Positions 1-64,000 of a stretch of 64,000 nt of DNA are shown here, piece after piece. Position numbers and translations under genes: made by a program. The DNA lies in assembly GCA_963741925.1 (NCBI GenBank), contig CAVUJU010000002.1, forward strand, positions 595,978-659,977. The letters are read 5' to 3'. The notes under the pieces were generated by a model that was not told the origin of the DNA, ran no database searches, and saw only the letters and a program-made list of their open reading frames with translations. Numbering within the stretch: the stretch's first letter is position 1; the number at the start of each line of letters is the position of its first letter. The DNA is from an uncultured Acidobacteriota bacterium. Its GTDB lineage: Bacteria; Acidobacteriota; Thermoanaerobaculia; Multivoradales; DATKCC01.

Positions 1-297
1 CGCCCTCGGCGAGAATGTCCTGCATTCTTTCCACGCGAACACGATGGGGCTCAACCCGCTGGCGGGCCACTGCGACCATCTCCGATGCCGAGTCGATCCC
101 GTGGGCGTCGATGCCGGCCGCGATCGCCTTCTCCAGGAGCACACCCGTGCCGCAGCCGACGTCCAGCAGCCGACAGGAGTCCGGTGCGACGTCGAGCGCC
201 GCTTCGGTGACGAAGGCCTGATCGTCTCGGTAGTGGTCCGGCGGCGTGTGCAGGTCGTAGCGGTGCGCAAACTCGCCAAACAGCCTATAGGCCTCAC
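1..297 (-). CDS. class I SAM-dependent methyltransferase (5' part only; gene continues past window start)
   Basis: Reverse-strand translation VSEAYRLFGEFAHRYDLHTPPDHY...LLDVGCGTGVLLEKA (GxGxG motif I). The GTG start at 297 overlaps the upstream TGA (GTGA). Confidence 0.6.
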   Translation of the reverse strand, partial: MRPIGCLASLRTATTCTRRRTTTETIRPSSPKRRSTSHRTPVGCWTSAAARVCSWRRRSRPASTPTGSTRHRRWSQWPASGLSPIVFAWKECRTFSPRA

Positions 298-3200
298 TCA
301 CTGGCAGAGCCCTCCGCTCTTGCCGCGGGCATCGTGGTGAACGCCTTCACCGCCGCCTCGGTCACCTCCAGAGGTCGAGACCGGTTCGAAGAGGCAAGCG
401 GAGCGAGGCAGTCGAGAAGCCGCTCCAACGTGCGTTTCTGGCGCGGCGTCGCCGGCTTCAGCTTGCAGAGGCCGCCCAACTTCCGTTTCTCGTCCCGGAG
501 ACTGGCCCACTCCGCGAGGTTCGAGTCGGCAAGAGCCAGGAGCCGCGCGTAGCGTCGAAACCCGGTTGCCTCGCAGCGCGGGCAGGGCGTCTCCTTCGAG
601 CTCTCCTGGAGGCTGCGCGCCCACTCGTCGTCAGGGCTCCTCTGCGATTCATCCAGGAGGCGGCGAAAGAGGCCGTCCCAGCGCAGCCAGGAGGACACCT
701 GGGCCGGGTTCGAGCCGCGCTTCTTGAGAAACGAGCCTGGGCCCGGACGCGACCAGAAACCGTAGAGGATCAGTTCGCGGCCTCTGCCGTCGAGGCGTTC
801 GAAGGGGGTGCGGGCCGTCCAGAGACCCTCCCGGGCCATCCGGCTGAGGAACGGCTTGAGCTCGTTGCGGCGGACGCCCTTCATCACGGCATTGGCCTGC
901 GGCGTCAAGAACCCTTCCTCCTCCGGCGCCAACCGTCGATTCGCAACGACCAGCGCCTCGTCTAGCGTTCTGACCGTCCGGCGACCGCCGCACATGAGGC
1001 AGCGACCGGCGGGTTCGAGCCGCGAGAACTGAACCGGCACCGGCGCCATCGGCCCCACCAGGCCTCTCTCGAGGTCGAGTAGACGTTCCGAGCTGGCGGC
1101 GACCAGACGGCCGTGGGCGTCCCGAAGCTCCACGTAGCGGGAGCCGACGGCGAAGGCGTCTCGAAGCACCTCGGCCCTCTCCCTCCGCCCGCCGGTCTTC
1201 GGCACGAGGCGGTCCCCCGTCGCCCGAAGCCTCCGGACATCCAAGCTCGCTTTTCGAGACGCCCACGGCTCGCCCTTCTCGGTCACCAGCCGGAGGCCTT
1301 CCTTCGACAGATGATCCTCGGTGGTCTTGACCACCGATTGGGGGAGGTCCACTCCCCAGACCTGGAGATCCGTCAGGAAGGGATGGATTGCCAGCCATCC
1401 CCCGGGGACGATCTCCCATTCCGCGAGAAGGTCGTCGAACGCTTCGCCAGGCGGCTTGCGCAGGTCGAGCAGGAGCTTGGGGAGCTCAAGGTCCAGTCCG
1501 GCTACCTCCCAGGCCTCGGCGCCCGCCTCGGCTAGCTCGTAGAGGACCACCACGGGTTCAGCGAGGCCGTCTTCGGCCAAGGCCTGGGGAACTCCGTCTC
1601 CTTGGATGAGCGTTCGCAGGAGGGAGCGGGTCCTGGAAACCTGCTCCGGCACGGACAGCTTCTTCCCGCCGACTCGAGGTCGGGAACCGGCCGGCTTCTC
1701 GGGCTTCGGCAACTTGCCGGCGAGAGCGCGCCCTGTCGGCGTCGGAGCCTTCTCGAGCCGGCCAGGGGGACCGGAGAACACGATCTGCCCTCCATTTGGG
1801 CCACTGCCCGGCCCGAACTCGAGGACCCAGTCCGCGGCTCGAATCAAGCTGAGATCGTGCTCGACCATGACGATCGTGTTCGCCCCGTCCTCGAGGAGTC
1901 GCTCGAGCGCGCTGGCGAGGCGCCGAACATCCTCGCGATGAAGCCCGACCGCCGGCTCGTCGAGGAGGTAGATCGTGTGCTTCCCTACCGACCCACTCAG
2001 GTGCATCGCCAGGCGCAGGCGCTGGACTTCACCTCCGCTCAAGCTGTCCAGACGCCGGCCGAGCGCAACGTAGCCGATACCGAGGTCGCACATGCCGCTG
2101 ATCAAGGGCTCGGAGATGCCGAACGTGTCGACCAGGCGGCCGAGCCGATCGACTGGCATCTCGAGGAGCTCTTGCACGTTGGTGCCTGCCACGCGGACCG
2201 ACAGCACCTCATGCGTGTAGCGCGAGCCGCCACAGCGTGGGCAGACGGAGAACCGGCTACCGTCTTCCACCTCCCCCAGGCCGGCGCAGACCGGACACCG
2301 GCCGTTGCCGGCGTTGACACCGAAATCGCTCGGCGACAGTCGTTCCCGACGGGCGGCCGGCGAGGATCCGAAGGTCTTGCGAATGGCGTCGAAGTCGCTT
2401 GAAAAGGTGGCAACGAGACTTCTGCGGTTGGCTGGCGGTGTCGCCTGGTCAAGTGCGACGATCTCCTGAAGGGAGCTTAGCCCGGAGATCGACTTCCAGC
2501 GACCGCGGCGAAGCGAGAATTCCTCAGCGTCGTCCCCCACCTCCTGAAGCAAGGCCGGGGCGAGCACCCCCCTGAGGAAGCTCGACTTGCCTGAGCCGGA
2601 GACGCCACAGATGCAAGTGAGCCGGCCGAGGGGAATCTCACAGTCGACATCCTCCAGGTTGTAGATCGAAGCGCCGCAGACTTCGATCTTCGGATGGTCG
2701 CGGGCGATCTTCGAGGGCTGCCGCAGCCGATCCTCTCCTGAGGGCCGTGGCCAGTTGCGCCGTGGGCCGGCGTAGACGACCTCGCCGCCCTTCGAGGCCG
2801 CGCCAGGCCCTAGCTCGACGAGCCAATCCGCTGCCTCCCAAAGAGTCTCGCGATGCTCGTTGAGAATGACCGTATGGTCGTCGCGCAGCCGGTCGAAGGC
2901 GGCGGCTAGCGGAGCCAGGTCGGACTCGTGGAGCCCCCGGGCCGGTTCGTCGAGAAGCAGGCACAGGCCGCGTTCCCCGGCGTCGAGAACACGCGCGAGT
3001 CGGACTCTACGGCTTTCCCCCTTGCTCACCTCGATCATGCTTCGGTCTCCGGTGAGATAGCCGAGGCCGACCGAGATGAGAGACGAGGCATGCCTGCGGA
3101 GGTGTCGGACAAAAGGGACTCCTTCACGGGGGACAGCCTGTACGAGATCTCCCTGGTCCGCCGTCAGGTCGAGAACCTGGCGGAAGGTCATGGCGAGAAT

Positions 3201-4568
3201 CTCGGCGATGCCGTACCTACCGACACGTAGCGCTCTCGCCTGGAAGGACCAGCGCGTCCCGCCGCAGTAGCTGCACGGCCCGACCTCGACGAAGGCACCC
3301 AGGCGCTCGCCGGCCTTGGTCTTTCCCGCCACCTTCTCGAACACGATCTCTTCGAACCCGGCGAAGGGCCGTGGCCTGCCGATCTTGCGACCGGAGGCGT
3401 CGCGATCGAAGACGGGCTCGTCGCCGCTCCCGCCCAGTACGAGAGCTCGGGCGTCGTCGGAGAGCTTCGACCAGGGGATGTCCGGAGAGAAGCGGTGCAT
3501 GCCCCGCAGGCCTTCGATTGTCTCATGCTGAACATTCACATACTTGTAGTTCTTCTCCGTCCAGATCGCGAATGCGCCGTCTCGCATGGAACGTTCCGGG
3601 CGCGAAACGAGGCTCTCCTCGTCGAGTCGGTAGTCCACGCCTGTCCCATGACAGTTGGTGCAGGCCCCGCTCAGCTCATGATCCGGGGCGTTGAACGAGA
3701 GTAGATGCGGAGATGGCGGCGCGAACACTCCCGGAGTCTCTGGGTGGACCCAATGTTTCGTCGAATCGAGGCGAGCTCCGAAGGGCCCCATGAGGTCCGG
3801 GTTGGACGACTCGGGCAGCATGACGACCACCGAGCCCTTGGAGGCCGCGAAGGCGAGCTCCAACATCTTGCGCAACGCCTTCCTCTGGCCAGGGCCATTG
3901 ACTTCGATCTCCCCGATCGATGCCTCGATGGTGTGCCGCACGTTTGGGTTAAGTGGCTTGAACTCGGTCGTGGGGATCGAGCGGCCAGCCTCACGGATCG
4001 ACGCGGGGTCGGTCTCGCTGCGGACCACAAGCTGCTCGATACCCTTAGATGCCAGCCGCCGAACCGCGATGCGGCCGTCCGTTCGCTCGTTCCGGATGGG
4101 AGTGGCCCAGACCTCGGCGGTGCCCCGGTAGTGTTTGGCAATCCAGCGGGAGTATGTCTCCGCCGAGGGCGGTGGCACCTCGGCTCGGGCGCGCTCGGAG
4201 TACGGCTTGGAGGCGAGGACGAATAGCCGGCGAAGCACCGACAGGAAACCCGTGGCCGTGCCGACGGTTGTCCTGACGCTCGGCTGGAAGCCGCGCTGCC
4301 CTACCAGGACTGTCGGCGGCATCCTGCCGACAAAGGCCCGCACGTCGTCGCGTTCGAGGTCATCCTGCGTGGCTCCCAGGAACAGGCGGGTCCGGCGTGC
4401 TCCCTCGGCCGCCAGCGTGTCCGCAAGAAGGGAGCTCTTCCCTGATCCGGAGACTCCCGTAACGACAGAGATTCTTCCCAACGGGAAGGCGACATCGACG
4501 TTCTTCAGGTTGTTGGCGTCGCCACCGACGACTTCGATCGCTTCCGAGCTGCGAGGACGTGCCGTCAC
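294..4568 (-). CDS. UvrA-like double ABC ATPase (~975 aa core) fused to a ~450-aa C-terminal extension of unknown function
   Basis: N-terminus IEVVGGDANNLKNVDVAFPLGRISVVTGVSGSGKSSLL and second module IEVCGASIYNLEDVDCEIPLGRLTCICGVSGSGKSS match both UvrA ABC modules. It also has two LSGGE signatures, Walker B LLDEP, and zinc-finger Cys pairs (CTNCHGTG, CPVCAGLG..CPRCGGSRY). The track ORF 294..4649 is one continuous frame. The likely true start is GTG at 4568, overlapping the upstream stop (GTGA). Confidence 0.75.
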   Translation of the reverse strand: MTARPRSSEAIEVVGGDANNLKNVDVAFPLGRISVVTGVSGSGKSSLLADTLAAEGARRTRLFLGATQDDLERDDVRAFVGRMPPTVLVGQRGFQPSVRTTVGTATGFLSVLRRLFVLASKPYSERARAEVPPPSAETYSRWIAKHYRGTAEVWATPIRNERTDGRIAVRRLASKGIEQLVVRSETDPASIREAGRSIPTTEFKPLNPNVRHTIEASIGEIEVNGPGQRKALRKMLELAFAASKGSVVVMLPESSNPDLMGPFGARLDSTKHWVHPETPGVFAPPSPHLLSFNAPDHELSGACTNCHGTGVDYRLDEESLVSRPERSMRDGAFAIWTEKNYKYVNVQHETIEGLRGMHRFSPDIPWSKLSDDARALVLGGSGDEPVFDRDASGRKIGRPRPFAGFEEIVFEKVAGKTKAGERLGAFVEVGPCSYCGGTRWSFQARALRVGRYGIAEILAMTFRQVLDLTADQGDLVQAVPREGVPFVRHLRRHASSLISVGLGYLTGDRSMIEVSKGESRRVRLARVLDAGERGLCLLLDEPARGLHESDLAPLAAAFDRLRDDHTVILNEHRETLWEAADWLVELGPGAASKGGEVVYAGPRRNWPRPSGEDRLRQPSKIARDHPKIEVCGASIYNLEDVDCEIPLGRLTCICGVSGSGKSSFLRGVLAPALLQEVGDDAEEFSLRRGRWKSISGLSSLQEIVALDQATPPANRRSLVATFSSDFDAIRKTFGSSPAARRERLSPSDFGVNAGNGRCPVCAGLGEVEDGSRFSVCPRCGGSRYTHEVLSVRVAGTNVQELLEMPVDRLGRLVDTFGISEPLISGMCDLGIGYVALGRRLDSLSGGEVQRLRLAMHLSGSVGKHTIYLLDEPAVGLHREDVRRLASALERLLEDGANTIVMVEHDLSLIRAADWVLEFGPGSGPNGGQIVFSGPPGRLEKAPTPTGRALAGKLPKPEKPAGSRPRVGGKKLSVPEQVSRTRSLLRTLIQGDGVPQALAEDGLAEPVVVLYELAEAGAEAWEVAGLDLELPKLLLDLRKPPGEAFDDLLAEWEIVPGGWLAIHPFLTDLQVWGVDLPQSVVKTTEDHLSKEGLRLVTEKGEPWASRKASLDVRRLRATGDRLVPKTGGRRERAEVLRDAFAVGSRYVELRDAHGRLVAASSERLLDLERGLVGPMAPVPVQFSRLEPAGRCLMCGGRRTVRTLDEALVVANRRLAPEEEGFLTPQANAVMKGVRRNELKPFLSRMAREGLWTARTPFERLDGRGRELILYGFWSRPGPGSFLKKRGSNPAQVSSWLRWDGLFRRLLDESQRSPDDEWARSLQESSKETPCPRCEATGFRRYARLLALADSNLAEWASLRDEKRKLGGLCKLKPATPRQKRTLERLLDCLAPLASSNRSRPLEVTEAAVKAFTTMPAARAEGSASE

Positions 4569-5443
4569 GCCACAGGTTCCCCGAGGTGAAGGACGAGGAC
4601 GGACCGGGAGTCGAACTCGGTGGGAAATCGCGTGAACCGCACCGAGCAAGCGCCTCGGTAATGGAGTGCGGTGCGGTTCGACATGAGCACCGTATCGCCT
4701 GGGCGGGTGTGGAAAGGGACCGAGACATCCAGCGCAGCCCGGTGGATCGTGTCGATCATCGTCTCGAGGCCAGGTAGCGGAGCGTTAAGACGCTTGCAGG
4801 CGACGCGGAGGCTCGCTGGGTGATAGCGGATCGTCCGCTCGTTCACGAGCCGCCCTTGCCAGATCGCGGACGAGTGCTCTTGGGCCAAAGTGATCTCGGA
4901 TTCGGTCAGGAACGTCAGCGTGGCAACGTCTGCGGGGGCATCTCTCCTCAGCCGCGCGAGCAAGTCGGGCAGGAAGGCGACCCTCTGCTCCGCATACTCG
5001 GGGCCCCCCGGGTCTTCGATTTCGCATTGGAGCGCCGTGCAGCAGGGCGGCCTCGCAGAGACATTCGCATCAGTGTGGAACTCGCCAGCTTGCGTAGTAT
5101 GTGAAAGCTCCTTCGTCCATGGCGACATTCGGAAGCGCTTGACGATCCGGCCCGGGGGATAGGTCTCGAAAGAAGCGCCGAGCGCGCAGCTCGCAAGGAG
5201 CAGGGATCGCCCCCCATCCACCTGGAGGCTCCGGACCACGGCGTAGCCGCAATCGGCGATCGTTGTGCGTACGTGCTCGGAGAAGCCCTTCCAAGACTCC
5301 AAACGCTGGATGCGTGCCGCTAGGTGGCCTCCAAGTGCCTCTCGCTCTGCCTCCTCTAGGCAGTCGAAGCGCCCTGCCAGGTGGCAAATCTCGCACCTCA
5401 GATCCGCGCTGACCTGAATCTCAGGAAGTAGCCGCGCGGACAT
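4565..5443 (-). CDS. TauD/TfdA-family Fe(II)/2-oxoglutarate dioxygenase
   Basis: 292 aa with an HxD...H facial triad context (GEFHTDAN ... TALHYRG) typical of the TauD family. GC is lower and codons atypical (CTA, TTG, GCA). Confidence 0.55.
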   Translation of the reverse strand: MSARLLPEIQVSADLRCEICHLAGRFDCLEEAEREALGGHLAARIQRLESWKGFSEHVRTTIADCGYAVVRSLQVDGGRSLLLASCALGASFETYPPGRIVKRFRMSPWTKELSHTTQAGEFHTDANVSARPPCCTALQCEIEDPGGPEYAEQRVAFLPDLLARLRRDAPADVATLTFLTESEITLAQEHSSAIWQGRLVNERTIRYHPASLRVACKRLNAPLPGLETMIDTIHRAALDVSVPFHTRPGDTVLMSNRTALHYRGACSVRFTRFPTEFDSRSVLVLHLGEPVA

Positions 5444-6146
5444 CGGCCACCTGGAGACGGAAGATCAGTTTCTGCCGGTAGTGGTGCTCGAGCATGGTTC
5501 GCACGTCCGGGTAAGTGAACTCGGCGTTGAGCGGATCGTAGGTCACCCACCCCGATCGGCGCAGAGGTTGCACCGAAGGCAGAAGTCCCGCCTCAGACGC
5601 AGCCCTCATCACATCCAGCGGAGCGTGATCGTAGACCTGGTGGCCGGCGGCGACCAAGGTCTTTCTCCACTCCTGCCACAGTGGGTTCTCGGCGTGGGCA
5701 CCCAGCACGACATAGGCGACACCGCTTGGAGCCAAGACCCTGCGAATCCGCCCCATCGCCTCTCGAAGATCGTGCTCGAGGTACAGCTCCTCGTGGCTCG
5801 TAACTAGATCCACGACACCGTCGGGAATCTGGCCCCAGTCGCAGGAGTCGAGAAGCCTGACTCGCGCCGAGAGAGACGCGAGGCGTCGGCTGGCGCGACT
5901 GCGGGCGTCGCCCAGCGGCTCGACTCCGAAGATCTGGACCGGGCGAAAGCGGCGGGCCAGAGCCTCGAGAAGGCCTCCAGTATGGCAGCCGATGTCCAGG
6001 ATCACTCGCGGTTCAGCTTGGGAGTCCGTTTCGACATGCCTGATCACAGACGCCCAGAATGCCTCGTTGGCCCGAGGCAAGCCTTCATCGAGCGCAGGGT
6101 CGCCGAAGAAGGTCCGAGGTTCCGAGCCGGCGGCCTTCAAGGGCAT
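5421..6146 (-). CDS. class I SAM-dependent methyltransferase
   Basis: Motif I VILDIGCHTGGLLEALA. Internal start MPLKAAG at 6146 overlaps the upstream gene's stop (ATGCCCTTGA). Its stop overlaps the dioxygenase start. Confidence 0.6.
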   Translation of the reverse strand: MPLKAAGSEPRTFFGDPALDEGLPRANEAFWASVIRHVETDSQAEPRVILDIGCHTGGLLEALARRFRPVQIFGVEPLGDARSRASRRLASLSARVRLLDSCDWGQIPDGVVDLVTSHEELYLEHDLREAMGRIRRVLAPSGVAYVVLGAHAENPLWQEWRKTLVAAGHQVYDHAPLDVMRAASEAGLLPSVQPLRRSGWVTYDPLNAEFTYPDVRTMLEHHYRQKLIFRLQVADVRAATS

Positions 6147-6622
6147 CGCTGGGAGGAACAGCCTCGCGCCCTGGTGTCGCCGGCAGTGGGATCGATTCCG
6201 AAGTGGAGGATGAACTTCTCGACGGAGGCGCGAAAAGTGCGCTCCAATGCGGCTTCGTCCTCTGGGCCCCGCATCCCGAAATACGGGAAGTGATGAAGGA
6301 ACTCGCCGAAGACCTCGTCGCAATCGCGCGCATAGGCACGTGTATCGAGAATATGAGCGTGCCAGAAGGTGTCGATCGGCCCGGTGGGGCAGACCTTCTC
6401 GTCGCGATATCGGGCTGCTAGAGCGAGGAACTTTCTGTAGAGATCCTCGACCTCGTCGCAGAACTCGGGCGCCCAGCCTTTCTCCTCGTTCAATTTCCTC
6501 TTGAGCAGGCCGAAATCGAGCTTATCGACGCGATCGAGCGCCTGCTGGAGGGCCTCGTCGATGCCGACCATCGCCTGCGCGGCCTCGTAGGAGATCGGGC
6601 CATCTTGGTTGAACTCAGGCAT
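6137..6622 (-). CDS. DUF1399-like (glycine-rich-domain-protein-like) protein, possible metal-binding HxH/HH motifs
   Basis: 161 aa from ATG 6622, preceded by GGAGGAGG about 12 nt upstream. The motif CPTGPIDTFWHAHILDTRAYARDC resembles the DUF1399 signature. Confidence 0.4.
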   Translation of the reverse strand: MPEFNQDGPISYEAAQAMVGIDEALQQALDRVDKLDFGLLKRKLNEEKGWAPEFCDEVEDLYRKFLALAARYRDEKVCPTGPIDTFWHAHILDTRAYARDCDEVFGEFLHHFPYFGMRGPEDEAALERTFRASVEKFILHFGIDPTAGDTRARGCSSQRCP

Positions 6623-6856
6623 GTCGTGGGCTTCCCTCCTCCGGTGAATCGGTCGAGCGGGCTCACCAGCGTGCATCGCACGGAGCCGGCTTCTGACTCT
6701 GATGGGATGGCGTGGGTCTTCGTTCCAAAGCGAGTATAAGACAGGCCGCGGCCCGCACCAAACCGGCAGGCACCCAATCTACCGCACGGCGACCACCGAC
6801 CCTGCTGGCTTGACGGACGAGCCCGACGACGAGCTCCCGGGTGCTAGCATCCCACC

Positions 6857-7201
6857 ATGGTCGAGATCGAGGCCGTCTCTGCGCCGCTGGTGCTGTCCGT
6901 CGTGGGCGAGCTCGCCCGGGCGCTTCGGGAGCGGTTCGGCGGCTCGGTGGTCGACGTGCGGCTCTTCGGGTCGTTCGCGCGGGCCGAGGCCGACGAGGAG
7001 TCGGACGTGGATGTCGCGGTCGTGCTGGATCGGGTCGACTGGAAGACCCGCTGCCAGGTGATCGACCTCGCCACGGATACCGGCCTCCCCCACGACCTCC
7101 GGATCTCGCCGACGATCTTCGAGCGCGAGACCTTCGAGCGCTGGCGGGCGCAGGAGCGGCCCCTGGTCATGGACATCCTGCGCGACGGGGTGCCCCTGTG
7201 A
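6857..7201 (+). CDS. minimal nucleotidyltransferase (MNT) antitoxin-like protein
   Basis: Contains LFGSFARAEADEESDVDVAVVL (the GS..D.D nucleotidyltransferase fold motif), 114 aa. Confidence 0.7.
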   Translation: MVEIEAVSAPLVLSVVGELARALRERFGGSVVDVRLFGSFARAEADEESDVDVAVVLDRVDWKTRCQVIDLATDTGLPHDLRISPTIFERETFERWRAQERPLVMDILRDGVPL

Positions 7202-7588
7202 CCGGCGAGGGCCGGAGTCAATCGGCCGCCGCGGAGCTCGGTCTCGCGGACGAGGAGCTCCGCGCCGCCGGAGAAGCTCCTGGCCGCCGGCTTTCCCCGG
7301 ATCGCCCTCGCCCGCGCCTACTTCGCGCTCTTCCACGCCGTCCGGGCCCGACTCTACGCCGAGGGCCTCGAGCCCCGGACTCACGCCGGCGTGCAGCACC
7401 TGTGGAACGTCCACCTGGTGAGAACCGGGGTGTACGGCCCGGCGACCTCGCGCCTCCTGGCCCGGCTCCAGAAGTTCCGCGAGGAGGCCGACTACGCCCA
7501 GGCCTTCGTCGTCGACGAGGCGGGGGCGCGCGAGGAGATCGAGGCGGCCCGCGGGCTCGTGGAGAGAATCCGCGGCGACCTGGTCTGA
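7198..7588 (+). pseudogene. HEPN-domain toxin partner of the MNT, interrupted by a +1 frameshift near 7268
   Basis: The GTG at 7198 overlaps the MNT TGA (GTGA). Frame 1 gives VTGEGRSQSAAAELGLADEELRAAG. Frame 2 then gives EKLLAAGFPRIALARAYFALFHAVRARLYAEGLEPRTHAGVQHLWN...EEADYAQAF...VERIRGDLV, which is HEPN-like. Deleting one G in gccgccGgagaag restores a continuous HEPN ORF. Confidence 0.6.
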
Positions 7589-7598
7589 CCTCCCTCCC

Positions 7599-10022
<2,424 letters not shown>

Positions 10023-10097
10023 CGACGCGTCTCCTCCTCCCCTCTAACGCACGAGGCCGCGCGAGGTTGCGAAACGGGGGCGAACGCCGGGCGGCCA

Positions 10098-10260
10098 AGT
10101 GACCCGTCAACCGTCAAGTGACGTGTCCTGGCGGTCCCTCCCGCCGCTGGCGGCGTTGCTCCTCCTCGACGTAGGCACCGCTACGCCTGCGTCGGAGCGC
10201 CTGGCCAGCGACGAGAAATCCTCGCCAGATACCCTGTCACTTGACGGTTGACGGGTCACT
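10098..10260. repeat. perfect 25-bp inverted repeat pair (AGTGACCCGTCAACCGTCAAGTGAC) separated by 113 bp
   Basis: Positions 10098-10122 and 10236-10260 are exact reverse complements. Each arm contains a tandem GTCAAC/GTCAAG half-site. Confidence 0.85.
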
Positions 10261-10540
10261 AGCCGGCCGGCCCGTCGTTCTCGGGCTCGCCCGCGCCCGT
10301 CACCTCGGCGAGCAGGGCGCGGGCCTCCTCCTCGTCCTCCCGCGGCACCCGGAGGACCGCCCCGAGCCCCCGCTTGCCGAAGAAGCCGGGCGTCGTCAGG
10401 GGAAAGAGGCCGAGCGAGGACTCCCCCTCGACGACGAAGGGGATGTCGGCCGAGGCGAGCACCGACTTCGCGAGGCCGAGCTCGGCCATGTCGTGGGTCT
10501 GGAGCAGCTCGACCCAGGCTTCGCTCCCACCGCCGGCCAT
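10259..10540 (-). CDS. DUF2007-like small protein
   Basis: 93 aa (MAGGGSEAWVELLQTHDMAELGLAKSVLASADIPFVVEGE...). Its ATG lies 2 nt after the gdhA stop. Confidence 0.45.
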   Translation of the reverse strand: MAGGGSEAWVELLQTHDMAELGLAKSVLASADIPFVVEGESSLGLFPLTTPGFFGKRGLGAVLRVPREDEEEARALLAEVTGAGEPENDGPAG

Positions 10541-10542
10541 GG

Positions 10543-11880
10543 TCACATCACCCCGTAGGCGAGCATGGCGTCGGCCACCTTGACGAAGCCGGCGACGTTC
10601 GCCCCCTTGACGTAGTTGACCCGGCCGTTGTCGCGGCCGTACTCGACGCACTGCTCGTGGATGCGCCGCATGATCCGCTGCAGCCGCTCGTCGACCTGCT
10701 CGCGGGTCCAGTTGAGGCGGATCGAGTTCTGGGTCATCTCGAGCCCGGAGATCGCCACGCCGCCGGCGTTGGCCGCCTTGCCGGGGCCGTAGAGGATCCC
10801 CGCCTCCTCGAAGCGGTGGGCCGCCTGCCAGTTGGCGGGCATGTTGGCGCCCTCGGAGACCAGGCCGCAGCCGTTGGCCAGCAGCCGCCCGGCGGCCTCC
10901 TCGTCGATCTCGTTCTGGGTGGCGCACGGGAAGGCCATGTCGCACGGCACCTTCCAGGGGTGCTCGCCGGCGTGGAACTCGCAGCCGTACTCGTCGGCGA
11001 AGCTCTCGAGGCTCGAGCGGCGGGCGGTCTTGAGCTCGATGACGAAGTCGAGCATCTCGGGGGTCAGGCCGTCCGGGACGTAGATGAACCCGGAGCGGTC
11101 CGAGAGGGTCACCACCCGGCCGCCCAGCTCCATGAGCTTCTGGGCGGTGTACTGCGAGACGTTGCCCGAGCCCGAGATCACGCAGCGCTTGCCCTCGACG
11201 TCCTCGCCGTGCTGGCGCAGCATGCTCTGGGCGAAGTAGACGCAGCCGAAGCCGGTCGCCTCGGTGCGCACGAAGCTGCCGCCGTAGGAGACGCCCTTGC
11301 CGGTCATGGCGCCGGTCCACTCGTTCTGGAGGCGCCGGTACTGGCCGAACAGGTAGCCAATCTCCCGGCTGCCCACGTTGATGTCGCCCGCCGGCACGTC
11401 GACGTCCTTGCCGATGTGGCGGAAGAGCTCGCTCATGAAGGACTGGCAGAAGCGCATCACCTCCATGTCCGAGCGGCCGTGGGGATCGAAGTCCGAGCCC
11501 CCCTTGGCGCCCCCCAGCGGCAGGGTGGTGAGGCTGTTCTTGAAGGTCTGCTCGAAGGCGAGGAACTTGAGCACCGAGAGGTTGACCGAGCTGTCGAACC
11601 GAAGGCCCCCCTTGTAGGGACCGATGGCGCCGTTGAACTGCACCCGGTAGCCCCGGTTGACCTGCACCTCCCCCTGGTCGTCCTGCCAGCAGACCCGGAA
11701 GGAGAGGATCCGGTCGGCCTCGGTCATGCGCTCGAAGATCTTCTCCGCCTCGTAGCGCGGGTTCTGGTTGATGAAGGGGATCACCTTCTCGGCGACTTCG
11801 CGGACGGCCTGGTGGAACTCGGTCTCACCCGGGTTGCGCCGCATGAGGGACGCCATGAACGCATCGAGGTCCATCGCCAT
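10543..11880 (-). CDS. gdhA: NADP-specific glutamate dehydrogenase
   Basis: 445 aa with canonical GDH motifs (KGGLRF, GGAKGG, GSGNVSQY) and full-length similarity to GdhA. Confidence 0.95.
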   Translation of the reverse strand: MAMDLDAFMASLMRRNPGETEFHQAVREVAEKVIPFINQNPRYEAEKIFERMTEADRILSFRVCWQDDQGEVQVNRGYRVQFNGAIGPYKGGLRFDSSVNLSVLKFLAFEQTFKNSLTTLPLGGAKGGSDFDPHGRSDMEVMRFCQSFMSELFRHIGKDVDVPAGDINVGSREIGYLFGQYRRLQNEWTGAMTGKGVSYGGSFVRTEATGFGCVYFAQSMLRQHGEDVEGKRCVISGSGNVSQYTAQKLMELGGRVVTLSDRSGFIYVPDGLTPEMLDFVIELKTARRSSLESFADEYGCEFHAGEHPWKVPCDMAFPCATQNEIDEEAAGRLLANGCGLVSEGANMPANWQAAHRFEEAGILYGPGKAANAGGVAISGLEMTQNSIRLNWTREQVDERLQRIMRRIHEQCVEYGRDNGRVNYVKGANVAGFVKVADAMLAYGVM

Positions 11881-12059
11881 GGGATCGGGGTCCTCCGTCT
11901 GGGGTGTGAATCGGGATGACGCAGTGGCGATCGGAGGAGCCGACCGCCCATCGGCTGGGTGTCTCGGGGGTTTTTCCTAGTCTGCCACAGATCGATCCAC
12001 GGGGCGAGCCGCCCGCGCCGCCACCGCCGCCACCGCCGCCGCGACGAGGGCGAAGCCGT

Positions 12060-12938
12060 TCACTCCGGGGCCGTCGCCGGGTCGAGGATCCAGCCCTCGG
12101 CCGGGTCGGCCCCGGGGGGGATGCCGAAGCCGTCGTCGCGGCGGGCCCAGGCCCAGGCGGCCTGGACGGCTCCGAGGACCGCGTCGAGCAGGTCGCCACG
12201 GGGGTCGTCGATCGCCCCGGCGGCCAGGAAGTGGCCGATCTCGACCGTCACGCCGTAGCCCGCGGCGAGGCGCGGCGAGCGCAGGCCTTCGAGGAGCTTG
12301 CGGCGGGCGTCGCGGCGGGCCTGCGCCTGGCTCGGCTTGGCGTCCTTGTAGGGCCGCTTGCCGATCAGGTGGCGGGCGACCAGCGCCGGGTAGATCTCGA
12401 GGACGGTCCGCGGGTCGCCGGTCGGGCGGCAGGGGCGGACGTCGAGGGGAGCCTGGAGCAGCCGGGGCGCCCCTTCGTAGAACATCCGGGCGAGGGGTGG
12501 GCGGACCCACTTCATGGGGCTCTTGGCCCGGGCGAGCCGGTCCGTCGGCCGCAGGTGCTCCTTGTCCCCCGCGGGCCGAGAGGCCCGGTACATCTCGAGC
12601 AGCTCGCCCCACTCGACCTTGGTCATGGCGGCCACGCGCTGAACGCAGCCCTCCCAGCTCGCGGGCCACTCCAGGTCGCGCAGCAGGCGCCGCGGCTGGC
12701 CGAACGGGAAGTCCATGCCGGCCACCCAGGGGCCGGGCCGCTCGAGGCCGCGATCGAGCTGGGCGAAGCTCGTCAGGCGCAGCAGGTCGCGCACCCGGAG
12801 CCGGTCGCCCTCGAGCTCGCACTCGGCCACCGCGATCGGCTTCGAGCGGCTCGGCGCGGAGGTGAAGTCGACGCCGTAGACGCGCACGGGCGGCAGTGTA
12901 CCGGAGCCACCGCCGCGAGCCTGTAGACTCTCGCCCAT
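12060..12938 (-). CDS. DUF429-like (RNase H-fold) protein
   Basis: 292 aa, N-terminus VRVYGVDFTSAPSRSKPIAVAECE. Its start codon shares the CATG with the divergent znuC-like start at 12937. Confidence 0.4.
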   Translation of the reverse strand: MGESLQARGGGSGTLPPVRVYGVDFTSAPSRSKPIAVAECELEGDRLRVRDLLRLTSFAQLDRGLERPGPWVAGMDFPFGQPRRLLRDLEWPASWEGCVQRVAAMTKVEWGELLEMYRASRPAGDKEHLRPTDRLARAKSPMKWVRPPLARMFYEGAPRLLQAPLDVRPCRPTGDPRTVLEIYPALVARHLIGKRPYKDAKPSQAQARRDARRKLLEGLRSPRLAAGYGVTVEIGHFLAAGAIDDPRGDLLDAVLGAVQAAWAWARRDDGFGIPPGADPAEGWILDPATAPE

Positions 12939-13689
12939 GCCCGCCGCGCACGAGCCCCTGATCGTAGCCGAAGGGGTGACCTTCGGCTACGGCGACGAGG
13001 CCGTGCTCCGCGACGTCGACCTGACCGTCCACCGCGACGACTTCCTGGCCATCCTGGGGCCCAACGGGGGCGGCAAGACCACCCTGGTCAAGGTGCTCCT
13101 GGGGCTCCTCGAGCCGTGGGACGGCACCGTGCACCGTCACACCTCGGGCCGCCGTGGCGCGCTGGGCTACGTGCCGCAGCTCGCCGAGTTCGACCGGCGC
13201 TTCCCGCTCCGGGTCCTCGACCTGGTGCTCATGGGCCGCCTCGGCCTGCGCGGCGCCTTTCGGCGCTACACCGCGGAGGACCGGGCGGCGGCCGAGCGCG
13301 CGATCGAGACGTTCGGCCTCGGCCCGCTCGCCCGGCTCCCCATCGACCGGCTCTCGGGCGGCCAGCTCCAGCGCGCGCTCATCGCCCGGGCGCTCGCCGC
13401 CGAGCCGGAGCTCCTGATCCTCGACGAGCCCATGGCGTCGATCGACGCCGAGAGCCGCAAGGTGCTGCTCGAGACCCTCGAACGGCTCGGCCGCGAGATC
13501 CCGATCGTGGTGGTGACCCACGACCTGACACCGCTGGCCGGCGTGGTGCGCCAGATCGCCTGCGTCAACCGGCGCCTCTTCTACCACCCGGGGGGCGAGC
13601 TCGACCGGGAGATGCTCGAGGAGGTCTACGGCTGCCCGGTGGAGCTGATCGCCCACGGTGTGCCGCACCGGGTGCTGGTGGACCACTGA
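12937..13689 (+). CDS. metal (Zn/Mn-type) ABC transporter ATP-binding protein
   Basis: Walker A GPNGGGKTT, signature LSGGQLQR, Walker B LLILDEP, H-loop VVVTHD. Confidence 0.85.
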   Translation: MPAAHEPLIVAEGVTFGYGDEAVLRDVDLTVHRDDFLAILGPNGGGKTTLVKVLLGLLEPWDGTVHRHTSGRRGALGYVPQLAEFDRRFPLRVLDLVLMGRLGLRGAFRRYTAEDRAAAERAIETFGLGPLARLPIDRLSGGQLQRALIARALAAEPELLILDEPMASIDAESRKVLLETLERLGREIPIVVVTHDLTPLAGVVRQIACVNRRLFYHPGGELDREMLEEVYGCPVELIAHGVPHRVLVDH

Positions 13690-13750
13690 TGCCCAATCGG
13701 GAACGCTGCGCGGCGAACGATTCCCGCCTTGCGGCGGAGCGAGGCCGGGC

Positions 13751-13882
13751 GGCGGCGTCCCTCTCCCCCCGCGAGGGTGGGAGAGGGATCGAGGGTGAGG
13801 GGGGCGGTCCGATGGCGGCGGCGTCCCTCTCCCCCCGCGAGGGTGGGAGAGGGATCGAGGGTGAGGGGGGCGGTCCGGTCTG
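13751..13882. repeat. 2 x 66-bp tandem repeat with internal palindrome, member of the dispersed C/G-rich repeat family
   Basis: ggcggcgtccctctccccccgcgagggtgggagagggatcgagggtgaggggggcggtccg appears twice with period 66. It fills the znuC-znuB intercistronic gap and abuts the znuB-like ATG. Confidence 0.85.
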
Positions 13883-14713
13883 ATGCTCCACCTGCTCTCC
13901 TATGACTTCCTGCGCCATGCGGTCGTGGCCGGCCTGCTGGCCGCCGTGCTCTGCGGCGTCGTCGGCACCTTCGTGGTGGTCAAGCGCCTCGTCTTCCTGG
14001 CGGGCGGCGTCGCCCACGCCGCGTTCGGCGGCCTCGGGGTGTGCTACTTCCTCGGCGTCGACCCCCGCCTCGGGGCGGCGGCGGTGGCGGTGGTCTCGGC
14101 CCTGGCACTGGCCGGGCCGGGGCGCGAGCGCGGGCGCTCCCACGACGCGGTGATCGGCATCCTCTGGGCCGTGGGCATGGCCGTGGGCGTGGTCTTCCTC
14201 TACAAGACTCCGGGCTACGCCCCGAACCTGATGGCCTACCTGTTCGGCAACATCCTGACCGTCGGCGCCAGCGACGTCGCCCTGACGCTGGGCCTGGTGG
14301 TCGTGGTGGTGGCGCTCTTCGCCCTCTTCTTCAAGGAGAGCGTCGCGGTCGCCTTCGACGAGGAGTTCGCGGCGGTGCAGGGCGTGCCGGTGCGCTGGGC
14401 GATGGTCGTCCTGATGCTGCTCGCCGCCCTGTCGGTCGTCTTCCTGATCCAGCTCGTCGGGATCCTCCTGGTGATCGCCCTGCTCACCATCCCGCCGGTG
14501 ATCGGCCTGCGGATCGCCCGGAGCTTCCCGGCCGTGGTCGGCCTGTCGATCGGGATCGGGGTGCTCATGACCCAGACGGGCCTCGCCCTGTCGTACCTCT
14601 ACGACCTCCCCTCCGGCCCGGCCATCGTCCTCGTGGGCGCGGCCCTCCTGGTCGTGGTCGACGTGGCCCGGCGCGCCGGCGCCCGCGGCCGCCGCGTCAG
14701 CGACGTGGGCTGA
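13883..14713 (+). CDS. metal ABC transporter permease (ZnuB-like)
   Basis: 276 aa, eight hydrophobic segments, ABC-3 family architecture. Confidence 0.8.
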   Translation: MLHLLSYDFLRHAVVAGLLAAVLCGVVGTFVVVKRLVFLAGGVAHAAFGGLGVCYFLGVDPRLGAAAVAVVSALALAGPGRERGRSHDAVIGILWAVGMAVGVVFLYKTPGYAPNLMAYLFGNILTVGASDVALTLGLVVVVVALFALFFKESVAVAFDEEFAAVQGVPVRWAMVVLMLLAALSVVFLIQLVGILLVIALLTIPPVIGLRIARSFPAVVGLSIGIGVLMTQTGLALSYLYDLPSGPAIVLVGAALLVVVDVARRAGARGRRVSDVG

Positions 14714-14825
14714 AGAGCCCTCCCGCGGCCTCGGCGGCCCGCCGCGCGGCGCCGCGCCCTCGTCCGGCGCCCCGTGCAACACTTTTCCGGCGGCACCTGT
14801 ATACCCCGGTAGAGAGGAGAGCCGG

Positions 14826-15419
14826 GTGATCCCAGGGGACTGGACCGCAACCGCCGTCGAACGGGCGGCGAAGGAAGAGGAGGCCGGCGGCTTCGACGAG
14901 ATCGTCCGGCGCCACGAGCGGCAGGTGCTCGGCCTCGCGCGCTGGCTCCTCTCGCGGCCGGAGGACGCCGAGGACGCGGCGCAGGAGGCCTTCTTCCGCC
15001 TCTACCGGGCTCTGTCCCGGAGAGGGAGCCGGCTCGACCCGGAGCGGCCCCTCGCCCCGTACCTCTACCGCGTGACGGTCAACGTCTGCCGCGACCTCGG
15101 CCGCCGCCGCGGACGCTCCCGGGCGCTCTCGCTGGAAGACGTCCGCGAGGCCGACGCTCCGGCGGATCCGGGGCCGGACCCGGAGAGCGCCGCCGCCCTC
15201 GCCGAGGACCACCGGATCGCCGGCGTCGCCCTGGCCGAGCTGCCGGTCCGCCAGCGGGCGGCGCTGGTGCTCCGCGACGTCCACGGCCTGTCCACCCGCG
15301 AGGTGGCCGAGGCCCTGGGCATCCGGGAGGTCACGGTGCGCACCCAGATCTCCCGGGCGCGGCTCAAGGTCCGGGCGATCCGGGACCGCCTGCTGCGCCG
15401 GGAGGAGGACATGCCATGA
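14826..15419 (+). CDS. ECF (sigma-70 family) RNA polymerase sigma factor
   Basis: Region 2 (EDAAQEAFFRLYRAL) and region 4 HTH (STREVAEALGIREVTVRTQISRARLKVR). GTG start with GAGAGGAGAG SD. Confidence 0.8.
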   Translation: MIPGDWTATAVERAAKEEEAGGFDEIVRRHERQVLGLARWLLSRPEDAEDAAQEAFFRLYRALSRRGSRLDPERPLAPYLYRVTVNVCRDLGRRRGRSRALSLEDVREADAPADPGPDPESAAALAEDHRIAGVALAELPVRQRAALVLRDVHGLSTREVAEALGIREVTVRTQISRARLKVRAIRDRLLRREEDMP

Positions 15420-16132
15420 GAGGTCACCGCTCGCTTCACCCCCGGCGCGGGATCGCGCTCTACGTCGCGGGCGACTTGCCGGAGCGGCGGGCGGCCCGCC
15501 TCGCGCGCCACCTCGCCGGCTGCCCCGACTGCCGCGAGCTCGCCCGGCGCCTCGCGGAAGACCGCCTGGCGCTCGGGCGCCTGGCCGGACAGCCCGTCGA
15601 GGAGCGATCGCTCCGCCGCGTGCGAGCCGGGGTGGCCGCGCGCATCGGCGGGCTCGAGACGGCCCGCGAACGCCGGTCTCCAGGCGCCGCCCGGCGCCTC
15701 GCGGCGCTGGCCGCCGTCCTGCTCCTGGCGGCGCTCGGCCTGATGATCTGGTCCCCGCCCCGGACCCCTTCCCGGCCCGGCGGGCAGGCGGCCGGACCGC
15801 CCCTCGACCGAATCGCCTCCACGGCCCCGAGCCCGCCGGTTCCCGAGACGGCCGGCCCGGTTGCCGCGCAGCCTCCGCCATCCGCGGGCCACCCTGCGCC
15901 CGAGGCGAGACGGCCGGCCCCGGCGCCGGCGCCCGCCCCGCGCCCGGGCACCGCCGTGACGCCTGCGCCCTCCGGAGCCCACCGCCGCCCCCGCCGCCGC
16001 GCCGCCGCCGCGCCGCCCGCGTCTCGACCTTCGGAGCCCCTGGTGATCCAGGTGGTCTCCGATCATCCCGACATCGTCTACTACTGGCTCGCCGAGCCCG
16101 AGGAGACTCACCGTGAGAGCACGTCCAGGTAG
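15416..16132 (+). CDS. anti-sigma factor (ZAS-type HxxxCxxC, single TM)
   Basis: ATGA overlap with the sigma gene. HLAGCPDCRE motif, then a TM helix LAALAAVLLLAALGLMIW, then a Pro/Ala-rich region. Confidence 0.65.
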   Translation: MRGHRSLHPRRGIALYVAGDLPERRAARLARHLAGCPDCRELARRLAEDRLALGRLAGQPVEERSLRRVRAGVAARIGGLETARERRSPGAARRLAALAAVLLLAALGLMIWSPPRTPSRPGGQAAGPPLDRIASTAPSPPVPETAGPVAAQPPPSAGHPAPEARRPAPAPAPAPRPGTAVTPAPSGAHRRPRRRAAAAPPASRPSEPLVIQVVSDHPDIVYYWLAEPEETHRESTSR

Positions 16133-16985
16133 GACCGTCATCGTCGCCGTCGCCGCCATCGCCGCCGCAGCCTTCGCCCTCGCGCCGGGCACGCGGGCGG
16201 CCGCAGCGCAGGAGAACCCGAAGCCCGACGCCCGGAGCGCCGCCCCCGAGGCCGGTCAGGAGGCCGGTCAGGAGCCCGGTCAGAAGGCGGGAGAGCCCGT
16301 CGGCCAGGAGATCGTCCGGATCGAGCACGCCAACGTCGAGGAGCTGCCGCCGGTGCTGCGGATCTTCCACGTCCACGCCCAGGCGCACCCGAGCCTGGGC
16401 ATCCTCACCCTCGACGGGCCGGCGGACCAGGTCGCGGCCGCCGCGGCCGCCGCCCGCGAGCTCGACGTCGCCCCGGCCCCGACCCCCAGCCTGGAGGTCA
16501 CGGTCTTCGTCCTCGGGGCGTCGAAGACCCGGCCGCTCTCCGGCCAGGTCCCACCGGCGCTCGAGGAGGTCGCCCACCAGCTCAAGGACGTCTTCGGCTT
16601 TCGCGGCGTCGACCTGATCGACAGCATGTCGGTGCGGGTCCTCGACAGGGGAAGGGGGGGCATCCAGGGCATCCTCTCCGCCGCCGACGGCGTGCCGGCG
16701 CTGCCCTACCGGTTCGGTTTCAACCGCGCGACGCTGGTCGAGCGCGAGGGAACGGAGCCTTCGGTCCGTCTGGCCGGCTTCCAGTTCGAGGCCGCGACTC
16801 CGCACCTGCTCGCCAGTCTGCCGTCGAACCTCGCGCACTCGGAGACCCCGGCGGCCGACTTCCAGACCGAGCTCGCGACCGACCTCGAGCTCCGCGCCGG
16901 CCAGACCGCGGTCGTCGGACGGGCGGCCACCGCCGGCGGCCGCGACGGCCTGATCCTGGTGGTCCGGGCGCAGGTCGTGGAGTGA
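16113..16985 (+). CDS. secreted hypothetical protein in the sigma/anti-sigma operon
   Basis: Signal peptide MRARPGRTVIVAVAAIAAAAFALAPGTRAAAAQ. Confidence 0.4.
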   Translation: MRARPGRTVIVAVAAIAAAAFALAPGTRAAAAQENPKPDARSAAPEAGQEAGQEPGQKAGEPVGQEIVRIEHANVEELPPVLRIFHVHAQAHPSLGILTLDGPADQVAAAAAAARELDVAPAPTPSLEVTVFVLGASKTRPLSGQVPPALEEVAHQLKDVFGFRGVDLIDSMSVRVLDRGRGGIQGILSAADGVPALPYRFGFNRATLVEREGTEPSVRLAGFQFEAATPHLLASLPSNLAHSETPAADFQTELATDLELRAGQTAVVGRAATAGGRDGLILVVRAQVVE

Positions 16986-16988
16986 GCG

Positions 16989-18053
16989 TCAGACGAGGCC
17001 GAGGAGATCGGAGAGGACCCCGTAGGCGGTGGTCGTGAGGTCGGGGTCCTCCTCGACCAGGGTGATCGTGCCCAGGAGGTCGGCGGTGATCGTGAGGGCC
17101 GAGCTCGTGCCGTCGAGCCGGGCGAAGGGGTGTCGCGCGGGGAGCTCCCGGGCGGCCACCCCGGCCCGCACCGCGCCGCCCTCCCTGGCCGCCTCGCAGA
17201 CCATCTTGAGCCGCCGGCCGGAGGCGCGCACGCTCCGCGCCCGCTCGCCCAGGGCGGCGTCGACCACCTCCCGCGCCACCGCCTCCGGCCGGAGCTCCGG
17301 CTCGCCGTCCTCGACCAGCAGAACGTTGGCCAGGGCGGCGAGCTTGACCGCCCCGTCCCAGCCCTCGAGGTCCGCGGACGGGTCCGCCTCGGCGATCCCC
17401 AGCGCCCGCGCCCGCTCGAGCGCCGCCTCGAGGCCGAGGCCCTCCTCCATCGCGCCCAGCACCACGTTGGTCGTCGAGTTGAGGACCCCGGCGAGGCGCT
17501 CGACGGCCGCTCCCCGGAGGCCCGACCGCGCGAGGTCGAAGACCGGGGCGCCGTCCATCACGGTCGCCTCGAAACGGAAGAGGACGCCACGCTCGCGGGC
17601 GAGGTCGCGGAGGCTCCGGTAAGCCCACGCCACCGGCCCCTTGTTCGCCGAGACCACGTGCCGGCCGCGCTCGAGGGCCGAGCGCACCCGGCCGATCGCC
17701 GCCGCGCCGCGGCCGGCGACGTCGAGCGGGGTCATCTCCACCAGGACGTCGTAGTCGCCCTCGGCGACCGCGCGCTCGCCGTCGAGCTCCGAGAACGCCG
17801 GATGCGCCGGCGTGAAGCCGCCGGCCTCGTAGGCGGCGAGGGCCGCCGCCAGGTCGAGCCCCGCCGGGTCGGCCAGGGCGCCGTGGGCGCCGGTCGCGAT
17901 CCCCACCACCCACAAGTCGAGGCCCGCGAGGGCCGGATGCTCGCCCCGGTGGACGAGGAGACGGGCCACCTCCCGGCCGACGTGGCCGAAGCCCAGGAAG
18001 AGCGCGCGGAGCGGGCGGGCGGGAGCGGCGCTCGAACCCGGAGGCGGGCTCAC
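16989..18053 (-). CDS. hom: homoserine dehydrogenase
   Basis: NAD-binding LRALFLGFGHVGREVARLL, plus SANKGPVA and GVLNSTTNVVLG motifs. GTG start overlaps the upstream stop. The track ORF extends further but its N-terminus is low-complexity. Confidence 0.8.
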   Translation of the reverse strand: MSPPPGSSAAPARPLRALFLGFGHVGREVARLLVHRGEHPALAGLDLWVVGIATGAHGALADPAGLDLAAALAAYEAGGFTPAHPAFSELDGERAVAEGDYDVLVEMTPLDVAGRGAAAIGRVRSALERGRHVVSANKGPVAWAYRSLRDLARERGVLFRFEATVMDGAPVFDLARSGLRGAAVERLAGVLNSTTNVVLGAMEEGLGLEAALERARALGIAEADPSADLEGWDGAVKLAALANVLLVEDGEPELRPEAVAREVVDAALGERARSVRASGRRLKMVCEAAREGGAVRAGVAARELPARHPFARLDGTSSALTITADLLGTITLVEEDPDLTTTAYGVLSDLLGLV

Positions 18054-19332
18054 CGGCCGGCCCGCTCCAGCGCGCCGGAGGCGCTCGCCGCCGCGCCCAC
18101 CGTCCCGGCGATCTCGGCCACCCCCGCGACCAGGCGGTCCACCTCCTCGCGGGTCGTGTAGAGGGAGATCCCGGCGCGCAGCACGCCGCCCCGCTCGGCC
18201 AGGCCCAGGGCCTCGATCGGCCGGGGGGCGTAGAAGTCGCCGTCCCAGACCAGGACCCCGCGCTCTCCCAGCCGCCGGGCCGCATCGAGGGGCGTCACGC
18301 CGTCGATCGTGATCGAGACCGTCGGCGCTCTCCTCCCGGCACCGAACCCCGGCCCGTGGACGGTGACGCCCCGGATCCGCCCGACCCGGCCGGCGTAGTC
18401 GCGGGCCAGGCCGTGCTCGTACTCCGAGATGGCCGCTACGCTCGAGACGATCCGGGCGCGGAGCGACTCCCCCTCGCCCCAGGACGCGAGGTACTCCACC
18501 GCCGCGGCCACGCCGCAGAGCGCCGCGTGGTTCAGGGTGCCGGTCTCGATCCGGTACGGGGCCTCGGCGTCGTGGACGCGGAGGCGGTCGCAGGCGAGCT
18601 CCTCGAGGAACCCCGGCCGGGTGTACAGGATGCCGACGTGAGGGCCGTAGAACTTGTAGGCCGAGCACAGGAGGAAGTCCGGGGCGAGCGCCGCCACGTC
18701 GAGGGGGAAGTGGGGCGCGTAGTGGACCGCGTCGACTACGAGCCGGGCGCCCACCGACCGGCAGAGGTCGGCGACGGGGGCGAGGTCGGTGACCGTGCCC
18801 AGGGCGTTCGAGGCGAGGCCGGCCGCCACCAGCCGGGTGCGCGGGCCGACGCTCGCGGCGAAGCCTTCGGGATCGAGCGTGCCGTCGGGCCGGAGCGCCA
18901 CCTCGCGCACCGCGACACCCCGCTCCTCGAGCCCGAGCCACGGGCCCCGGTTGGCCTCGTGGTCGAGCGCGGTGACCACCACCTCGTCGCCCTGCGCCAT
19001 CCGCCGGCCCAGGGCGTGGGCCAGGGAGTACGCGAGGCTGGTCATGTTCTGGCCGAAGGAGATCTCTCGCCAGGAAGGCGCCCCGAGGAAGGCGGCCATG
19101 GCCCGGCGGGCCTCGAGGATCCGCTCGTCGGACTCCCGGGAGGTCGCGAACTGGCCATGGGTGTTGGCGTTCGAGCGCCGGTAGTAGCCCGAGACCGCCT
19201 CGATCACCGCGGTCGGCACCTGCGTGCCGGCGGGGCCGTCGAGGAAGGCCAGGGGGCGTCCGGCGAGGGTGCGGGAGAGCGCCGGGAAGTCCTCCCGGGC
19301 GCGGAGCGCGTCGCGTTCGGTGAAGGCCATGA
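18050..19332 (-). CDS. class V aminotransferase, cysteine desulfurase (SufS/CsdA-like) family
   Basis: Starts MAFTERDALRAREDFPAL and carries the PLP-lysine context SAYKFYGPHVGILY. The real start ATG at 19332 lies downstream of the repeat-encoded N-terminal extension. Confidence 0.75.
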
Positions 19333-19337
19333 CGGGC

Positions 19338-19344
19338 GATTGTA
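19338..19344 (-). promoter_or_regulatory. -10-like GGTACAATCG upstream of the desulfurase-family gene
   Basis: ggTACAATcgcccgtc ATG, with no SD in between. Confidence 0.35.
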
Positions 19345-19430
19345 CCGATCGGATCGCCCCCTCACCCTCGGTCCCTCTCCTCCCCGTGAGGGTGAGGAGA
19401 GGGTCGGGGTGAGGAGGGGTGGTCTGAGGC
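19338..19430. repeat. copy of dispersed C/G-rich palindromic repeat family
   Basis: ggatcgccccctcaccctcggtccctctcctccccgtgagggtgaggagagggtcggggtgaggagg sits immediately upstream of the desulfurase start. Confidence 0.7.
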
Positions 19431-19439
19431 GAAGCCTCG

Positions 19440-20750
19440 CTAGACATCTAGCTTTCGCAGCCAGCGGCCGAAGCCGGCGTCGAGCTCGGCCCAGTCCCGG
19501 CCAAGGCTCGCCCGCAGCGCCGCCGGCCCGCCGTCGCCGCCGGCGGCGATCGCGGCGAGGTAGCTCCGGAAGCCTCGGGCCAGCGCCTCGTCCCCGCCGT
19601 CGAGGAGGTAGCGGACGAAAAAGGCGCTCTCGGCGTAGGCATCCTCCCGCAGGCCGGGATCGACGATCTCTCGCCAAGAGAGGCCGGTGAGCTCCGCGAG
19701 CGGCGGCAGCCGCCCGCGGTTCAGGAGCCTGGTCAGCCGACCGAGGGCGGCGTAGGCCCCCTCCGTGGTCACGGTGATCTCGATCCGGTCCCGTCCCGCG
19801 GCGCTCGAGGCCTTGCGCTCGCTCACCGACTCCTCGCCTCCGAGGCTCCCCGGGAGGAGCCGCCCCGCGGCGTCCACCCGCGAGTCGCCCAGGTCGTCGG
19901 CCAGGCCCTCTTCGAGCCAGGGCGGCGTTCGCGGGCCCAGGGCGCGGCCGTTGATCAGGTGGGTGAGCTCGTGGACGAGGAGGGCGCTCACCTGCCAGTC
20001 CTTCTTGCCCTCGGCGAAGAGCGCCGCCACCCCGAAGCCCGCGTGCCCGCCCTCCTCGAGGCCGGCGTAGGCCAGGTCGCCGGAGGCGAAGGCCCGGTAG
20101 TCGGCCTCGCGGGAGAAGAGGACCACCGCCTGGCCGGCCGCCGAGCCCGAATCGAGCCCGTAGCGGCTCCGGTACGTCGCCTCGAGGCCCGCGGCGACCG
20201 CCTCCAGACGCCCGAGGAGCTTGGAATCCCCGACGTCGGTATAGACGGCGTACGGACCGAGCTCGCGGCGGGTGTCCTCTCCGGGCAGGGCGGCGAGGGC
20301 CCGCGCCAGGATCTCGCGGTCCGCCGCCCGCGCCGGCAGGGCGCCGGCCGGGCCCGCGCCGCCCGCCTCCCGCGCCAGCGGCACCCACCCCTTGAACGCT
20401 CCGTACCGGACCAGCGCCCACCCGCCGCGGCGCTCGACGAGAGGCAGCTCGGACGGGGCGTCGACCACCGCCAGGGCCGCCGCCCGGGCGTCGGGGAGCT
20501 CGTGGAGGGCGGTGCCTTGCGCCACCTCGATCCGGGGCTCCGCGAGGTCGGCGGAGCCGAAGGCCGCGGGGGCGCCCAGAATCTCCGACGGGCTCTCCGG
20601 CGGGCTTGCCGGGGACGGCGCGGCCGACGGGGCGGGCCGCGGCGCCGGGGGCTCGGCCGACGCCGCCGTCTGCGGCGCGAGCGACGCCGACGCGGCGACG
20701 ACGAAGGCCAGTACGGAGCGCCCGGCCCGGCGCCGGCCCCGGCCGGTCAC
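19440..20750 (-). CDS. secreted HExxH zincin-like protein (DUF1570-like putative metallopeptidase)
   Basis: Signal peptide, motif LLVHELTHLINGRAL. The GTG start overlaps the upstream TGA. Confidence 0.5.
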   Translation of the reverse strand: MTGRGRRRAGRSVLAFVVAASASLAPQTAASAEPPAPRPAPSAAPSPASPPESPSEILGAPAAFGSADLAEPRIEVAQGTALHELPDARAAALAVVDAPSELPLVERRGGWALVRYGAFKGWVPLAREAGGAGPAGALPARAADREILARALAALPGEDTRRELGPYAVYTDVGDSKLLGRLEAVAAGLEATYRSRYGLDSGSAAGQAVVLFSREADYRAFASGDLAYAGLEEGGHAGFGVAALFAEGKKDWQVSALLVHELTHLINGRALGPRTPPWLEEGLADDLGDSRVDAAGRLLPGSLGGEESVSERKASSAAGRDRIEITVTTEGAYAALGRLTRLLNRGRLPPLAELTGLSWREIVDPGLREDAYAESAFFVRYLLDGGDEALARGFRSYLAAIAAGGDGGPAALRASLGRDWAELDAGFGRWLRKLDV

Positions 20751-22087
20751 CGCACCATCCGGACGTCGCCGGCCGCCGGCCCGGTCTCGATCGTCTGCGG
20801 CAGGTGCAGGCCCCGGAACCAGACGATGCGCTGGCGCTCGAGGGTCCGCGACAGCTCGTCGACCGCCCGCTTGAACCCGCGGCGCGAGTAGACGCTGTCG
20901 ACCTCGCCCCAGGTGGCCGTGACCGGCGGGCTCACCGACTTCTCCACCGACCAGACGAAGAGGGGCACCCCGAGGTCGGTCAGGTAGCGCCGGACCGCCC
21001 GAGGGGTCATGCGGCTCGCGTCGGCGGGCTGGGCGCTCAGGACCAGGACCACGGCGCGCCGCCGGTCCCGGGCCGCCGCGCTCATGCCGGCCACGGCCAC
21101 GGCGTCGGCCAGGCGCTGGCGGCGGAGATCGAACGGCGGCTGCTGGGCCGCCGAGAGCAGGTAGTAGACGCCACCGTCCGACGGCAGATGCTCCTCGGAG
21201 CGGGCGAACAGGTCGTAGCCGACGCGGCCGTTCTCGCGGTGCAGCGAGAACGGCCAGAGGAACCGCAGGCTCTGATCCCGGTCCAGGCGCATGGCGGAGC
21301 GGAGCAGCTCGCGGGCTCGCGGGCCGGTTCCCACCGACGGGAAGGCCCGGCCGTTGGAAGGCACCCAGCGGGGGGCGAGGGCCCACAGGCCTTTTTGGGC
21401 CGCGCGGTCCATCACCACCACGACCTCGGCCGGCCCTGTCTCCGCCGCCACCGGCTCCAGCGGTTGACCCTGGGCCCGGAACCACCCGGCGAGCTCGGCC
21501 GGCGCCGGCAGCTCCTTGCGACCCTCGAGCTCGACGGCGGCGGCGCTCAGCTCGGTCTCGGTCGCCTGGTGGTAGGCGCCCCCGAACGCCGTCTCGACCA
21601 CCGCGGAGAGGTGGGACGGGAAGTCGAGCTCGGCGTGCAGGAAATGCAGCTGGTCCGGGTCGTGGGGCGGCAGCTCGATCCGGTGCGGATCGGAGACCGC
21701 GAGCGGCCGGCCGTCGAAGCTCACCGTCACCTTGCGGGGCGCGTCGCCCGAGACGCTCTCCCAGGTGAGCCGGGCGACGACGCCCCGGCCGCCCTCGCCG
21801 CCCTCGAAGATCACGTGGCCCTCGGCCTCGGGCCGGGGCAGGTTGATCCACTGGCGCGCCCGGCCCAGCTCCCGGCCGTCGGCGGCGCGGGCGATCGCCT
21901 CGAGCCGGTGGGGCTCGAGGGCGGAGCCGAAGTCGCAGGGCAGGGTCCAGGGAGCGCCCCCCATCTGCCCCACGCTGCGCCCGTCCAGCACCAGCTCGAC
22001 GGAGGCCACCCCCTGCCCCACGGCGAGCTCCACCGGCTGGACACCCAGGACCAGGCCGAGGAACAGGCTGGCGAACGCGACGATCAC
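20747..22087 (-). CDS. hypothetical exported protein
   Basis: 446 aa with N-terminal hydrophobic signal MIVAFASLFLGLVLG. RBS GAAGGAG is 6 nt upstream, and GCTACAAT sits about 37 nt upstream. Confidence 0.45.
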   Translation of the reverse strand: MIVAFASLFLGLVLGVQPVELAVGQGVASVELVLDGRSVGQMGGAPWTLPCDFGSALEPHRLEAIARAADGRELGRARQWINLPRPEAEGHVIFEGGEGGRGVVARLTWESVSGDAPRKVTVSFDGRPLAVSDPHRIELPPHDPDQLHFLHAELDFPSHLSAVVETAFGGAYHQATETELSAAAVELEGRKELPAPAELAGWFRAQGQPLEPVAAETGPAEVVVVMDRAAQKGLWALAPRWVPSNGRAFPSVGTGPRARELLRSAMRLDRDQSLRFLWPFSLHRENGRVGYDLFARSEEHLPSDGGVYYLLSAAQQPPFDLRRQRLADAVAVAGMSAAARDRRRAVVLVLSAQPADASRMTPRAVRRYLTDLGVPLFVWSVEKSVSPPVTATWGEVDSVYSRRGFKRAVDELSRTLERQRIVWFRGLHLPQTIETGPAAGDVRMVR

Positions 22088-22141
22088 GACGAGCTCCTTC
22101 GAACGTCCCCCTGATTGTAGCGCCCGGCCAGCAGGGTGTGC

Positions 22142-23725
22142 TCAGAGGATCAGCCGGTCGATCAGCCGGAGCACGGCGCCGGCGAAGAGGGCCGACGCGC
22201 CGGCGGCGAAGAGCAGGATGGCCCCCATCGCCAGGGTCAGGAGGTAGAGCCCGAGCAACAGGAGCGGCCCCATGACCAGGGTGAAGACGATCATCTCCAC
22301 GACGCCGCGCCGCCCGTCGCGGCGGAGCCGCTCCCGAAACCCCGGCCGCTTCGCCGTCGCTGCCGCGAGCGCCGGGTCCGAGGGGTCTGCGCCCAGGGCG
22401 GCCAGGCGGCGCAGGCGGCGCTCGAGCTTGGGATGGGAGCCGACCGGGACCGGGTGCTCGCCTCTCCCCGCGCTGGGCTCCGGCGCCGCCACGAACAGGT
22501 GCTCGAGCCAGGCGCCGCCAGGGGACGCCACTGCCCCGCCCCCCAGGGCCGCCAGCCCCCGGGCGACCTCGGTGGGGTCGCGGGTGAGCTGGACCGCGGT
22601 GGCGTCGGCGAGGTAGCGGCGGGCGCGGAGCATGCCGCCCACGAGCGGGCCGACGACCACCAGCCGCAGCATCTGGACCTCCAGGCGCACCAGGTGGACG
22701 ACCAGGTAGACGAGGAGGAACGGCAGGAGGAAGAGCTTGAGGACGGGGAACCGCTTGAGGAGGCGCCCGCCGCGGCTCCGGGGCTCGGCCTCGTCGGCGT
22801 CGCTCGCGAGCCCCAGCAGGCCGTCGAAGCGCTCGGGGGCGAGGCGCCCCTCGAGGCTCCCGGCCACCGCCTCCGCGGTCGCCGGCGAGCGCCGCCCCCG
22901 GAGCATCCAGCCGAGGGCCCTGACCATCTCGCGCCAGGCCGCGGGGCTCCAGCCCATGAGGGCGTCGAGGAGGGTGAACACGAAGCCCATGGCCTGGAAG
23001 ACCGCGGTCACGGCGAGGGCGAGGCGAGGATCGCCGTTGGCCGCCGAGGCGACGAGCAGGGCGGCGACGCCCTGGGTCTCGCCCCGGTCGCAGCGCTCGA
23101 GCACCCCGCGGGTCACCACCACCACCGCGCGCTCCGGGGACGGCCCGACCAGGGCGGCGTTCGGCGCCTCCTGATCGATCAGGAGGACCCGCGGCGCCGG
23201 CACGCCCGCGGCGATCGCCATCTCCTGGACCACGTCGACGAGCTGGTGCTCCTCGAGGTCGCCCGCGCGGGGCTCGCGCGCCCCGAGGCGGGCCAGCACG
23301 GCGCCCGGCACGACCTCGCTCGCGAGGCGCCGGAAGCCCGCCCAGACGGCGACCATGGCCGCCACCCCGGGCACCAGGAGGACGGCGAGCGCCGCCGCCA
23401 GGTCGAGGCGGCCGAGCGCACCGGCCGGCGCGCTCCCGGTCCACGCGTCCAGGGCCGCCGGCACCAGCCCCGCCAGGTGGTGCAAGGCCGCCCACACCGC
23501 AACCGGCACCGGCGTGACCAGGCCGACCAGGCGCACGCCCACCGCCACGACACCGAAGACCAGGGGGGTGAGGACCGCCGTGAGGGGCAGCCCCATGACC
23601 AGGATCGCGACCCCGCACAGGGCCGCCCACCAGCGCGCGTGGCGCCGCCGGCTCGCCTGCTCGTCGTAGAAGCTCCGACGGCGGGATGGACCGGCGGCGG
23701 AGTCACCAGGCGCTTCGCGCAGCAC
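22142..23725 (-). CDS. M48 (HtpX-like) peptidase-fold membrane protein lacking the HExxH motif (probable pseudo-protease)
   Basis: The region VDVVQEMAIAAGVPAPRVLLIDQEAPNAALVGPSPERAVVVVTRGVLERCDRGETQGVAALLVASAANGD aligns to HtpX ...VYIIDSPQPNAFATG...GVLAHELSHIRNGD, but has ALLVAS where HELSH is expected. Multiple TM helices. Confidence 0.5.
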   Translation of the reverse strand: MLREAPGDSAAGPSRRRSFYDEQASRRRHARWWAALCGVAILVMGLPLTAVLTPLVFGVVAVGVRLVGLVTPVPVAVWAALHHLAGLVPAALDAWTGSAPAGALGRLDLAAALAVLLVPGVAAMVAVWAGFRRLASEVVPGAVLARLGAREPRAGDLEEHQLVDVVQEMAIAAGVPAPRVLLIDQEAPNAALVGPSPERAVVVVTRGVLERCDRGETQGVAALLVASAANGDPRLALAVTAVFQAMGFVFTLLDALMGWSPAAWREMVRALGWMLRGRRSPATAEAVAGSLEGRLAPERFDGLLGLASDADEAEPRSRGGRLLKRFPVLKLFLLPFLLVYLVVHLVRLEVQMLRLVVVGPLVGGMLRARRYLADATAVQLTRDPTEVARGLAALGGGAVASPGGAWLEHLFVAAPEPSAGRGEHPVPVGSHPKLERRLRRLAALGADPSDPALAAATAKRPGFRERLRRDGRRGVVEMIVFTLVMGPLLLLGLYLLTLAMGAILLFAAGASALFAGAVLRLIDRLIL

Positions 23726-23728
23726 GGC

Positions 23729-25237
23729 TCAGGCCAGGAAGACCCAGTAGCTGCCGGAGGCCGACCGTCTCTCCGACAGGCCGAAGCGCTCGCCGGCCGA
23801 CTTGCCGTCCCGCAGCAGGTAGTACACGTCGGAAAGAACCGATCGATTGTCGCCGTAGTAGAAATGCCCGACGAGGTCCGTGTCCACCGCCGAGGCGTCG
23901 ATCGTTTCCACCTCCGGGACCACCACGATGTTCGCTCCGGCGTCTCCCGCCCGCGGGTAGCCGTGAAACTTCCGGGACGCCTCGAGGGCCCGGTCCTTGT
24001 CGGAGGCGTAAAGGGTCACCCGGCGAGCCGCCCTTCGCAAGGCGGACGCCATCTGGCGGAAGACGTCGGCGTCGATGTCGGGAGCGGTGAGCACGACCTC
24101 GCTGAAGGCCGGCGTGCCGGGCGCGGCCATGGTTGCGGCGATCTCCCCGAGGGCCCGGGTCAGTGCGCGGTTGCCCATGCTGTGGGCGATCAGGTGGATC
24201 GCCCGCGCTCCCGAGCCCGACGCCAGGTCGACCAGGAACGACTTCAGGTGGGGCACCGTCCACTCCACGTTGGTCTCGTCGTGGGCGTACCCGGTGAGGG
24301 AGAGCTTCCCTTTCGACGGCCAGCTATAGAAGACCGGCGCGCCCTCGAGCTTCAGGTCGTAGGCGAGCTGCGCGGTGCGCCTGGCGGCGTCCTCGAAGGA
24401 GACGTTGAAGCCGTGGAGGAAGAGCAGGATCTCACCGCGAACAGAGGCCTCGAGGCATGCCGAGAGCTCGGCGAAGAAGCCGGCCGCTTCGGCTTTCCGG
24501 AGAGACAGGAGGACGACGTGCTCCCGCGGGTCCCTCCGCAGCTCGAGGCGCCGCCAGGAGGGTCCCTCCAGGGCGCCCATCCGGTGGTCCCTTGGAATGC
24601 TCACCTCGCAGACCCCGTACTCCAGGGAGCCGTCGCCCCGGGTCGAGCCGAAATGGCGGGCGGCCGGGCGCGATCCGCCGGGCTTGCGGTCCGTGGCGTA
24701 GAAGACCTCGACCCGGTGGTAGGGGACTCGGGGAGGCGCCTCGTAGGCCTCGTCTGGGGCGCCGCCCCCCGACGTGTCATGCCCGAGCCCCGTATCGGTG
24801 TCGTAGGCTCCTTCCACCTCGACACCCAGGTCTCTCCCGGCGGTTCCCCGGCTCGGAGCCCGCGGGGCGCCGCCCGCTCTCTCCCCGCGCCGCCTCGTCT
24901 CGTCGGGCCGACGCCGGCTGGGCCGCCGCCCGGTTCCAATCCTCTCGGTGCCCTGGCTCGGCCGCGCCGGTCCAAGCAGGTCGTCAGGGGGCCGGAAGCG
25001 CACGGCGAAGCTCTCCCGGATCCGGATCGGCGCTCCCGTCGCGGGACTGCGCCCGGGTCTCGCCGGCCGCCGGTGGACCGAGAACGCACCGAAGCGAGGG
25101 ACGGTGACCCGCTCACCGCGGGCCAGGGCCGCCCGGATCGCCGCGAGCACCGCGTCGAGGATCTCGGCGGCCTGGCCCTTGGTGAGCCCGTCGACGCTCT
25201 CCCAGAGGTCCTCCACCAGGTTCGCCCTGCCCGCCAT
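23729..25237 (-). CDS. fusion of N-terminal HU/IHF-like DNA-binding domain and C-terminal DUF900-type alpha/beta hydrolase
   Basis: The N-terminus LTKGQAAEILDAVLAAIRAALARGERVTVPRFGAFSVHRRPARPGRSPATGAPIRIRESFAVRFRP fits the HU pattern (FG.F.V..R.AR.GRNP.TG..I.I). The C-terminus has a GxSxG nucleophile (IAHSMGNRAL) in a DUF900-like context. Confidence 0.55.
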   Translation of the reverse strand: MAGRANLVEDLWESVDGLTKGQAAEILDAVLAAIRAALARGERVTVPRFGAFSVHRRPARPGRSPATGAPIRIRESFAVRFRPPDDLLGPARPSQGTERIGTGRRPSRRRPDETRRRGERAGGAPRAPSRGTAGRDLGVEVEGAYDTDTGLGHDTSGGGAPDEAYEAPPRVPYHRVEVFYATDRKPGGSRPAARHFGSTRGDGSLEYGVCEVSIPRDHRMGALEGPSWRRLELRRDPREHVVLLSLRKAEAAGFFAELSACLEASVRGEILLFLHGFNVSFEDAARRTAQLAYDLKLEGAPVFYSWPSKGKLSLTGYAHDETNVEWTVPHLKSFLVDLASGSGARAIHLIAHSMGNRALTRALGEIAATMAAPGTPAFSEVVLTAPDIDADVFRQMASALRRAARRVTLYASDKDRALEASRKFHGYPRAGDAGANIVVVPEVETIDASAVDTDLVGHFYYGDNRSVLSDVYYLLRDGKSAGERFGLSERRSASGSYWVFLA

Positions 25238-25327
25238 CGTCCGTCTCCTGGAATCGTCTTGAGGATGCGCAAGGGATCTTATACCTCGCCCCTCCGGCCG
25301 CTCCCCGGGCGCGCAGCCCGGGAGGGC

Positions 25328-25717
25328 TCACCAGCGCACCACCCGGTCCGCTTCGGCGATCATGCGGGTGAACCGGGACCAGCCGCAGATCAGGTCGACC
25401 TTGCCCTGGACGCGGGCCGTGTCGAGGTCGAGCAGGCGCACCGAGGCGCTGCACGCGAAGAGGCGGAGACGACCGCTCGTGCGCGCGCCGGCGATCAGGT
25501 CCGAGAGGGGTGGGAATCCCAGCTGCTCGATTCGCTCGGCGGCCAGCGGCGGCGCCGGGTCGAGGCGGTCCCAGCCGTCCCGGACCCAGGCGTCGAGGGC
25601 GGCGAAGAAGAGGGCGAGGTCCACCCGGTCGCCCTGGCCCGCGGCGCTCGCCGCCAGCGAGCTCACCTGGAAGCGCGTGTCCCAGGTGCCGTCGTGGGCG
25701 AGGACGAGGAGCTTCAC
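25328..25717 (-). CDS. DsrE/DsrF-like family protein
   Basis: 129 aa starting MKLLVLAHDGTWD, with a C-terminal Cys (FACSASVRLL) typical of DsrE-fold proteins. Confidence 0.4.
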   Translation of the reverse strand: MKLLVLAHDGTWDTRFQVSSLAASAAGQGDRVDLALFFAALDAWVRDGWDRLDPAPPLAAERIEQLGFPPLSDLIAGARTSGRLRLFACSASVRLLDLDTARVQGKVDLICGWSRFTRMIAEADRVVRW

Positions 25718-25730
25718 GCCGCGCGGGAGG

Positions 25731-26759
25731 TCACGAGACGGTCCAGGTGTCTCCGCTGTAGAGCAGGTCCTCGAGGCGGGTCTGGCCGGCGCGCTCCACC
25801 TCGTGCTCGACCTGGGCGACGACCTCGGCGTCGTAGGCGGGCTCGTCGACGGCGCGGAAGACCCCGAGCGGCGTCGGGAAGTCCGGGGGCAGGAGCTGGG
25901 CCGCCATGAAGGCGAGGGCCGGGTTCGGCCGCCGCTCGTCCCAGACCAGGCAGTCCTCCTCGGAGACCCCCCCTCCGGATGGATCCAGGGTCACGATCTC
26001 GGGCTCCATGCCGTCGAGGCGCAGGCCGCGCTTCGTCTCGCCGCCCCAGACCACGGGCTTTCCGTGCTCGAGGTAGAGGGTGCGCTCGACCCGGCCCTCC
26101 TTGTCGGTCATGTACTCGAAGGCCTTGTCGTTGAAGATGTTGCAGTTCTGGTAGATCTCGACGAAGGCGGAGCCGCGGTGCTCGGCGGCGCGCTTCAAGA
26201 CCGCCTTCAGGTGGGGCTGGAAGATGTCCACCGTCCGGGCGACGAAGGTGGCGCCGGCGCCCAGGGCCAGGGCCGCCGGGTTGAACGGCCGGTCGATGGA
26301 GCCGAAGGGGGTCGACTTGGTGCGCTTGCCGACCTCGCTGGTGGGCGAGTACTGCCCCTTGGTCAGGCCGTAGATCCGGTTGTTGAACATCAGGATCTTG
26401 ACCCCGACGTTGCGCCGCAGGACGTGGATCAGGTGGTTGCCGCCGATCGACATGGCGTCGCCGTCGCCGGTGGCGATCCAGACCTCGAGGTCCGGCCGGG
26501 TGACCTTGAGCCCCGTGGCGATCGCCGGCGCCCGGCCGTGGATCGAGTGGAAGCCGTAGGTGTTCATGTAGTAGGGGAAGCGGCTCGAGCAGCCGATCCC
26601 CGAGACCACCACCAGCTTCTCCTTCGGGATCCCGAGCTCCGGGAAGACCGACTGGACGGCGGCCAGGATGGCGTAGTCCCCGCAGCCGGGGCACCAGCGC
26701 ACCTCCTGGTCGCTCTGGAAGTCCTTCTTGGTGAGGGTGGGGGCTTCGATCTCCGGCAT
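25731..26759 (-). CDS. korB: 2-oxoglutarate:ferredoxin oxidoreductase beta subunit (TPP-binding)
   Basis: WCPGCGDY and the TPP motif GDGD...GGNH..H, full-length. Confidence 0.9.
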   Translation of the reverse strand: MPEIEAPTLTKKDFQSDQEVRWCPGCGDYAILAAVQSVFPELGIPKEKLVVVSGIGCSSRFPYYMNTYGFHSIHGRAPAIATGLKVTRPDLEVWIATGDGDAMSIGGNHLIHVLRRNVGVKILMFNNRIYGLTKGQYSPTSEVGKRTKSTPFGSIDRPFNPAALALGAGATFVARTVDIFQPHLKAVLKRAAEHRGSAFVEIYQNCNIFNDKAFEYMTDKEGRVERTLYLEHGKPVVWGGETKRGLRLDGMEPEIVTLDPSGGGVSEEDCLVWDERRPNPALAFMAAQLLPPDFPTPLGVFRAVDEPAYDAEVVAQVEHEVERAGQTRLEDLLYSGDTWTVS

Positions 26760-26766
26760 CGCTCGT

Positions 26767-28644
<1,878 letters not shown>

Positions 28645-28917
28645 CGGTCTCGGTCTCGGCTCCGATCGGGTCGGAAGGGTCGGCGGCGCGTCTCGCCCGG
28701 TCTCGGGCTAACCGCCCGAGCGGGTGCCTCCCTCGGTGGGTAGGGTCATCCGAGGGATCATAGCAAGAGGGGTAACCGCCACCCGGCCGGGGCCATTCCT
28801 CCGGCGTCGGGGCCGGCGGCGGCCGCCTCACGCCCGGAGCCGGGCCCGCGCCGGTGCTGGTATAGAGTCGCGGGACACCCCACGCCGACGACCCCCGCGC
28901 CCTCTCCCCCGCCTGCG

Positions 28918-30255
28918 ATGAGAATCCGGTCCTTCGACGAGCTCATGCCCCTGCCGGAGCACCTCGCCGTCGAGCGGCACTTCGACGGCATCAACTGGCT
29001 GCGGGCCCGGTGGCTCTTCGCCGGCTACCTGGTCGCCTGCCTCGTGACGCTGGCGGTCTTCCTCTCCGCGCGAGACGTCCCGCGCGCCTGGGTCTCGATC
29101 GCGGACCTGGCGCTCCTCGCGGCCCTCTTCCTCACCCGCAACGGCGCCTGGGCCGAGGGCGGTTTCCGGCCCCTCCTGATCGCGCTCCTCGTCGTCCAGC
29201 TCGTGGTGACCGGGCTCTGGGCGAGCGAGCTGGCCCTCGTCCTGGTGTTCGCGGCCGGCGTCTTCCCGGCGCTCCTGGTCGTGCTGCGCTTCCGGACCGG
29301 CGACCTGGCGCTCCTCGCCGGTTGCTTCGTCGCGGTGGCGGCGGGGTGGGAGATCCTCCAGGGAGTCTCCTTCGCCACGGTGCTGCGCCACGCGGCGGCC
29401 GTCGCCGTGCCCAACGGCCTGGCCGCCTTCGCCGGCGCTCGCCTGACCCGCGCCGCGCGCTCCGAGTTCCTCGACCGCTGGCGCCGGGCGGTGAGCCGGG
29501 AGCGCGACCGCCAGCGGATGCGCGGCGAGCTCGCCGATGCCCGGAAGATCCAGCTCAGCATGCTGCCGGCCGGCGACCCGGTCCGCGACTGGATCGAGGT
29601 GTCGGGGGCCTGCATCCCGGCGGCGGAGGTGGGCGGCGACTACTACGACTACATCTCCCTGGGCGAGGACGCCTTGGCCATCGTGGTGGCCGACGTCGCG
29701 GGCCACGGGGTGGCGAGCGGCCTGCTGATCGCGGGGCTCCGGAGCTCGCTCTACGTGCTCCAGGACGAGCTCTTCTCCCCCGCCGGGGTGCTCGAGAAGC
29801 TGAACCTCATGGTGCGCGCCTCGGTGCGCGCCCGGACCTTCGTCACCGTGACCATCGCCGTCGTCGAGCGCGCCACGAGCCGCCTGCGGGTGGCGAGCGC
29901 CGGCCATCCGCCGGTCTTCCTGCGGCGCGGAGACGGCTCGGTGGCGGAGCTCGGGGCGCCGGCCCCGCCGCTCGGCACCCGCCTGCCGAGCCGCTACTCC
30001 GAGGAGAGCGCGCTCCTCGAGCCGGGCGACCTGTTCCTGCTCTACACCGACGGGCTGGTCGAGGCCATCGACTTCCGGGAGGACTGCTACGGCTTCGAGC
30101 GCCTGCGCCAGGCCCTCTCCCGCTCCGCCGCCGGCGGCCCGGCCCGCGACGTCCGCAACGACCTGCTGGACGACATCTCCCGCTTCAAGGGCCAGGCCCT
30201 CCAGACCGACGACCTGAGCCTGGTCGTCGGCCGGTGGCGGGCGACGGCGGGGTGA
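28918..30255 (+). CDS. membrane-anchored PP2C/SpoIIE-type serine phosphatase
   Basis: Multiple N-terminal TM helices. The PP2C catalytic motifs are GGDYYDY, VADVAGHG and LYTDGLVEA. Confidence 0.8.
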   Translation: MRIRSFDELMPLPEHLAVERHFDGINWLRARWLFAGYLVACLVTLAVFLSARDVPRAWVSIADLALLAALFLTRNGAWAEGGFRPLLIALLVVQLVVTGLWASELALVLVFAAGVFPALLVVLRFRTGDLALLAGCFVAVAAGWEILQGVSFATVLRHAAAVAVPNGLAAFAGARLTRAARSEFLDRWRRAVSRERDRQRMRGELADARKIQLSMLPAGDPVRDWIEVSGACIPAAEVGGDYYDYISLGEDALAIVVADVAGHGVASGLLIAGLRSSLYVLQDELFSPAGVLEKLNLMVRASVRARTFVTVTIAVVERATSRLRVASAGHPPVFLRRGDGSVAELGAPAPPLGTRLPSRYSEESALLEPGDLFLLYTDGLVEAIDFREDCYGFERLRQALSRSAAGGPARDVRNDLLDDISRFKGQALQTDDLSLVVGRWRATAG

Positions 30256-30330
30256 GGCGCGGGAAGCCGAGCGAAAGCGGCTCGGTCCGTCGGCCTCGTC
30301 CGGCGTAGTAGCCATGATCTCCTCCTGAGA

Positions 30331-31035
30331 TCACGAGCAGTCGGTCAGAAGCCGGCCCGCGCCTTCGAGGACAGCCTGCGGGGTCGTCAGCGACAGTCCT
30401 TCGAAGCACCGTCGCTGGAAGGTGGGGTCGCCGAGGAGGGCCTCGATGGCCTTCTGGAGGTCACGGCGAACCGGCGCGCCGTAGGCGGCCTCGGCCTTGG
30501 ACCAGGCTTCGTCCGGGATCGGGCCGACCTGGGTACGGAGCAGCGCGAGGTCGATCAGGTCGCGGGCCAGGAGCTGGCGGTCGGGCCAGCGATCGGAGTT
30601 GGCGAGGAGCTTCTCGGCGTACGCATCGGCCACGGTGAGGCACACCACAGGGGACCACGCGGGGCGCGACCCGGCGTCGAGCGCGATACGTCCCTCGTGG
30701 ATGATCTCGAACTTGATCGGCAAGCCGTCGAGGACCAGGGGAAACCGGATCCCATACTGATCGGTCCGGACCTCCCGCGGAAGCCCGAAGCCTTCGGGAA
30801 GATGTTTGTCTCGGAAGAGTCCCTCGGCCCCTCGTTGTCGGGCGAGACTTCTCAGCTCGGCGAAGGCGGGCGCGTCGGAGCTCAGGAAGTCGATGTCCTG
30901 GGAGATGCGGTACTCGCCGAGCTCGAGGACGAGCCGGGTGCCGCCTCCGAAAAGCGTGTGGTGCGTCGCCAGGAGGTCGGCGTCGAGCGCCTCGAGAACC
31001 CGCAGGACCGCCCGATGCTCCTCACGCCGGAACAT
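30331..31035 (-). CDS. AbiEii/AbiGii-family (DUF1814) nucleotidyltransferase toxin-like protein
   Basis: Starts MFRREEHRAVLRVLEALDADLLATHHTLFGGGTRLVLELGEYRISQDIDFL (GGT..L...R.S.DIDF). The start overlaps the upstream gene by 11 nt. Confidence 0.6.
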   Translation of the reverse strand: MFRREEHRAVLRVLEALDADLLATHHTLFGGGTRLVLELGEYRISQDIDFLSSDAPAFAELRSLARQRGAEGLFRDKHLPEGFGLPREVRTDQYGIRFPLVLDGLPIKFEIIHEGRIALDAGSRPAWSPVVCLTVADAYAEKLLANSDRWPDRQLLARDLIDLALLRTQVGPIPDEAWSKAEAAYGAPVRRDLQKAIEALLGDPTFQRRCFEGLSLTTPQAVLEGAGRLLTDCS

Positions 31036-31276
31036 CGATCGTGCTGCCGTAGTCTGCGACGAGGCGGCGGATGAAGCGCCACTCCTCGGGGCTCGGTTCG
31101 GCGAGGACGTGGAGGTGGCGCCAGCCGGATTCGTAGCGCCGGAGCATGTCGAGGGGCGAGAGGGACCTGTAGTCGCGGTCGAACCAGGAGATGCTGGCGA
31201 GGAACGGGAGGTCGCCCGGAGGCTTGAGATCCGCCTCGTCTCGAGGGTCACGCCGGGGCTCTGCCGTCCTCTCCAT
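31022..31276 (-). CDS. 84-aa hypothetical protein, translationally coupled to the AbiEii-like gene (candidate antitoxin)
   Basis: MERTAEPRRD...LSPLDMLRRYESGWRHLHVL... with ATG at 31276. GTACAATCG lies 8 nt upstream. Confidence 0.4.
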   Translation of the reverse strand: MERTAEPRRDPRDEADLKPPGDLPFLASISWFDRDYRSLSPLDMLRRYESGWRHLHVLAEPSPEEWRFIRRLVADYGSTIDVPA

Positions 31277-31286
31277 GGTGAGTCCG

Positions 31287-31293
31287 ATTGTAC
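31287..31293 (-). promoter_or_regulatory. -10-like GTACAATCG upstream of the 84-aa gene
   Basis: cgaagTACAATcggactcacc ATG. Confidence 0.35.
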
Positions 31294-31326
31294 TTCGGGC
31301 CCGAGAGTCGGCTCGATCCTTCCCTC

Positions 31327-31743
31327 CTACGGCTCGTTCTCAATGCCGTCCGCCTGCACGACCCGCCGGATCAGGCGTTCCTCGATGGGGCGCCGCATGA
31401 TGAGGACGTCCTCGCGTCGGCCCGGGAGAGTCGCCGTGAAACGGTACCGACGGGAAGGGTCTCGATCCACCACCAGGCATCCGTGCTTGAGGACCTGGAA
31501 GGCGAGGATCGGCGAGGCCTGGTCCAGATCGACAAGGTCCACGGCGCGGCCCAGGAGCGCCTCGGCGTCGGCCCGGAGGTCGGCGAGCTTCGCCGCCGAC
31601 AGCCGCTTGCGCGCCAGCACCGCGACGTCGAGATCCGAGTCGGAGCGGGCACGACCCGCGGCCACGGACCCGTAGACCCACAAGCAGTCCACGCCGAGGC
31701 GCTGGTCGAGGAGGTCGAGCAGCTCGCGGGGAAAGGCGTCCAT
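31327..31743 (-). CDS. MNT-type nucleotidyltransferase domain protein
   Basis: LWVYGSVAAGRARSDSDLDVAVL. Start MDAFPREL at 31743 with GTACAATCG directly upstream. Confidence 0.6.
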   Translation of the reverse strand: MDAFPRELLDLLDQRLGVDCLWVYGSVAAGRARSDSDLDVAVLARKRLSAAKLADLRADAEALLGRAVDLVDLDQASPILAFQVLKHGCLVVDRDPSRRYRFTATLPGRREDVLIMRRPIEERLIRRVVQADGIENEP

Positions 31744-31751
31744 GGCGAGTC

Positions 31752-31758
31752 GATTGTA
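31752..31758 (-). promoter_or_regulatory. -10-like TACAATC (context GTACAATCG) 8-9 nt upstream of ATG; candidate leaderless promoter
   Basis: The same 9-mer context recurs at 31287-31293 and 19338-19344. GCTACAATC at 22112-22118 and GCTACATAT at 61914-61920 sit upstream of other minus-strand gene starts. Confidence 0.35.
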
Positions 31759-31879
31759 CTTCCAGCACCCGCCGGGGTTTTCCCCCGCCCGGGCTCCCCT
31801 GCTTCGGCGCACTCTTCGAGCGCGCCGTCGGTCGGAACGACCAGGAGAGAGGAGGACGACGCGCGGAGCGCGATCGGCC

Positions 31880-32562
31880 TCAGCTCGCCGGCGGGGCCGG
31901 CTGGGCGGCCTTCTGCTTGGCGGCGCCGACCAGGTCGAAGGCCTCGCGGCGCATCTTGGCGCGCTGGACGTCCTCTTCGGGGAAGCTGGGGCGGTAGCCC
32001 AGGCGGTCCTCGTCGAAGGTGAAGGGCTTCATCAGGTCCACCTTGCCGACGATCGACTGCTCGCGCGTGAAGTAGGCCATGTCGTAGTTGTTCGACATGA
32101 TGATCGCCTCCTCCGGACAGGCGTCCACGCAGTAGCCGCAGAAGACGCAGCGCAGCATGTCGATCTCGTAGACCTCGGGGAACTTCTCGATGTTCTCGTC
32201 CGGCTGCTCGCCGGCCTCGATGTGGATGCACTCGGCCGGGCAGTTGGTGGCGCACAGGAAGCAGGCCACGCAGCGCACCGACCCGTCGGGCCGCGTGGTG
32301 AGAATGTGGTGGCCGCGGTAGCGGTGCGAGTACTGGCGCCGCTCCTCCGGGTAGTTGATCGTGTACTCGGGGCCGTGGAACAGATTCCGGAAGAAGTGGC
32401 GCAGGGTCACCATCATGCCGGCCACGAGCGGCAGGTAGAGCCGCTCGCCGAGGCTCGGCCGGTAGGGCTCGACCTCGGTCGGATGGTAAACCGGGGGCGG
32501 CAGCGGACGGCCGGAAGCGCCGCCTTGCGGGTGGGCGTGGAGCGGCGGCGAGGGTTGGCTCA
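31880..32562 (-). CDS. nuoI: NADH-quinone oxidoreductase subunit I (2x[4Fe-4S])
   Basis: CVACFLCATNCP and CVFCGYCVDACP motifs. Start MSQPSPP overlaps the nuoCD stop. Confidence 0.85.
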
Positions 32563-34266
32563 TCGTTCGAGCTCTCCGGCGATGACGTTCAGCCCGCCGA
32601 GGGTCACGATGACGTCGGAGACGCTCGCGCCCTCGATCAGGTCGGAGAAGGTGGAGAAGATCGGGAAGCAGGGCGGCCGGACCTTGATCCGGTAGGGGTG
32701 CGACGAGCCGTCCGAGACGATGTAGAAGCCGAGCTCGCCGTTCGCCCCCTCGACCATGTCGTAGCGCTCGCCGGGCGGCACCTGGATGCCGTCCATGATC
32801 AGCTTGAAGTGGTAGATCATGGACTCCATCTGGTTGTAGCACGCCTCCTTCGGCGGCAGCGCCACGTGCGGATCGGAGACGATGTGCCCGCCCTCCGGGA
32901 TGCCCCGGTCGAGGAGCTGGCGGATGATCGAGAGGCTCTGGCGGATCTCGGCGTTTCGCACCCGGTAGCGGTCGTAGACGTCGCCGCCGTGGTAGACCGG
33001 CACCTCCCACTCGACGGTGTCGTAGAGGTCGTAGGGGGCGGCCTTGCGCACGTCGTAGCCCACGCCCGAGGCCCTGAGGCAGGGGCCCGTCCAGCCCCAG
33101 TTGACCGCGTCCTCGGCCGAGATCGCCGCCGTGCCCACCGCGCGCTTCTGCCAGATGCCGTTCTTGTCGACCAGCTTCTCCACGTCGTCGATGAAGGGCG
33201 GGATGATCTCGAGCAGCTTGCGAGCCCGCGCCATGAAGTCGGGCGGCAGGTCCTGGGCGAGGCCGCCGATCCGGCCGTAGGAGACCGTCAGGCGCGCCCC
33301 GGAGCAGGCCTCGAGCAGGCCGTAGATCTCCTCGCGCGGCTGGAAGTAGTACCAGAAGTTGGTCAGGGCTCCGGCGTCGACCAGGGTCGAGCCGTTGCAC
33401 ACGCAGTGGTCCATGATCCGCGAGAGCTCGGAGAGGATCGTGCGCGCCCAGACCGCCTTGGGCGGCGGCTCGATGCCGAGCATCTTCTCTACCGTCCGGC
33501 AGTAGCCGACGTTGTTGATGAACGAGGAGCAGTAGTTCAGGCGGTCGGTGTACGGGATGACGTGCTGCCAGGTGTGCGTTTCGCACATCTTCTCGAAGCA
33601 GCGGTGGAGGTAGCCGATCTCGACCTCGCTCGCGACGATCGTCTCGCCGTCGAGCTCGGCCACCACCCGGAAGGTGCCGTGCATCGCCGGGTGCGAGGGG
33701 CCGATGTTGATGGTCATCCGCTCGAACATGTCGTCGGCGACGCCCTCGGGCACCTTGAGCTTCGGGCGGTAGATCTTGTCCTCGGTCAAGATCCAGCGCC
33801 GGGTGGCGTCGTAGTCCTTCCTCAGCGGATGCCCCTGGAAGGCGTCGTGGGTGAGGATGCGGCGCAGGTTCGGGTGGCCCTCGAAGCGGAAGCCGAACAT
33901 GTCGTAGGCCTCGCGCTCGAACCAGTCCGCCGCCTTCCAGACCGGGATCAACGAGGGCAGCGTCGGGTCGGCCTCGGTGAGGGGCACCTTGAGGCGGAGG
34001 CGCTCGTTCCTGGGCAGCGAGTAGAGGTGGTAGACCGCCTCGAAGCGTTCCTCGCGGTCCGGGTAGTCGACGCCGCAGACGTCGAGGAGCATGTCGAGCT
34101 GGGTCGAGGGGTCGTCGCGCAGGTCGCGCGCGAGCTCGGCCAGCACGTCCCGGCTCACCACCCAGGTCGGCTGGTCCCTGATCTCATCAGGGCCCTCCTG
34201 GGGCAGGATGCTCCCGGCCGGGTACTTGTCGAGCAGAGACGGCGTCTCGATCGCCGTGGGACTCAT
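32560..34266 (-). CDS. nuoCD: NADH-quinone oxidoreductase fused subunits C/D
   Basis: 568 aa. The NuoC part has PNLRRILT..., and the NuoD part has INIGPSHPAMHGTFRV. There are no NiFe Cys motifs. Confidence 0.9.
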   Translation of the reverse strand: MSPTAIETPSLLDKYPAGSILPQEGPDEIRDQPTWVVSRDVLAELARDLRDDPSTQLDMLLDVCGVDYPDREERFEAVYHLYSLPRNERLRLKVPLTEADPTLPSLIPVWKAADWFEREAYDMFGFRFEGHPNLRRILTHDAFQGHPLRKDYDATRRWILTEDKIYRPKLKVPEGVADDMFERMTINIGPSHPAMHGTFRVVAELDGETIVASEVEIGYLHRCFEKMCETHTWQHVIPYTDRLNYCSSFINNVGYCRTVEKMLGIEPPPKAVWARTILSELSRIMDHCVCNGSTLVDAGALTNFWYYFQPREEIYGLLEACSGARLTVSYGRIGGLAQDLPPDFMARARKLLEIIPPFIDDVEKLVDKNGIWQKRAVGTAAISAEDAVNWGWTGPCLRASGVGYDVRKAAPYDLYDTVEWEVPVYHGGDVYDRYRVRNAEIRQSLSIIRQLLDRGIPEGGHIVSDPHVALPPKEACYNQMESMIYHFKLIMDGIQVPPGERYDMVEGANGELGFYIVSDGSSHPYRIKVRPPCFPIFSTFSDLIEGASVSDVIVTLGGLNVIAGELER

Positions 34267-34279
34267 CGGATCACCCTCC

Positions 34280-34610
34280 TCATCCTCGTTCCCTCTCCCG
34301 CTCGCGTCCTACAAACTTGACTCATCTGTCCAGATCTCGGTGGGCCTGGTGGGCTAACGAGGCTCCGCCTCAGACCACAAAGCGGCAAAAGCATCCGAGG
34401 CTTCGTGACCGGTAGCTCCCCCGCCCACGCCGACTGGTTGAGCCTAGCTTCGCCCAAACGGCTACTCCAGAACGTTGGATCCATCGGATCGCCCCCCTCT
34501 CCCTCGATCCCTCTCCCACCCTCCGGGGGGAGAGGGACGCCCCCTCCCGCTCGCGTCCTACAAACTTGACTCATCTGTCCAGATCTCGGTGGGCCTGGTG
34601 GACGAGCATG
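34280..34610. repeat. composite copy of dispersed repeat family (with internal ~55-bp direct duplication) between nuoB and nuoCD
   Basis: The core ggatcgcccccctctccctcgatccctctcccaccctccggggggagagggacgccccctccc and flanks are ~85% identical to 43395-43578. The 3' module ...cgtcctacaaacttgactcatctgtccagatctcggtgggcctggtgg occurs twice (34296-34350, 34546-34602). Confidence 0.8.
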
Positions 34611-34621
34611 GTCCATTCGGT

Positions 34622-35182
34622 TCAGCCGGCGGCGGCCGCCGGCTCCTCCTGGACGCGGGTCTGGGACTCTCGGGCGTACCGCTTGCGGTCCCGGACCACC
34701 TTCTCCTTGAGCTGCAGGATGCCGTACATCAGCCCTTCCGGGTTCGGCGGGCAGCCGGGGACGTAGACGTCGACCGGGATGATCTCGTCGATGCCCTGCA
34801 TCACGTGGTAGGCGCGATAGAACCCGCCGGAGCACGCGCAGGCGCCCATCGAGACCACCCACTTGGGTTCGGCCATCTGGTCGTAGATCTTCTTGAGCAC
34901 CGGCGCCATCTTGTCGTTGATCGTGCCGGCGACGATCAGCAGGTCGCTCTGACGCGGCGAGAAGCGCACCACCTCGGAGCCGAAGCGAGCCATGTCGTAG
35001 TGGCTCGAGACGGTCGACATGAACTCGATGGCGCAGCAGGCGGTGCCGAACGGGAAGGGCCAGAAGGAGTGGCGCTGGGCCCAGTCCTCCACCTTGTCGA
35101 AGGTGGTGGTCAACCAGCTCTCGCCGGTGTGGGCGACCGGGCCGCCGCGGGTCTCTTCCTGGTCCAGGACTTTGAGGCTCAT
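34622..35182 (-). CDS. nuoB: NADH-quinone oxidoreductase subunit B
   Basis: CCAIEF...GACACSGG...VPGCPP motifs for cluster N2. Confidence 0.9.
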
Positions 35183-35212
35183 GGTTCCTCCACGCCGTGG
35201 AGTCTAGCGAAT

Positions 35213-35229
35213 GTGACCGATGGTCACAA
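35213..35229. promoter_or_regulatory. perfect 7-3-7 palindrome TGTGACC-GAT-GGTCACA, 30 bp upstream of nuoB, next to a TAGACT -10-like hexamer and a GGAGG SD
   Basis: Read directly from the sequence; a candidate operator for a dimeric regulator. Confidence 0.4.
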
Positions 35230-35391
35230 GCTCACGAGAGCTCGGTTCGGCGGGTGTTTCGACCGCCGGGGCGGCGGCACGGGCACGGCCGTGGCGCCCG
35301 GGGTCGTAGTATCGTCAACCTCCGGCCGGGAGCAGGGATTCCGCCCCCGCCACCCCGCGGCCGGCCCCGCGCCGCCGCTCTGGAGCCACCG

Positions 35392-35670
35392 ATGGAGATC
35401 ACCCTCACCCCCGCCGCCCGCGAGGCCGCCCGCCGCGACCTCGGTCCCGGCGAGCACCTGCGGATCGCCTTCGCCGGCGGCTGCGGCGCCATGGGGTTCC
35501 GCCTCGGGGCCACCCGGCTCGTCGCCGAGGGCGACCTGCGCCTGGAGTGGGACGGCGTCACCTTGGCCCTCGACCGGATGGCGGCGCGCGAGCTCGACGG
35601 CGCGATCCTCGACCACGACGAGGAGGATGGGTTCGTCCTCGACCACCCGGCGTGGGGGCGAAGCTGTTGA
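35392..35670 (+). CDS. HesB/IscA-like Fe-S cluster insertion domain protein (atypical Cys complement)
   Basis: MEITLTPAAREAARRDL...LRIAFAGGCGAMGFRLG... resembles IscA/ErpA, but the C-terminal CGCG motif is absent. GGAG SD is 8 nt upstream. Confidence 0.5.
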   Translation: MEITLTPAAREAARRDLGPGEHLRIAFAGGCGAMGFRLGATRLVAEGDLRLEWDGVTLALDRMAARELDGAILDHDEEDGFVLDHPAWGRSC

Positions 35671-35677
35671 GGGGCGG

Positions 35678-36196
35678 TCACCGAGAGGTGCCTTCCGCAC
35701 CGATCGGCCGGGCCAGCACCGAGACCGGCACCGAACGCAACGCGTGAGGCGATCTCCGCCTCAGCCCACCGCCACCGGCTCGGCCATCTCCGCGGGCGCG
35801 GGCACGTCGCCCTCGGACGACTCGAGGGCCCGCCAGAAGCTCCTCCAGCCGCCGCAGGTGGTCCTTCTGGACCTCGATCACGCGCTGGAACAGGCCCACC
35901 ACCTCGTCCGGCCCGGACAGGCCGATGAGCTTCGGGTAGAGCACGTCGTTCTCGTAGCGCTCCTCGGCGATCTCGGCCCGGAGGTCGAGGGCGCGGCCGC
36001 GGACCTTGCCCGCCGCCTCGAGCTGCAGGCGCGCCAGCTCGTCCTTGCCCTCGGCGAGCCGGAGCCAGTGCTCGGCCAGATGGGGCAGGCCGTCCTTGCG
36101 GGCGCGATGGGCGTAGGCCCGGTACTTGGCGGCCGACGCCGCTTCGGAGGTGAAGCCGGTTTTCAGGTGCTCCTGGACGCGGGGGATCCTCGACAC
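35678..36196 (-). CDS. rubrerythrin/ferritin-like domain protein
   Basis: EAASAAKYRAYAHRARKDG...EERYENDVLYPKL. Its ~45-aa basic C-terminal tail is unusual. Confidence 0.55.
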   Translation of the reverse strand: MSRIPRVQEHLKTGFTSEAASAAKYRAYAHRARKDGLPHLAEHWLRLAEGKDELARLQLEAAGKVRGRALDLRAEIAEERYENDVLYPKLIGLSGPDEVVGLFQRVIEVQKDHLRRLEELLAGPRVVRGRRARARGDGRAGGGGLRRRSPHALRSVPVSVLARPIGAEGTSR

Positions 36197-36394
36197 GGTC
36201 TCTCCTCGTTGTGGAAGCTAAGATGATCCCCGGCGTCCTCCTCGGAGAGGGCGCGGGGCGGCCCGATTCTACGCCAGCCCCGCCCGGGGTCAACCGGGCC
36301 GCCGGGGCGGAACATCCGCCCGCCCGCTGCGTAGTGAAGCACCAGACACCTGCAAGGGCGCCCTTCGTGACTCGCGAGTCAACCTCCCCCCCCG

Positions 36395-36470
36395 AACCCG
36401 AGCCTCGGGGAGGGGGCTTCGCCTTTCCCCTCCGGGGGTGGGAAGGGGATCGCCGGGTTGCGGGGGGGAT
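36395..36470. repeat. copy (inverted orientation, degenerate) of dispersed C/G-rich repeat family
   Basis: cggggagggggcttcgcctttcccctccgggggtgggaaggggatcgcc, directly upstream of the HAMP-PP2C gene. Confidence 0.6.
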
Positions 36471-36473
36471 CCG

Positions 36474-38412
36474 ATGAAGCACCGCGCCAGGCGCCTCGTC
36501 TGGCTCGCCGTGATCCTCGCCGCGACCGGCGCCCTCGGCTACCTGGTGGCGATCCCGGTCGCCGGCGCCATCGCCCGCGTCGTCTTCTGGGTGGTCCTCT
36601 GCCTGAGCGCCGCCTTCCTGCTCTTCCGCGCCTACCAGCGACTTCTCTGGCACGTCAGCGGCCGCCTCGCCTTCTCCTACTTCCTGATCGGGGTGGTGCC
36701 GATCCCGCTGGCGGCCGTCCTGTTCGTCCTCGTCTGCTACTTCGTCGCCGGCTTCTTCCTCGGCCACCTCTACCGCGACACCCTCCAGGGGCTCGAACGC
36801 CAGGTCGAAGCGGCGGCGGCCCACGCCGGGAGCGGCGGCGAGGGCGAGTCCGCCACCCCGGAGACCGTCGCCTGGGCCGTCTACCGGGACGGGCGCCGGG
36901 TGGCGGGCGATCGGCGGGCGCCGGAGGCCTGGCCGGCGTGGCTCGACACGCTCCCGGCGGACGCGCCGCCGCCCTTCGTCGCCCTCCCCGACGGCTCGAC
37001 GACGCTCGTCGCGACCGCCGCGCAGCCGGGGGGGCGGCGGGCCCTCGCCTTCGTTCCGGGCGACCTGTCGCAGGTGCTCCGCGAGCGTTCCGGGGTCTGG
37101 GTGAGCCTGCTGAGCAACGCCGGGGGAGCCAAGAGCGCCCAGGTGTCGGTGGGCAGCGCCGGCCTCCACGTCCGCCTGGCCCCGGTGAGCGCCGGCGAGC
37201 GGGCCGAGCTCGAAGCCGCCAAGGCCCGCTTCTTCCAGCAGCACCAGGTCTCCGGCGGCTGGCGCGACCGGCCGGTGCTCAGCTGGGTGGAGCTCGGCGA
37301 GCCGGAGCACGACCTGGCGACCGGCGAGGCCGCGGCCGGCGACACCGCCGTGATCCTCACCGCGACGCCGCGGACCCTCGCCGAGCGCCTGTTCTCTCCG
37401 AGCGCGGAGGTGGGCAAGGCGTTCTGGGTGGCCCTGTTCGTCGTCTCGCTCCTCCTGCTCTCGATCTACGCCGTCGCCGAGCTGCTGGCGGTGACCCTGA
37501 TCGTCGGGCTCTCGCGCGCCGTCTCGCGCCTCTACGACGCCACCTCGCGGGTCGCCGCCGGCGACTTCGCGGTGCGCATCCCGGTGCGCCGGCGCGACCA
37601 GGTGGGCGCGCTGCAGCGCTCGTTCAACTCGATGGCCGAGAACCTCCAGGACCTGGTCGCCACCGCCGCCCAGGCCGAGCTCCTCGAGAAGGAGCTCGAC
37701 GATCGCCCGCCAGGTGCAGCAGAGCCTGATCCCCAAGAACCTCCCCGAGGGCGAGGCGGTCGAGTTCTCCACCCTGTTCGAGCCGAGCGCGGCGATCGGC
37801 GGCGACTACTTCGACGTCCTGCGGCTCTCGGACCACGAGCTGGCCGTGGTGGTCGCCGACGTCTCGGGGCACGGCCTGCCGACGGGGCTGCGGATGGCGA
37901 TGGTCAAGGCCGCCCTGGGCATCCTGGTGGTCGAGACCCAGGAGGCGGACGAGATCCTGCGCCGCCTCGACGGGACGGTCCGCTCCGGCGACCCGGGCGG
38001 CGGGGAGTCGCGCTTCTTCGTCACCGCCACCTTCGCCAAGGTCGACTTCCGCGCCGGCCGGGTGGAGCTGACCAACGCCGGGCACCCCCCCACCTATCAC
38101 CTGCGCGACGGCCGGGCCGAGGAGATCCTGCTCCCCGGCTCGCCCTTGGGCGGCCTGGGAACGTCGTACGGCCACCGGACGATCGAGATCGAGGCCGGGG
38201 ATGCGCTCGTCTGGCTCTCCGACGGGCTGATCGAGGCCGCCGACGGGGACGACGAGCCGTTCGGCTACGACGCGGTCCGCGCCGCCCTGGCCGGGCCGTG
38301 CGAGTCGGCGGTCCAGGTGCGCGACCGGTTGCTCGCGGCGGTCGAGGCCCACACGGGCGGCCGCCCGGCCCTCGACGACCGGACGCTGGTGGTCATGCGG
38401 TACCGCAATTGA
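36474..38412 (+). pseudogene. membrane sensor-HAMP-PP2C (SpoIIE-like) phosphatase gene split by a +1 frameshift near 37700
   Basis: Frame A gives TM helices, a periplasmic region and HAMP (...RDQVGALQRSFNSMAENLQDLVATAAQAELLEKELDD) up to 37700. Frame B from 37714 gives the PP2C domain (QQSLIPKNLP...GGDYFDV...ADVSGHG...WLSDGLIEA). Deleting one nt in gacGatcgcc yields the canonical junction EKELDIARQVQQSLIP. Confidence 0.6.
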
Positions 38413-38419
38413 CAGGTCC

Positions 38420-38510
38420 CCCCGCATCCCCTCGGATCGCCCCTCGATCCCCTCGATCCCCTTCCCTCCCTCGCGGGGAGAGAAGGGGACGCCCGCCGCC
38501 CGATCCTTCC
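38420..38510. repeat. degenerate copy of dispersed C/G-rich repeat family
   Basis: ggatcgcccctcgatcccctcgatccccttccctccctcgcggggagagaaggggacgcc, between convergent genes. Confidence 0.6.
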
Positions 38511-38543
38511 GGGCGGCGGGCGGGACGCGGGGGCGGCGGGGCG

Positions 38544-41500
38544 CTACTTCTGCACCTGCGGGGTGGCGGCGGTCCAGACGGTCACCGGCTGGAGGCCGAC
38601 GTTGACCACCTGGACCAGGTAGAGGCCGGGCACCGTGACCGGCACCTCGAGGCTCGCGAGGCCGTCGGTCGAGGAGTCGACCGCGTCGAGCACCTGGCCC
38701 GAGGGGTCGAGCACCAGCAGGCGGAACGGCACGTCGCCGTCGGCCTCGGCCACCACCGCGACGGAGAGCGCGTCGGTGGGCACGGTGAGCCCCGCGGCGA
38801 GCTGCTGGCCGGCGGAGACCTGCCGGGTGTCCGAGGTCGTCTCGCCCGGACCCGACGTCGCCCGGGCGCTCGCGCTGCCGCCCGAGACGCAGAGCTCGTC
38901 CACGTAGGCCCCGCCGGTCACGTTGCGTAGCTCGAAGGTGTGGCTCCCCGCGCCGGCGACGGCGAAGGTCGCCGTGGCGCCGAGCTGGGGATCGCGCAGG
39001 CTTCCGGAGCCGCCCTGGTAGCTGACCGTGCCGGCGAGCTCGCCGTCCAGGTAGACGTCGGCGCTGCCTCCCTTGGTGCTGGTTGCGAACGCGTAGTCGA
39101 GCTCGCCCTGGTCGCTCGCCGAGTCGAAGGCAAAGCTCATCCCGTGTTGCCCGCCCCGGGCGCTCAGCAGCCGGAAGTGCCCGCCGGAGGCGCCGGCGTC
39201 GTTCACCGTGTGCCAGCCGCCGTCGTAGGCCAGGTGCGGGTCGTCGTCCTCGAAGCAGGTGGGCGGCGACGGCTCGACCGTGATGGTCGCCGTGGCGGCG
39301 TTCTGACTCCGGGCGTCGTGGGAGTCGGTGACCGTCAGGCTGGCCCGGAAGGTCCCTTCCTCCTGGTAGGTGTGGGAGACCGTGGGCGTCGCCTGGGTCA
39401 CCGGGGCGCTCTCGTCGCCGAAGTCGAAGGTGTAGCTCGCGACCGAGTCGCCCGGGTCCGGATCGCTCGAGCCGGAGGCGTCGAAGTCGACCGTCAGCGG
39501 GACGGAACCGGCCGTCGGCGAGGCGGCGAGCGCCGCCAGCGGCGGGGTGTTCGGGGCGCAGCTCGCGTTGTCCTGGACCGTCAGGGAGCCCTGGTACACG
39601 AGCCCGTCGGGCATCTCGTCGACCGTCGCCGCAGCGCCGCCCACCGGCGTGTTCGCCGCTTGCACCGCGGCCGCGTTGAAGCCGGTGATCGTGTCGCCGG
39701 GCGCCAGCCCGAGGTCGGCGATCGGCACCACGATGACGACGGCGCCGTGGGCCGCGTCGTAGAAGCTCGCCGGATCGGCCGGCTTCTCGCTGCCGCTCGC
39801 GACGAAGCGGCCGTCGACGCCGCCCGAGGTGTTCGGCGAGGCGACGTAGGACTGGAAGGCCGGGGCGAGCGGCGACGTCGCCTCGAACACCATGCGCACG
39901 CCGTGGACCTGGCCGTCGGGCTCCTTGAACGAGACGTACCAGTACGAATCCGGCGGCTGCGGGACCTGGCCCGGATCGGTGTCGAGCTGGAAGCGCAAGG
40001 CGATCCGGCCGTCGGCGGCGAAGGGCTGGGCCACCTGGAGCGACTTGAGGTCGGTTCCCGGCGTGGCGGTGAGGCTGTCGCCGCCGGCGTCGGTGAGGAG
40101 GGTCGGGCCCGGCGGGTCGCAGACGCTCACCGTCTGGCCGCCGGCGACCTCGAGGACCGCCTCGTTGCTGGCGGCTCCCTCGCCCTGGGCGTTGACCGCG
40201 ACCACCTGGTAGTAATAAGCCGGCTCCGACGGGTCGACGGCGGCGTCCTGGTAGCCGGTCTTGTCGCCGCCGACGGTGGCGAGCAGGCTTTCGGCGCCCG
40301 AGGCGGTGCCGCGGTAGACCTCGTAGGCTGCGATGTCTGCGCCGCCGTCGTCCGGAGCGTTCCAGGCGAGGTCGGCCTTGGCGGCCGTGCGCGTGCCGGC
40401 GAGGTACGGAGCGCCGGGCACCGCCGGTTCGACCGGGTCGAAGCGGGCGAAGAGCGGCTTGCCGCCGGTCTGGCGCGCCACGCGCTGGTACGCGACGAAG
40501 TCGTTCGCCGCGCCGCCGCTCTCGATGCAGGTGTCGCTCACGCAGCCGTCGTCGTAGCCGAAGAGCACGCGGCCGTGGTCGTCGATCGTCACCTCGTTGA
40601 AGTCGAGGAGGTTGCGGTTCGGGTTGCCGCCGCCGCTGTTCCAGATGCCGCCCGCGCCCTGCACCGGATCGCCCGGCGTGGCGTTGACCGTGGTCCAGGT
40701 GCGGCCGCCGTCGTAGGTGGTGGCGATGAACAGGTACCAGCTCCCGGGGAAGTCCAGCGACTCGTGGTTACCCGCCGCGTCGGTACCCAGGAAGCCGCAC
40801 GCGGCGCGGCCCGCGTCGCCGGCCACCGCCTCGGGGAAGACGGCGTTGATCACGCCCACCGCGGCGCCGAGGTCGGTGTCGTCGCTCCACGTGGCGCCGT
40901 GGTCGTGGCTCACCGCCACGTGCACGTGGTGCTCCGGCCCCTGGCCGTCGACGTAGCACTCGTAGACGGTGTCGTCGGCGTCGATGGCGATCGACGGGTC
41001 GGTCGAGCCGCCGGCGAAGGACTGGCTCTCCGGGATCAGGAACTGGCTCCAGGTGAGCCCGGCGTCGAGGCTGACCACGCCGCCCTGATGATCGCCGCAC
41101 TGGGGCACCGGGACGTAGACCGCGCCGTCGGGGCCGACCTTGACGTGGCCGTGGAGGCCGCCGCAGTCGGTGACGGCGATGCCGTCGTAGATCGGCACGC
41201 CCGGCTCGAAGCTGGCGCCGCCGTCGTCGCTCCGCTGGCAGAAGGCGGGGCCGACGGCGTCCTGCGAGCAGTAGTACAGGGCGTTCGGGTAGGCCGGGTT
41301 GGGCACCGGGACGAGGGCCGGGTACGGCCCGGTCCCGAGGGTCTGGTGATCCGCGCCGCCGTTGGGCGGCGCCGCCGAGGCCTGGATCCAGCTCGCGCCG
41401 TCGTCGTCGCTGTAGGCGAAGAGCGCCTCGGCGCCGGTGGTCTGCATGGACTCGAAGGTGCGGCCGGTCACCTGGTCGGTGTGGAGGATCGGATCGAGGG

Positions 41501-42353
41501 TGGTGGTGCCGACGATCGACGGCGAGACGTTGGTCCACTCGGCCGGCCCGGCCGCGGGCAGCGGCGGCGTGCGCAGCTCGGGCGGCGTCACGCGGAAGGT
41601 GTCGAGCGACGAGAGCGTCAGGACGTTGCCGGTCGCGGGGTTGAACCCGATGCTGAGCTCGCCGGAGCCGCCGTTCGCCGCCGAGCCCTCCGGCGGGAAG
41701 AAGTTCTGGTAGCGCGGCACGCCCGGCGCGGTGGGCGTCGCCTGGCCGAACGAGCTGTCGCCGGCGACGGCCACGCCGGCGACCAGCTCGGCGGTGACGC
41801 TCACCGTCTCGCCGCTGGGCGTGTACGGCACGACCTTGACGGTGAACGTCCGGGTGCCGCCCGACGTCCGGAGACTCGTCTTCTCCGGGTTCGCGGTGCT
41901 GGCGCTCTGGCTCCGCGCGGCCTGCGAGCCGTCGGTGCCGGTCACCGTCCCGTCGTAGACGTAGAGGTCGTAGTCCGAAGCGCCGGTGCCGGTGTCGCCC
42001 CAGCTCAGCGTGATCTGGACGAGCTCGCCCGGATGGGTGTCCGCGAAGTCGCTCGGCAGGGCGACGGTCAAGGCGAAATCGTCGCACGGCTGGACCGGGT
42101 TCGAGCACTCGGGCCCGCTGTCGAGGAGGGGGACCGGGGTCGGGTTGGCGAGCGGGAACGGCCCGGCGGTGTACGTCACGGGGCCGGAGGTGTCGGTCAG
42201 GGTGCCGCTCGCGGGGGTGGCCGCGCGGGCCGCCGGCGCGAGCAGGAGGCAGGCGAGCACCGGGGTGGCGAGCCACCCGGGGATCGCGGATCGGTGAAGG
42301 CGACGAGCCGGTCGAGACGGCGGTCGTTGGCAGGTGTGCGTCATGTGCGTCAT
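38544..42353 (-). CDS. large secreted multidomain protein: BNR/Asp-box repeats plus FN3 and PKD domains
   Basis: Signal peptide. Asp-box SxDxGxTW motifs (SDDDGASW, SDDGGASF, SLDAGLTW, SHDHGATW, YDGGRTW). An FN3-like segment (AWNAPDDGGADIAAYEVYRG...YYYQVVAVN) and a PKD-like segment (VDFDASGSSDPDPGDSVASYTFDFGD). Confidence 0.6.
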   Translation of the reverse strand: MTHMTHTCQRPPSRPARRLHRSAIPGWLATPVLACLLLAPAARAATPASGTLTDTSGPVTYTAGPFPLANPTPVPLLDSGPECSNPVQPCDDFALTVALPSDFADTHPGELVQITLSWGDTGTGASDYDLYVYDGTVTGTDGSQAARSQSASTANPEKTSLRTSGGTRTFTVKVVPYTPSGETVSVTAELVAGVAVAGDSSFGQATPTAPGVPRYQNFFPPEGSAANGGSGELSIGFNPATGNVLTLSSLDTFRVTPPELRTPPLPAAGPAEWTNVSPSIVGTTTLDPILHTDQVTGRTFESMQTTGAEALFAYSDDDGASWIQASAAPPNGGADHQTLGTGPYPALVPVPNPAYPNALYYCSQDAVGPAFCQRSDDGGASFEPGVPIYDGIAVTDCGGLHGHVKVGPDGAVYVPVPQCGDHQGGVVSLDAGLTWSQFLIPESQSFAGGSTDPSIAIDADDTVYECYVDGQGPEHHVHVAVSHDHGATWSDDTDLGAAVGVINAVFPEAVAGDAGRAACGFLGTDAAGNHESLDFPGSWYLFIATTYDGGRTWTTVNATPGDPVQGAGGIWNSGGGNPNRNLLDFNEVTIDDHGRVLFGYDDGCVSDTCIESGGAANDFVAYQRVARQTGGKPLFARFDPVEPAVPGAPYLAGTRTAAKADLAWNAPDDGGADIAAYEVYRGTASGAESLLATVGGDKTGYQDAAVDPSEPAYYYQVVAVNAQGEGAASNEAVLEVAGGQTVSVCDPPGPTLLTDAGGDSLTATPGTDLKSLQVAQPFAADGRIALRFQLDTDPGQVPQPPDSYWYVSFKEPDGQVHGVRMVFEATSPLAPAFQSYVASPNTSGGVDGRFVASGSEKPADPASFYDAAHGAVVIVVPIADLGLAPGDTITGFNAAAVQAANTPVGGAAATVDEMPDGLVYQGSLTVQDNASCAPNTPPLAALAASPTAGSVPLTVDFDASGSSDPDPGDSVASYTFDFGDESAPVTQATPTVSHTYQEEGTFRASLTVTDSHDARSQNAATATITVEPSPPTCFEDDDPHLAYDGGWHTVNDAGASGGHFRLLSARGGQHGMSFAFDSASDQGELDYAFATSTKGGSADVYLDGELAGTVSYQGGSGSLRDPQLGATATFAVAGAGSHTFELRNVTGGAYVDELCVSGGSASARATSGPGETTSDTRQVSAGQQLAAGLTVPTDALSVAVVAEADGDVPFRLLVLDPSGQVLDAVDSSTDGLASLEVPVTVPGLYLVQVVNVGLQPVTVWTAATPQVQK

Positions 42354-42566
42354 GGCGGAGTCTCCTGGTCGGTGCTGGAGTCTTCTTGCGTCCCGGCGAG
42401 CGGGGGGCACCGGCTCACACGGCCGAAGCCCCGCCGCCGCGGCGGGCGGATCTCACACCACGAGCTTCGAGCCTTCCGTCGCTCCGGACCATCCGGAGCT
42501 TCTCCTCAGAGAGGATGGGGAGATTCCCCCAGGGGCCGCCCCGTCGGCCTGCCGGACGGCGGCGTC

Positions 42567-43295
42567 CTACAGGGTCGTGGCGATGCGGGTGGGCTGGGCG
42601 ATGCCCAGGGTCGTGAAGATGTGGCGGATGTAGGTGCGGGTCTCGCGGAAGGGAGGGACGCCCCGGTAGCGCTCCACCGTGCCCTCGCCGGCGTTGTAGG
42701 CGGCGAGGGCCAGGGAGAGGTCGCCGTCGAAGCGGTCGAGCAGCCACCCCAGGTAGCTCGCCCCGGCGTCGACGTTGGCCGCCGCATCGAAGACGTCGGC
42801 CGCGCCCAGGCCGAAGCGCCGGGCGGTGGCGGGCATGAGCTGCATCAGGCCGCGGGCGCCCTTGGCCGAGAGCGCCCGCACGTCGAACGCGGACTCGGCC
42901 CGCACCACGGCGGCCACCAGCTCGGGGTCGAGGCCGTGCCGGCGCGCCGCCTGGTAGATCTCACGGCCGTAGGGGACCTGGGGCACGGGCAGCCCGTCGG
43001 AGAAGCGCCAGCTCCGGTCCGGCGCGGCGGCGGACGGCTCCGGCGGATCGGGCGGCACCCACTCGTCGTCGACGACGTTGGCGACCCGGTCGAGGGGCAG
43101 GGTGATCCGGCCGCCCGCGCGCAAGGTGAGGCGGGCCGAGTCCCCGCGCGTCTCGTAGGAGGTGACCTTGTAGAAGCGGCCGTCGTCGAGCACCACGAGC
43201 TCGGCCCGGAGCGCCGGGGCGAACAGACACAGGGCGAGGCCCGCGCTCAGCACGCGGGTCACCCACCGTCCCCTTCGCCTCGTCGCTTCGCTCAT
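42567..43295 (-). CDS. lytic transglycosylase (SLT domain) with signal peptide
   Basis: ESAFDVRALSAKGARGLMQLMPATA...AYNAG matches the Slt catalytic motif ES...S..GA.GLMQ. Confidence 0.75.
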   Translation of the reverse strand: MSEATRRRGRWVTRVLSAGLALCLFAPALRAELVVLDDGRFYKVTSYETRGDSARLTLRAGGRITLPLDRVANVVDDEWVPPDPPEPSAAAPDRSWRFSDGLPVPQVPYGREIYQAARRHGLDPELVAAVVRAESAFDVRALSAKGARGLMQLMPATARRFGLGAADVFDAAANVDAGASYLGWLLDRFDGDLSLALAAYNAGEGTVERYRGVPPFRETRTYIRHIFTTLGIAQPTRIATTL

Positions 43296-43382
43296 CGCTC
43301 GCTGCTTGTAACTCGGTTCGGCCTCGCTCTTATTCTACCTAGGAAGCTTCGCCTCGAGCCGACGCGGCGTCTGCAACACCTC

Positions 43383-43590
43383 CGGCTTTGTCGATCGCTG
43401 CTCCCCCGCCCACGTCCAGCGATCGAGCTTGCACGCAACCCAACGGCTACTCCAGACCGCTGGATTCATCGGATCGCCCCCCTCACCCTCGGTCCCTCTC
43501 CCACCCTCCGGGGGGCGAGGGACGCCCCCTCCCGGGTCTCAACTCCGCTCGAAAACTTGACTCGCCTGTCACGAAGTGCGGCTTTGTCGA
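43383..43590. repeat. ~184-bp copy of the composite dispersed repeat flanked by a 12-bp direct repeat (C/G)GGCTTTGTCGA (MITE-like)
   Basis: Direct repeats at 43383-43394 and 43579-43590. The interior is ~85% identical to 34412-34600. Confidence 0.6.
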
Positions 43591-43609
43591 CGTCCACGCA
43601 GGTCGCGGC

Positions 43610-45241
43610 TCAGCGGTTCCTGACGAGGAGCACGTCGCGCCCGGCGAGGTGGGTCTCGTCGATCACCCGGGCCCGCGCGCGCGCCGGCGCCGGCATGTCG
43701 TCGAAGCCGGCGCGGCTCGCGACCGCCCAGACCTCGGCGGGCTGGGCGAGGTGCTCGGCGAGGCGCTCGGGATCCTCGGTCTCGACCGTGTAGACGCCGT
43801 CGCCGTAGAAGGCGAAGGCCTCGGGCAGGTTGCTGAGATCGAGGGCCAGCACCCGGTGGCCGGCGGCCCGGGAGTCGGCGGTGGCGGCGGCCATCCGCTC
43901 GGCGAAAGGGCGCGCCGACTTGATCGGCTCGAGAGCCGGATAGAGGAAGGTCACGGCGAAGAGCAGGCCCGCCGCCAGGCCCGCCGCCGGGGCGAGGGCC
44001 GCCCGGAGCGCGAGCCCGCGGCCGCTGGCCCAGAGGGCGGCCGCGCCGGCTGCGAAGAGGACGCCCGCGATCACCAGCGCCATCCAGTAGGGCGCCTCCT
44101 CCCGCCCCCGGGCGACGAAAGGCAGGGCGAGGCCGACGAGGACGAACAGCGAGCCCACGGCGATCTGGCCGGCGAAGAGCCAGCGCCGGTCGATGGGCGC
44201 GTCGGCATGGCGCCCGCCGCGACGCAGCGAGACGACGGCGTCGACCAGCCCCGCCACCAGCAGGGCGAAGGCGGGCACCGCGGGCAGGGCATAGAGCTCG
44301 CGCTTCTCGGGCGAGATCGAGAAGAAGACCACCACGAAGAGGGCGGCCACGAGCAGGAACCGGTCGCTCGGCCGGCGCCGGCGCCAGGCGAGGACCAGGG
44401 CGCCGGGCACCAGGCCGGACCAGGGCAGGAGCTGCACCGGCAGGACCTCGAGGAAGTACCAGGGCGGCTGCTTGTGGTGCATGCCGTGGAGCGCCCTCCC
44501 GATGAAGTGCTTCTGGAGTGCGCCCCAGACCGAGTACTCGCCGTGGCCGCCGACGGTGGCCGCCACCATCCAGGCCGCCACCACGGCGAGGAACAGGAGC
44601 GGCCCGACGACCGGCGCGAAGCGCTTCCACTCCTTGAGGCGGCGGTCGAAGGCGAGGGTGACCAGGGCGATGCCCAGGGGCAGGAGGAACCCCACCGGCC
44701 CCTTGGCCAGGACGGCGAGGGCCGCGGCGAGCCAGAAGAGCAGCCCCGCCCGGCGGCCCCGGACGTCGCCGGCACGCCACGCCTCGAAGGCCGAAAGGGA
44801 GATCCAGATCAGGAAGCACAGGAGCGAGTCGATCTGGCTCCAGCGCGCCTTGTCCCAAAACATCAGGGTGGTGGCGAGGACGAGGCCCGAGAGCCAGGCG
44901 AGGCGCTCGCCTCGCTCGCCTCCGAAGCGCCGCGCCAGGCGCATCGCCAGCAGGAGCGTCCCGAGGGCGGCGAGGACCGACGGCAGGCGCGCGGTCCAGG
45001 GGGTCACCCGGCCCACCGCGAGCGAGCCCAGGGCGATCAGCCAGAAGAAGAGCGGCGGCTTGTCGGTGGTCACGACGCCGTTGACGTGGGGCACCCACCA
45101 CTGGCCGTCGACCACCATCTCCCGGGCACCCTCGGCGAAGTAGGGCTCGTCCGGGGCCCAGAGGTCGTGCCCTCCCAGGTGCCAGAGGAAGAGAAGCGCC
45201 GCCCCGGCCAGGACCAGGCGGCTGGCGTTCCGCCCGGTCAT
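43610..45241 (-). CDS. ArnT/PMT-like (GT39/GT83 family) membrane glycosyltransferase
   Basis: 543 aa, about 12 TM helices. N-terminal HDLWAPDEPYFAEGAREM and the VTTDKPPLFFW motif are typical of ArnT-like transferases. ATGA overlap with the asnB stop. Confidence 0.65.
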   Translation of the reverse strand: MTGRNASRLVLAGAALLFLWHLGGHDLWAPDEPYFAEGAREMVVDGQWWVPHVNGVVTTDKPPLFFWLIALGSLAVGRVTPWTARLPSVLAALGTLLLAMRLARRFGGERGERLAWLSGLVLATTLMFWDKARWSQIDSLLCFLIWISLSAFEAWRAGDVRGRRAGLLFWLAAALAVLAKGPVGFLLPLGIALVTLAFDRRLKEWKRFAPVVGPLLFLAVVAAWMVAATVGGHGEYSVWGALQKHFIGRALHGMHHKQPPWYFLEVLPVQLLPWSGLVPGALVLAWRRRRPSDRFLLVAALFVVVFFSISPEKRELYALPAVPAFALLVAGLVDAVVSLRRGGRHADAPIDRRWLFAGQIAVGSLFVLVGLALPFVARGREEAPYWMALVIAGVLFAAGAAALWASGRGLALRAALAPAAGLAAGLLFAVTFLYPALEPIKSARPFAERMAAATADSRAAGHRVLALDLSNLPEAFAFYGDGVYTVETEDPERLAEHLAQPAEVWAVASRAGFDDMPAPARARARVIDETHLAGRDVLLVRNR

Positions 45242-47215
45242 GAGGCCGCGGCGCGGACGGCCCGGTCGGTGAGAGCGGGCTCGCGCCCCGCCTCCTCGTA
45301 CGGCACGGCGGCGCCCTCGCCGAACGTCCGGTCGCACCAGAGGTCGAGGGCGAGGAGCGTGAAGAGGGGCTTCCGGTGATCCGCCACCCGCGCCTGGTGC
45401 TCGCCGATCAGGCGGTCGACCGCCTCGAAGGTGAAGAGCCCCCGCGCTGCCACCCGCTCGCGCGAGAAGCGCTGCCGCAGCGTCTCGCCGAGGCCGTGGA
45501 GCACCCAGCGGGAGAACGGGATGTTGAAGCCGCGCTTCCGCCGCTCGAGGACCGCTGCCGGCAGCCGCCCGCGCACCGTGCGGCGGAGGATCGCCTTGGT
45601 GGTCAGGCGCCGCACCTTCCAGCGCGACGGCATGCCCGCCACGAGCTGGGCGAGCTCGTGATCGAGGAAGGGCGCCCGGGCCTCGAGCGAAGCGAGCATG
45701 CTGGCGCGATCGACCTTGGTCAGGAGGTCGTCCTGGAGGTAGAGGGTGAAGTCGGTGTAGAGGAGCTCGGCCAGCGGGTCGGCGAGGGGGTGCGGCGCCC
45801 CGCCCACCGCGAACGGCAGCGCCAGCTCCGCCTCCCCCACCGTCTCGGCGAGCCCGGGCGCGAGGAGGGTGCGCAGGCGGTCCGGGTGGATGCTCCCGAA
45901 CCAGGCCTGGTGGCGCTCGAGGCGCGGGCGGTCGAGGCCGCCGGCGAAGCACTGGACCAGGTAGTCCATGGCCACGTTGCCCATGGAGACCGGCGTGAGG
46001 CGGCGCAGGCCGCGGACGGCGCCGTTCCGGAGGCCGGCGGGGACCCGCGCCAGGACGTCGGCGAGGCGGTGGCCGAGGTAGGTCGGGTAGCCGCCGAAAA
46101 GCTCGTCGGCCCCCTCGCCCGAGAGCACCACCTTGACCCGCTCGCGGGCGAAGCGCGAGAGCAGGTAGGTGGGGATCGTCGAGGCGTCGCCCAAGGGCTC
46201 GTCCATCTCGGCCCCGATGTGGCGGAGCCCCTCCTCGAGGTCGCTCTCGCCGAGCACCAGCTCGTGGAAGTCGGCCCCGAAGGCGCGGGCGGTCTCGCGG
46301 GCGAAGCCGGACTCGTCGAAAGCCGTGTCGGCGTGGCCGATCGAGAAGGCCGGCACCCCCGAGCCGTGGATCTCGGCGAGGTAGGCGAGGACGGTCGAAG
46401 AGTCGAGGCCGCCCGAGAGGAAGACGCCGTAGGGCACGTCGCTCCGCGAGCGGCGGCGGACCGCCCGGACCAGGTGGTCGTCGAGCTGGGCGACGAGCTC
46501 TCCGGCCGAGCGCCGATCCCGGGCGCCCGGGGCGGCGTACCAGTCGGCCAGGTCCCAGTAGCGGGAGACCTCGACCTTCCCCTCTCGGGAGAGCAGGACG
46601 TGGCCGGCGGGTAGCTTGTGGACGCCCTGGAGCGGCGAGCGCGGCGCCGGGATGTAGCCGTGGGCGAGGTAGCGCACCAGGGCCACCGGGTCGAGGCGCG
46701 CCGGAACCCGCGGGTGGGCGAGGAGCGCGCGGACCTCCGAGGCGAAGAGCAGGTGGCTGCCGTCGCTCCAGTAGAAGAGCGGCTTCTCGCCGGCGCGGTC
46801 GCGGCCGAGCATCAGGGTCCGGCTCCCCGAGTCCCAGACCGCGAAGGCGAACATCCCGTTGAGCCGGTCGACCAGCGCCGGGCCGTGCTCCTCCCAGAGG
46901 TGGAGCACGACCTCGGTGTCGACCGCGGTCCGGAAGCGGTGGCCTTGGGCCTCGAGCTTCTCGGCGCAGCTCGTCGCTGTTGTAGATCTGGCCGTTACAC
47001 ACGCACAGGACCGTGCCGGTTTCGTTCCGGAACGGGCCGGAGGCGGCCGGCAGGTCGACGATCGCCAGGCGGGCGAGGCCGATGACGCAGTCGCCCTCGG
47101 CGGCGAGCCCGGAGCCGTCCGGGCCGCGGTGCGCCAGCGTCTCGAGCATTCGCTGGGCGGGCTCGGTGCCGCGCTCGCGGACCTCCGGTCCGAGGATGCC
47201 GATGATGCCGCACAT
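45238..47215 (-). pseudogene. asnB: asparagine synthase (glutamine-hydrolysing) with a +1 frameshift near 46957
   Basis: The N-terminal glutaminase domain MCGIIGILG...HRGPDGSG...[18 protein letters not shown] lies in one frame. The remainder ([26 protein letters not shown]...SGGLDSS...) lies in the adjacent frame. Removing one C in ctcgagCttctcgg joins them. Confidence 0.65.
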
Positions 47216-47293
47216 GGTGAGGTCGTCGAGGTCGGGGGCGCGGGCCGGGTTCGGGCGTGAGTGCCCGGCTACTATACGCGATCGGAGCGGCCG

Positions 47294-48205
<912 letters not shown>

Positions 48206-48235
48206 CGGCCGGGATGCTACCGCGCCGGCGGCGGC

Positions 48236-48475
48236 CTACGAGCTCTCTTCTCGCGCCTGGTCGATCAGCCGGACGAGGGCTTCCGCCGCATCCTTCTGGG
48301 AGGACGGCAGAGTTTCCCACAAGCTCCAGAAGGCCTCCTCCATGAGCTCGTAGGCCGGGTCCCCCTTGATCTGCGCCAACGCCATCAGGCGGCGCTTGGC
48401 GTCGGGTGTCAGTCGGGCCGTGAACGGCTCGAGGTCCCGGACCCGTCCGGCGCTTCCTGCTTTCTTCGCCGCCAT
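48236..48475 (-). CDS. 79-aa hypothetical protein (first ~37 codons duplicated at 61984-62092)
   Basis: MAAKKAGSAGRVRDLEPFTARLTPDAKRRLMALAQIKGD... Confidence 0.4.
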   Translation of the reverse strand: MAAKKAGSAGRVRDLEPFTARLTPDAKRRLMALAQIKGDPAYELMEEAFWSLWETLPSSQKDAAEALVRLIDQAREESS

Positions 48476-48599
48476 GGGCTAGAGCTTGGAAGAGAAGAGA
48501 CCTCGTTGTCAAGACAGTCGCCTGGTTGGATTCTTGGCGCTTTGATTCCTGTCCTGCGGCTCGGCCGGTTGACCCTTCCTGCTCGAGACCGCGAGATCC

Positions 48600-49280
48600 G
48601 GTTTCGCCGCCTTCGCTCCGAGAGGAGGAAGCCCCGGGAGTCGTAGTTGAAGAGCCGGGTCTGGGTGAACGAGGTCCCGGCGGCGTTCTTCGCCGTCTGG
48701 CTGACCCGCGCGAGGCGCGAACCCACGTCATAGGAATAGGTCGTCGTCGAGTCGCTGCCGTTCGGGTTCGCCGGCTCGAAGACCTGGTAGAGCCGCCCCT
48801 GGCGGTCGTAGATCTCGGTCGTGGTCGCCGAGGACTCGGTGACCGCCGTGCCGTTCCAGGCGGTGCCGACCTTCACCGTGCGATCGACCTGCCGGACGCC
48901 GTGGTAGGTCAGGGTCACGTCGTGGGCCGAGCCGTCGGGCGGCTGGATCAGCGTCGGGCGGCCGAAGGGGTCGAAGTTTCGATAGATCGTCGCGGAATTC
49001 GTCGCCCACCCGGTCTTCGACCTCACCCAGCCCGCCGCGTTGTAGTTGGTCGCCCGGCTCGAGATCGTGCCGTCGGCCATCGTCCGGCGCTCGAGGGAGA
49101 CCCGGCCCAGGCCGTCGAAGTCGAGCTCCCGGGTCGAGAGGGGCGAGCCGCCGCCGTGGGGCTTGCGGTAGATCCAGACCTTGGGCGGGTCGGTCGGGGC
49201 GCTGTAGAGGAACTGGGTCCGCCCTTCCTGGGCCGGCAGGACCAGGGTCGGCCGCCCGAGGACGTGTCCGGTTGGCAATC
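48600..49280 (-). pseudogene. truncated RHS/YD-repeat gene fragment (no start, no toxin tip)
   Basis: Encodes ...VLGRPTLVLPAQEGRTQFLYSAPTDPPKVWIYRKPHGGGSPL...FNYDSRGFLLSER, near-identical to the internal parts of 56199-61102 and 52259-55135, then diverges into non-coding read-through. Confidence 0.7.
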
Positions 49281-51315
49281 GGGATAGGCCCGGGCGAGCA
49301 AGCCCGCCCGGGTCCCCCCACAGATCCGGACGTGCGGATTTCCCGCATCCGGCTCCTCGTGACACGGGTTCGCTGCACGACGTCAAGCGGCGTGGACGAT
49401 CTTCGGCCGCGGCAAGGGGTAGGCGCCGAGGAGGCGGACGAACCGCTCCCAAGGCATCGACCTCTTGCCCGACCGCCGGTCGAGCCACTTGCGCCACTCG
49501 CGCGTGACCTGGCGGTAGAAGTTGTCGAGTGCGTGGAAGTTGCCGGTAATGCCGTAGTAACCGTAGTGGCCCTGCAGCGCTCGCGACAGCCGTCGCTGCT
49601 GCGTCGCCACGGGGTCGTGACGGCCCTGCCGACACCGTTCCCGCATCCGACTCATCGACCGAGCAAACCGACTCGCGGCCGTCGTGCGCTTGACCACCCA
49701 CGACCCTCGCTGGCGCCCACCCTTGCCCCAGAAGTGCGTGAACCCGAGGAAGACGAAGGTGCCCGGACCCTCGGGCCCGGACCCGTCGCTCCCCCACCGT
49801 GGCCGGCGGAAGCGCACCCGTCGCGTCTTCTCCGGGTGCAGGCGCAGACCGAAGCGGGCGAGCCGCTTCGGCAGCACCTCTTCCACCCGACGGGCGTCGT
49901 GCTCGTCGGCGAAGACGATCACCAGATCGTCCGCATACCGCACCAGCACAGCGCGCCCACGAAGCCGCGGTTGGACCTCTTCCTCCCACCACCGGTCCAC
50001 CACCTCGTGAAGGTAGACGTTGGCCAGCAAGGGCGAGATGACGCCTCCCTGCGGAGTCCCCGCCTCGGGGTGACGTACACGCCCCTCTTCCATCACACCC
50101 GCCTGCAGCCACTTGCCAATTGCCCTCCGGATCACGCCGTCGCGCACCCGGCGGTCGAGAAAAGACCTCAAGTGGTCCCGATCCAGCTCGTCGAAGAAGC
50201 TCTGGATGTCGACCTCCAGTACCCACCCACCCCCGAGCTCGGAGAGCTCCTTGCGCAGAACGCGCAGCGCATCGTGCGCCGAGCGACCGGGCCGAAAGCC
50301 GTACGAGCAGTCCAAGAAGTCCTCCTCGTAGATGGCCTCCAGCACCATCGTCACCGCACGCTGCAGCACCTTGTCTTCGAAGGTGGGGATCCCGATCGCA
50401 CGGGTCTCCGACCCGGTGCCTTTCGGAATGTGAGCCCGCTGGACCGGCGGCGCTCGGTAGAGGCCTGACTTGAAGCGGTCGAGAAGCGACCGGAGGTTGC
50501 CCCCGAGGTTCTCCTCGTACTGCTTCGCCGTCCGGCCGTCGATGCCTGGCGCTCCGTCCTTGCGGGTCCGGGAGTAGGCCTCCCAGAGCCAGTGCTCGTC
50601 GATGTAGTGAGCCAGACTGAGAAACGACCGCTCGTGGTCCTCCCTCGCCAGCCTCGCTATCCGACGAAGTCGCGTTGAGATGCTCCCGAGATTCGGCGAT
50701 CCCGACATCGTTCCCCTCGTTCGGTTCCGTGTCCCGGAGCCCCCCTTCCCTCCACCGGGTCCCTTGGGTCGGTTCCCCGGCTTCCACGGTACTACGGGGG
50801 CTCTCTGACTCCCCACCACCCTTCCCGCCGGGCTCGGTTTCCTTCGCCGGGCGGTACCGCCTGTGCGACCGCTCCTTCGCTCCCGGGGTGCGCGGTCGGC
50901 CTCGACCACGGGCCTGGATCTTGGGTCAGCCGGGACCCTCACCGGCACGTTCTTCGGCGGAGATGGAAGGGCCTCCCAGGTTCCTGGAGGGACCCTTGGA
51001 CGTATGCCGTGCTCTCTGACCCCGGCCGAGCCCTTGCGCCAGGCCATTGCGGCGCTCGGGTGCTGTCGCCCGTTCCACTACAAGGACGACCTCAGCGAGA
51101 CGTGCATTTCGAGGCTCCATCACACGGCCTCCGCCCTCGCTGTCTACGCTTCGCAGGTGCCCTTGCGGTGCCGCCCACGCAAGACTCGCTTCTGGCTGGT
51201 GGCCAACCTTTGCCAGGCGGGGCTCACACCCGCCGGGTCCCATCTGGAAAGTTTCCGGCTCTGTTGACCCGCGTCTACATCACCTTCCTCCTTCCCCAGG
51301 CTTTGCCTGGCGCAC
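49280..51315 (-). mobile_element. group II intron (~2.0 kb) with intron-encoded RT/maturase
   Basis: The reverse-strand 5' end is GTGCGCCAGGCAAAGCC (51315 downward). The domain V hairpin GAGCCGGATGCGGGAAATCCGCACGTCCGGATCT lies at 49302-49338, followed by a domain VI-like helix. The IEP ORF lies in the domain IV position. Confidence 0.75.
49383..50708 (-). CDS. group II intron-encoded reverse transcriptase/maturase (no En domain evident)
   Basis: RT motifs RAIGIPTFEDKVLQ, PQGGVISPLLANVYL, RYADDLVIVF and the maturase/X region WLQAG...FLGFTHFW. SD GAGGGGAA precedes the ATG at 50708. Confidence 0.85.
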   Translation of the reverse strand: MSGSPNLGSISTRLRRIARLAREDHERSFLSLAHYIDEHWLWEAYSRTRKDGAPGIDGRTAKQYEENLGGNLRSLLDRFKSGLYRAPPVQRAHIPKGTGSETRAIGIPTFEDKVLQRAVTMVLEAIYEEDFLDCSYGFRPGRSAHDALRVLRKELSELGGGWVLEVDIQSFFDELDRDHLRSFLDRRVRDGVIRRAIGKWLQAGVMEEGRVRHPEAGTPQGGVISPLLANVYLHEVVDRWWEEEVQPRLRGRAVLVRYADDLVIVFADEHDARRVEEVLPKRLARFGLRLHPEKTRRVRFRRPRWGSDGSGPEGPGTFVFLGFTHFWGKGGRQRGSWVVKRTTAASRFARSMSRMRERCRQGRHDPVATQQRRLSRALQGHYGYYGITGNFHALDNFYRQVTREWRKWLDRRSGKRSMPWERFVRLLGAYPLPRPKIVHAA

Positions 51316-51401
51316 AGTGGCTGGCACCTCTCCGCCGGCACCAGGGTCGGCCGCCCGCGAGGACGTCACCGGTTGAAAGGCGGCTGGCACCTCTCTACAG
51401 C

Positions 51402-52262
51402 TTACCACCCCTCTTTAGCAGCGGTCACTCGTATGAGCAACGGGAGCTGGAGCTCGATCCGCGCGTTCGCGCTAGAACCGGTAGGTCTCTGTTCCAAGTG
51501 ATAGACGAAGGTGGTCGTCAAGGTCTTGCTCGTTTCGGGGCGAAACTGCCATGTTTCGATGTTGGCGGCGGCCTCGGCGCCGAGAAGGCGTTCTCCCGAG
51601 AGCAGCTTCGTGGAAATCACCTTTCCTGCCTGCACTACGACTTTCAAGACCACTTCGCCCGAAATTCCGGCTCGCCGAGCCATCTCAGGATACTTAGGTA
51701 CTTCCGCCGCAACGACTAGAGGCGGCTTTTCCTCCGTTCGAAATCGGATTACCCTGGCAGCGATCTCGCGCGGCGCGGGATGCGCTTCGAGAACCTCGTT
51801 CACGACAAGCTTGGTGCGGAAGCCGTCAAGATGCCCATATCGCCTTCCAGAAACCCGATTCGCATACGCCACAATGGGATTCACTGACAAGTCCTCGGGA
51901 CCCAAAGGCTTCGGGCCGTAGAGTTCGCCGCGAATTGTGACCGAGGCAGAGTGGGACGCCTCGAGAATTCGATCTAAAACGTTACGCCCTGGAGCCTGCG
52001 AACTGACTTCGACCCACGTCGAGGGCTGGACGTCCCATGGGCACAGTGGGTAGTCCGGATCAAAAAAGACCTGTTGCTCCATGCCACTCAGGATTACTCC
52101 AGAGAGGCGAACAGGGATCCGTTGTCCCGCGTTCGCCCTTACCAATGCGGAGCAGAGGTAGAGAACTTCTTCCTGGTTCCTCGCAGTTTGAGCCGGCTGG
52201 CCGCCCAGCACGGTCAGAAGAATTGCTGCTCCTACGCTCAGAGTGATGCTCTTCATAGTCAT
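51402..52262 (-). CDS. exported protein with C-terminal TonB_C-like domain; candidate immunity protein of the orphan RHS toxin
   Basis: Signal peptide MTMKSITLSVGAAILLTVLG and a C-terminal PKYPEMARRAGISGEVVLKVVV. GC is ~50%. It lies immediately downstream of the RHS C-terminal tip. Confidence 0.45.
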   Translation of the reverse strand: MTMKSITLSVGAAILLTVLGGQPAQTARNQEEVLYLCSALVRANAGQRIPVRLSGVILSGMEQQVFFDPDYPLCPWDVQPSTWVEVSSQAPGRNVLDRILEASHSASVTIRGELYGPKPLGPEDLSVNPIVAYANRVSGRRYGHLDGFRTKLVVNEVLEAHPAPREIAARVIRFRTEEKPPLVVAAEVPKYPEMARRAGISGEVVLKVVVQAGKVISTKLLSGERLLGAEAAANIETWQFRPETSKTLTTTFVYHLEQRPTGSSANARIELQLPLLIRVTAAKEGW

Positions 52263-55135
52263 TGCCAGTCTGGAAGCTGGCGTGGCCCTTGGTCCTCGGG
52301 ATTTACGTGGTAATCGCCACTAGGGTTTGCCAAAATTCTCTTGATGGCCATGTTCACTTCTGCGTCCGTCTTCAATCCACCACCGAGAACGCACCCGCTG
52401 CAGCCGGTCGAGTATCGTTCGCCGGCCTGTCTGTACACGGAGTTAGTCAAGTGGAAGGCATTGGTCTCGGTCTGATAGACAGTCAGGTTCTTAGATATGT
52501 CATATGTAACCCACGGCGCGGACGGCAAATTCTGGAAAGTGCTGACAAACGCGCCAGCATCAAGGAGATGTTGTCCTTCGTGAGCGACAGCCGCTCTCAG
52601 CTCGGTCCCATTGAGACCTGGTTTTAGAGTGACGATTCCGCCCAATAGCCAGCTGCCATCGGCGTTGTTCTGCGCGTATGCCTTGGTCGTGCCGCTAGCT
52701 TCTTTGGTATCGCCGAAAGCCACCGTGATGCCGTTGCTCTCGCCAGGCTCGCCGTAAGAGAGAGCTGCATTTCGGACTGCTTCGTCCTTGCTCTTGAGGT
52801 CCTCTTGACGTGCGTTCTCGAAGGAGGCGGAATCTTTCTTGCACTGCCCTTCGTCGTCGATGGAGCAATTCACAACATAGTTGCCGGTCGGATCTGTGTA
52901 TTTGAGAGGATTGTCCTCGGTGTACGCATAGCGATTCCACGACTGCGGCTGGCGAGCGTTTCCGAGAACTGGGTCCACCCGTAGGAACCGCCCGAGCTGG
53001 GGGTTGCAGAACCTCGCATGCATGTAGTCCAAGTCGTCGGCCGCCGAGCTCGTATTGGCGAGATCTCTCTCGTGGCCGGCGAATTTCATGCGCTCGGTGT
53101 CCTGGGTGGGGTTCGTCGCCTCTTCGCCGAAGGGGAAGTAGGCGTGGTAGGCGAGGCCCTGGCCCGAAGCGTTGGTGATGAACCGGACCGAGCCCAGGTG
53201 GTCGAGGTGGAAGTGCTGGACCCCCGAGGGGGTGACCGCCGCCAGGAGCTGGCCGCCCCGGTAGACGTAGTCCCGGTCGACCGACCAGCCGCCGCCCAGG
53301 TTCTTGTAGTCGCGCAGGACCTTGCCGTCCAGGTCCCGGACTGTCCAGTGTGAGGTGTTCGCCGCCAGGTCGTAGGACCAGATCCGCTCGCCGTCGGCCG
53401 TGTAGAGGTAGAGCCAGTCCTTCGAGCCGGGGTTGAAGTCCCACATCTGATCGAGGGCATCGTACTGGTAGGCGTTGCCGTTCCAGGACGTGAGGTTGCC
53501 CGCGGCGTCGTAGGAGACCGCGCCGGTCAGCCGGTTCGTGGTCGAAGAGGTGGGCGTCGAGCGGCCGGTCTTCGTGGTCATGGCCTGGAGGTTTCCGAAG
53601 CCGTCGTACGTGTGGCTGAAGGCGTAGCCCCCCGCGGCCGTGCCGCCGCCCTGGCCGACGTACTGGACGCCCGAGAGCACTCGGTTCACCTTGTCGTAGA
53701 GATAGTACGAGCTCCCCATCTTGGTCACGTCGCCGGCGCCGTCGAAGGTGTAGAGCCCGGTCTGGTAGAGGAGCGTCGTGCCGCGCCTGGCCTCGATCTT
53801 CTGCGGCCGGGGGAGGTTGTAGGGGTCCTTCGCGTAGGTGTCGGTCACCCAGGTCGCGGCGTTGCCCGGCGTGTTGACGTGGGTCACCTGGTTCACCTGG
53901 CCGTTCGGGTGGTAGGTGATCGAGCTCGAGTAGCCCGGCACCGCGGTCAGGAAGCCGTTGGTGTAGGTGGGGCTCACAGTCCGAACCGTCCCGGCAGAGC
54001 AGCCCGCCTGCGTGCACCGCGGGTAGGTCACCGACGCCGGATCCCCCAGGTCGTTCCAGACCCAGCTCTGGGTGAAGCTCTCGGCAGCCGAGCCGTTGAC
54101 CACGTTGACCGTGTTGCGATTCGAGACCCGTCCCTCCTTGCCCCCGTAGGCGTAGGTCTCATCGATCTCGACGGTGTAATTCGTCGCTCCGATCACCGGG
54201 TAATTGTACCCCCGGGCCACCTGGAGCTTGCCCAGGCGGTAATCGCCCGCGCCGTTGGCCGTGGCGAAGGTGAAGCTCTTCAAGGGGCGGTAGAGGCCGA
54301 AGCCCTGCGACTCCTCGACCTTGGTCAGTCGCTCGGCCCCGTCGTAGGTGAAGCGGAGGGTATTCGGCCCGTCCGTCATCTGCCCCGCGTGGCCCCGGGC
54401 GTCGTAGCTCCCGTAGGTGACGTAGCCGTTGCCAGAGGACCCCGTCTCCGGATGGCGCTCCGAGAGGAGGAAGCCCCGGGAGTCGTAGTTGAAGAGCCGG
54501 GTCTGGGTGAACGAGGTCCCGGCGGCGTTCTTCGCCGTCTGGCTGACCCGCGCGAGACGCGAACCCACGTCATAGGAATAGGTCGTCGTCGAGTCGCTGC
54601 CGTTCGGGTTCGCCGGCTCGAAGACCTGGTAGAGCCGCCCCTGGCGGTCGTAGATCTCGGTCGTGGTCGCCGCGGACTCGGTGACCGCCGTGCCGTTCCA
54701 GGCGGTGCCGACCTTCACCGTGCGATCGACCTGCCGGACGCCGTGGTAGGTCAGGGTCACGTCGTGGGCCGAGCCGTCGGGCGGCTGGATCAGCGTCGGG
54801 CGGCCGAAGGGGTCGAAGTTTCGATAGATCGTCGCGGAATTCGTCGCCCACCCGGTCTTCGACCTCACCCAGCCCGCCGCGTTGTAGTTGGTCGCCCGGC
54901 TCGAGATCGTGCCGTCGGCCATCGTCCGGCGCTCGAGGGAGACCCGGCCCAGGCCGTCGAAGTCGAGCTCCCGGGTCGAGAGGGGCGAGCCGCCGCCGTG
55001 GGGCTTGCGGTAGATCCAGACCTTGGGCTCTCGTCGCTTCCTCGGATTGACGTGATCAAATTTAAAGTTCGCTCTCCGGCCGAAGAAGCCACTTGGCGTT
55101 GCTATGTAAGACGCTCGGCGTGGTCTCTTGCGCAA
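52259..55135 (-). CDS. orphan (5'-truncated) RHS repeat cassette with alternative C-terminal toxin domain
   Basis: From KVWIYRKPHGGGSPL through ...CNPQLGRFL it is ~95% identical to the main RHS gene. After the YTDPTGNY boundary it continues into a unique ~250-aa C-terminus. A unique 37-aa N-terminus provides the start. Confidence 0.7.
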   Translation of the reverse strand: MRKRPRRASYIATPSGFFGRRANFKFDHVNPRKRREPKVWIYRKPHGGGSPLSTRELDFDGLGRVSLERRTMADGTISSRATNYNAAGWVRSKTGWATNSATIYRNFDPFGRPTLIQPPDGSAHDVTLTYHGVRQVDRTVKVGTAWNGTAVTESAATTTEIYDRQGRLYQVFEPANPNGSDSTTTYSYDVGSRLARVSQTAKNAAGTSFTQTRLFNYDSRGFLLSERHPETGSSGNGYVTYGSYDARGHAGQMTDGPNTLRFTYDGAERLTKVEESQGFGLYRPLKSFTFATANGAGDYRLGKLQVARGYNYPVIGATNYTVEIDETYAYGGKEGRVSNRNTVNVVNGSAAESFTQSWVWNDLGDPASVTYPRCTQAGCSAGTVRTVSPTYTNGFLTAVPGYSSSITYHPNGQVNQVTHVNTPGNAATWVTDTYAKDPYNLPRPQKIEARRGTTLLYQTGLYTFDGAGDVTKMGSSYYLYDKVNRVLSGVQYVGQGGGTAAGGYAFSHTYDGFGNLQAMTTKTGRSTPTSSTTNRLTGAVSYDAAGNLTSWNGNAYQYDALDQMWDFNPGSKDWLYLYTADGERIWSYDLAANTSHWTVRDLDGKVLRDYKNLGGGWSVDRDYVYRGGQLLAAVTPSGVQHFHLDHLGSVRFITNASGQGLAYHAYFPFGEEATNPTQDTERMKFAGHERDLANTSSAADDLDYMHARFCNPQLGRFLRVDPVLGNARQPQSWNRYAYTEDNPLKYTDPTGNYVVNCSIDDEGQCKKDSASFENARQEDLKSKDEAVRNAALSYGEPGESNGITVAFGDTKEASGTTKAYAQNNADGSWLLGGIVTLKPGLNGTELRAAVAHEGQHLLDAGAFVSTFQNLPSAPWVTYDISKNLTVYQTETNAFHLTNSVYRQAGERYSTGCSGCVLGGGLKTDAEVNMAIKRILANPSGDYHVNPEDQGPRQLPDWQ

Positions 55136-55156
55136 GCCAACAGCAATAGGCCCAAC

Positions 55157-56179
55157 TTACTGCGCGTGATGCAGTGATTGTCTCCAAACTGTCTCAGACT
55201 GGGGTCTGGGTCCAGTGGTCGTGACAAAGACAAGCTCCCTCTCCTCTGCGTTGGAGGCGTCGACGAGCAGCCGATCCGCTCCCGCTCGACGCACAGTCGT
55301 TGGTGACAAGCTTTCGGAGCGCCAGACTTCCCACTTGCTCAGCTCTTCGTCGATCGTCTCGATGTGGCAGTTCTTGGGGTGCGTGGGGCTGACCACCTCG
55401 CAGCTTGCGACGTAGGCTTGCTCTCCTTGTCCGTAAATCCACAAGACGTTCTTTATCTTGAGCTGATCGAGACTAAAATCCTTCCAGATGTACACTCGAT
55501 CGCCTTTCCTAAGCAGTAAGCTTGCTCCGACACGGACAACATCATCTGGCAACCAAGACCAAGGGAAAGTATGATCGACGAACCGCCCGAGCGGGTCGAC
55601 CTCGCGGAGAGCTACGCCTCCGTCAAGCCGCCGGAAGCAGGTCGCTCTTCCGTCTTCTCCGAACCGGGGGAAAAGGCAATCGAGCGGCAAGAGAAGCGAC
55701 CTCCGTAAAGGCCCTCGTGCTGACATAGGTGGGATTTCGATGTCGCACATATCAATATCTATTGTTGCGTTACAAAGAATGACGTCGCCAGCTGCGTCCT
55801 CGGCAGACACGGCTGAGAGACCAAGAGCCATGTCGAGGTATCTCGAGGTCATAGGGGAACCTCCCTCGTCGAGTACGAGAACCCTGCCTTCTTCCTGGTG
55901 TCCCCGGAGAAGCACCACGGTTGACCCCGATGAGGTCTGCCAGAAGGAGCTGATTAACCGAGCATTCTGGCCCTTCAGAAGCGGCTCCCATCCGCGCTCA
56001 ATACTCCACGAACATATGCCATCATCTTGTGGGCATAAAAGAGCAAAGCCCACAGGACTCTTCGACGTCGGTGAACTCTCAGCGCTTAGTGAGAAGCCAA
56101 GTCTCATGGCCAGTGCTCCGAGGACTATCAAGGAGCGTGAGACGTGAGAAAGCTTAGCGGTCAGGCGGTATCTTCTCAT
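55157..56179 (-). CDS. low-GC hypothetical protein; candidate immunity protein for the main RHS toxin
   Basis: Possible start MRRYRLTAKLSHVSRSLIVLGALAM (signal-like); the track ORF alternatively starts at 56218. GC is ~52%. It sits directly downstream of the RHS toxin tip. Confidence 0.4.
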   Translation of the reverse strand: MRRYRLTAKLSHVSRSLIVLGALAMRLGFSLSAESSPTSKSPVGFALLCPQDDGICSWSIERGWEPLLKGQNARLISSFWQTSSGSTVVLLRGHQEEGRVLVLDEGGSPMTSRYLDMALGLSAVSAEDAAGDVILCNATIDIDMCDIEIPPMSARGPLRRSLLLPLDCLFPRFGEDGRATCFRRLDGGVALREVDPLGRFVDHTFPWSWLPDDVVRVGASLLLRKGDRVYIWKDFSLDQLKIKNVLWIYGQGEQAYVASCEVVSPTHPKNCHIETIDEELSKWEVWRSESLSPTTVRRAGADRLLVDASNAEERELVFVTTTGPRPQSETVWRQSLHHAQ

Positions 56180-56198
56180 GGACGGTTTCTCTGTATCT

Positions 56199-59100
56199 TC
56201 AATAGTCTTGGTGCACAAGCCTGTCGAGCAGATCCCGGCCAGCTCTCAAAGAACCTAGACCTGAAATTGCGTTTAGCTGTTGCTGTCTCTCCCTTCTGTT
56301 CCTTGGTTTCTTTGCTTCTTTCAAATCTTTGGCGATTTGCTTCTGAGCCTTGAGCGCCGCGTCCGACTCGTAGCCGGTGTATGATAGCCGAACTCCCGTT
56401 TCATTTTTTTTGAAACGCGCCTTAAGTGTCATTCCTGTTTCGCGCAGCTCCAAAACGTGGAACAACTCGTGACCGACGCGGGCAGCTCCGTAGTCGCCGA
56501 CTCGTAAGTGGATGACTACGCTCACTGCCCCGTCCTTGTAGAGAGTTTGGTCTTGGACGGCGTCGCTGCCCGGCGGCGACGTTGCCTGGGGAGCTCCAAA
56601 GTCCACGAGTACTTCGCTGGCTGGAAGGTTGTCTAGGGCTGTAAAGATTCTTTCGAACTCAGCGCTGTGAGAACGTCCGCTTGTGACGCTTTCCTGTAGC
56701 CAGTCGGGAACACGTACTTCTTGACCGTCGGGATCAGTCAAAGTTAGTGGGTTGGCTCTTGAATAGAGATAACGGTTCCAGCTCTGTGGCTCGGCTGGCA
56801 CAGCTGCCTCGGTAACATCAGTCGAGAGAAACCGCCCAAGCTGCGGATTGCAGAACCTGGCATGCATGTAGTCGAGGTCATCCGCAGCCGAGCTCGTATT
56901 GGCGAGGTCGCGCTCGTGCCCGGCGAATTTCATGCGCTCGGTGTCCTTGGTGGGGTTCGTCGCCTCTTCGCCGAAGGGGAAGTAGGCGTGGTAGGCGAGG
57001 CCCTGGCCCGAAGCGTTGGTGATGAAGCGGACCGAGCCCAGGTGGTCGAGGTGGAAGTGCTGGACCCCTGTGGGCGTGACGGCCGCCAGGAGCTGGCTGC
57101 CGCGGTAGACGTAGTCGCGATCGACCGACCAGCCACCGGGGCCGTTCTTGTAGTCGCGCAGGACCTTCCCGTCCAGGTCCCGGACCGTCCAGTGGGAGGT
57201 GTTCGCCGCCAGGTCGTAGGACCAGATCCGCTCGCCGTCGGCCGTGTAGAGGTAGAGCCAGTCTTTCGAGCCGGGGTTGAAGTCCCACATCTGGTCGAGG
57301 GCATCGTACTGGTAGGCGTTGCCGTTCCAGGCCGTGAGGTTGCCCGCGGCGTCGTAGGAGACCGCGCCGGTCAGCCGGTTCGTGGTCGAAGAGGTGGGCG
57401 TCGAGCGGCCGGTCTTCGTGGTCATGGCCTGGAGGTTTCCGAAGCCGTCGTACGTGTGGCTGAAGGCGTAGCCCCCCGCGGCCGTGCCGCCGCCCTGGCC
57501 GACGTACTGGACGCCCGAGAGCACTCGGTTCACCTTGTCGTAGAGATAGTACGAGCTCCCCATCTTGGTCACGTCGCCGGCGCCGTCGAAGGTGTAGAGC
57601 CCGGTCTGGTAGAGGAGCGTCGTGCCGCGCCTGGCCTCGATCTTCTGCGGCCGGGGGAGGCCGTTCGGGTCCTCGAAGTAGGTGTCGGTCACGCCGTTCG
57701 TCCGGACGACCTGGTCGACCTGGCCGTTCGGATGGTAGGTGATCGAGTTGCTGTAGCCCGGCACCGCGGTCAGGAACCCGTTGGTGTAGGTGGGCGTCAC
57801 GGTGCGGATCGTCCCGGCCGCACAGCCCGCCTGGGTGCACCGCGGGTAGGTCACCGACGCCGGATCCCCCAGGTCGTTCCAGACCCAGCTCTGGGTGAAG
57901 CTCTCGGCAGCCGAGCCGTTGATCACGTTGACCGTGGCGCGATTCGAGACCCGTCCCTCCTTGCCCCCGTAGGCGTAGGTCTCATCGATCTCGACGGTGT
58001 AGTTCGTCGCTCCGATCACCGGGTAATTGTACCCCCGGGCCACCTGGAGCTTGCCCAGGCGGTAATCGCCCGCGCCGTTGGCCGTGGCGAAGGTGAAGCT
58101 CTTCAAGGGGCGGTAGAGGCCGAAGCCCTGCGACTCCTCGACCTTGGTCAGTCGCTCGGCCCCGTCGTAGGTGAAGCGGAGGGTATTCGGCCCGTCCGTC
58201 ATCGTCCCCGCGTGGCCACGGGCGTCGTAGCTCCCGTAGGTGACGTAGCCGTTGCCAGAGGACCCCGTCTCCGGATGGCGCTCCGAGAGGAGGAAGCCCC
58301 GGGAGTCGTAGTTGAAGAGCCGGGTCTGGGTGAACGAGGTCCCGGCGGCGTTCTTCGCCGTCTGGCTGACCCGCGCGAGACGCGAACCCACGTCATAGGA
58401 ATAGGTCGTCGTCGAGTCGCTGCCGTTCGGGTTCGCCGGCTCGAAGACCTGGTAGAGCCGCCCCTGGCGGTCGTAGATCTCGGTCGTGGTCGCCGAGGAC
58501 TCGGTGACCGCCGTGCCGTTCCAGGCGGTGCCGACCTTCACCGTGCGATCGACCTGCCGGACGCCGTGGTAGGTCAGGGTCAAGTCGTGGGCCGAGCCGT
58601 CGGGCGGCTGGATCAGCGTCGGGCGGCCGAAGGGGTCGAAGTTTCGATAGATCGTCGCGGAATTCGTCGCCCACCCGGTCTTCGACTTCACCCAGCCCGC
58701 CGCGTTGTAGTTGGTCGCCCGGCTCGAGATCGTGCCGTCGGCCATCGTCCGGCGCTCGAGGGAGACCCGGCCCAGGCCGTCGAAGTCGAGCTCCCGGGTC
58801 GAAAGGGGCGAGCCGCCGCCGTGGGGCTTGCGGTAGATCCAGACCTTGGGCGGGTCGGTCGGGGCGCTGTAGACGAACTGGGTCCGCCCTTCCTGGGCCG
58901 GCAGGACCAGGGTCGGCCGGCCGAGGACGTCGTACTGGTAGGTGGTGGCGAGCCCCGAGACGTCGCGGCTCGTCTTGACCAGGCCGCTCCCGAGGTCGAT
59001 CACCCGATCCAGGGACTTGAACGGCTGGCCCGAGTACTGCGAGCTCGCCAGCACGCCGGCCTGGTAGCTGTGGTCGATCTGGTACCTCGCGGCCGGCAGG

Positions 59101-61102
59101 GCGAGCCCGCAGAGGCCCCCGGTCCCGAGGCCCTGCGTGTCGCCGCCGAAGAACTTCTCGCTCGTGACGTTGCCCACGCCGTCGCGGACGTAGACCGTGA
59201 CGAGGTCGGTCGAGCTCCGGGTCGTCCCGCTCCGAAGCGTCCGGGTACTCGTGAGAGCGCCCGTCGTGCCGTCGAAACAGGCCTCGGTTTTGGCCGTCAC
59301 GCCCCCCTCGGTGACCGTTTGGTAGGTGTAGGTGCCGAGCAACCAGGCCGCGCCTGTCGCCGGCGTGCAGGTGGCGCAGGAGCCCGGGTTGTAGTTGGTG
59401 AAGGTGGTGCGCACGTTGCCGGCGGCGAAGTTGCCGCCCGTCGCGACCTGGCGGTAGTGGCCCAGGCCGTCGAAGCTCGAAGAGTTTGTGTCGGCAAAGG
59501 TCCCGCCGTCGTCCACGTAGACCGTCCGCTCCGAGGCGACCCGCGGGTTGAAGTCCTGGCCGCTCGACTCGTAGCGCACGTAGATCCGCCGCTTGACCGC
59601 GCTCGCCCCCTGGCGGATCTCGCTCGAGAGGAACCGAGTGCCGCTCGCGTCCTTGGCGTTGCGGGTGAAGGGCAGGCCGTAGTCGTGGTACGACCAGCCG
59701 CCCGGGTCCGGGTCCTGGGTGGAGCAACCGCTGATCCCAGGCTGGCAGGCGTAGACGCTGAAGTAGTGGGTCGTCTGGTTGCCGAGGGGGTCGGTCACGG
59801 TCGTCGTCGACGCGCGCCCGATGCCGGAAGAATCGGAGGTGAACCCCTCCTGGTAGGTCCACGTCCCCTCGACCGTGCCGTCGGCCTGGACCGTCTGGCG
59901 CTGGACGACCCCCACCGAGCGGCTGAAGGGCCGCAGGCCGAAGCCACCGCTGGGCCCCTGCTTCAACACCCCGCCCAGAGTCTCGGACCTCTTGGGGAAG
60001 AGGTAGTAGTTCCAGCTCCACCGGAGCGTGCCGTGGGTCGGGAGCGTCATCGAGAGCAGGTGGGCCGACCGGCTGTCGGTCTGGGCGAGGTCGCAGGCGC
60101 CGTGGTACGGGCCGGGGTCGTAGGTGAAGTCATAGGCCGGCACCTGGCTCTGCGGCGTCCGCGGGTCGCTCCGCGTGATGCTCGTCAGCAGCGGGACGAC
60201 CACCGTGGTCGAGGCGTAGGCGCACGAGAGGGCCGGATCGGTCATCCCTCGCGTCACCTCGGTCCCCGAGTAGTGGAAGGTGTAGGTGAGCGTCTGGCCG
60301 CCGAAGGCGGTCACGACCACCCGGTCCACGACGCCCTCCTTGTACACCTTCGCGAGCGCCGGCGCCGGCTTGAAGTAGATCATCTGGACCCGGTGGAGTG
60401 AGTCGGTGAGCCTCCAGTTCTCGAGGCCCGGGTAGGTTGCCGAGGCGAGGTACTCGATGTTCAGGAAGTTGCCGAACCGGTCTTCGATCCGGGTGGGCCG
60501 TTCATTCCCCGTCTTCGAATCCTTCACCAGATCACGCCGGGTGCCGTCGGGGAACTCGAGAACGTGGGGCGCGACGCTGGTGTTGTAGCGCAGGTAGGTG
60601 CTGTCCTTCGTGTACTTGAAGCCGGTGGCGGTCGACCCTCCGAGGTGGAGGCTGACGGCGAGGGGGTGTTCGGCTCCGTCGGGGCTCCGGTAGCCGCCCG
60701 GGTTGGTGTTGGTGGTCGGCTCGACGGTCCCGAAGGAGAGGTGCCAGCCGAGCCCCGAATTGTCTGAGGCCCGAGGCACGGCCATCAGGTAGTAGCCGCC
60801 GGTGGCGAGGTTCTCGTCGAGCTCGTAGTCCCAGACATTGCCTGTATACGTCAAGACGAGGGGTACAGAGAAGCCGCCGTTGACCGGGTACGAGGCGAGC
60901 GGAATCTGTACCGTGAGGTTTCCGTTGAACTCGTTGATGCTGTCGAGGTCCCCGAGCTGGTAGAGGTGCTCGGGCTGGAAGCCCTGGGCGTGATTCGGGT
61001 GCTGGAGGCCCGCGGCCGGCAGGGCGGCCAGGGCGAGGAGTAGGGCGAGCCCGGCGGCCGGGCGAAGGGTGGAAGGGCGGGGCGAGGCGGAAGGGCTCAT
61101 GG
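56199..61102 (-). CDS. full-length RHS/YD-repeat protein with signal peptide and C-terminal HExxH toxin-like domain
   Basis: Start ATG 61102 with GGAGAG SD, then signal MSPSASPRPSTLRPAAGLALLLALAALPAAG. Many YD repeats, an RHS core ending ...TDPDGQ, and a C-terminal ~215 aa containing GHELFHVLE. Confidence 0.8.
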
Positions 61103-61126
61103 TCGTCTCTCCGGGGCGGGGTCGGT

Positions 61127-61900
61127 TCAGGGCTCTTGGCCCGGCGGCACCAGCCGGGCGGCGAAGTAGTCGAGGGTGTCCAGGTTGACCGCCATCACCA
61201 CGTCGCCGACGGCGAGCTCGGCCGGCGGTGCCGGGGCGGCCTCGATCGGAAGGGCCGAGGCGAGGTCGACCTCGGCGCCGGCAGCCGTCGGGCTGCCTTG
61301 CGCCCCGCGCGACGCCGCCCCGCGCCAGGCCCCCACCCCGGGCCGGACGAAGAGGACCTCCGCCCGCTCCCAGGAGGTGTGGAGCCGCCTCACCACGCCC
61401 CCCGGCGCCTGGGCGAGACCGTCGGCCGGGAAGGCGACCTCGTGGGCGATCGACCCCTCCGGGCTCGCGAGGCCGAGCTCGCCGGTGCCCGTGTCGATCG
61501 CCGCCCAGACCGAGAACGGGGCGACGCCGTCCGGCACTTCGTAGCGGAGGGTGCCCGTCGCGTCCGCCGTCAGGACCTCGTCGGTCGGTACCAGCGCCCA
61601 GTAGTAGACATCGTGGTAGCGGCTCACCCCGTGGAGGATCACCTCCGCCGCCGGCCCGAGGCCGCTCACCACCACCGCGTCCGGCTCGAATGCGATCTCC
61701 GGCGGCGAGCTCGCCGCCGGCTTCAAGGGGATCGGTGCCATCGCCCCCGCGGCGACCGACCCCGCGAGGAACGAGGTGAGGACCAGGAAGCCGACCCGCC
61801 AGGAGGCACGAAGCGGCCTCGCGACCCGGCAACCAGGAGACCAACGTCCGTAACCCCGCGAAGGATCTGTCGCGGTCGAGTCCTTCGGTCTTCTTGTCAT
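61127..61900 (-). CDS. hypothetical membrane-anchored/exported protein upstream of RHS
   Basis: MTRRPKDST...RVGFLVLTSFLAGSVAAGAMA, about 255 aa. The track ORF 61127..62110 extends 5' into the duplicated small-gene fragment. Confidence 0.4.
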   Translation of the reverse strand: MTRRPKDSTATDPSRGYGRWSPGCRVARPLRASWRVGFLVLTSFLAGSVAAGAMAPIPLKPAASSPPEIAFEPDAVVVSGLGPAAEVILHGVSRYHDVYYWALVPTDEVLTADATGTLRYEVPDGVAPFSVWAAIDTGTGELGLASPEGSIAHEVAFPADGLAQAPGGVVRRLHTSWERAEVLFVRPGVGAWRGAASRGAQGSPTAAGAEVDLASALPIEAAPAPPAELAVGDVVMAVNLDTLDYFAARLVPPGQEP

Positions 61901-61983
61901 GAGCATTCTCCCAATATGTAGCGAAGCGTCGGGCCCTGTCCGAGCGGCCACCGCGCCGGGCTGCGGGACCACCTGGCCGCCCT

Positions 61984-62092
61984 CGATCTGCACCAGTGCC
62001 CTCAGACGACGCCCGGCGTCGTGCATCAGGCGAGCCGTGAAGGGCTCGAGATCCCGGACCCGCCCATCTGCTTTGGCTTTCTTGCTGACCAT
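61984..62092 (-). pseudogene. 5' fragment (about 37 codons) duplicating the small gene at 48236-48475
   Basis: MVSKKAKADGRVRDLEPFTARLMHDAGRRLRALVQIEG versus MAAKKAGSAGRVRDLEPFTARLTPDAKRRLMALAQIKG. The nucleotide similarity extends a few bp upstream of both ATGs. Confidence 0.6.
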
Positions 62093-62294
62093 GGGCTTGA
62101 GCTTATACACGGAGATGTACGCATGTCAAGAACTTTCTGCATTGAGATTCCTGGCGCCCAGATTCACGCCGGCGGGCTGGCGGAGAGCTTCCGGGGCCTT
62201 CCGGGTGGCCGGCCTCGGGTGACACAGGGTTCAGGTAGAGCGAGGATGACCTGGCGGGCCACCGACCGGCGAGCGGGCGATTGTCGGACCTGGC

Positions 62295-63581
62295 CTATCG
62301 CCAGGTCGCGGCCCGCCGGCGCAGGGCCTCGGCCTCGGCCACCTTGGTCGGCAACTCGAGCCGGCGGAAGACGGGGAGGGCTTCCTCCGTCAGGCGTTCG
62401 ACCTCGTGGCGTTCATGCTGGTCGGCTTGGAGCTCGGCCAGATCGAGTGCCACATGCGCCGCGTCGTAGAAGAGACCGACCGCAGCGAACTCGCTGCGGA
62501 CTCCGGTGAGCCCCGCGAGAGCGTCTTCCCGGTCGCCGCCTCGCCGGGAAATCTTCGCCATGACCCATCTCTGTCGAAGTCGGCTGATGGCATCGCTCTG
62601 GCGCTCGAAGAGCTCCTCGCTTTCGCGGGCCACTCGGATCGCCTGCTCCAGATTGCCGGCGTCGCATTGGTAGTTCACGAAATGCTCGCGCGCGAAGCGC
62701 AGCAGGCGCGCGTCCGGTGCCGCCTGCAGCACCCTTTCAACTTCGCCAACAGTTGCCAGGGCAGGTTCAAACTGACCCTGCCTGCTCTGTGCCCGACCCA
62801 GGTTGAGGAGCGTCGAAGCGGCCAATCGTGGCCTGCTCTCCAGGCGGTACACCATCAATGCGCGCAGTAGGCGCGAGATTGCCAGGTGAGGGCGCCACTG
62901 GTCAGTCCGGAGACTCCCTTCGAGACCATCCAGCTCCGCCCGGAGAAGGCGGTCGCCGCAGCCGAGGGTGCGGAAGAAGTACCGGGCGTCGCCCAGGATT
63001 TGATCGGCCCGCGGCAGGTCGCCGATGACCCGGATCGCGTTGGCCAGGTAGGCGAGGGCGCGGACGTAGAGCTCGCAGGCGTAGGCGGAGAGTGGAGTGT
63101 GGTGGAGGACGAGGCGGGCGAGGCGGGCGTGGGTGGCCGCTTCCTTCGGACGCTCCGGGGCCTTCTTCCGGCTGTCCTCGATGAGCATCTCGGCCAGGAG
63201 GAGGCCCGCGAAGCGCTCCGGCTCGCGGCGGACCCGCTCCGCCTGTTCGGCGGGCGAGAGGCGAAGGAGCTCCTCGGCCCCGGAGCGGGCCTCACGCTCT
63301 TCGGCCGCGGCCCTGGCTTCCTGGGCGCCCGGCACGTCGTTCGAGTTGGCGGGCTTGGGCGCCACCCTGGCCCGGAACCGATCGAGGACCGCCTCGTAAT
63401 CCTCGGGGCCGGTCGCGGGGACGCCCTCGCCCAGCTCCCGGCGCCAGGACTGAAACTCCCTACGGCACCGCGGGCAGAGCTCGAAGAGGTGAGCCAGGGC
63501 GATGGCGGCCAGGTCGCCGGGGTTGCGCCAGCCGCCGGAGATCGCCCGGAAGAGGTCGCGGGTGACGTGCTCGTCGGTCAC
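62295..63581 (-). CDS. hypothetical alpha-helical/TPR-like protein
   Basis: 428 aa with no catalytic motifs. A partial paralog lies downstream of 63837. Confidence 0.4.
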   Translation of the reverse strand: MTDEHVTRDLFRAISGGWRNPGDLAAIALAHLFELCPRCRREFQSWRRELGEGVPATGPEDYEAVLDRFRARVAPKPANSNDVPGAQEARAAAEEREARSGAEELLRLSPAEQAERVRREPERFAGLLLAEMLIEDSRKKAPERPKEAATHARLARLVLHHTPLSAYACELYVRALAYLANAIRVIGDLPRADQILGDARYFFRTLGCGDRLLRAELDGLEGSLRTDQWRPHLAISRLLRALMVYRLESRPRLAASTLLNLGRAQSRQGQFEPALATVGEVERVLQAAPDARLLRFAREHFVNYQCDAGNLEQAIRVARESEELFERQSDAISRLRQRWVMAKISRRGGDREDALAGLTGVRSEFAAVGLFYDAAHVALDLAELQADQHERHEVERLTEEALPVFRRLELPTKVAEAEALRRRAATWR

Positions 63582-63836
63582 CTGCGCAGAGTAGCACTCC
63601 TCGGCGCGCCGATCGAGCTACGGCAACCCGTTTCGAGTCACCTGGAATTGGGCCGACGAGAGGTGTTCTCGCCCCACTTGCGGGCGGGCCCGGGACTCGC
63701 CCGCGATCTTCCGGGGCTCGGCCTCGACCTGGAGACCGATCGGCTCGGACAGTCGCGGCTGGACGTCGAAGGCCGCGGCCCGTCGCTATTCACGACGTCG
63801 ACCAGATTCAAGGTTGCTGTGCTGCGGTCGGCGTGC

Positions 63837-64000
63837 TCGATCTTACGCGCTGGCGGCTCGCCGAACCAAGCTCTCGGCCTCGACCACCTTCGTGGGAAGC
63901 TCCAGCCGTCGGAAGACAGGGATCGAGTCCGCCATCAAGCGCTCCACCTCGTGGCGATCTCCCTGGTCAGCGTAAAGGCGAGCGAGGTTTAGTGAAGCCA
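63837..64000 (-). CDS. 3' end of a paralog of the 62295-63581 gene (continues past window end)
   Basis: Nucleotides 63850-64000 are ~75% identical to 62295-62450, with the same C-terminal coding end. Confidence 0.4.

Follow-up and report, generated by a model that had tools for sequence, protein, structure and literature searches.

Five overlapping genes at one end of a 64,000-nucleotide stretch of DNA from an uncultured Acidobacteriota bacterium (the window; contig CAVUJU010000002.1, positions 595,978 to 659,977) code for a UvrA-like protein, two methyltransferases, a dioxygenase and a small protein of the UCP032817/GRDP-like group. An earlier note, made from the sequence alone, took them for a small-molecule or DNA-modification/resistance module or for a fragment of a biosynthetic cluster. 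The locus raises the question of where this unit ends, where it comes from and which function could bring such proteins together.

Organization and origin of the gene cassette

The five genes are present on the minus strand where the earlier note placed them, and their junctions can be read straight off the sequence. G1 (6137-6622) encodes a 161-aa UCP032817/GRDP-like protein, G2 (5421-6146) a 241-aa class I SAM-dependent methyltransferase and G3 (4565-5443) a 292-aa Fe(II)/2-oxoglutarate (2OG) dioxygenase of the TauD/TfdA family. G4 comprises a complete UvrA-like core (residues 1-945, 1734-4568) and a C-terminal extension (residues 946-1424, 294-1733) that forms a third, ATPase-less UvrA-like module, and G5, a class I SAM methyltransferase, has its first 100 codons in the window (1-301). 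Pfam and NCBIfam profile matches bear out the domains originally assigned to G1-G4 and to the two methyltransferases. The genes overlap at all four junctions, as had been described: G1/G2 by 10 nt (ATGCCCTTGA, ATG at 6146-6144 and TGA at 6139-6137), G2/G3 by 23 nt (G3 ATG at 5443, end of the G2 stop codon at 5421), G3/G4 by 4 nt (GTGA, 4568-4565) and G4/G5 by 8 nt, although this last overlap is GTGAGTGA, with the in-frame G5 start a GTG at 301-299, and not the GTGA given before. An independent gene call on an identical contig (L023) agrees with the 8-nt overlap (G4 3504-7778, G5 7771-8493).

This identical contig, of 14.8 kb, carries three further genes past position 1 of the window, separated from G5 and from each other by gaps of 33, 4 and 5 nt: G6, coding for a KAP/STAND-like NTPase of 799 aa, G7 (10931-13552 of L023), coding for an RdrB-like adenosine deaminase of about 870 aa, and G8, coding for a second TauD-family dioxygenase (PF02668). 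The unit is composed of eight genes that run off the window and does not end at G5. As anticipated, more of the cluster lies past this position, but it consists of a RADAR-like NTPase/adenosine deaminase pair and a second TauD-family dioxygenase instead of further biosynthetic machinery.

The start of G1 (6622) is preceded by a Shine-Dalgarno-like GGAGGAGGG at 6642-6634. The divergent intergenic region 5' of G1 (6623-6856), the presumed promoter region, contains no consensus sigma-70 match and no Rfam family, and within the operon terminators are no commoner than chance. On its other side lies a plus-strand pair (6857-7587) coding for an MNT nucleotidyltransferase (6857-7201) and a HEPN protein (7198-7587), assigned on the identical contig to PF01909/PF18765 and PF05168. 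This pair, divergent from G1, has native composition (third-position GC of 0.95), is missing at the other cassette loci and is probably outside the cassette.

The GC content is 0.637-0.681 over positions 1-7000 and 0.73-0.75 over positions 7001-10000; third-position GC is 0.75-0.81 in the five genes and 0.94-0.98 in most flanking genes, in agreement with the lower GC and atypical codons noticed earlier. The entire eight-gene cassette has a GC content of 0.56-0.69, against 0.74. The reading of the five genes as one operon is upheld, for a tightly coupled and compositionally foreign unit, and the cassette is horizontally acquired and mobile.

Conservation and genomic neighbourhood

The G1-G5 order recurs in about 45 loci of Acidobacteriota, Gemmatimonadota, Pseudomonadota and Desulfobacterota and on one Azospirillum plasmid. 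Colinearity extends to all loci of sufficient length, in 19 species-representative genomes, 23 of 24 long metagenome loci and the Azospirillum plasmid, with identities down to 36-60% across four phyla. This order goes beyond chance, because it is conserved in other genomes; the genes are not distributed over unrelated conserved neighbourhoods in relatives, an outcome that the earlier note had considered. No published description of the gene combination was found, in line with the earlier note, which did not recognise it as a described system.

The five genes (module A) are nearly always accompanied by module B, which consists of the KAP/STAND-like NTPase, the RdrB-like deaminase and the second TauD-family dioxygenase. 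Of 35 loci long enough to show it, 29 have the RdrB-like gene no more than about 5 kb from G5. Module B is co-transcribed with module A in this genome and convergent elsewhere (as a separate transcript in a distant clade), and the NTPase-deaminase-dioxygenase order is kept in both orientations, with the deaminase and the dioxygenase always adjoining. The RADAR-like pair is absent from 5 of 18 genome or plasmid loci, and module A can, therefore, work without it. In such loci the pair is replaced by other conflict-type modules, namely a WD40-Ras GTPase or a KAP+QueC (Qat-like) set. G8, which is 3' of G7 in this genome, goes with module A in deaminase-free loci.

Known defence genes directly adjoin the cassette in many loci: pAgo with a DpnII-like nuclease, Hhe/PDC-S37, GmrSD-like with an ABC ATPase, SIR2-TPR, an MTase-Mrr fusion, in the window the HEPN-MNT pair and, on the Azospirillum plasmid, Dcm/DUF2357/Vsr genes with an integrase. 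Qat-like and R-M genes also occur in such flanks. At several other loci the neighbours are housekeeping genes (hydantoinase, peptidase S9, SDR). No relative was found among IMG/VR viral contigs. Surroundings of this kind suggest defence islands more than biosynthetic clusters.

The UvrA paralogue

UvrA paralogues such as DrrC and Ecm16 are established self-resistance factors in DNA-intercalator clusters, and G4 had been likened to them. The G4 core contains two ABC ATPase modules, three Zn modules, the insertion (DNA-binding) domain and the UvrB-binding-domain region, and its residues 8-951 give full-length alignments to structures of class I UvrA (3zqj, 2r6f, 9gxk); Pfam detects UvrA_DNA-bind (E 4e-13) and UvrA_inter (E 1.4e-3). 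Among 16 family members the Walker A and B motifs, H-loops and Zn motifs are invariant, and the first signature motif takes a family-specific form, (L/V)SEGESRR. The extension, a 474-aa module, contains a CxxC...CxxC zinc finger and a UvrB-binding-domain-like fold, and no ATPase.

G4 shares all of these core elements, both ATPase sites included, with class I UvrA (TIGR00630; PDB 3zqj, 2r6f, 3pih). It is set apart by the altered signature motif 1 of its family, the third module and a TIGR00630 score of 589.4 bits, under the equivalog cut-off of 729.8, and by its location in a cassette of foreign composition, which is plasmid-borne in Azospirillum. The class II proteins (DrrC, Ecm16 PDB 7sh1, UvrA2 PDB 2vf7) are, like G4, paralogues outside nucleotide excision repair (NER) found beside tailoring enzymes, but they have about 750-840 aa and no UvrB-binding domain, whereas in G4 this region is present and its fold occurs a second time. 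The proposed DrrC/Ecm16-like (class II) label does not fit such a protein. Its place outside canonical NER is supported by the sub-cut-off score, the extra module and the PGAP label of the plasmid-borne Azospirillum orthologue ("hypothetical protein"); the plasmid site of this orthologue and the foreign composition argue that G4 is an extra UvrA copy. In the loci examined there were no NRPS, PKS or comparable DNA-binding or intercalator natural-product genes near G4.

Methyltransferases and dioxygenases

G2 matches the Pfam families Methyltransf_25/11/23/12/31. Its motif I departs from the usual form and reads D-(I/V)-G-C-H-x-G-G, and the family alignment shows invariant residues. Against PDB, its profile matches only natural-product or peptide N-methyltransferases (E 3e-7 to 1e-5), including plantazolicin BamL and RiPP/alkaloid N-methyltransferases. 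G5, with a full length of 240 aa on the identical contig (L001/L023), matches the crocagin RiPP N-methyltransferase CgnL (PDB 7pd7; Adam et al., Nat Chem 2023, PMC10070186) over its full length (E 3.6e-64, about 50% identical residues; E 9.5e-89 for the family profile), and the proteins nearest to it methylate peptide and sugar amines. There are, in addition, weak NCBIfam matches to the ApyS and daptide methyltransferases. Neither G2 nor G5 matched DNA methyltransferase families (N6_N4_Mtase, N6_Mtase, DNA_methylase), the matches being limited to Methyltransf_11/12/23/25/31 and small-molecule families. The DNA-modification option of the earlier note is not favoured by this resemblance to small-molecule and peptide N-methyltransferases, and a restriction-modification or other DNA-methyltransferase-based system was rejected, the structural relatives of both proteins being amine N-methyltransferases.

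G3 matches Pfam TauD (E 8.6e-8; 32.8 bits, cut-off 27), with an intact HxD...H...R pattern in which H123, D125, H261 and R263 are invariant; it has 260 homologues of about 292 aa with 56-72% identity, and no solved relative was detected by sequence. WHGD and ALHDR motifs of G8 align to G3. Judged by their residues, the iron triad and the 2OG-binding arginine, both proteins belong to the TauD/TfdA Fe(II)/2OG dioxygenases.

Two described gene sets overlap in part with these enzymes. The crocagin cluster contains the precursor CgnA, ending in IYW, the binding proteins CgnB/E, the hydrolase CgnD, a carbamoyltransferase and ABC transporters (PMC10070186). Among the conserved cassette genes there is no CgnA-type precursor ending in x-Tyr-Trp, no CgnB/E, CgnC dioxygenase or CgnD, no carbamoyltransferase and no ABC transporters; a crocagin-type cluster was rejected, the CgnL-like methyltransferase being the sole common component. 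PADLOC assigned G2 and G5 to mad2 and G4 to mad3 and mad8 of the MADS system (mad1-8), with matches that cover generic SAM-binding or ABC ATPase domains only. In the model of its authors Mad6, Mad7 and Mad8 are mandatory; this set and an N6 DNA methyltransferase are absent from the cassette, and MADS was also rejected.

Module B and its relation to RADAR

G7 matches RdrB of the RADAR system (PDB 8fnv, E 7.4e-9; PADLOC RdrB, E 1.2e-14), and its HxH, HxGED, H, ExNPSSN and DxP motifs are invariant in nine sequences, leaving the catalytic residues intact. With the G6 profile, RdrA (8hr7, E 1.5e-4) ranked first in the PDB, over the P-loop only and with the same Walker A position; G6 also matches Pfam KAP_NTPase (23 bits, cut-off 20) and gave no PADLOC RdrA match. 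By these alignments, G6 resembles RdrA, and G7 RdrB, only remotely.

The layout of G6-G7 recalls that of RADAR (PDB 8fnt-8fnw, 8hr7-8hrc): a P-loop NTPase of about 800 aa, a putative counterpart of RdrA, is encoded directly 5' of a protein of about 870 aa with an adenosine deaminase fold. RdrB-type enzymes are reported to act on (d)ATP (PMC9994260). RADAR is, however, a self-contained two-gene (optionally three-gene) system, whereas G6 and G7 are embedded in, or convergent with, six other conserved genes, the deaminase is always followed by a dioxygenase, and G1-G5 include no RADAR component.

A candidate defence system and its alternatives

With moderate confidence, G1-G5 can be read as one module (A) in a mobile cassette of eight genes whose most likely function is defence against phages or other mobile elements, a role that we infer from genomic context and from one homologous module. 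The cassette is probably a new, undescribed candidate defence system, for which a mechanism may be put forward. G4 would be an active ATPase that scans DNA in the manner of UvrA, and its extra UvrB-binding-domain-like module could dock a cassette partner instead of, or besides, UvrB. The invariant, disordered Cys-containing tail of G1 may be a substrate or scaffold, hydroxylated by the two dioxygenases and further tailored by the two N-methyltransferase-like enzymes; this chemistry is proposed because the tail is invariant and disordered, TauD-G1 fusions exist, G5 is close to CgnL and G2 matches BamL. The NTPase/deaminase pair would be the executing arm, converting (d)ATP to (d)ITP on triggering, as in RADAR. 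Points against the defence model are the remoteness of the match to RdrA and RdrB, the loci in which the pair is missing, the housekeeping neighbours at some loci, the negative IMG/VR search, the absence of a conserved protease or exporter from the cassette, and a putative peptide chemistry that has no evident mechanistic tie to the DNA scanning or to the deaminase.

G1 matches GRDP-like PF07173 (22.9 bits, right at the cut-off) and PF27765 (UCP032817-like). It contains a helical domain with a conserved WHxHILDT..Y..DC..LHHFPYFG, followed by a C-terminal tail that ends in AR-G-C-S-S-Q-R-C-P, is disordered in the predicted model and does not vary within the cassette, whereas in the superfamily as a whole, a large group, the Cys-rich tails are hypervariable. 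Two diverged TauD-G1 fusion proteins exist. Other G1-family genes stand alone, away from tailoring enzymes. For this reason G1 may act as an enzyme or bind metal and not serve as a substrate, and the conserved His/Asp/Cys pattern of its sequence would fit this too.

The same features are compatible with a RiPP-like natural-product pathway with self-resistance, in which G1 would be a precursor with a C-terminal core, G2, G3, G5 and G8 would tailor a DNA-targeting compound and the UvrA paralogue would shield the producer's DNA like DrrC and Ecm16. This is a refined version of an idea of the earlier note. G1 is first in the operon, the superfamily tails contain repeated Cys-containing motifs that resemble multi-core precursors, and these features, the TauD-G1 fusions, the RiPP-type matches of G2 and G5 and the precedent of UvrA paralogues in self-resistance all favour such a pathway. 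It is nonetheless unlikely: among the conserved cassette genes there is neither a protease nor an exporter, and no cyclodehydratase, radical-SAM protein or further enzyme that would define a RiPP class; partners of the CgnB/E and CgnC type are missing, the architecture of G4 is class I whereas that of the resistance proteins is class II, the 140-aa G1 domain bears enzyme-like invariant His/Asp/Cys residues, and the neighbours are those of defence and not biosynthesis. The KAP-like NTPase and the RdrB-like deaminase, both conserved partners, are of types not known to occur in biosynthetic clusters.

Modification of nucleotides or DNA bases is a decidedly doubtful explanation. On this reading, hypoxanthine nucleotides would come from the deaminase, the dioxygenases and methyltransferases would convert purines further, yielding a toxic analogue or an epigenetic mark, and the UvrA paralogue would read the state of the DNA and direct repair or an effector. 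TauD-family enzymes can hydroxylate purines, as fungal XanA does. The constant adjacency of the deaminase and the second dioxygenase, the (d)ATP substrate of RdrB-type enzymes (PMC9994260) and the retention in G4 of every UvrA DNA-scanning element are also in its favour. Against it, G2 and G5 lack a DNA-methyltransferase family match (the mad2 matches covering the generic SAM-binding domain) and the nearest G5 relatives act on peptide or sugar amines, module A persists without the deaminase (L016, L018, L020, L026), and G1, its invariant tail and the TauD-G1 fusions are left without a role.

That two unrelated systems lie side by side, module A being an accessory metabolic or repair operon and the RADAR-like genes an independent island neighbour, is very improbable: unrelated systems do collect in defence islands, some loci carry module A without the pair and the pair is on a separate, convergent transcript in the distant clade, but 29 of 35 loci keep the two side by side, through inversion and despite G7 identities of about 25% between clades, the G5-G6-G7-G8 gaps are very short, and G8, a companion of module A in deaminase-free loci, sits downstream of G7 here.

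The defence function favoured here would place the cassette beside Ukko (bioRxiv 10.1101/2025.01.08.631966) and the prokaryotic viperins, in which biosynthetic or "metabolic" enzymes also occur in a defence context; it has no protein families in common with them, and adds a predicted DNA-scanning ATPase and an NTPase/deaminase pair.

Organization of the cassette

The first five genes of the cassette (G1 to G5, here module A) lie consecutively on the minus strand of the window and encode a UCP032817/GRDP-like protein (G1, 6622-6137), a methyltransferase (G2, 6146-5421), a TauD-family dioxygenase (G3, 5443-4565), a UvrA paralogue (G4, 4568-294) and another methyltransferase (G5, from 301 to past position 1). 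GC content is 0.64-0.68 in positions 1-7000 and about 0.72-0.75 over most of the window, and third-position GC is 0.75-0.81 in G1-G5 versus 0.94-0.98 in most neighbours, bearing out the run of five lower-GC, compositionally atypical genes described in the earlier note. The domain labels proposed there were confirmed by Pfam and NCBIfam searches of the proteins and, as these agree with the gene reading and the composition, the observation stands. The chain of start-stop overlaps also holds, except for its last link: G1 and G2 meet at ATGCCCTTGA, G2 and G3 share 23 nt, G3 and G4 meet at GTGA, and G4 and G5 at GTGAGTGA, which had been given as GTGA. G5 has an in-frame GTG at 301-299, with which an independent gene call on an identical contig concurs. 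Rfam and promoter/terminator scans returned nothing above chance.

That identical contig (14,757 bp, found by exact-protein look-up and matching the window across all 400 aligned overlap bases) carries the operon past position 1, where a continuation had been suspected. It contains the remainder of G5 (240 aa as a full gene), followed by G6 (799 aa, 33 nt after G5), G7 (873 aa, 4 nt after G6) and G8 (250 aa, 5 nt after G7), these three forming module B; a convergent gene comes next. All eight genes, which span 13 kb (1450-14310 of this contig), are low in GC (0.56-0.69), and the low-GC stretch ends at an upstream toxin-antitoxin-like pair, an MNT nucleotidyltransferase and a HEPN protein (6857-7587, plus strand), which is divergent from the cassette, has the native high third-position GC and does not accompany the cassette elsewhere. 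The HEPN gene is followed by that of an 807-aa permease with a duplicated MacB_PCD plus FtsX architecture (7599-10022, minus strand). Orphan permeases of acidobacteria typically have this architecture, and the protein fits the closest named relatives of the cassette (Thermoanaerobaculia).

Conservation across genomes

G3 has 260 detectable homologues, nearly all of about 292 aa. A scan of one genome per species gave 20 loci, distributed among Acidobacteriota (Thermoanaerobaculia, Bryobacterales, Pyrinomonadaceae, Blastocatellia and Vicinamibacterales), Gemmatimonadota (Longimicrobiaceae), Syntrophobacterales and Pseudomonadota (Methylococcaceae and two Alphaproteobacteria). By tblastn, the order G1-G2-G3-G4-G5 is kept on a single strand in every contig that is long enough, and the C-terminal extension of G4 is present in each locus checked in this way. 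Membership of unrelated neighbourhoods, which would have spoken against the grouping proposed earlier, was not seen, as relatives keep the five genes together. Metagenomes contributed 48 further loci, colinear in 23 of the 24 long ones; in the sole exception (L047, 1-1316) G1 and G2 are inverted with respect to a partial G3 at a contig end, through rearrangement of this copy or as an artefact of assembly. The only annotated match from a cultured source is on a plasmid of Azospirillum ramasamyi M2T2B2 (NZ_CP029836.1, 88 kb, mobilizable), where G1-G5 and a PhyH-family dioxygenase gene after them make up a six-gene form at 8928-16709. No G3 relative was found in the IMG/VR viral contigs.

The UvrA paralogue

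Residues 8 to 951 of G4 align with class I UvrA structures. Across 16 members of its family there is no variation in the zinc modules, in either H-loop or in the Walker A and B pairs. The first ABC signature (residues 514-525), LSGGEAQR in canonical UvrA, is (L/V)SEGESRR across these 16 members (VSKGESRR in the window copy), while the second one stays canonical, so the two ATPase sites may be used asymmetrically. G4 scores below the NCBI cut-off for UvrA and, given this score, its extra module and its context, it was rejected as the canonical uvrA of nucleotide excision repair and is probably an extra copy. A class II UvrA is excluded by the architecture, and the comparison with DrrC/Ecm16 that had been drawn for G4 is therefore abandoned.

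Tailoring-type enzymes and the G1 family

G5 (7771-8493 of the identical contig; 1-301 in the window) matches PDB 7pd7 over its full length, with roughly half of the residues identical (E 3.6e-64). No other solved methyltransferase comes nearly as close, the next relatives being natural-product amine N-methyltransferases. The 7pd7 structure is that of CgnL, the enzyme that N-methylates the crocagin peptide at its freed N terminus (PMC10070186). CgnL belongs to the myxobacterial crocagin pathway, and it may have been recruited from the cassette family of G5. G2 is more distant and matches N-methyltransferases only, including BamL of plantazolicin. G3 retains the HxD...H...R pattern, and its profile found no significant solved relative in the PDB.

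Conservation in the set is highest for G1, with 57-76% identity between phyla. Its model is a helical bundle with the last nine residues disordered and has no significant fold match, and the terminal motif AR-x-C-x-x-Q-x-C-P-stop is invariant in 21 of the 21 cassette copies examined. The UCP032817/GRDP (DUF1399) family is very large and reaches plants. A full-library profile search related 8,566 cluster representatives to G1 (E <= 1e-3), and members of the family (P0262-P0410), of about 150-230 aa, carry a hypervariable tail rich in Cys, Gly and Ser behind a conserved helical domain, with 7.7% Cys in the tails versus 1.6% in the domain. Many tails are made up of short Cys-containing units in tandem (AAWCGADGK about ten times, SCSDCSGS four times, PKCGAPAG five times), and often they finish near an R-P-(S/T)-L motif; the build resembles that of a multi-core precursor or autocatalytic scaffold. 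Two diverged proteins, 45% identical to each other (P0279, at L025 646-1872, and P0400), join a TauD-like and a G1-like domain in one chain that carries a tail (C-W-x-D-C-x-G-R-C-W-H-A-C). Domain fusion is a classic hint that the fused parts cooperate, suggesting that the TauD and G1 families work together. The other members examined are stand-alone genes whose contexts gave no functional clue; the G1 domain may serve as a leader or scaffold, bind metal, or act enzymatically on the tail attached to it. In a phage collection only distant G1-domain matches were found; a 595-kb uncultured jumbo phage encodes a domain of this family (LR756511.1 158844-159224, 36% identity, E 4e-15).

The precursor-like build of the G1 family and the kinship of G5 with CgnL are what a peptide natural-product pathway with UvrA-type self-resistance would contain; this reading is considered unlikely. 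No UvrA- or TauD-like genes were found in the crocagin cluster. If the cassette were biosynthetic, it would represent a new class of peptide-derived product, with UvrA-based self-protection of a new type. A nucleotide or DNA-base modification system, in which the methyltransferases, the dioxygenases and a UvrA paralogue could also find a place, appears somewhat more doubtful: neither G2 nor G5 matches any DNA methyltransferase family, and they were rejected as such enzymes.

The RADAR-like pair and its replacements

G6, a P-loop NTPase, scores above the cut-off for Pfam KAP_NTPase, with weak matches to STAND/AAA_16. The top match of its profile among solved structures is RdrA, the ATPase of RADAR, at the same sequence position and weakly (E 1.5e-4), and a single-sequence search gave no RdrA match. 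G7 matches the RADAR adenosine deaminase RdrB (PADLOC, E 1.2e-14; PDB 8fnv, E 7.4e-9), and all of its adenosine-deaminase catalytic elements are invariant. The second TauD-family protein, G8, is 24% identical to G3 and has only spurious low-complexity matches in the PDB.

In the close clade, G6-G7-G8 lie downstream of G5 and share its strand. The distant clade has the NTPase, deaminase and second TauD genes in this order downstream of G5 too, in convergent orientation and with about 25% identity in G7. Among the 35 loci long enough to tell, 29 have an RdrB-like gene no more than about 5 kb from G5. Elsewhere the RADAR-like pair gives way in L016 to a CmcI-like methyltransferase, in L018 to a DNA methyltransferase-Mrr fusion and on the Azospirillum plasmid to the PhyH dioxygenase. 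In L013 (11395-14709, minus strand) and L056 (about 15803, minus strand), the gene beside the second TauD gene encodes, in place of the pair, a 1,105-aa protein with WD40 and Ras-like GTPase parts. A Rhodobacteraceae MAG (L020, 10279-14262, minus strand) encodes a KAP-family NTPase (E 6.7e-67), a 285-aa uncharacterised protein and a QueC-like protein; this set is Qat-like, convergent and downstream of G5, at the usual spot of the RADAR-like pair. Two unrelated modules merely co-located, as the loci lacking the pair might suggest, are improbable with an RdrB-like gene so regularly close to G5.

Comparison with known systems

PADLOC matches to mad2, mad3 and mad8 reflect generic domains and the mandatory genes are missing, so MADS was rejected. 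The cassette fails the tested defining features of MADS, of canonical and class II UvrA, of restriction-modification systems and of crocagin-type clusters, and also that of RADAR, because it is not self-contained. Full-text literature searches covering UvrA paralogues in defence or with RADAR, DUF1399, RdrA/RdrB with a dioxygenase, and ABC ATPase classification turned up no paper on this gene combination, in line with the earlier impression that the five genes are not a described system. G1, G3 and G6 lack a model in PADLOC 2.0, as do G1 and G3 in NCBIfam, and PGAP names both G1 and G4 of the plasmid 'hypothetical protein'. On these grounds, module A is classed as a putative kind of system not yet described.

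Genomic neighbourhood and proposed role

In L008 the cassette adjoins genes for a pAgo and a DpnII-like nuclease, in L017 those for an Hhe/PDC-S37 helicase-nuclease (E = 0) and a SIR2-TPR protein, in L010 those for a GmrSD-like enzyme and an ABC/SMC ATPase, and in L015 that for an RHS toxin. Its immediate neighbours on the Azospirillum plasmid include Dcm/DUF2357/Vsr, DUF4365 and an integrase, and those in the window include the HEPN-MNT pair. At some loci, ordinary metabolic genes stand in place of defence genes. The patchy cross-phylum spread, foreign composition, plasmid carriage and defence neighbours together form a defence-island signature, and a role in defence or conflict is, by a modest balance of probability, the best explanation of the whole cassette.

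For module A, a function is proposed from comparative genomics. G4 would scan DNA, with its extra module docking a partner from the cassette, the tail of G1 would be tailored by G2, G3, G5 and G8, and G6/G7 would execute the response by deaminating adenine nucleotides. One speculative version of the defence role, to which we give only a small chance, is a new kind of immune system in which the dioxygenases and N-methyltransferases would turn the short Cys-containing tail of G1, a protein made by the ribosome, into a cofactor-like or signalling group. The three-module UvrA paralogue would use or sense this group while scanning for invading or damaged DNA, switching on the RADAR-like ATP deaminase or another swappable effector, for instance a WD40-GTPase or Qat-like module. 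If true, this version would provide the first biochemical role for the UCP032817/GRDP (DUF1399) family. A defence role in general would add a UvrA-type DNA-damage scanner to the known immune sensors, make RADAR-type deaminases a plug-in effector of a larger machine, tie peptide-tailoring enzymes of natural-product type to immunity and give a testable handle on the family of G1, with its thousands of members. The cultured instance on the A. ramasamyi M2T2B2 plasmid makes experiments feasible.

Between 47294 and 61844 the window has a second lower-GC stretch (down to 0.55), which may be another mobile or conflict island. Encoded there are a XerD-like tyrosine recombinase at 47294-48205, a reverse transcriptase at 49383-51047, a TonB_C protein and, at 52259-55135 and 56199-61844, two proteins with RHS repeats.

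Follow-up and report, generated by a model that had tools for sequence, protein, structure and literature searches.

Why should a UvrA-like protein continue for hundreds of residues beyond the point at which UvrA ends? The question is raised by a minus-strand gene at one edge of a 64,000-nucleotide stretch of DNA from an uncultured Acidobacteriota bacterium (hereafter the window). Canonical UvrA chains in the PDB are 916-993 aa long and end directly after the second ABC module, so an earlier note on this DNA was right to say that canonical UvrA stops there. In this gene, the same frame remains open after the end of the core, without a stop, for 481 aa (window positions 297-1739). That note had reported a C-terminal extension of about 450 aa with two CxxC pairs, and we confirm it: both motifs are present, and the interval it gave, 294-1700, covers the tail except for the first 13 residues of a linker.

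What is this extension? The note offered a choice between a novel fusion and an in-frame fusion artefact. Our analysis keeps half of the first option. The fusion is real and not an artefact, but the tail is neither a novel domain nor one of foreign origin. We show that it belongs to a specialised UvrA paralogue, in which it is genuine and conserved, and that it arose as an ancient internal duplication, now diverged, of the segment of module I between Walker A and the ABC signature. Taken as a whole, the best explanation is a conserved duplicated module in a UvrA paralogue that is one cistron of a mobile cluster and has, we infer, a DNA-binding role outside nucleotide-excision repair (NER). We put the probability of this reading at roughly three in four. 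The family is already in public databases but unrecognised, its members labelled 'hypothetical protein' or 'excinuclease ABC A subunit'. We found no description of the protein or of its cluster in the literature, where coverage of subscription journals was sparse enough to leave that absence unproven.

The tail duplicates a segment of UvrA module I

The open reading frame spans 294-4649 and translates to 1451 codons from its first TTG (4649). Its likely start is the GTG at 4568, which is also the public gene call; the gene then occupies 294-4568, with its stop codon at 294-296, and encodes 1424 aa that are 100% identical to the public protein (P0161). This start overlaps the stop of the upstream TauD-like gene (TauD1) in the sequence GTGA. 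No second UvrA-like gene was found within the window.

The core aligns to positions 2-921 of the UvrA model TIGR00630. ABC module I and the domains inserted in it lie at 2730-4547 (ORF aa 35-640). This module contains a Walker A motif (4431-4457), zinc module 2 (CTNC at 3651-3662 and CSYC at 3264-3275), a non-canonical signature motif, S-K/E-G-E (3012-3029), and a Walker B motif (2946-2960). The Pfam family UvrA_DNA-bind matches aa 343-431 at 4e-13. The match to UvrA_inter is weak (18.9 bits against a cutoff of 23.3): a region like the UvrB-binding domain is present and its zinc site, zinc module 1, is absent, with no CxxC in the translation between aa 74 and 329. ABC module II lies at 1740-2729 (ORF aa 641-970) and contains Walker A (2580-2606), zinc module 3 (CPVC at 2286-2297 and CPRC at 2232-2243), an LSGGE signature (2028-2042) and Walker B (1956-1970). 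The core ends in ...GPPGRLEKAPT at ORF aa 970, which is aa 943 of the 1424-aa protein; GRLEKAPT occupies 1740-1763. In an alignment of 27 family members, GVSGSGKSS, DEP and the H-loop histidine are each invariant in both modules, as are the cysteines of all six CxxC pairs and the other ATPase motifs of both modules; signature II reads LSGGE and signature I S-[E/K]-G-E throughout. Both Walker A/B sets and both H-loops are kept in the core; of the zinc modules it has 2 and 3 but not 1.

The tail begins as a Pro/Lys-rich linker (1560-1739, ORF aa 971-1030) whose pLDDT is below 50-70 in both structural models. Four regions follow. The first (1350-1559, ORF aa 1031-1100) is the acidic first part of a signature-domain-like region, with a mean net charge of -5.5, and is aligned by hhalign to the core segment after Walker A. 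The second (1050-1349, ORF aa 1101-1200) is an alpha/beta domain like the UvrB-binding domain, again without zinc module 1. The third (555-1049, ORF aa 1201-1365) resembles the zinc-anchored insertion domain and carries both cysteine motifs: CLMCGGRRT at ORF aa 1217 (CLMC at 990-1001) and CPRCEATGF at ORF aa 1356 (CPRC at 573-584). In the 1424-aa protein the four cysteines are C1190, C1193, C1329 and C1332. The net charge of the region is +5.6. The fourth (297-554, ORF aa 1366-1451, net charge +5.1) is the helical end of the signature-domain-like region. The insertion-like and C-terminal parts are consistently basic.

The kinship between tail and core is visible only by profiles and structure. 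A Pfam search with the tail alone returned no family, and plain BLASTP of the tail against the core gave nothing significant (best E 0.05). The profile and structure comparisons that the earlier note had proposed both lead to UvrA. Positions 265-433 of TIGR00630 match tail aa 235-413 with an E-value of 5e-10, and profile alignments to PDB entries place the tail collinear with UvrA residues ~205-454. When the tail family was compared by hhalign with its own N-terminal half, the probability was 98.8% (E 7e-17) over 377 columns, covering core aa ~86-529. In this alignment CLMC pairs with the core CTNC and CPRC with the core CSYC. The tail stops just ahead of the position expected for an ABC signature, since the alignment runs to about core aa 529 and the core signature lies at aa 541. 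A Foldseek search with the tail model (AF2; pLDDT 79, pTM 0.74) returned UvrA in each of its top 21 matches. The best E-value was 7.7e-12, with 458-476 columns aligned; the alignment extends over ~460-476 columns of class I UvrA and only ~280 of class II UvrA, which lacks the UvrB-binding domain.

These comparisons show that the duplication took in three domains (signature domain I, one like the UvrB-binding domain and the zinc-anchored insertion domain) and that the copy contains no nucleotide-binding domain. By homology, CLMC and CPRC would be the two halves of one Cys4 zinc site like that of UvrA zinc module 2, and not two fingers. The third module, about 440 aa long, merits a domain model of its own; Pfam is at present blank there.

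A mobile cluster and a proposed role of the paralogue

In what company is the paralogue found? The first gene of the cluster, at 6137-6622 on the minus strand like the others, encodes a 161-aa GRDP-like (DUF1399) protein recognised by Pfam; its C-terminus, ...ARxCSSQRCP, is invariant among 20 aligned orthologues. A class I SAM-dependent methyltransferase of 241 aa (MT1, 5421-6146) follows, identified by Pfam Methyltransf_25/11/23, by synteny and by the gene call on L035, a Logan contig from run SRR27973224. TauD1, a TauD/TfdA-family Fe/2OG dioxygenase of 292 aa (4565-5443; Pfam TauD, 8.6e-8), is syntenic at every locus. Downstream of the paralogue, a second class I methyltransferase, MT2, starts with GTG at 299-301, overlapping the UvrA-like stop by 8 nt. 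Only its 5' part (1-301) lies in the window, which cuts the gene; it is supported by comparison with MT2 at two other loci (L001 and L002), by tblastn at 69% identity and by the full gene in L035.

The invariant cluster, in all clades, consists of the GRDP/DUF1399-like protein, two class I methyltransferases, two Fe/2OG dioxygenases and the UvrA paralogue. Its order is identical in more than 20 loci from two deeply diverged clades, and the paralogue is always found within it. The stops and starts of its genes overlap, which points to one translationally coupled operon. We also show that this undescribed cluster is horizontally mobile. Its GC3 is 0.66-0.82, compared with 0.93-0.98 in neighbouring housekeeping genes; one copy sits on a mobilizable plasmid in Azospirillum; and its flanks hold transposases and genes of the TA, Abi, RM, pAgo, Hhe and Mokosh types.

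The methyltransferases match RiPP and small-molecule methyltransferases weakly, and the dioxygenases are of the TauD/PhyH type. Nothing usable came from searching PDB sequences with TauD1, TauD2 or the GRDP-like family, the PPR matches to TauD2 being spurious. The methyltransferases and dioxygenases resemble enzymes that tailor small molecules or proteins, and a biosynthetic cluster fits them as well as defence does.

In the source organism and its clade, MT2 is followed by two further genes, distant homologues of RdrA and RdrB, which lie just outside the window and are read from L035. The RdrA-like protein matches the NCBIfam RdrA model at 5e-11 (41.9 bits against a cutoff of 600) and the RdrB-like protein the RdrB model at 3e-25 (88.7 bits against a cutoff of 800); PADLOC matches to RdrB range from 1e-14 to 7e-18. 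The sequence of the 873-aa RdrB-like protein contains HNHIHH, LHAGED and STDDP, which we take to be the catalytic motifs of an adenosine deaminase (HxH, HAGE and TDDP). RADAR is a two-protein system of an AAA+ ATPase, RdrA, and an adenosine deaminase, RdrB, that deaminates ATP and dATP during infection (PMC9994260). The cluster of this clade resembles RADAR in carrying distant forms of both proteins, with the deaminase motifs kept in the second. It differs in that the pair forms part of an operon of eight genes and falls far short of the family cutoffs. Other versions of the cluster do without it: the pair is missing from the Azospirillum plasmid copy, and none was seen in the short contigs of the second clade.

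Membership in MADS (mad1-8) was considered because of strong PADLOC scores for mad3 and mad8, and rejected. The profiles of mad3 and mad8 match the ABC modules and that of mad2 the methyltransferases; these are matches to generic ABC and SAM-binding regions only, and the likeness to MADS and to other ABC-ATPase defence proteins (AriA, PtuA) goes no further. Mad3 itself is a Toprim-containing ATPase of the AbiEii/OLD type. The MADS preprint defines Mad6, Mad7 and Mad8 as mandatory components, and the cluster contains no Mad6 (kinase), Mad7 (DptG-like) or Mad8 (HerA-like).

What might the paralogue do for this cluster? It would be an ATP-driven subunit that binds double-stranded DNA in the service of the cluster and not of excision repair through UvrB. 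With the third module, each protomer would have two insertion domains instead of one, and it is this domain that determines DNA binding and substrate specificity in UvrA and in Ecm16. The module would also provide a second UvrB-binding-like docking surface, possibly recruiting the partners of the cluster to particular DNA. We infer from homology that the tail binds DNA and zinc and docks partners. The arrangement suggests a sensor recruited to a job other than excision repair.

The neighbourhood points to a role against phages or mobile elements, and together with the distant RADAR homology makes such a role the most likely one. A conserved mobile operon, spread over five phyla and set among defence and RADAR-like genes, argues for an uncharacterised functional unit. 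More tentatively, the paralogue might read DNA for a system, undescribed and widely transferred, that couples DNA surveillance to chemical modification and whose invariant core is often joined by a RADAR-like ATPase/deaminase pair; we regard this as possible and no firmer than that. If it is true, purine nucleotides, DNA or a protein C-terminus could be what is modified, and the cluster would be a new kind of anti-phage or DNA-modification system, in which a sensor of the repair type owes to its duplicated insertion and docking module the ability to recognise foreign or modified DNA and to bring enzymes to it.

In a different reading the cluster is biosynthetic and the paralogue confers self-resistance. 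Hydroxylation and methylation would turn the GRDP-like protein, or a small molecule, into a product that targets DNA, and the paralogue would remove this product from the DNA of the host, or make it tolerable there, much as DrrC and Ecm16 deal with intercalators. Clusters that make DNA-binding natural products are known for their UvrA-like resistance genes, a hallmark of such clusters, the invariant partners are of tailoring type (class I methyltransferases and TauD/PhyH dioxygenases), the invariant Cx4C peptide at the C-terminus of the GRDP-like protein is reminiscent of peptide-derived cofactors, and at one clade-2 locus a pentapeptide-repeat gene lies immediately downstream. The contents of the cluster argue otherwise: at more than 20 loci it holds no PKS, NRPS or other core biosynthetic gene, and at no locus does it contain a radical-SAM enzyme, protease, cyclase or exporter. 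Its flanks carry defence and mobile-element genes instead of biosynthetic ones, and in the source clade a RADAR-like deaminase pair lies within the operon. Furthermore, class II resistance UvrAs lack the UvrB-binding domain, of which the paralogue has two similar regions. We therefore consider self-resistance unlikely, and prefer a DNA-binding subunit in a mobile accessory system.

Conservation of the third module and known types of UvrA

Does the third module still have a function? UvrAs enlarged by duplication to 1600-1900 aa, with complete extra halves, are common, and the tail could be the remnant of such a third ABC half, one that lost its ATPase and is drifting without function. Walker A, the signature motif and Walker B are all absent from it, and it evolves faster than the core: mean pairwise identity is 0.38 in the tail and 0.47-0.57 in the core. 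In the linker, the least conserved segment, it is 0.26, so the tail changes clearly more slowly than its neighbour. A drifting relic would also have to have been kept whole in two clades that share only ~30% identity in the core, with dozens of invariant residues, and to fold confidently in both models (pLDDT 79-85). The earlier note had allowed that the tail might be translated spacer with no conserved homologues; tail homologues exist at 33-56% identity, and its four cysteines are invariant in 27 of 27 aligned members. Also invariant, in 59 sequences, is a tail-specific loop motif rich in Trp and Arg, GxWxRPGxGxFLK...WLRWxG (672-761); model confidence is low at this loop, the most conserved of the tail. 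Decay is a very improbable account of these data.

It is still less probable that the protein is an ordinary NER UvrA with a decorative extension. Such a view draws on the two ABC modules, zinc modules 2 and 3, the UvrB-binding-like region and the end-to-end alignment to TIGR00630. The scores, however, fall short: 589.3 bits for the whole protein against an equivalog cutoff of 729.8 for TIGR00630, and 558 against 1147 for NF001503. Zinc module 1 is missing and signature motif I non-canonical, the NCBI pipeline names the product 'hypothetical protein', and the gene lies always in an accessory cluster of low GC3, in one case carried by a mobilizable plasmid. It has no uvrB beside it, and neither uvrB nor uvrC was found in any fetched neighbourhood.

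Comparison with known types shows likeness and difference in each case. With class I UvrA (Geobacillus stearothermophilus 2R6F/3UWX, Thermotoga maritima 3PIH) it shares two ABC ATPase modules, a signature domain I with UvrB-binding(-like) and zinc-anchored insertion domains, and the zinc finger of signature domain II; the tail is homologous to the non-ATPase part of class I module I. Class I proteins end at ~920-990 aa, whereas the paralogue reaches 1424 aa with its third, ATPase-less copy of the segment. Unlike them, it lacks zinc module 1, has S-[E/K]-G-E as signature I, scores below the equivalog cutoff and is encoded in a mobile accessory cluster and not with NER genes.

Class II UvrA (Deinococcus radiodurans UvrA2 2VF7, Ecm16 7SH1, DrrC) offers a plausible functional analogy. 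These proteins act outside NER and independently of UvrB, also without zinc module 1, and their insertion domain decides which DNA is recognised. They are shorter (~800-840 aa) because they lack the UvrB-binding domain. The paralogue, in contrast, is longer, with two UvrB-binding-like regions and two insertion domains, and has no PKS or NRPS genes next to it.

Duplicated UvrAs of ~1600-1960 aa (the NF001885/PRK00635 type) have likewise been enlarged by tandem duplication of UvrA modules, and the tail profile matches them in two places. They copy complete halves with their nucleotide-binding domains; the paralogue copies only the signature/UvrB-binding-like/insertion segment, so that each chain has three of these segments and two ATPase modules. 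UvrA is among the most thoroughly studied sensors of DNA damage. Its known variants have either dropped a domain (class II) or been doubled entirely, and duplication of the segment alone is a third route by which UvrA has been re-tooled.

The junction and the distribution of the family

That an assembly or frameshift error joined a UvrA gene to a separate downstream gene is a reading to which we give practically no credence, even though the window and another assembly differ by 1 nt at ~7274, a difference that breaks a HEPN gene and means that indel errors or variants exist in the window sequence, and two long-read-style contigs split the homologous gene. The independently built contig L035 has zero differences from the window over positions 1-7274, so a second assembly agrees across the junction. 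Wherever a homologous locus spans the junction, core and tail share one frame; this holds for short-read MAGs, for complete genomes and for one plasmid. The frame is unbroken in 12 of 13 genome loci; the exception, a long-read assembly (L009), breaks inside the tail. No free-standing tail-only gene was seen, short matches being contig fragments or pieces split by frameshifts.

The earlier note had asked whether similar extensions occur elsewhere. They do: the same in-frame fusion is found in more than 120 protein clusters of ~1400-1465 aa. The distant second clade, represented by P0056, was reached by a representative search and a metagenome scan; a word-indexed protein search with the P0056 tail gave no match. 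Viral contigs contained no relative, and a phage collection yielded one weak match (24% identity) in an unannotated 4-kb record, which we disregarded. The carriers belong to five phyla: Acidobacteriota, Gemmatimonadota, Myxococcota, Alphaproteobacteria and Desulfobacterota. The protein is recorded as WP_111070856.1 in Azospirillum and as WP_433934992.1 in Sorangium. Among the carriers are cultured bacteria, namely Sorangium cellulosum, Corallococcus sp. BB11-1, Chondromyces apiculatus DSM 436 and, on an 88-kb plasmid, Azospirillum ramasamyi, so that the protein is directly testable.

The extension of the UvrA core and what it is

The UvrA paralogue occupies a single open frame at window positions 294-4649 on the minus strand, 1451 codons long from its first TTG by ORF listing and translation. 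Its public version (P0161), to which the window is 100% identical, starts at the GTG at 4568 and has 1424 aa; in the sequence GTGA, this start codon shares bases with the TGA that ends the upstream gene. The N-terminal ~940 residues are UvrA-like throughout: TIGR00630 aligns over model positions 2-921, and Pfam detects ABC_tran and UvrA_DNA-bind. This core ends in ...GPGSGPNGGQIVFSGPPGRLEKAPT at 1740-1763, and the frame then runs on for 481 more residues (the tail) to a stop at 294-296. An earlier note had described this open frame and two CxxC motifs within it, accurately: translation of the ORF places the CLMC of CLMCGGRRT at 990-1001 and the CPRC of CPRCEATGF at 573-584, both on the minus strand. 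It had also stated that canonical UvrA stops where the core ends. Solved UvrA chains are indeed 916-993 aa long and end directly after the second ABC module, and for this reason the extension is real and unusual.

Could the fusion be an in-frame artefact? Two lines of evidence contradict this idea. L035, a contig assembled separately from run SRR27973224, encodes a 1424-aa protein identical to this one. Every base matches over window positions 1-7274, although both assemblies may share the same reads; because they differ by 1 nt at ~7274, they are not copies of each other. Homologues carry the fusion as well. Querying with the tail alone yielded 15 relatives at 36-56% identity, and every one that reaches the junction has a UvrA C-terminus fused in frame. 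Fifteen loci with homologues were found in a scan of species-representative genomes; the frame is unbroken through the whole of the core and tail in 12 of the 13 loci examined, the sole exception being a long-read assembly (L009) with a frameshift within the tail. With the full-length query, more than 120 clusters of 1400-1465 aa were found, covering 96-99% of the UvrA paralogue. Split genes occur only in long-read-style contigs (L001, L002/L007 and L009), which fits indel errors. The core-tail fusion is not an artefact.

The other possibility raised was a novel fusion. The extension is genuinely fused, but profiles and Foldseek identify it as a copy of UvrA's own signature domain I. No Pfam family matched the tail, and BLASTP of the tail against the core gave no significant match. 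The NCBIfam UvrA model aligned tail residues 235-413 with model positions 265-433 (E 5e-10). In alignments to solved UvrAs, the two tail CxxC motifs fall, in order, on the two halves of zinc module 2, and the insertion domain lies between these halves. A tail-family profile matched the profile of the family's own N-terminal half with 98.8% probability (E 7e-17) over 377 collinear columns; its match to the C-terminal half was weak (76.7%). In this profile-profile comparison tail aa 1010-1442 correspond to core aa ~86-529, the whole of module I that lies between its Walker A and its ABC signature motif, and the cysteines pair CLMC with CTNC and CPRC with CSYC.

Structure prediction likewise pointed to UvrA. 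An AlphaFold2 model of the tail (pLDDT 79, pTM 0.74) is confident except in the linker, the Pro/Lys-rich start of the tail, and in one loop, and its best 21 Foldseek matches are all UvrA (top E 7.7e-12). Class I structures align to it over 458-476 columns and class II structures, which lack the UvrB-binding domain, over only ~280. From the profile and structure results together we conclude that the tail repeats signature domain I and both its inserted domains a third time but has no nucleotide-binding domain. Homology predicts that the four tail cysteines form one Cys4 site.

Judged by sequence, the protein belongs to the UvrA superfamily and is expected to work like UvrA. Known long UvrAs duplicate complete halves including the ATPase, whereas this tail has none. 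Public records name such proteins 'hypothetical protein', 'excinuclease ABC A subunit' or 'UvrABC system protein A', and we found no description of the three-module architecture or its gene cluster in the literature searched.

Conservation in two clades

An alignment of 27 family members shows no variation at any of the twelve cysteines in the six CxxC motifs. The Walker A motif and H-loop histidine of each module, the Asp-Glu pair of each Walker B and the LSGGE of module II are equally invariant. The module I signature motif (window 3012-3029, minus strand) reads S-[E/K]-G-E across the family, not LSGGE, so one of the two composite ATP sites may be catalytically different. The translation has no CxxC at the position of zinc module 1, and the Pfam UvrB-interaction model gives a sub-threshold match to the core.

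Mean pairwise identity is 0.57 in the ATPase parts of module I, 0.50 in module II, 0.47 in the core inserts, 0.38 in the tail and 0.26 in the linker. This ranking places the tail under weaker constraint than the core, yet clearly under selection. Its insertion-like domain contains a tail-specific motif, GxWxRPGxGxFLK...WLRWxG (window 672-761), invariant in 59 sequences and situated in a loop of low AlphaFold2 confidence. The first part of the tail is acidic (charge -5.5); the insertion-like part (+5.6) and the C-terminal part (+5.1) are consistently basic.

An exhaustive representative search and a local HMM search uncovered about a dozen further clusters of 1300-1470-aa proteins, which form a distant clade. 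Their C-terminal ~250-270 residues score 88-136 bits against the tail profile, whereas ordinary or duplicated UvrAs reach at most ~60 bits. Since the tail is found in both clades while the distant cores are only ~28-32% identical to the core of this paralogue, the duplication predates the split of the two clades. That the tail is a functionless relic is contradicted by its retention in two ancient clades and by invariant motifs specific to it.

The gene cluster and its surroundings

At the loci examined, the UvrA paralogue never occurs alone. L035, which reaches beyond window position 1, shows the complete cluster: a GRDP/DUF1399-like protein (161 aa), a class I methyltransferase (241 aa), a TauD-family dioxygenase (292 aa), the UvrA paralogue (1424 aa), a second methyltransferase (240 aa), an RdrA-like ATPase (799 aa), an RdrB-like deaminase (873 aa) and a second TauD-family dioxygenase (TauD2, 250 aa). 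Genes overlap or lie at most 33 nt apart. Within the window are genes one to four and the initial 100 codons of the fifth; the remainder lies beyond position 1. The same order is found in Thermoanaerobaculia, Bryobacterales, Allosphingosinicella and Gemmatimonadota MAGs and, with an extra CmcI-like methyltransferase, in Sorangium cellulosum and Corallococcus. A more divergent subgroup has the RdrB-like and TauD2 genes on the opposite strand. On a mobilizable plasmid of Azospirillum ramasamyi, a PhyH dioxygenase replaces TauD2, the RdrA/RdrB pair is absent, and the cluster adjoins Dcm, Vsr and an integrase. In the distant clade, the genes run GRDP-like, PhyH, methyltransferase, TauD, methyltransferase, UvrA paralogue. 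Comparing these orders leaves six invariant genes: those for the DUF1399 protein and the three-module UvrA, plus two each for methyltransferases and Fe/2OG dioxygenases. As a unit, the cluster may be new.

The GRDP/DUF1399-like protein (window 6137-6622, minus strand) ends, across L002-L025, in an invariant ...ARxCSSQRCP in clade 1, the close family, and ...C[SK]STDCR in clade 2, the distant one. It also has an invariant His-rich motif, FWHxHILDT...Y..DC...LHHxPYFG. These motifs could form a metal site or serve as a substrate for the neighbouring dioxygenases and methyltransferases. In the distant clade, the gene directly downstream of the cluster encodes a pentapeptide-repeat protein in L020 (8427-8879; this locus only) and an NYN-domain protein in L022 (9950-11299). 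Proteins of the pentapeptide-repeat type are known to mimic DNA and to protect gyrase.

The RdrA-like and RdrB-like genes (L035 8527-13552, just past window position 1) belong to the same operon. Their NCBIfam matches (E 5e-11 and 3e-25) score far under the cutoffs. The RdrB-like protein contains HNHIHH, LHAGED and STDDP, which we take to be adenosine-deaminase motifs. The two are true but distant RADAR relatives, a divergent pair within a larger operon. RADAR's RdrB deaminates ATP and dATP during infection (PMC9994260).

GC3 is 0.75-0.79 for cluster genes at window positions 1-6700 and 0.66-0.82 for the whole cluster in L035, against 0.93-0.98 in the neighbouring housekeeping genes from 7600 onward; overall GC climbs from ~0.65 to ~0.74 just beyond the cluster. 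This contrast points to recent horizontal acquisition of a compositional island. Surveying 96 flanking ORFs at 17 loci, we found two type II DNA methylases, two restriction endonuclease families, two AbiEii and two PIN genes, class II pAgo, Hhe, Mokosh MkoA, the candidate systems PDC-S02 and PDC-S37, a STAND NTPase, ArdC and four transposase families, as well as ordinary metabolic genes. PIN, YoeB/Phd, AbiE, TIR-FHA and KptA-like genes occur at individual loci. Flanks of this kind are the signature of a defence or mobile island, an argument of guilt by association. The Sorangium cluster (L018, CP162580.1) is bracketed by two KptA/Tpt1-type (PTS_2-RNA) genes (6024-7366 and 21818-22408) and adjoins a TIR-FHA protein and a STAND-kinase. 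Upstream of the cluster in L035 is a HEPN/MNT toxin-antitoxin pair. In the window, the MNT nucleotidyltransferase gene lies at 6857-7201, and its HEPN partner (7198-7590, plus strand) is frameshifted by a 1-nt insertion at ~7274 relative to L035, where the ORF is intact; this is either an assembly indel or a true toxin-inactivating variant.

Proposed action, and other genes of the window

The first module of UvrA has four parts: ATP-binding domain I and signature domain I, a UvrB-binding domain that contains zinc module 1, and an insertion domain that contains zinc module 2. The UvrB-binding domain is missing from Ecm16 and UvrA2, which act independently of UvrB. With its ATPase motifs, zinc modules 2 and 3 and core insertion domain intact, the paralogue would still bind DNA in an ATP-dependent manner. 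Given the lack of zinc module 1, the sub-cutoff score and the accessory operon, it would no longer be coupled to canonical UvrB recruitment. Two elements would come with the third module: another insertion domain, basic, with a different specialisation and its own invariant aromatic/arginine loop, and a second UvrB-binding-like surface.

The serious rival is that the paralogue is a self-resistance protein inside a biosynthetic cluster. The tailoring type of the cluster's enzymes, the DUF1399 protein's invariant C-terminus, ...CSSQRCP, and the one adjacent pentapeptide-repeat gene favour this idea; however, the cluster has no core biosynthetic, maturation or export gene, its flanks are of defence type, and a RADAR-like pair is embedded in the operon. 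An ordinary nucleotide excision repair UvrA is contradicted by membership, since the protein does not qualify as a class I equivalog. To class II it conforms in part only.

Further along the window is a 554-aa reverse transcriptase (49383-51047, minus strand; Pfam RVT_1 1.5e-32). In PADLOC it best matches profiles of generic RT and homing-endonuclease type, suggesting a group II intron-like element and not a defence RT. Beside it, two very large RHS-repeat proteins (52259-55135, 958 aa, and 56199-61844, 1881 aa, both minus strand) are encoded by genes with a GC3 of 0.85, below that of housekeeping genes; they may be a polymorphic-toxin locus. At 23729-25237 (minus strand), a 502-aa fusion protein begins with an HU/IHF-type DNA-binding domain, which is joined to a DUF900 alpha/beta hydrolase.

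Follow-up and report, generated by a model that had tools for sequence, protein, structure and literature searches.

A perfect inverted repeat downstream of gdhA-DUF2007 in an uncultured Acidobacteriota bacterium very probably bounds a 161-bp MITE of the IS630 type

Stowaway represents the eukaryotic class of MITEs derived from Tc1/mariner elements, with TA as both target and duplicated sequence, and a cyanobacterial counterpart, Nezha, is linked to IS630-like insertion sequences (ISs). Nezha, reportedly described by Zhou and colleagues in 2008 (listed in PMC10969869), is said to show filled and empty sites and a duplicated TA, as does the element presented here; the two differ in phylum and sequence, and the present element is GC rich and located mostly at stop codons.

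Bacterial MITEs are typically shorter than 200 bp, carry TIRs with TA at their termini, and yield long stem-loop transcripts (PMC2229807). The 107-bp RUP of Streptococcus pneumoniae, attributed to IS630-Spn1, resembles our element in being non-autonomous, in having TIRs like those of an IS630-family IS, and in inserting into (and duplicating) TA at mostly intergenic positions (PMC2229807). However, RUP has arms of 9 bp rather than 24 bp and a length of 107 bp rather than 161 bp, and the sequences are unrelated; compared with RUP, the present element has a G+C content of about 68%, resides in an uncultured Acidobacteriota host, and forms one long hairpin over its whole length. Correia (NEMIS) elements of Neisseria come close in other respects, with TIRs of ~24 to 26 bp, a TA duplication, a length of ~105 to 155 bp, and long stem-loops (PMC2229807, PMC10969869), but they contain promoters and an IHF site and their parent transposase is not known, whereas here no promoter consensus was found and a probable parent type of the IS630 family can be identified. 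Correia hairpins are cut by RNase III (PMC2229807, PMC10969869), which, by analogy, would be a plausible by-product here. IS630 and ISY100, bacterial members of Tc1/mariner, insert into TA and duplicate these 2 bp, and their transposase binds the inverted repeats via two HTH motifs (PMC2170065); the same paper cites Tenzen & Ohtsubo (1991) for the CTAG preference of IS630. Target, duplication, and CTAG preference are all shared by the element reported here, which differs in containing no transposase and of whose putative cognate IS only a 124-bp end was seen.

This element is situated in a 64-kb window (the whole stretch of 64,000 nucleotides that was analyzed). It is repeated at dispersed sites, with a fixed length, TIRs of 24 bp, a TA duplication, and a preference for CTAG, and it is absent from the orthologous site in a relative. 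We consider it highly probable (roughly 0.9) that positions 10099 to 10259 represent a 161-bp MITE copy, derived from, and presumably mobilized in trans by, an IS of the IS630/Tc1-mariner type. The family is a new, previously undescribed one of IS630-type MITEs in uncultured soil Acidobacteriota, with two arm subtypes and a fixed length of 161 bp.

The inverted arms and their surroundings

The perfect 25-bp inverted repeat noted in the sequence-only reading (AGTGACCCGTCAACCGTCAAGTGAC) was recovered at 10098 to 10122 (plus strand) and 10236 to 10260 (minus strand); the arms show 0 mismatches and are spaced 113 bp apart. These were the only two arm matches with up to 3 mismatches in the window, and none of 100 dinucleotide-preserving shuffles produced two arm matches. 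Since the outermost pair of the 25-mer (A...T) is part of the palindromic TA duplication, the TIRs proper measure 24 bp. The neighboring genes were, as had been proposed, gdhA, a DUF2007 gene, and a duplicated MacB_PCD/FtsX permease gene (Pfam). The placement of the arms between them held as well, except that the right arm is not strictly intergenic but overlaps the DUF2007 stop codon (10259 to 10261). The features of the locus are as follows.

10099..10259, no strand: MITE body (putative), 161 bp, A-type copy; bounds from the filled/empty comparison with locus L006 and from the flank table
10099..10122, plus strand: left TIR, GTGACCCGTCAACCGTCAAGTGAC, 24 bp, with two tandem copies of CCGTCAA; homologous to IS630-family IS ends
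10236..10259, minus strand: right TIR, perfect reverse complement of the left TIR
10123..10235, no strand: interior, 113 bp, an imperfect palindrome that extends the hairpin; almost invariant among copies
10260..10261, no strand: target-site duplication, right copy, TA; the L006 empty site has a single TA
10097..10098, no strand: target-site duplication, left copy, AA; one substitution from TA
10259..10261, minus strand: DUF2007 stop codon TAG, made up of the TA of the duplication and G, the first base of the element
10259..10540, minus strand: DUF2007 gene, 93 aa (PF09413, 9e-10), its stop codon being the insertion target
10543..11880, minus strand: gdhA, glutamate dehydrogenase, 445 aa (ELFV_dehydrog, 2e-85), upstream and co-directional
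7599..10022, minus strand: duplicated MacB_PCD/FtsX permease gene, 807 aa (Pfam)

All three genes are thus on the minus strand, and the permease ATG lies 76 nt past the left end of the element (74 nt past the AA duplication). No transposase gene is present in the 161 bp; the only open reading frames (ORFs) within the element are two mirror-image frames of 50 codons, which are a product of the palindrome.

The GTCAAC/GTCAAG half-sites claimed for each arm do exist, in the form of a 7-bp tandem CCGTCAA-CCGTCAA, but their interpretation as regulator sites was not supported; they are better read as part of a transposase-binding end. Beyond the arms, the host flanks (10081 to 10097 and 10261 to 10277) are partly complementary and extend the repeat to 42 nt at 83%. 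This extension is missing in the single other copy checked for it (L004) and reflects a locally palindromic, GC-rich target rather than part of the element.

Dispersed copies and empty sites

Copies were searched for in two ways. First, a 20-mer core was scanned against one genome per species, which yielded four further loci (L001 to L004), all on one 475-kb contig of the uncultured Acidobacteriota MAG MFD01721.bin.1.17. Their flanks are all different and hold unrelated genes, such as an SDR and a CMD-family gene next to the L001 copy and an alpha/beta hydrolase gene next to that of L002. Identity to the window copy is 97.6% for L004 (4 of 164 positions differ), 92% for L003, and 91% for L001; the L002 copy is left-truncated. 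Second, the two open frames running through the element were translated and used as protein queries, returning six database "proteins" (P0006 to P0011) that are ORFs running into related copies. The contigs behind these matches, from four metagenomes, contain full-length copies in L009, L010, L011, L015, and L016. In P0006 to P0011, the C-terminal ~50 residues are translated through the MITE (...VVRQPSIDGSWRSFTPLAALLLLDV...), and these entries are either annotation artifacts or gene-MITE fusions, of which annotators should be aware.

Across the window, the one MAG, and the four metagenomes, this amounts to nine full-length copies, every one of exactly 161 bp; a truncated copy and a solo end were also recovered. 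The TIR arms were found in all copies, and the window itself holds a single copy. A scan of JGI metagenomes with the 20-mer gave one match (L005), an isolated 20-mer in an unrelated context of lower GC content without the element, which we treated as chance. Two scans of viral contigs, one for the arms and one for the interior, gave 0 matches, and a distant blastn search of PLSDB plasmids gave none either. The family could be used as a strain-level marker.

Two of the copies, L001 (6215 to 6375) and L003 (4185 to 4345), are chimeras, with one half carrying an A-type (window-like) arm and the other half being B-type (metagenome-like), and the interior of L001 is inverted relative to that of L003. 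Such a structure points to recombination or template switching among the subfamilies; the mismatched arms probably leave these chimeric copies immobile.

In eight of the nine full-length copies, TA is present at both flanks; in the window copy, the left flank is AA and the right flank is TA. As to the wider target (N-TA-N), six copies reside in CTAG and one each in GTAG, CTAC, and TTAG. A 4-bp duplication, as expected of IS5-like elements, was considered and rejected, as it is mismatched in 4/9 copies in the flank table, versus 1/9 for TA. Two independent copies (L004, position 355; L009, position 10263) share a C-to-G change at the final base of the right arm (GTCAG-TA); in L004, this change accounts for the presence of GTAG on both sides of the copy.

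Two comparisons of filled and empty sites are available. The first involves L006, the orthologous gdhA-DUF2007-permease locus in a related MAG, from which precisely the 161-bp segment is missing. The empty site of L006, ...ccggccgggTAGGCCGTCCGGCGTTCGCCCC... (...GGG-TAG-GCC...), has a single TA, where the minus strand of the window reads ...ccggccggcTA[GTGACCC...161 bp...GGGTCAC]TTGGCCGCCCGGCGTTCGCCCC.... At the nucleotide level, L006 and the window are 91% identical in gdhA and DUF2007 and 87% identical in the permease gene, and the blastn alignment is broken exactly at the insertion point (query 1622/1785). In L015, the element splits a gene; deletion of the element together with one TA restores an ORF of 82 aa with a complete DUF433 domain (profile positions 1 to 56 of 56; E = 7.5e-21). 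Both comparisons show that the element was inserted. The L006 permease (10242 to 12783) was not called as one gene but as an opposite-strand ORF of 618 aa without a Pfam match and a 211-aa FtsX fragment, which likely reflects frameshifts in a long-read MAG or a pseudogene.

From what is known of the IS630 family, a DDE transposase would bind both arms through its N-terminal HTH domains, with the tandem CCGTCAA motifs as its likely contacts, excise the element by double-strand cuts, and paste it into a TA, which host repair would then duplicate. Here, the transposase would have targeted the TA within the TAG stop of DUF2007 (context, C-TA-G). The element starts with G, which rebuilds TAG and leaves the DUF2007 protein unchanged. 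The spacer from the DUF2007 stop codon to the permease ATG measures 74 nt in L006 and 236 nt in the window, and the insertion would have lengthened it from about the former to the latter.

The identical arms had been taken to argue for a recent origin, a reasonable view given the 97.6% identity of the window copy to one from another genome, compared with just 87 to 91% for host orthologues. In our opinion, the perfection of the arms very probably reflects a young copy and two ends that have to fit one transposase, rather than a regulatory function for the host. Host orthologues of the window and L006 lineages diverge by 9 to 13%. The contig names suggest a common assembly for L006 and L001 to L004, in which case the family was still active, or was exchanged, after the two lineages had split.

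Ends shared with IS630-family elements

The first 124 bp of L010 contain the 3' end of an IS630-family transposase gene, the encoded 37-codon C-terminus of which (...DARIKLKRLYPSFED, followed by the stop codon) matches residues 306 to 338 of the DDE_3 transposase in L004 (tblastn). This 3' end runs into a terminal repeat, CCGTCATTTGAAGATTGACAGACCAC, followed by TA. With the contig cut after 124 bp, one IS end is visible, and it matches the L003 MITE arm (CCGTCAATTGAAGATTGACGGACCAC, followed by TA) at 24 of 26 positions and the A-type arm of the window at 18 of 24. By these matches, the MITE ends share homology with a terminal repeat located just behind a transposase gene of the IS630 family. 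Some 35 bp downstream of the IS end (L010, ~148 to 310) are CRISPR-like repeats (GTTTCAATCCACGCCCCCGCGCGGGGGGCGAC), two of them full and one partial, with spacers of 34 to 35 nt.

A complete IS630-family IS (DDE_3, 5e-26; HTH_32 and HTH_23) was found in L004 (852 to 2073), 500 bp from the MITE copy of that locus, with an A/T run at the overlap of its two ORFs. Its ends read TA-GTACC...GGTAC-TA, and its arms differ from the MITE arms. Directly abutting this IS is a solo MITE end (L004, 836 to 851; GGTTGACGGGTCAC, followed by TA), into the TA of which the IS has inserted. To the left of the solo end, an ORF on the minus strand (~660 to 830) is missing its N-terminus, as though the element had cut it off; by eye, we take its product to resemble a hicA-type toxin (KGSERIIYHPD...).

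The IS ends in L012/L013, L014 (DDE_3), and L004 share an ...AC-TA architecture, and in L012/L013 and L014 the stop codon of the transposase gene lies inside the terminal repeat. The GTCAA/TTGAC motifs of the MITE arm lie where the transposase gene of a related IS has its final codons and its stop, and they are presumably part of the transposase-binding site.

A tblastn search of the window and all loci, with the IS630 transposase of L004 as the query, found none in the window. For the cognate transposase, we used a chimeric query, composed of the 37-aa C-terminus and 9 residues (eight from the L004 homologue and one arbitrary), which in the search for a full-length enzyme returned only fragments of 36 to 37 aa, namely, in L012 and L013 at contig ends and in L014 in a decayed IS. 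Such fragment-only matches are expected of a multicopy IS in short-read assemblies. No full-length autonomous element whose two ends both match was recovered.

Of the roles proposed in the sequence-only reading, that of a MITE with TIRs is the one borne out, by the dispersed copies, the TA duplications, the two filled/empty comparisons, and arms homologous to the end of an IS630-family IS.

Stop codons, hairpin folding, and competing explanations

All five copies from the DNA search (window and L001 to L004) are located at the exact end of an ORF, with TAG made up of the duplication and G. The upstream gene is supported by Pfam in the window, L001, and L002 and is a predicted ORF in L003 and L004; in L002, the TAG has since changed to GAG, and the following TAA codon now stops translation. 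Copies from the protein search are biased in the opposite direction, toward read-through frames and one true gene disruption (L015). As the ends of the element read TA-G-TGA..., insertion at the TA within a TAG or TAA stop codon rebuilds TAG and adds an in-frame TGA, which is indeed present inside the window copy after the rebuilt DUF2007 stop.

In the window, CTAG occurs 23 times versus 173 expected from base composition (~7-fold depleted; genome G+C, ~70%), and ~11 of these 23 sites fall at the ends of ORFs that are 100 codons or longer. With CTAG this scarce and half of it at ORF ends, a CTAG preference plus selection against gene disruption suffices for the stop-codon pattern. A CTAG-seeking transposon in a GC-rich genome would thus end up on stop codons without harm to the protein. 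Counts of GTAG and CTAC are strongly asymmetric over the whole window (367 versus 73). One might go further and propose that the family is adapted to stop codons as safe harbors, with the hairpin acting as a 3' stabilizer or insulator on which the host depends. We regard this as rather doubtful; plain CTAG preference with purifying selection explains the pattern equally well, and gene-internal copies exist (L015).

The same holds, more strongly, for the idea that the segment is an RNA hairpin evolved by the host, i.e., the terminator or attenuator suggested in the sequence-only reading, or an mRNA stabilizer, that tunes the permease relative to gdhA-DUF2007 or uncouples it from them. As the 113-bp interior is itself an imperfect palindrome, the region folds as one long hairpin, the outcome of the folding that the earlier reading had called for. 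The fold is very stable on the minus strand, on which all three co-directional genes lie (10080 to 10280 as RNA, -144.6 kcal/mol, z = -11.9). The 165-nt element alone gives -117.3 kcal/mol as minus-strand RNA, -108.9 kcal/mol as plus-strand RNA, and -61.2 kcal/mol as single-stranded DNA (z = -10.2). MITE hairpins in transcripts are, moreover, substrates of RNase III/E (PMC10969869). However, the minus-strand sequence beyond the stem, CUUGGCCGCC, does not supply the U-tract that, together with a short GC-rich stem, defines an intrinsic terminator, and a scan of 9800 to 10600 for sigma-70-like promoter and intrinsic terminator consensus sequences found 0 sites. An Rfam search (evalue mode, 9000 to 11500) gave only chance-level matches, the best scoring 21 bits versus a gathering threshold of 90. 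Furthermore, the segment is precisely missing at the orthologous locus, and the same 161 bp occurs beside unrelated genes and even within a DUF433 gene.

Nor does covariation point to a selected RNA structure. In a 7-copy alignment (covariation term, +1.77), compensatory double changes were seen at four pairs, all in the arms, where they separate the A-type arm (window and L004) from the B-type arm (metagenome copies), and interior pairs are either invariant or singly broken. Covariation limited to the arms is what two ends coevolving with one transposase would predict. A hairpin evolved by the host for regulation is therefore, in our judgment, very unlikely and at most a side effect of a transposon insertion. 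As a by-product of the insertion, an effect of the ~80-bp hairpin on read-through mRNA, and with it on expression of the downstream permease, is possible; other MITEs are known to be cleaved by RNase III at their arms and to act as promoters or terminators (PMC10969869), and such by-products could apply here.

A different mobile family could have been involved, either an IS5-type MITE that duplicates 4 bp (CTAG) or a REPIN, a pair of REP sequences mobilized by a tyrosine transposase of the RAYT type. Most copies are indeed flanked by CTAG or GTAG tetranucleotides, with GTAG on both sides in L004, REPINs form long hairpins, and REPs carry GTAG tags (PMC3733652). Nevertheless, both versions are highly unlikely given the arms' homology to the end of an IS630-family (DDE_3-type) IS. 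The 4-bp duplication fits the flanks less well than TA, as described above, and REPINs leave no target duplication, whereas the empty sites here have exactly one TA; at the retrieved loci, no RAYT gene was noticed in passing. In addition, REPs and REPINs consist of palindromic units of 20 to 40 nt, and here the unit is 161 bp long.

The sequence-only reading had also suggested that the arms are paired operators, at which a transcription factor recognizing GTCAAC would control the permease, and two identical 24-bp sites with internal tandem repeats some 75 to 240 bp upstream of the permease ATG would suit such a role. The orthologous promoter region lacks both sites, however, identical sites flank unrelated genes, and the same sequence is the transposon end in a related IS. 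Among the called genes of the syntenic loci, no regulator gene stands out, and we deem paired operators extremely unlikely. A candidate regulatory site can thus very probably be struck off, the repeats being the ends of a transposon, i.e., selfish DNA, rather than operators or an evolved attenuator.

An inverton, in which a site-specific recombinase acting on the arms flips a promoter in the 113-bp interior, is next to negligible; while inverted repeats around a ~100-bp segment upstream of a gene are its typical geometry and the L001 interior is opposite in orientation relative to its A- and B-type arms, the 9800-to-10600 scan found no promoter-like site, inversion of a palindromic interior would change little, the copies are dispersed with TA duplications, and no recombinase was present among the called genes within 10 kb at the syntenic loci.

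Finally, in a second relative (L007, 10325 to 10430; L008, 6128 to 6233), another palindromic insert of ~95 bp directly follows the TAG stop codon of DUF2007, with arms CCTCCAGAGCTTGTGAATGAATC... and ...GATTCATTCACAGGCTCTCCAGG. A copy of this insert with 75% identity is located in L001 (5477 to 5539), which points to a second dispersed palindromic family using the same landing site.

Follow-up and report, generated by a model that had tools for sequence, protein, structure and literature searches.

A repeat family in the gene spacers of an acidobacterial contig

The 64-kb window, by which we mean the whole stretch of DNA that was analysed, holds eight copies of a G/C-rich module of 60-70 nt at six intergenic loci, against a chance expectation of 0. 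The module probably belongs to the BoxC / PIT / TM "intrastrand triplex motif" class, as a dispersed, non-coding DNA repeat specific to its lineage. It would then be the local representative of a class of G/C-rich bacterial "junk-like" repeats known from earlier work, recently spread into gene spacers, and its newer features would be the 64-70-nt tandem arrays, the two subfamilies and a ~200-nt long form common to several acidobacterial genomes. A first-pass annotation had proposed a dispersed palindromic C/G-rich repeat with at least six loci, and the module is indeed present at each of them (6/6).

A profile search (nhmmer) returned exactly eight copies, all within 13.7-43.6 kb (8 copies in 30 kb), and their alignment gives the C-rich-strand consensus CATCGGATCGCCCCCCTCACCCTCGATCCCTCTCCCACCCTCGCGGGGGGAGAGGGACGCC. 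The core consists of a C-arm (CCCTCTCCC), a complementary G-arm (GGGAGAGGG) and then a mirror G-arm (GGGTGAGGG). Pattern searches of the window found five matches to the 23-mer core with <=3 mismatches, five to the tail motif and three to the hairpin pattern, where shuffles led us to expect 0-0.24 matches in each search. The description of the repeat as always intergenic and present in both orientations holds: copies occur on both strands, and all six loci lie in spacers although only ~7% of 10.5-48.2 kb is non-coding by a curated gene list, with the spacers bearing the module making up 1390 of the 2625 non-coding bases. Among 14 acidobacterial-type copies, none was called genic (0/14).

The tandem duplication originally reported at 13751-13882 comprises two 100%-identical copies with a period of 66 nt (13745..13814 and 13815..13885, both with the G-rich strand on plus), in the spacer between an ABC ATPase and an ABC-3 permease (znuC|znuB-like). 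In the first of these the C-arm occupies 13759-13767, the G-arm 13779-13787 and the mirror arm 13793-13801; the second ends at or within 5 nt of the ABC-3 permease ATG (13883). The locus at 34280-34610, in the nuoB|nuoCD spacer, does carry the module, and its content is refined here to one full copy, one half copy without the C-arm and a 62-nt direct repeat. The half copy (34255..34301, minus strand) keeps the G-arm, loop, mirror arm and tail, the C-arm being deleted, and its terminal ATG (34264-34266) is the nuoCD start codon. The full copy belongs to a long form (34347..34553, minus), in which the module (34476-34553) is joined to an extension of ~130 nt; this contains CGTGGGCGGGGGAGC at 34415-34429 and, at 34358-34372, the hairpin TGAGGCGGAGCCTCG. 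The direct repeat, which we call segment X, lies at 34291..34352 (containing GACAGATGAGTCAAGTTT) and 34540..34601, both on the minus strand and 98% identical, and precedes each module of this spacer. Another long form is found at 43331..43590 (minus; extension 43331-43460, module 43461-43544, segment X ~43545-43590), upstream of an SLT transglycosylase gene.

The notion of a single shared module stands for all six loci but needs qualifying, since the copies at 36409 and 38432 form a diverged subfamily (CCCCTTCCC/GGGAAGGGG) and that at 19344 is a palindromic doublet. The subfamily-2 copy at 36406..36479 (plus; CCTTTCCCC / GGGAAGGGG, third arm GGGTTGCGGGGGGG) ends in an ATG (36474) that is the start of a HAMP/SpoIIE gene; the one at 38432..38497 (minus) lies between convergent genes, and a GC-rich hairpin (38498-38530) comes after it. 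The doublet variant (19341..19445, profile match 19341-19425, assigned to neither strand) has the arms CCCTCTCCT / AGGAGAGGG with a matching mirror arm, GGGTGAGGA, and 19341-19425 is followed by a short hairpin, TGAGGCGAAGCCTCG, which also closes the long form. Genes on the minus strand flank it on both sides. One is the predicted gene 18050..19331, which encodes a product without a Pfam match and whose ATG (19329-19331) lies 11 nt downstream of the doublet; the other, a putative gene upstream of the doublet at ~19452, is placed from codon-position GC content only.

The SPREGGRGIEGEGGGP peptides pointed out earlier as translations of the repeat are confirmed as spurious. Copies also give rise to PREGGRGIEGEGG-type peptides and over-extended starts such as 18050..19447, and because they create such ORFs the repeats should be masked in annotation.

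Anatomy of the unit and the mirror rule

Read on the G-rich strand, the unit begins with a left G-block (CGGGNGGGGG) and a pyrimidine arm (CGTCCCTCTCCCCCC), followed by a 3-4-nt loop and a purine arm (GGGTGGGAGAGGG) complementary to the pyrimidine arm. After a 5-nt loop (AYCGA) comes a second purine arm (GGGTGAGGGGGG), which mirrors the first with an A-to-T change, and then the tail CGATCCGAT.

The internal hairpin of the first-pass annotation is predicted in most copies, but composition-matched shuffles are clearly beaten only by 19340-19430 (z -5.0), the folding-energy z of the other copies running from -2.0 to +0.4; these are nearest-neighbour hairpin energies, and the energetics of a triplex lie outside that model. 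Conserved secondary structure, a check proposed together with the original claim, was found: 89.9% of hairpin cells are paired as compared to 55-71% with the partner slid, and 16 cells carry double changes, a count as high as this being reached in 0/500 shuffles, although as the copies are related by descent these covariation counts represent few independent events within the lineage.

Three-way covariation was scored on perfect 9-bp pyrimidine/purine hairpins from the window and from loci fetched from elsewhere, the third arm being allowed the triads G.G-C, A.A-T and T.A-T in an antiparallel mirror. The 3' arm fits at least 7 of 9 purine-motif triads in 155 of the 316 strand-wise hairpins, which is about every hairpin on one strand, and reaches 9/9 in 134 of the 316; the 5' control arm scores >=8 in only four hairpins. 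When 14 different purine arms were compared, each found its best partner in its own third arm (diagonal 8-9, off-diagonal 3-8 of 9, with a few ties between near-identical classes), in a set whose copies share descent and which includes loci picked by a pattern fixing one hairpin class. As a Watson-Crick partner of the C-arm the third arm matches only 3-8 of 9 positions. The window copies score 8-9/9, and the mirror rule is obeyed both by the variant at 19344 (AGGAGAGGG to GGGTGAGGA, 9/9) and by subfamily 2 (GGGAAGGGG to GGGGTTG).

This mirroring of the unit's own purine arm across 14 hairpin sequences supports a triplex-type constraint on DNA, and as comparative evidence drawn from many unrelated arm sequences it suggests that the three-arm fold, and not the hairpin alone, is conserved. 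By the sequence rules, the first two arms would form a 12-13-bp hairpin in single-stranded or supercoiled DNA, and the mirror arm might then fold into the hairpin major groove as a purine-motif (G.G-C, A.A-T, T.A-T) triplex. It is for the E. coli relative, TMECO, that such a triplex is reported, in vitro only and by CD/NMR, by Holder et al. 2015 (PMC4666352).

Insertion, decay and the long form

The reading as a REP-like dispersed palindromic repeat is strengthened by comparison with relatives, in that the family is multi-copy, intergenic and in both orientations, and four related genomes lack it in their orthologous spacers. In their four syntenic loci (79 kb in total) nhmmer found 0 copies; the NuoB proteins of these relatives are 87-93% identical to that of the window. 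As the relatives lack a copy at these loci, we interpret the window copies as lineage-specific insertions and not as conserved regulators. In the relatives nuoB and nuoCD overlap (ATGA) or lie 17 nt apart, where the window has a 355-nt spacer. Two gene insertions specific to the window each have the module at one border, one of 4.1 kb (38413-42566, at the 38432..38497 copy) and one of 4 kb (43296-47293, at the 43331..43590 long form). Boundaries of gene cassettes (attC-like) were considered and rejected, the opposite borders (42411-42566 and 46909-47293) being free of the module. Spacer alignment with the relatives did not define exact insertion boundaries or empty sites, the spacers having diverged too far.

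Comparison with relatives and the sequence itself indicate that copies have accumulated in the gene spacers of this Thermoanaerobaculia lineage. They also indicate that the element expands and decays locally, as its short internal repeats slip and recombine with each other; the 100%-identical 66-nt tandem, the half copy and a duplication of 249 nt are the products. Several further MAGs of the Acidobacteriota/Thermoanaerobaculia, and metagenome contigs, contain full-length relatives of the module in unrelated contexts, head-to-tail arrays of 64-70 nt among them; a metagenome scan with a lineage-specific 24-mer gave 14 loci only. The distribution of the core across phyla draws largely on MAG bins, some possibly mis-binned. 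Isolate genomes among the core matches are mostly Proteobacteria (Stenotrophobium, Caulobacter, Parvularcula), and the Bacteroidota isolate Neolewinella persica has a core match with a partial hairpin only.

At least four acidobacterial genomes share the long form (about 200-270 nt) at 73-85% identity, in gene contexts that are unrelated. Its parts are segment X, the triplex module and an extension of 130 nt (invariant block CGTGGGCGGGGG, terminal GAGGCGGAGCYTC hairpin), and it has a hairpin at or near each end. One could speculate, though we consider this unlikely, that it serves the family as master copy, as the form competent for transposition or as the one that is transcribed, i.e., an undescribed non-autonomous mobile element or small RNA gene with the triplex module as one terminus. 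If true, this would provide a first handle on how BoxC/PIT-type repeats reach new sites; to our knowledge, their spread has been without explanation since the 1990s. With RNAalifold, on four and then eight copies, the long form has few double changes outside the module hairpin.

Other candidates within the long form were tried and rejected. A structured RNA gained a covariation term of only -1.1 (four copies) or -0.2 kcal/mol (eight copies). A small leader peptide (ATGAATCCAGCG...) has low third-position GC as compared to 0.81-0.99 in the genome's genes, and its frame is broken by a deletion in one copy. Segment X and the module were also considered as sites of a promoter or terminator and discarded, since 34200-34700 and 43250-43650 contain 0 sites for an intrinsic terminator (GC hairpin + T-run) or a sigma-70 promoter (-35/-10).

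Alternatively, though this too seems unlikely, the module or the ~200-270-nt long form might be a classical non-autonomous transposon (a MITE, or a REP/REPIN with a RAYT or IS200/IS605-type transposase) that is cut and pasted by an enzyme encoded elsewhere in the genome. Presence and absence between close relatives would be consistent with this, as would a long form shared by several genomes with unrelated flanks, the hairpins near its ends and the one palindromic, REPIN-like doublet. However, the copies have no terminal inverted repeats besides the internal palindrome and no definable target-site duplication, so the MITE proposed in the first-pass annotation is not upheld: in alignments of 37-41 copies the ends CGGGNGGGGGCG / CGATCCGAT are conserved but non-complementary, and a flanking duplication is absent. 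Neither a transposase beside the copies nor a RAYT gene was seen among the 20 window proteins scanned, and mobility genes were likewise not found near the E. coli copies (Holder et al. 2015, PMC4666352). The long-form copies within the window are 84% identical to each other and 84.5% to those of another genome, a within-window divergence equal to that between genomes, which argues against a recent burst. Given that no hallmarks of transposition (target duplication, terminal repeats, transposase) were found, "mobile" refers here to presence and absence only.

Gene neighbours and orientation

The intra-operon sites noted earlier are real: an ABC ATPase and an ABC-3 permease flank the tandem copies, and NuoB and NuoCD flank the nuo long form. 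The G-rich strand is the sense strand in 7/7 orientable window copies, an orientation that a purely DNA-level selfish element does not predict. As a rule this fails outside the window, where co-directional contexts in a wider sample gave 20 sense and 15 antisense by crude gene calls, and hand-checked copies in related genomes (L113, L077, L109) are antisense to both adjacent genes.

The sense orientation within the window would suit a cis-regulatory RNA, which we regard as improbable. In a 5' leader or intercistronic mRNA, the hairpin and G-rich tail would control translation initiation, with a Shine-Dalgarno-like run and ATG sequestered or presented, or would protect the mRNA in the manner of REP hairpins. 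In three copies the end falls on a start codon or no more than 5 nt from it (13883, 34266, 36474), the module consensus terminates in ...GGGGGGCGATCCGATG, and GGAGG stands 8 nt ahead of the nuoCD ATG. Yet the same spacers in the four relatives have no copy, with genes intact and nuoB/nuoCD coupled, and the tail ATG is one variant only, other copies having GATC, GGTC or AGTC. The antisense copies count against it too, as do flanking genes that are mutually unrelated. Rfam at gathering thresholds returned only group II intron matches, elsewhere in the window than the module, and a search of 43250-43650 at E<=10 yielded nothing beyond a spurious match of 17.9 bits. Moreover, the third arm follows a mirror rule, which makes no sense in Watson-Crick terms, and Holder et al. 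2015 (PMC4666352) report that RNA does not form purine-motif triplexes. On these grounds we regard as unsupported the structured regulatory RNA that the first-pass annotation had offered as its other option.

With the family read as a dispersed DNA repeat, its effects on genes would be side-effects. In relatives nuoB and nuoCD show translational coupling, and insertion appears to have separated the two genes; copies may also set a G-rich Shine-Dalgarno-like run, in some cases with the element's own ATG, before downstream genes. The 355-nt insertion uncoupling nuoB/nuoCD and the copies donating or merging with start codons offer natural experiments.

Least probable is a G-quadruplex / i-motif, in which the G-rich strand, with >=4 G3 tracts and loops of 1-7 nt, would adopt a G4 in competition with the hairpin and serve as a structural switch at the DNA or RNA level: module copies do account for 7 of the window's 20 canonical G4 motifs, every copy but the half copy having one, but G tracts alone explain neither the third-arm A/T tracking of the purine arm over 14 classes nor the constant complementary C-arm, and CD/NMR of the E. 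coli relative indicated a triplex (Holder et al. 2015).

Comparison with known repeat systems

Should our preferred assignment hold, the BoxC/PIT/TM triplex-motif repeats would extend to a high-GC acidobacterial lineage that carries them densely. BoxC / PIT elements of E. coli and other Proteobacteria were reportedly described by Bachellier et al. in 1999 and by Hoyne et al. in 2000. Window copies align with the E. coli MG1655 copies at 164.5 kb and with Table 1 entries of Holder et al. 2015 (PMC4666352). In that study TMECO is always intergenic, patchy among close relatives and associated with rearranged loci, is without strand-orientation bias in the MG1655 chromosome, and shows no correlation with what the adjacent genes do or which way they run; previous studies in E. 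coli that Holder et al. cite saw no effect on replication, transcription or conjugation in vivo.

The broad class (class II G/C-rich motif, Holder et al.) is defined by a pyrimidine arm followed directly on the same strand by its complementary purine arm and then by a triad-compatible second purine arm, and the window family has all of these. It is likewise multi-copy and always intergenic (eight copies, six spacers), and patchy among relatives and at variable loci (0 copies in four relative loci; two insertions bordered). A relaxed TM pattern matched four window copies against 0 expected; the strict pattern CCCTCNCCC-N3-6-GGGNGAGGG-N3-GGGNGAGGG had 0 matches in the window. Loop 1 measures 10-11 nt when the arms are counted as 9 nt and 3-4 nt with the 12-13-bp stem, and loop 2 is 5 nt. 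The unmatched strict pattern and the folding energies of most copies, no better than shuffles, count against the assignment.

MITEs (Correia/NEMIS, ERIC, Nezha) resemble the family in being non-coding, dispersed and 60-270 nt long, and in their ability to bring start codons or ribosome-binding sites into gene 5' ends; in contrast to them, the family is without definable terminal inverted repeats or target-site duplications. REP/BIME/REPIN elements are also short GC-rich imperfect palindromes confined to spacers, intra-operon ones included; they often occur in clusters or in tandem, have sequences specific to their lineage and give rise to spurious ORFs. The window family differs in having no conserved GTAG-like 5' tetranucleotide, in the mirror third arm of its unit and in that an inverted doublet is exceptional (1/8, 19341-19425).

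The closest likeness is to BoxC/PIT/TM(ECO). The three arms CCCTC[T/G]CCC, GGGAGAGGG and GGGTGAGGG are identical and identically ordered, with the same T/G variant recurring in the C-arm, and both families are strictly intergenic, multi-copy, in both orientations and with occasional inverted doublets, patchy among close relatives, at rearranged loci and without associated mobility genes. The window family departs from TM(ECO) in its second loop (5 nt, AYCGA, as compared to 3), in a longer stem (12-13 positions, one of them a fixed mismatch) whose mirror arm is lengthened to match, and in conserved flanks (CGGGNGGGGGCG... and ...CGATCCGAT). It adds the 64-70-nt head-to-tail arrays, a second subfamily with different arms and the ~200-nt long form, and its host belongs to the Acidobacteriota (about 70% GC).

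Results

The repeat in the window

The first-pass annotation placed a shared G/C-rich module at six loci (13751-13882, 19338-19430, 34280-34610, 36395-36470, 38420-38510 and 43383-43590), and direct reading finds it at each; the repeat is real and was well described. Eight copies aligned in one orientation give a 60-nt consensus, CATCGGATCGCCCCCCTCACCCTCGATCCCTCTCCCACCCTCGCGGGGGGAGAGGGACGCC, and a profile search of the window returns eight copies, all within 13.7-43.6 kb, including a tandem pair of 100%-identical copies with a 66-nt period, a palindromic doublet (19341-19425), a copy without the C-arm (34255-34301) and two copies of a diverged subfamily (36406-36479 and 38432-38497). The module has thus undergone both local tandem duplication and internal deletion. 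Its recurrence is far beyond chance: pattern searches of the window matched the 23-nt core (up to three mismatches) five times against 0.00 expected, the tail motif five times against 0.24, and the hairpin pattern three times against 0.00.

The siting is always intergenic, as had been claimed: by a curated gene list all six loci lie in spacers, and non-coding sequence makes up only ~7% of 10.5-48.2 kb. Pfam confirms the flanking genes that had been named (ABC ATPase and ABC-3 permease; NuoB and NuoCD), and the peptide quoted as spurious is a genuine translation artefact of the module. Mechanical ORFs cross module copies at 18050-19447 (-), 34263-34862 (-) and 13116-13883 (+), so automatic annotation is likely to over-extend start codons or to call spurious Gly/Arg/Glu-rich proteins here.

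A hairpin with a mirror third arm

On the G-rich strand the sequence of a solitary unit is CGGGNGGGGG-CGTCCCTCTCCCCCC-G(C)GA-GGGTGGGAGAGGG-AYCGA-GGGWGAGGGGGG-CGATCCGAT(G/C). Of its three arms, the first purine arm forms a 12-13-bp hairpin with the pyrimidine arm, in which a single mismatch is nearly fixed: 30 of 37 copies are unpaired at this position, 4 have C-G and 3 have A-T. Hairpin cells are paired in 89.9% of cases, and sliding the partner by 1-3 columns lowers this to 55-71%. Compensatory changes distinguish the two subfamilies at a pair of neighbouring base pairs (16 cells, with 0 of 500 shuffles as high). The internal hairpin described in the annotation is predicted in most copies by nearest-neighbour folding, but its energy is clearly below that of shuffled sequences for the doublet only (z = -5.0, the other values being -1.1, -1.2, +0.4, +0.1, +0.3 and -2.0); because G/C-rich shuffles fold almost equally well, thermodynamics alone is weak evidence for it.

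The third arm obeys a different rule, that of the mirror. From the window, and from all comparison loci available at that stage, we collected the perfect 9-bp pyrimidine/purine hairpins and scored, for each of them, the next 9-mer (loop of 2-7 nt) against the purine arm for purine-motif triads in antiparallel register. The score was 9/9 in 134 strand-wise hairpins and at least 7 in 155 of 316, i.e., about one strand per hairpin; in the 5' control, scores of at least 8 came up just 4 times. Each of fourteen different purine arms has a mirror third arm of its own, for instance GGAGAAGGG with GGGATGAGG, GGGGGAAGG with GGATGGGGG, AGGGGAAGG with GGATGGGGA and GGAAGGGGA with AGGGGTTGC, and the variant window copy at 19344 follows suit (AGGAGAGGG with GGGTGAGGA). 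Scores within a class are 8-9/9 versus 3-8 across classes, apart from a few ties between near-identical classes, and by Watson-Crick rules the third arm matches the C-arm at only 3-8 of 9 positions. In most classes T replaces the mirror-expected A in the third arm, a substitution that retains the T.A-T triad and, we infer, disrupts an alternative hairpin involving the C-arm. When the extended stem is read, GGGTGAGGGGGG and GGTGGGAGAGGG are mirror images at 11 of 12 positions, the sole exception being the T that also makes the hairpin mismatch.

The long form

Some copies belong to a longer element in which the module is followed by an extension of ~130 nt. The window has two of them, at 43331-43544 and 34347-34553, which share 84% identity over a 135-nt repeat, and locus L109, from outside the window, matches each at 82-85% over ~190 nt; further copies occur in L031, L102, L052, L125 and L135, with a partial one in L128. 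Beyond the element, blastn of the window against these loci gave only a 64%-identical coding match (L001), 81% identity over 84 nt (L061) and a separate short non-coding match (L003); the long-form copies thus stand in unrelated contexts. Within the extension the block CGTGGGCGGGGG is invariant. The extension ends with a GAGGCGGAGCYTC hairpin, which also stands behind the doublet, at 19425-19439. A further segment, X (GACAGRYGAGTCAAGTTT), stands upstream of the module at three places in the window and at one in L135. A check of the long form for coding signal, Rfam match, promoter and terminator returned none of these, and covariation was not convincing. Of everything in the finding, we consider the long form the most novel.

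Absence from relatives

Proteins 84-93% identical to the window's NuoB were found, the named ones from Thermoanaerobaculia, and the four contigs carrying the closest homologues are syntenic (SLT, HAMP/SpoIIE, rubrerythrin-like, NuoB, NuoCD, NuoI-like). Across these contigs (79 kb) there is no module, the sole nhmmer match having E = 0.1; it is missing, too, from the relatives' spacers that lie upstream of HAMP/SpoIIE and of SLT and from the one downstream of SpoIIE. In the relatives nuoB and nuoCD share an ATGA overlap or lie 17 nt apart, compared with a gap of 355 nt in the window that reads segment X, full module, extension, segment X, half module and ATG. The nuoCD start codon is nonetheless at the orthologous position (NuoCD has 568 aa in the window and in the relative L118), and the ATG of the module consensus coincides with it in register. 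As the module is missing from orthologous spacers, its copies are recent lineage-specific insertions and not conserved regulators of the neighbouring genes.

Two window-specific segments are missing from the relatives' syntenic loci, one (38413-42566) encoding a 1288-aa PKD/BNR protein and the other (43296-47293) an asparagine synthase and a gene without Pfam match; the latter adjoins a conserved XerC/D-type integrase gene (47294..48205). The module stands at one border only of each. Separately, the HAMP/SpoIIE phosphatase gene (36474-38412) changes frame near 37600-37714, where third-position GC shifts phase, with HAMP and SpoIIE in separate frames. Its homologue is a single gene of 794-801 aa in two relatives (L120, L121) and adjacent genes of 589 and 104 aa in a third (L119); a frameshift, a pseudogene or a sequencing error is possible.

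Distribution and orientation

The 17-mer CCCTCGRTCCCTCTCCC occurs at at least 117 loci in the genome collection, and the unselected flanks CCCTCA... and ...GGGAGAGGGA surround it in most of the matches listed. The record titles of these matches span Proteobacteria, Acidobacteriota, Chloroflexota, Bacteroidota, Planctomycetota and others, a breadth to be taken with caution given that most are MAG bins. Units with the window's full flanks were, among the matches listed, found only in Acidobacteriota/Thermoanaerobaculia MAGs and 14 metagenome contigs. Among these units are head-to-tail arrays with periods of 64, 65, 66 and 70 nt (L102, L010/L131, L052, L053). In a gammaproteobacterial MAG a 96-nt unit with the core motif is present five times in a head-to-tail row (L021, 4081-4481), so tandem amplification is not confined to the acidobacterial family.

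The G-rich strand is the sense strand of a flanking transcript in all seven orientable window copies. Over all loci, co-directional contexts divide into 20 sense and 15 antisense by crude GC3-based gene calls, with antisense copies confirmed by hand at L113, L077 and L109, and the terminal ATG is just one tail variant; for these reasons the bias in the window is treated as weak, and start-codon and Shine-Dalgarno effects of the module are treated as side-effects. The structured regulatory RNA that the annotation had also proposed, to which such a bias might lend itself, is not supported, as the copies are not conserved in relatives and the bias does not hold over the wider set of loci.

Other features of the window

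Besides the module the window has another conserved non-coding element, with no relation to it, in a spacer at 10081-10277, where 42-nt arms, 83% complementary, form an inverted repeat 113 nt apart; between them, 10142-10208 is 89.6% identical to non-coding positions 1647-1713 of L003, another Thermoanaerobaculia contig. At 16227-16291, apparently within a coding region, 3-4 units of 12 nt (GCCGGTCAGGAG-like) follow one another in tandem. A group II intron on the minus strand (49278-51226) is delimited by Rfam domain matches (RF02005, 128 bits; RF00029, 47 bits) bracketing a 554-aa ORF (49383..51047). Three 300-nt repeats, 99-100% identical (48614-48913, 54456-54755, 58279-58578), and a duplication at ~3.8 kb spacing (52983-54185 and 56827-58008, 92-93% identical) lie towards the right-hand end of the window, where GC is lower (61-64%); this part has the look of a mobile region or of large genes that were duplicated.

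Discussion

Like its E. coli relative, the window unit probably folds into a triplex in single-stranded or supercoiled DNA, and such folding would promote slippage and rearrangement. Insertion between nuoB and nuoCD would uncouple their translation and supply ribosome-binding sequence.

The relative in question was reached by a full-text search with the arm sequences. The E. coli BoxC/PIT/TM(ECO) motif, CCCTCNCCC-N3-6-GGGNGAGGG-N3-GGGNGAGGG, occurs 3610 times in 262 proteobacterial genomes, always intergenically, patchily between close relatives, without strand-orientation bias and uncorrelated with how neighbouring genes are oriented or what they do; the motif goes with rearranged loci and genomic variability, and neither a function nor mobility genes are known for it (Holder et al. 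2015, PMC4666352). The same paper reports that it forms a triplex in vitro (PMC4666352). The strict pattern has no match in the window, and a relaxed one (loops of 3-12 and 3-6 nt) has four against 0 expected. Since arms and mirror rule are kept and the strict pattern is unmatched, the module shares the architecture of the class and is, strictly, not TM(ECO). Among known repeats its best place is with the BoxC/PIT/TM triplex-motif class, as a variant that is new and specific to this lineage, and not with regulatory RNAs; the parts that merit following are the long form and the mirror rule across classes. The two copies at 164.5 kb in E. coli MG1655 align with arms identical to those of the window module. 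Burkholderiales-type loci (L004, L005, L013, L022, L040, L046, L059, L066, L068, L074, L079, L080, L084 and others) carry, ~7 nt after the core, a second, inverted triplex motif with different arms (CCCTTCTCC, GGAGAAGGG and the mirror GGGATGAGG), an arrangement that echoes the inverted pairs of type A and type B in E. coli.
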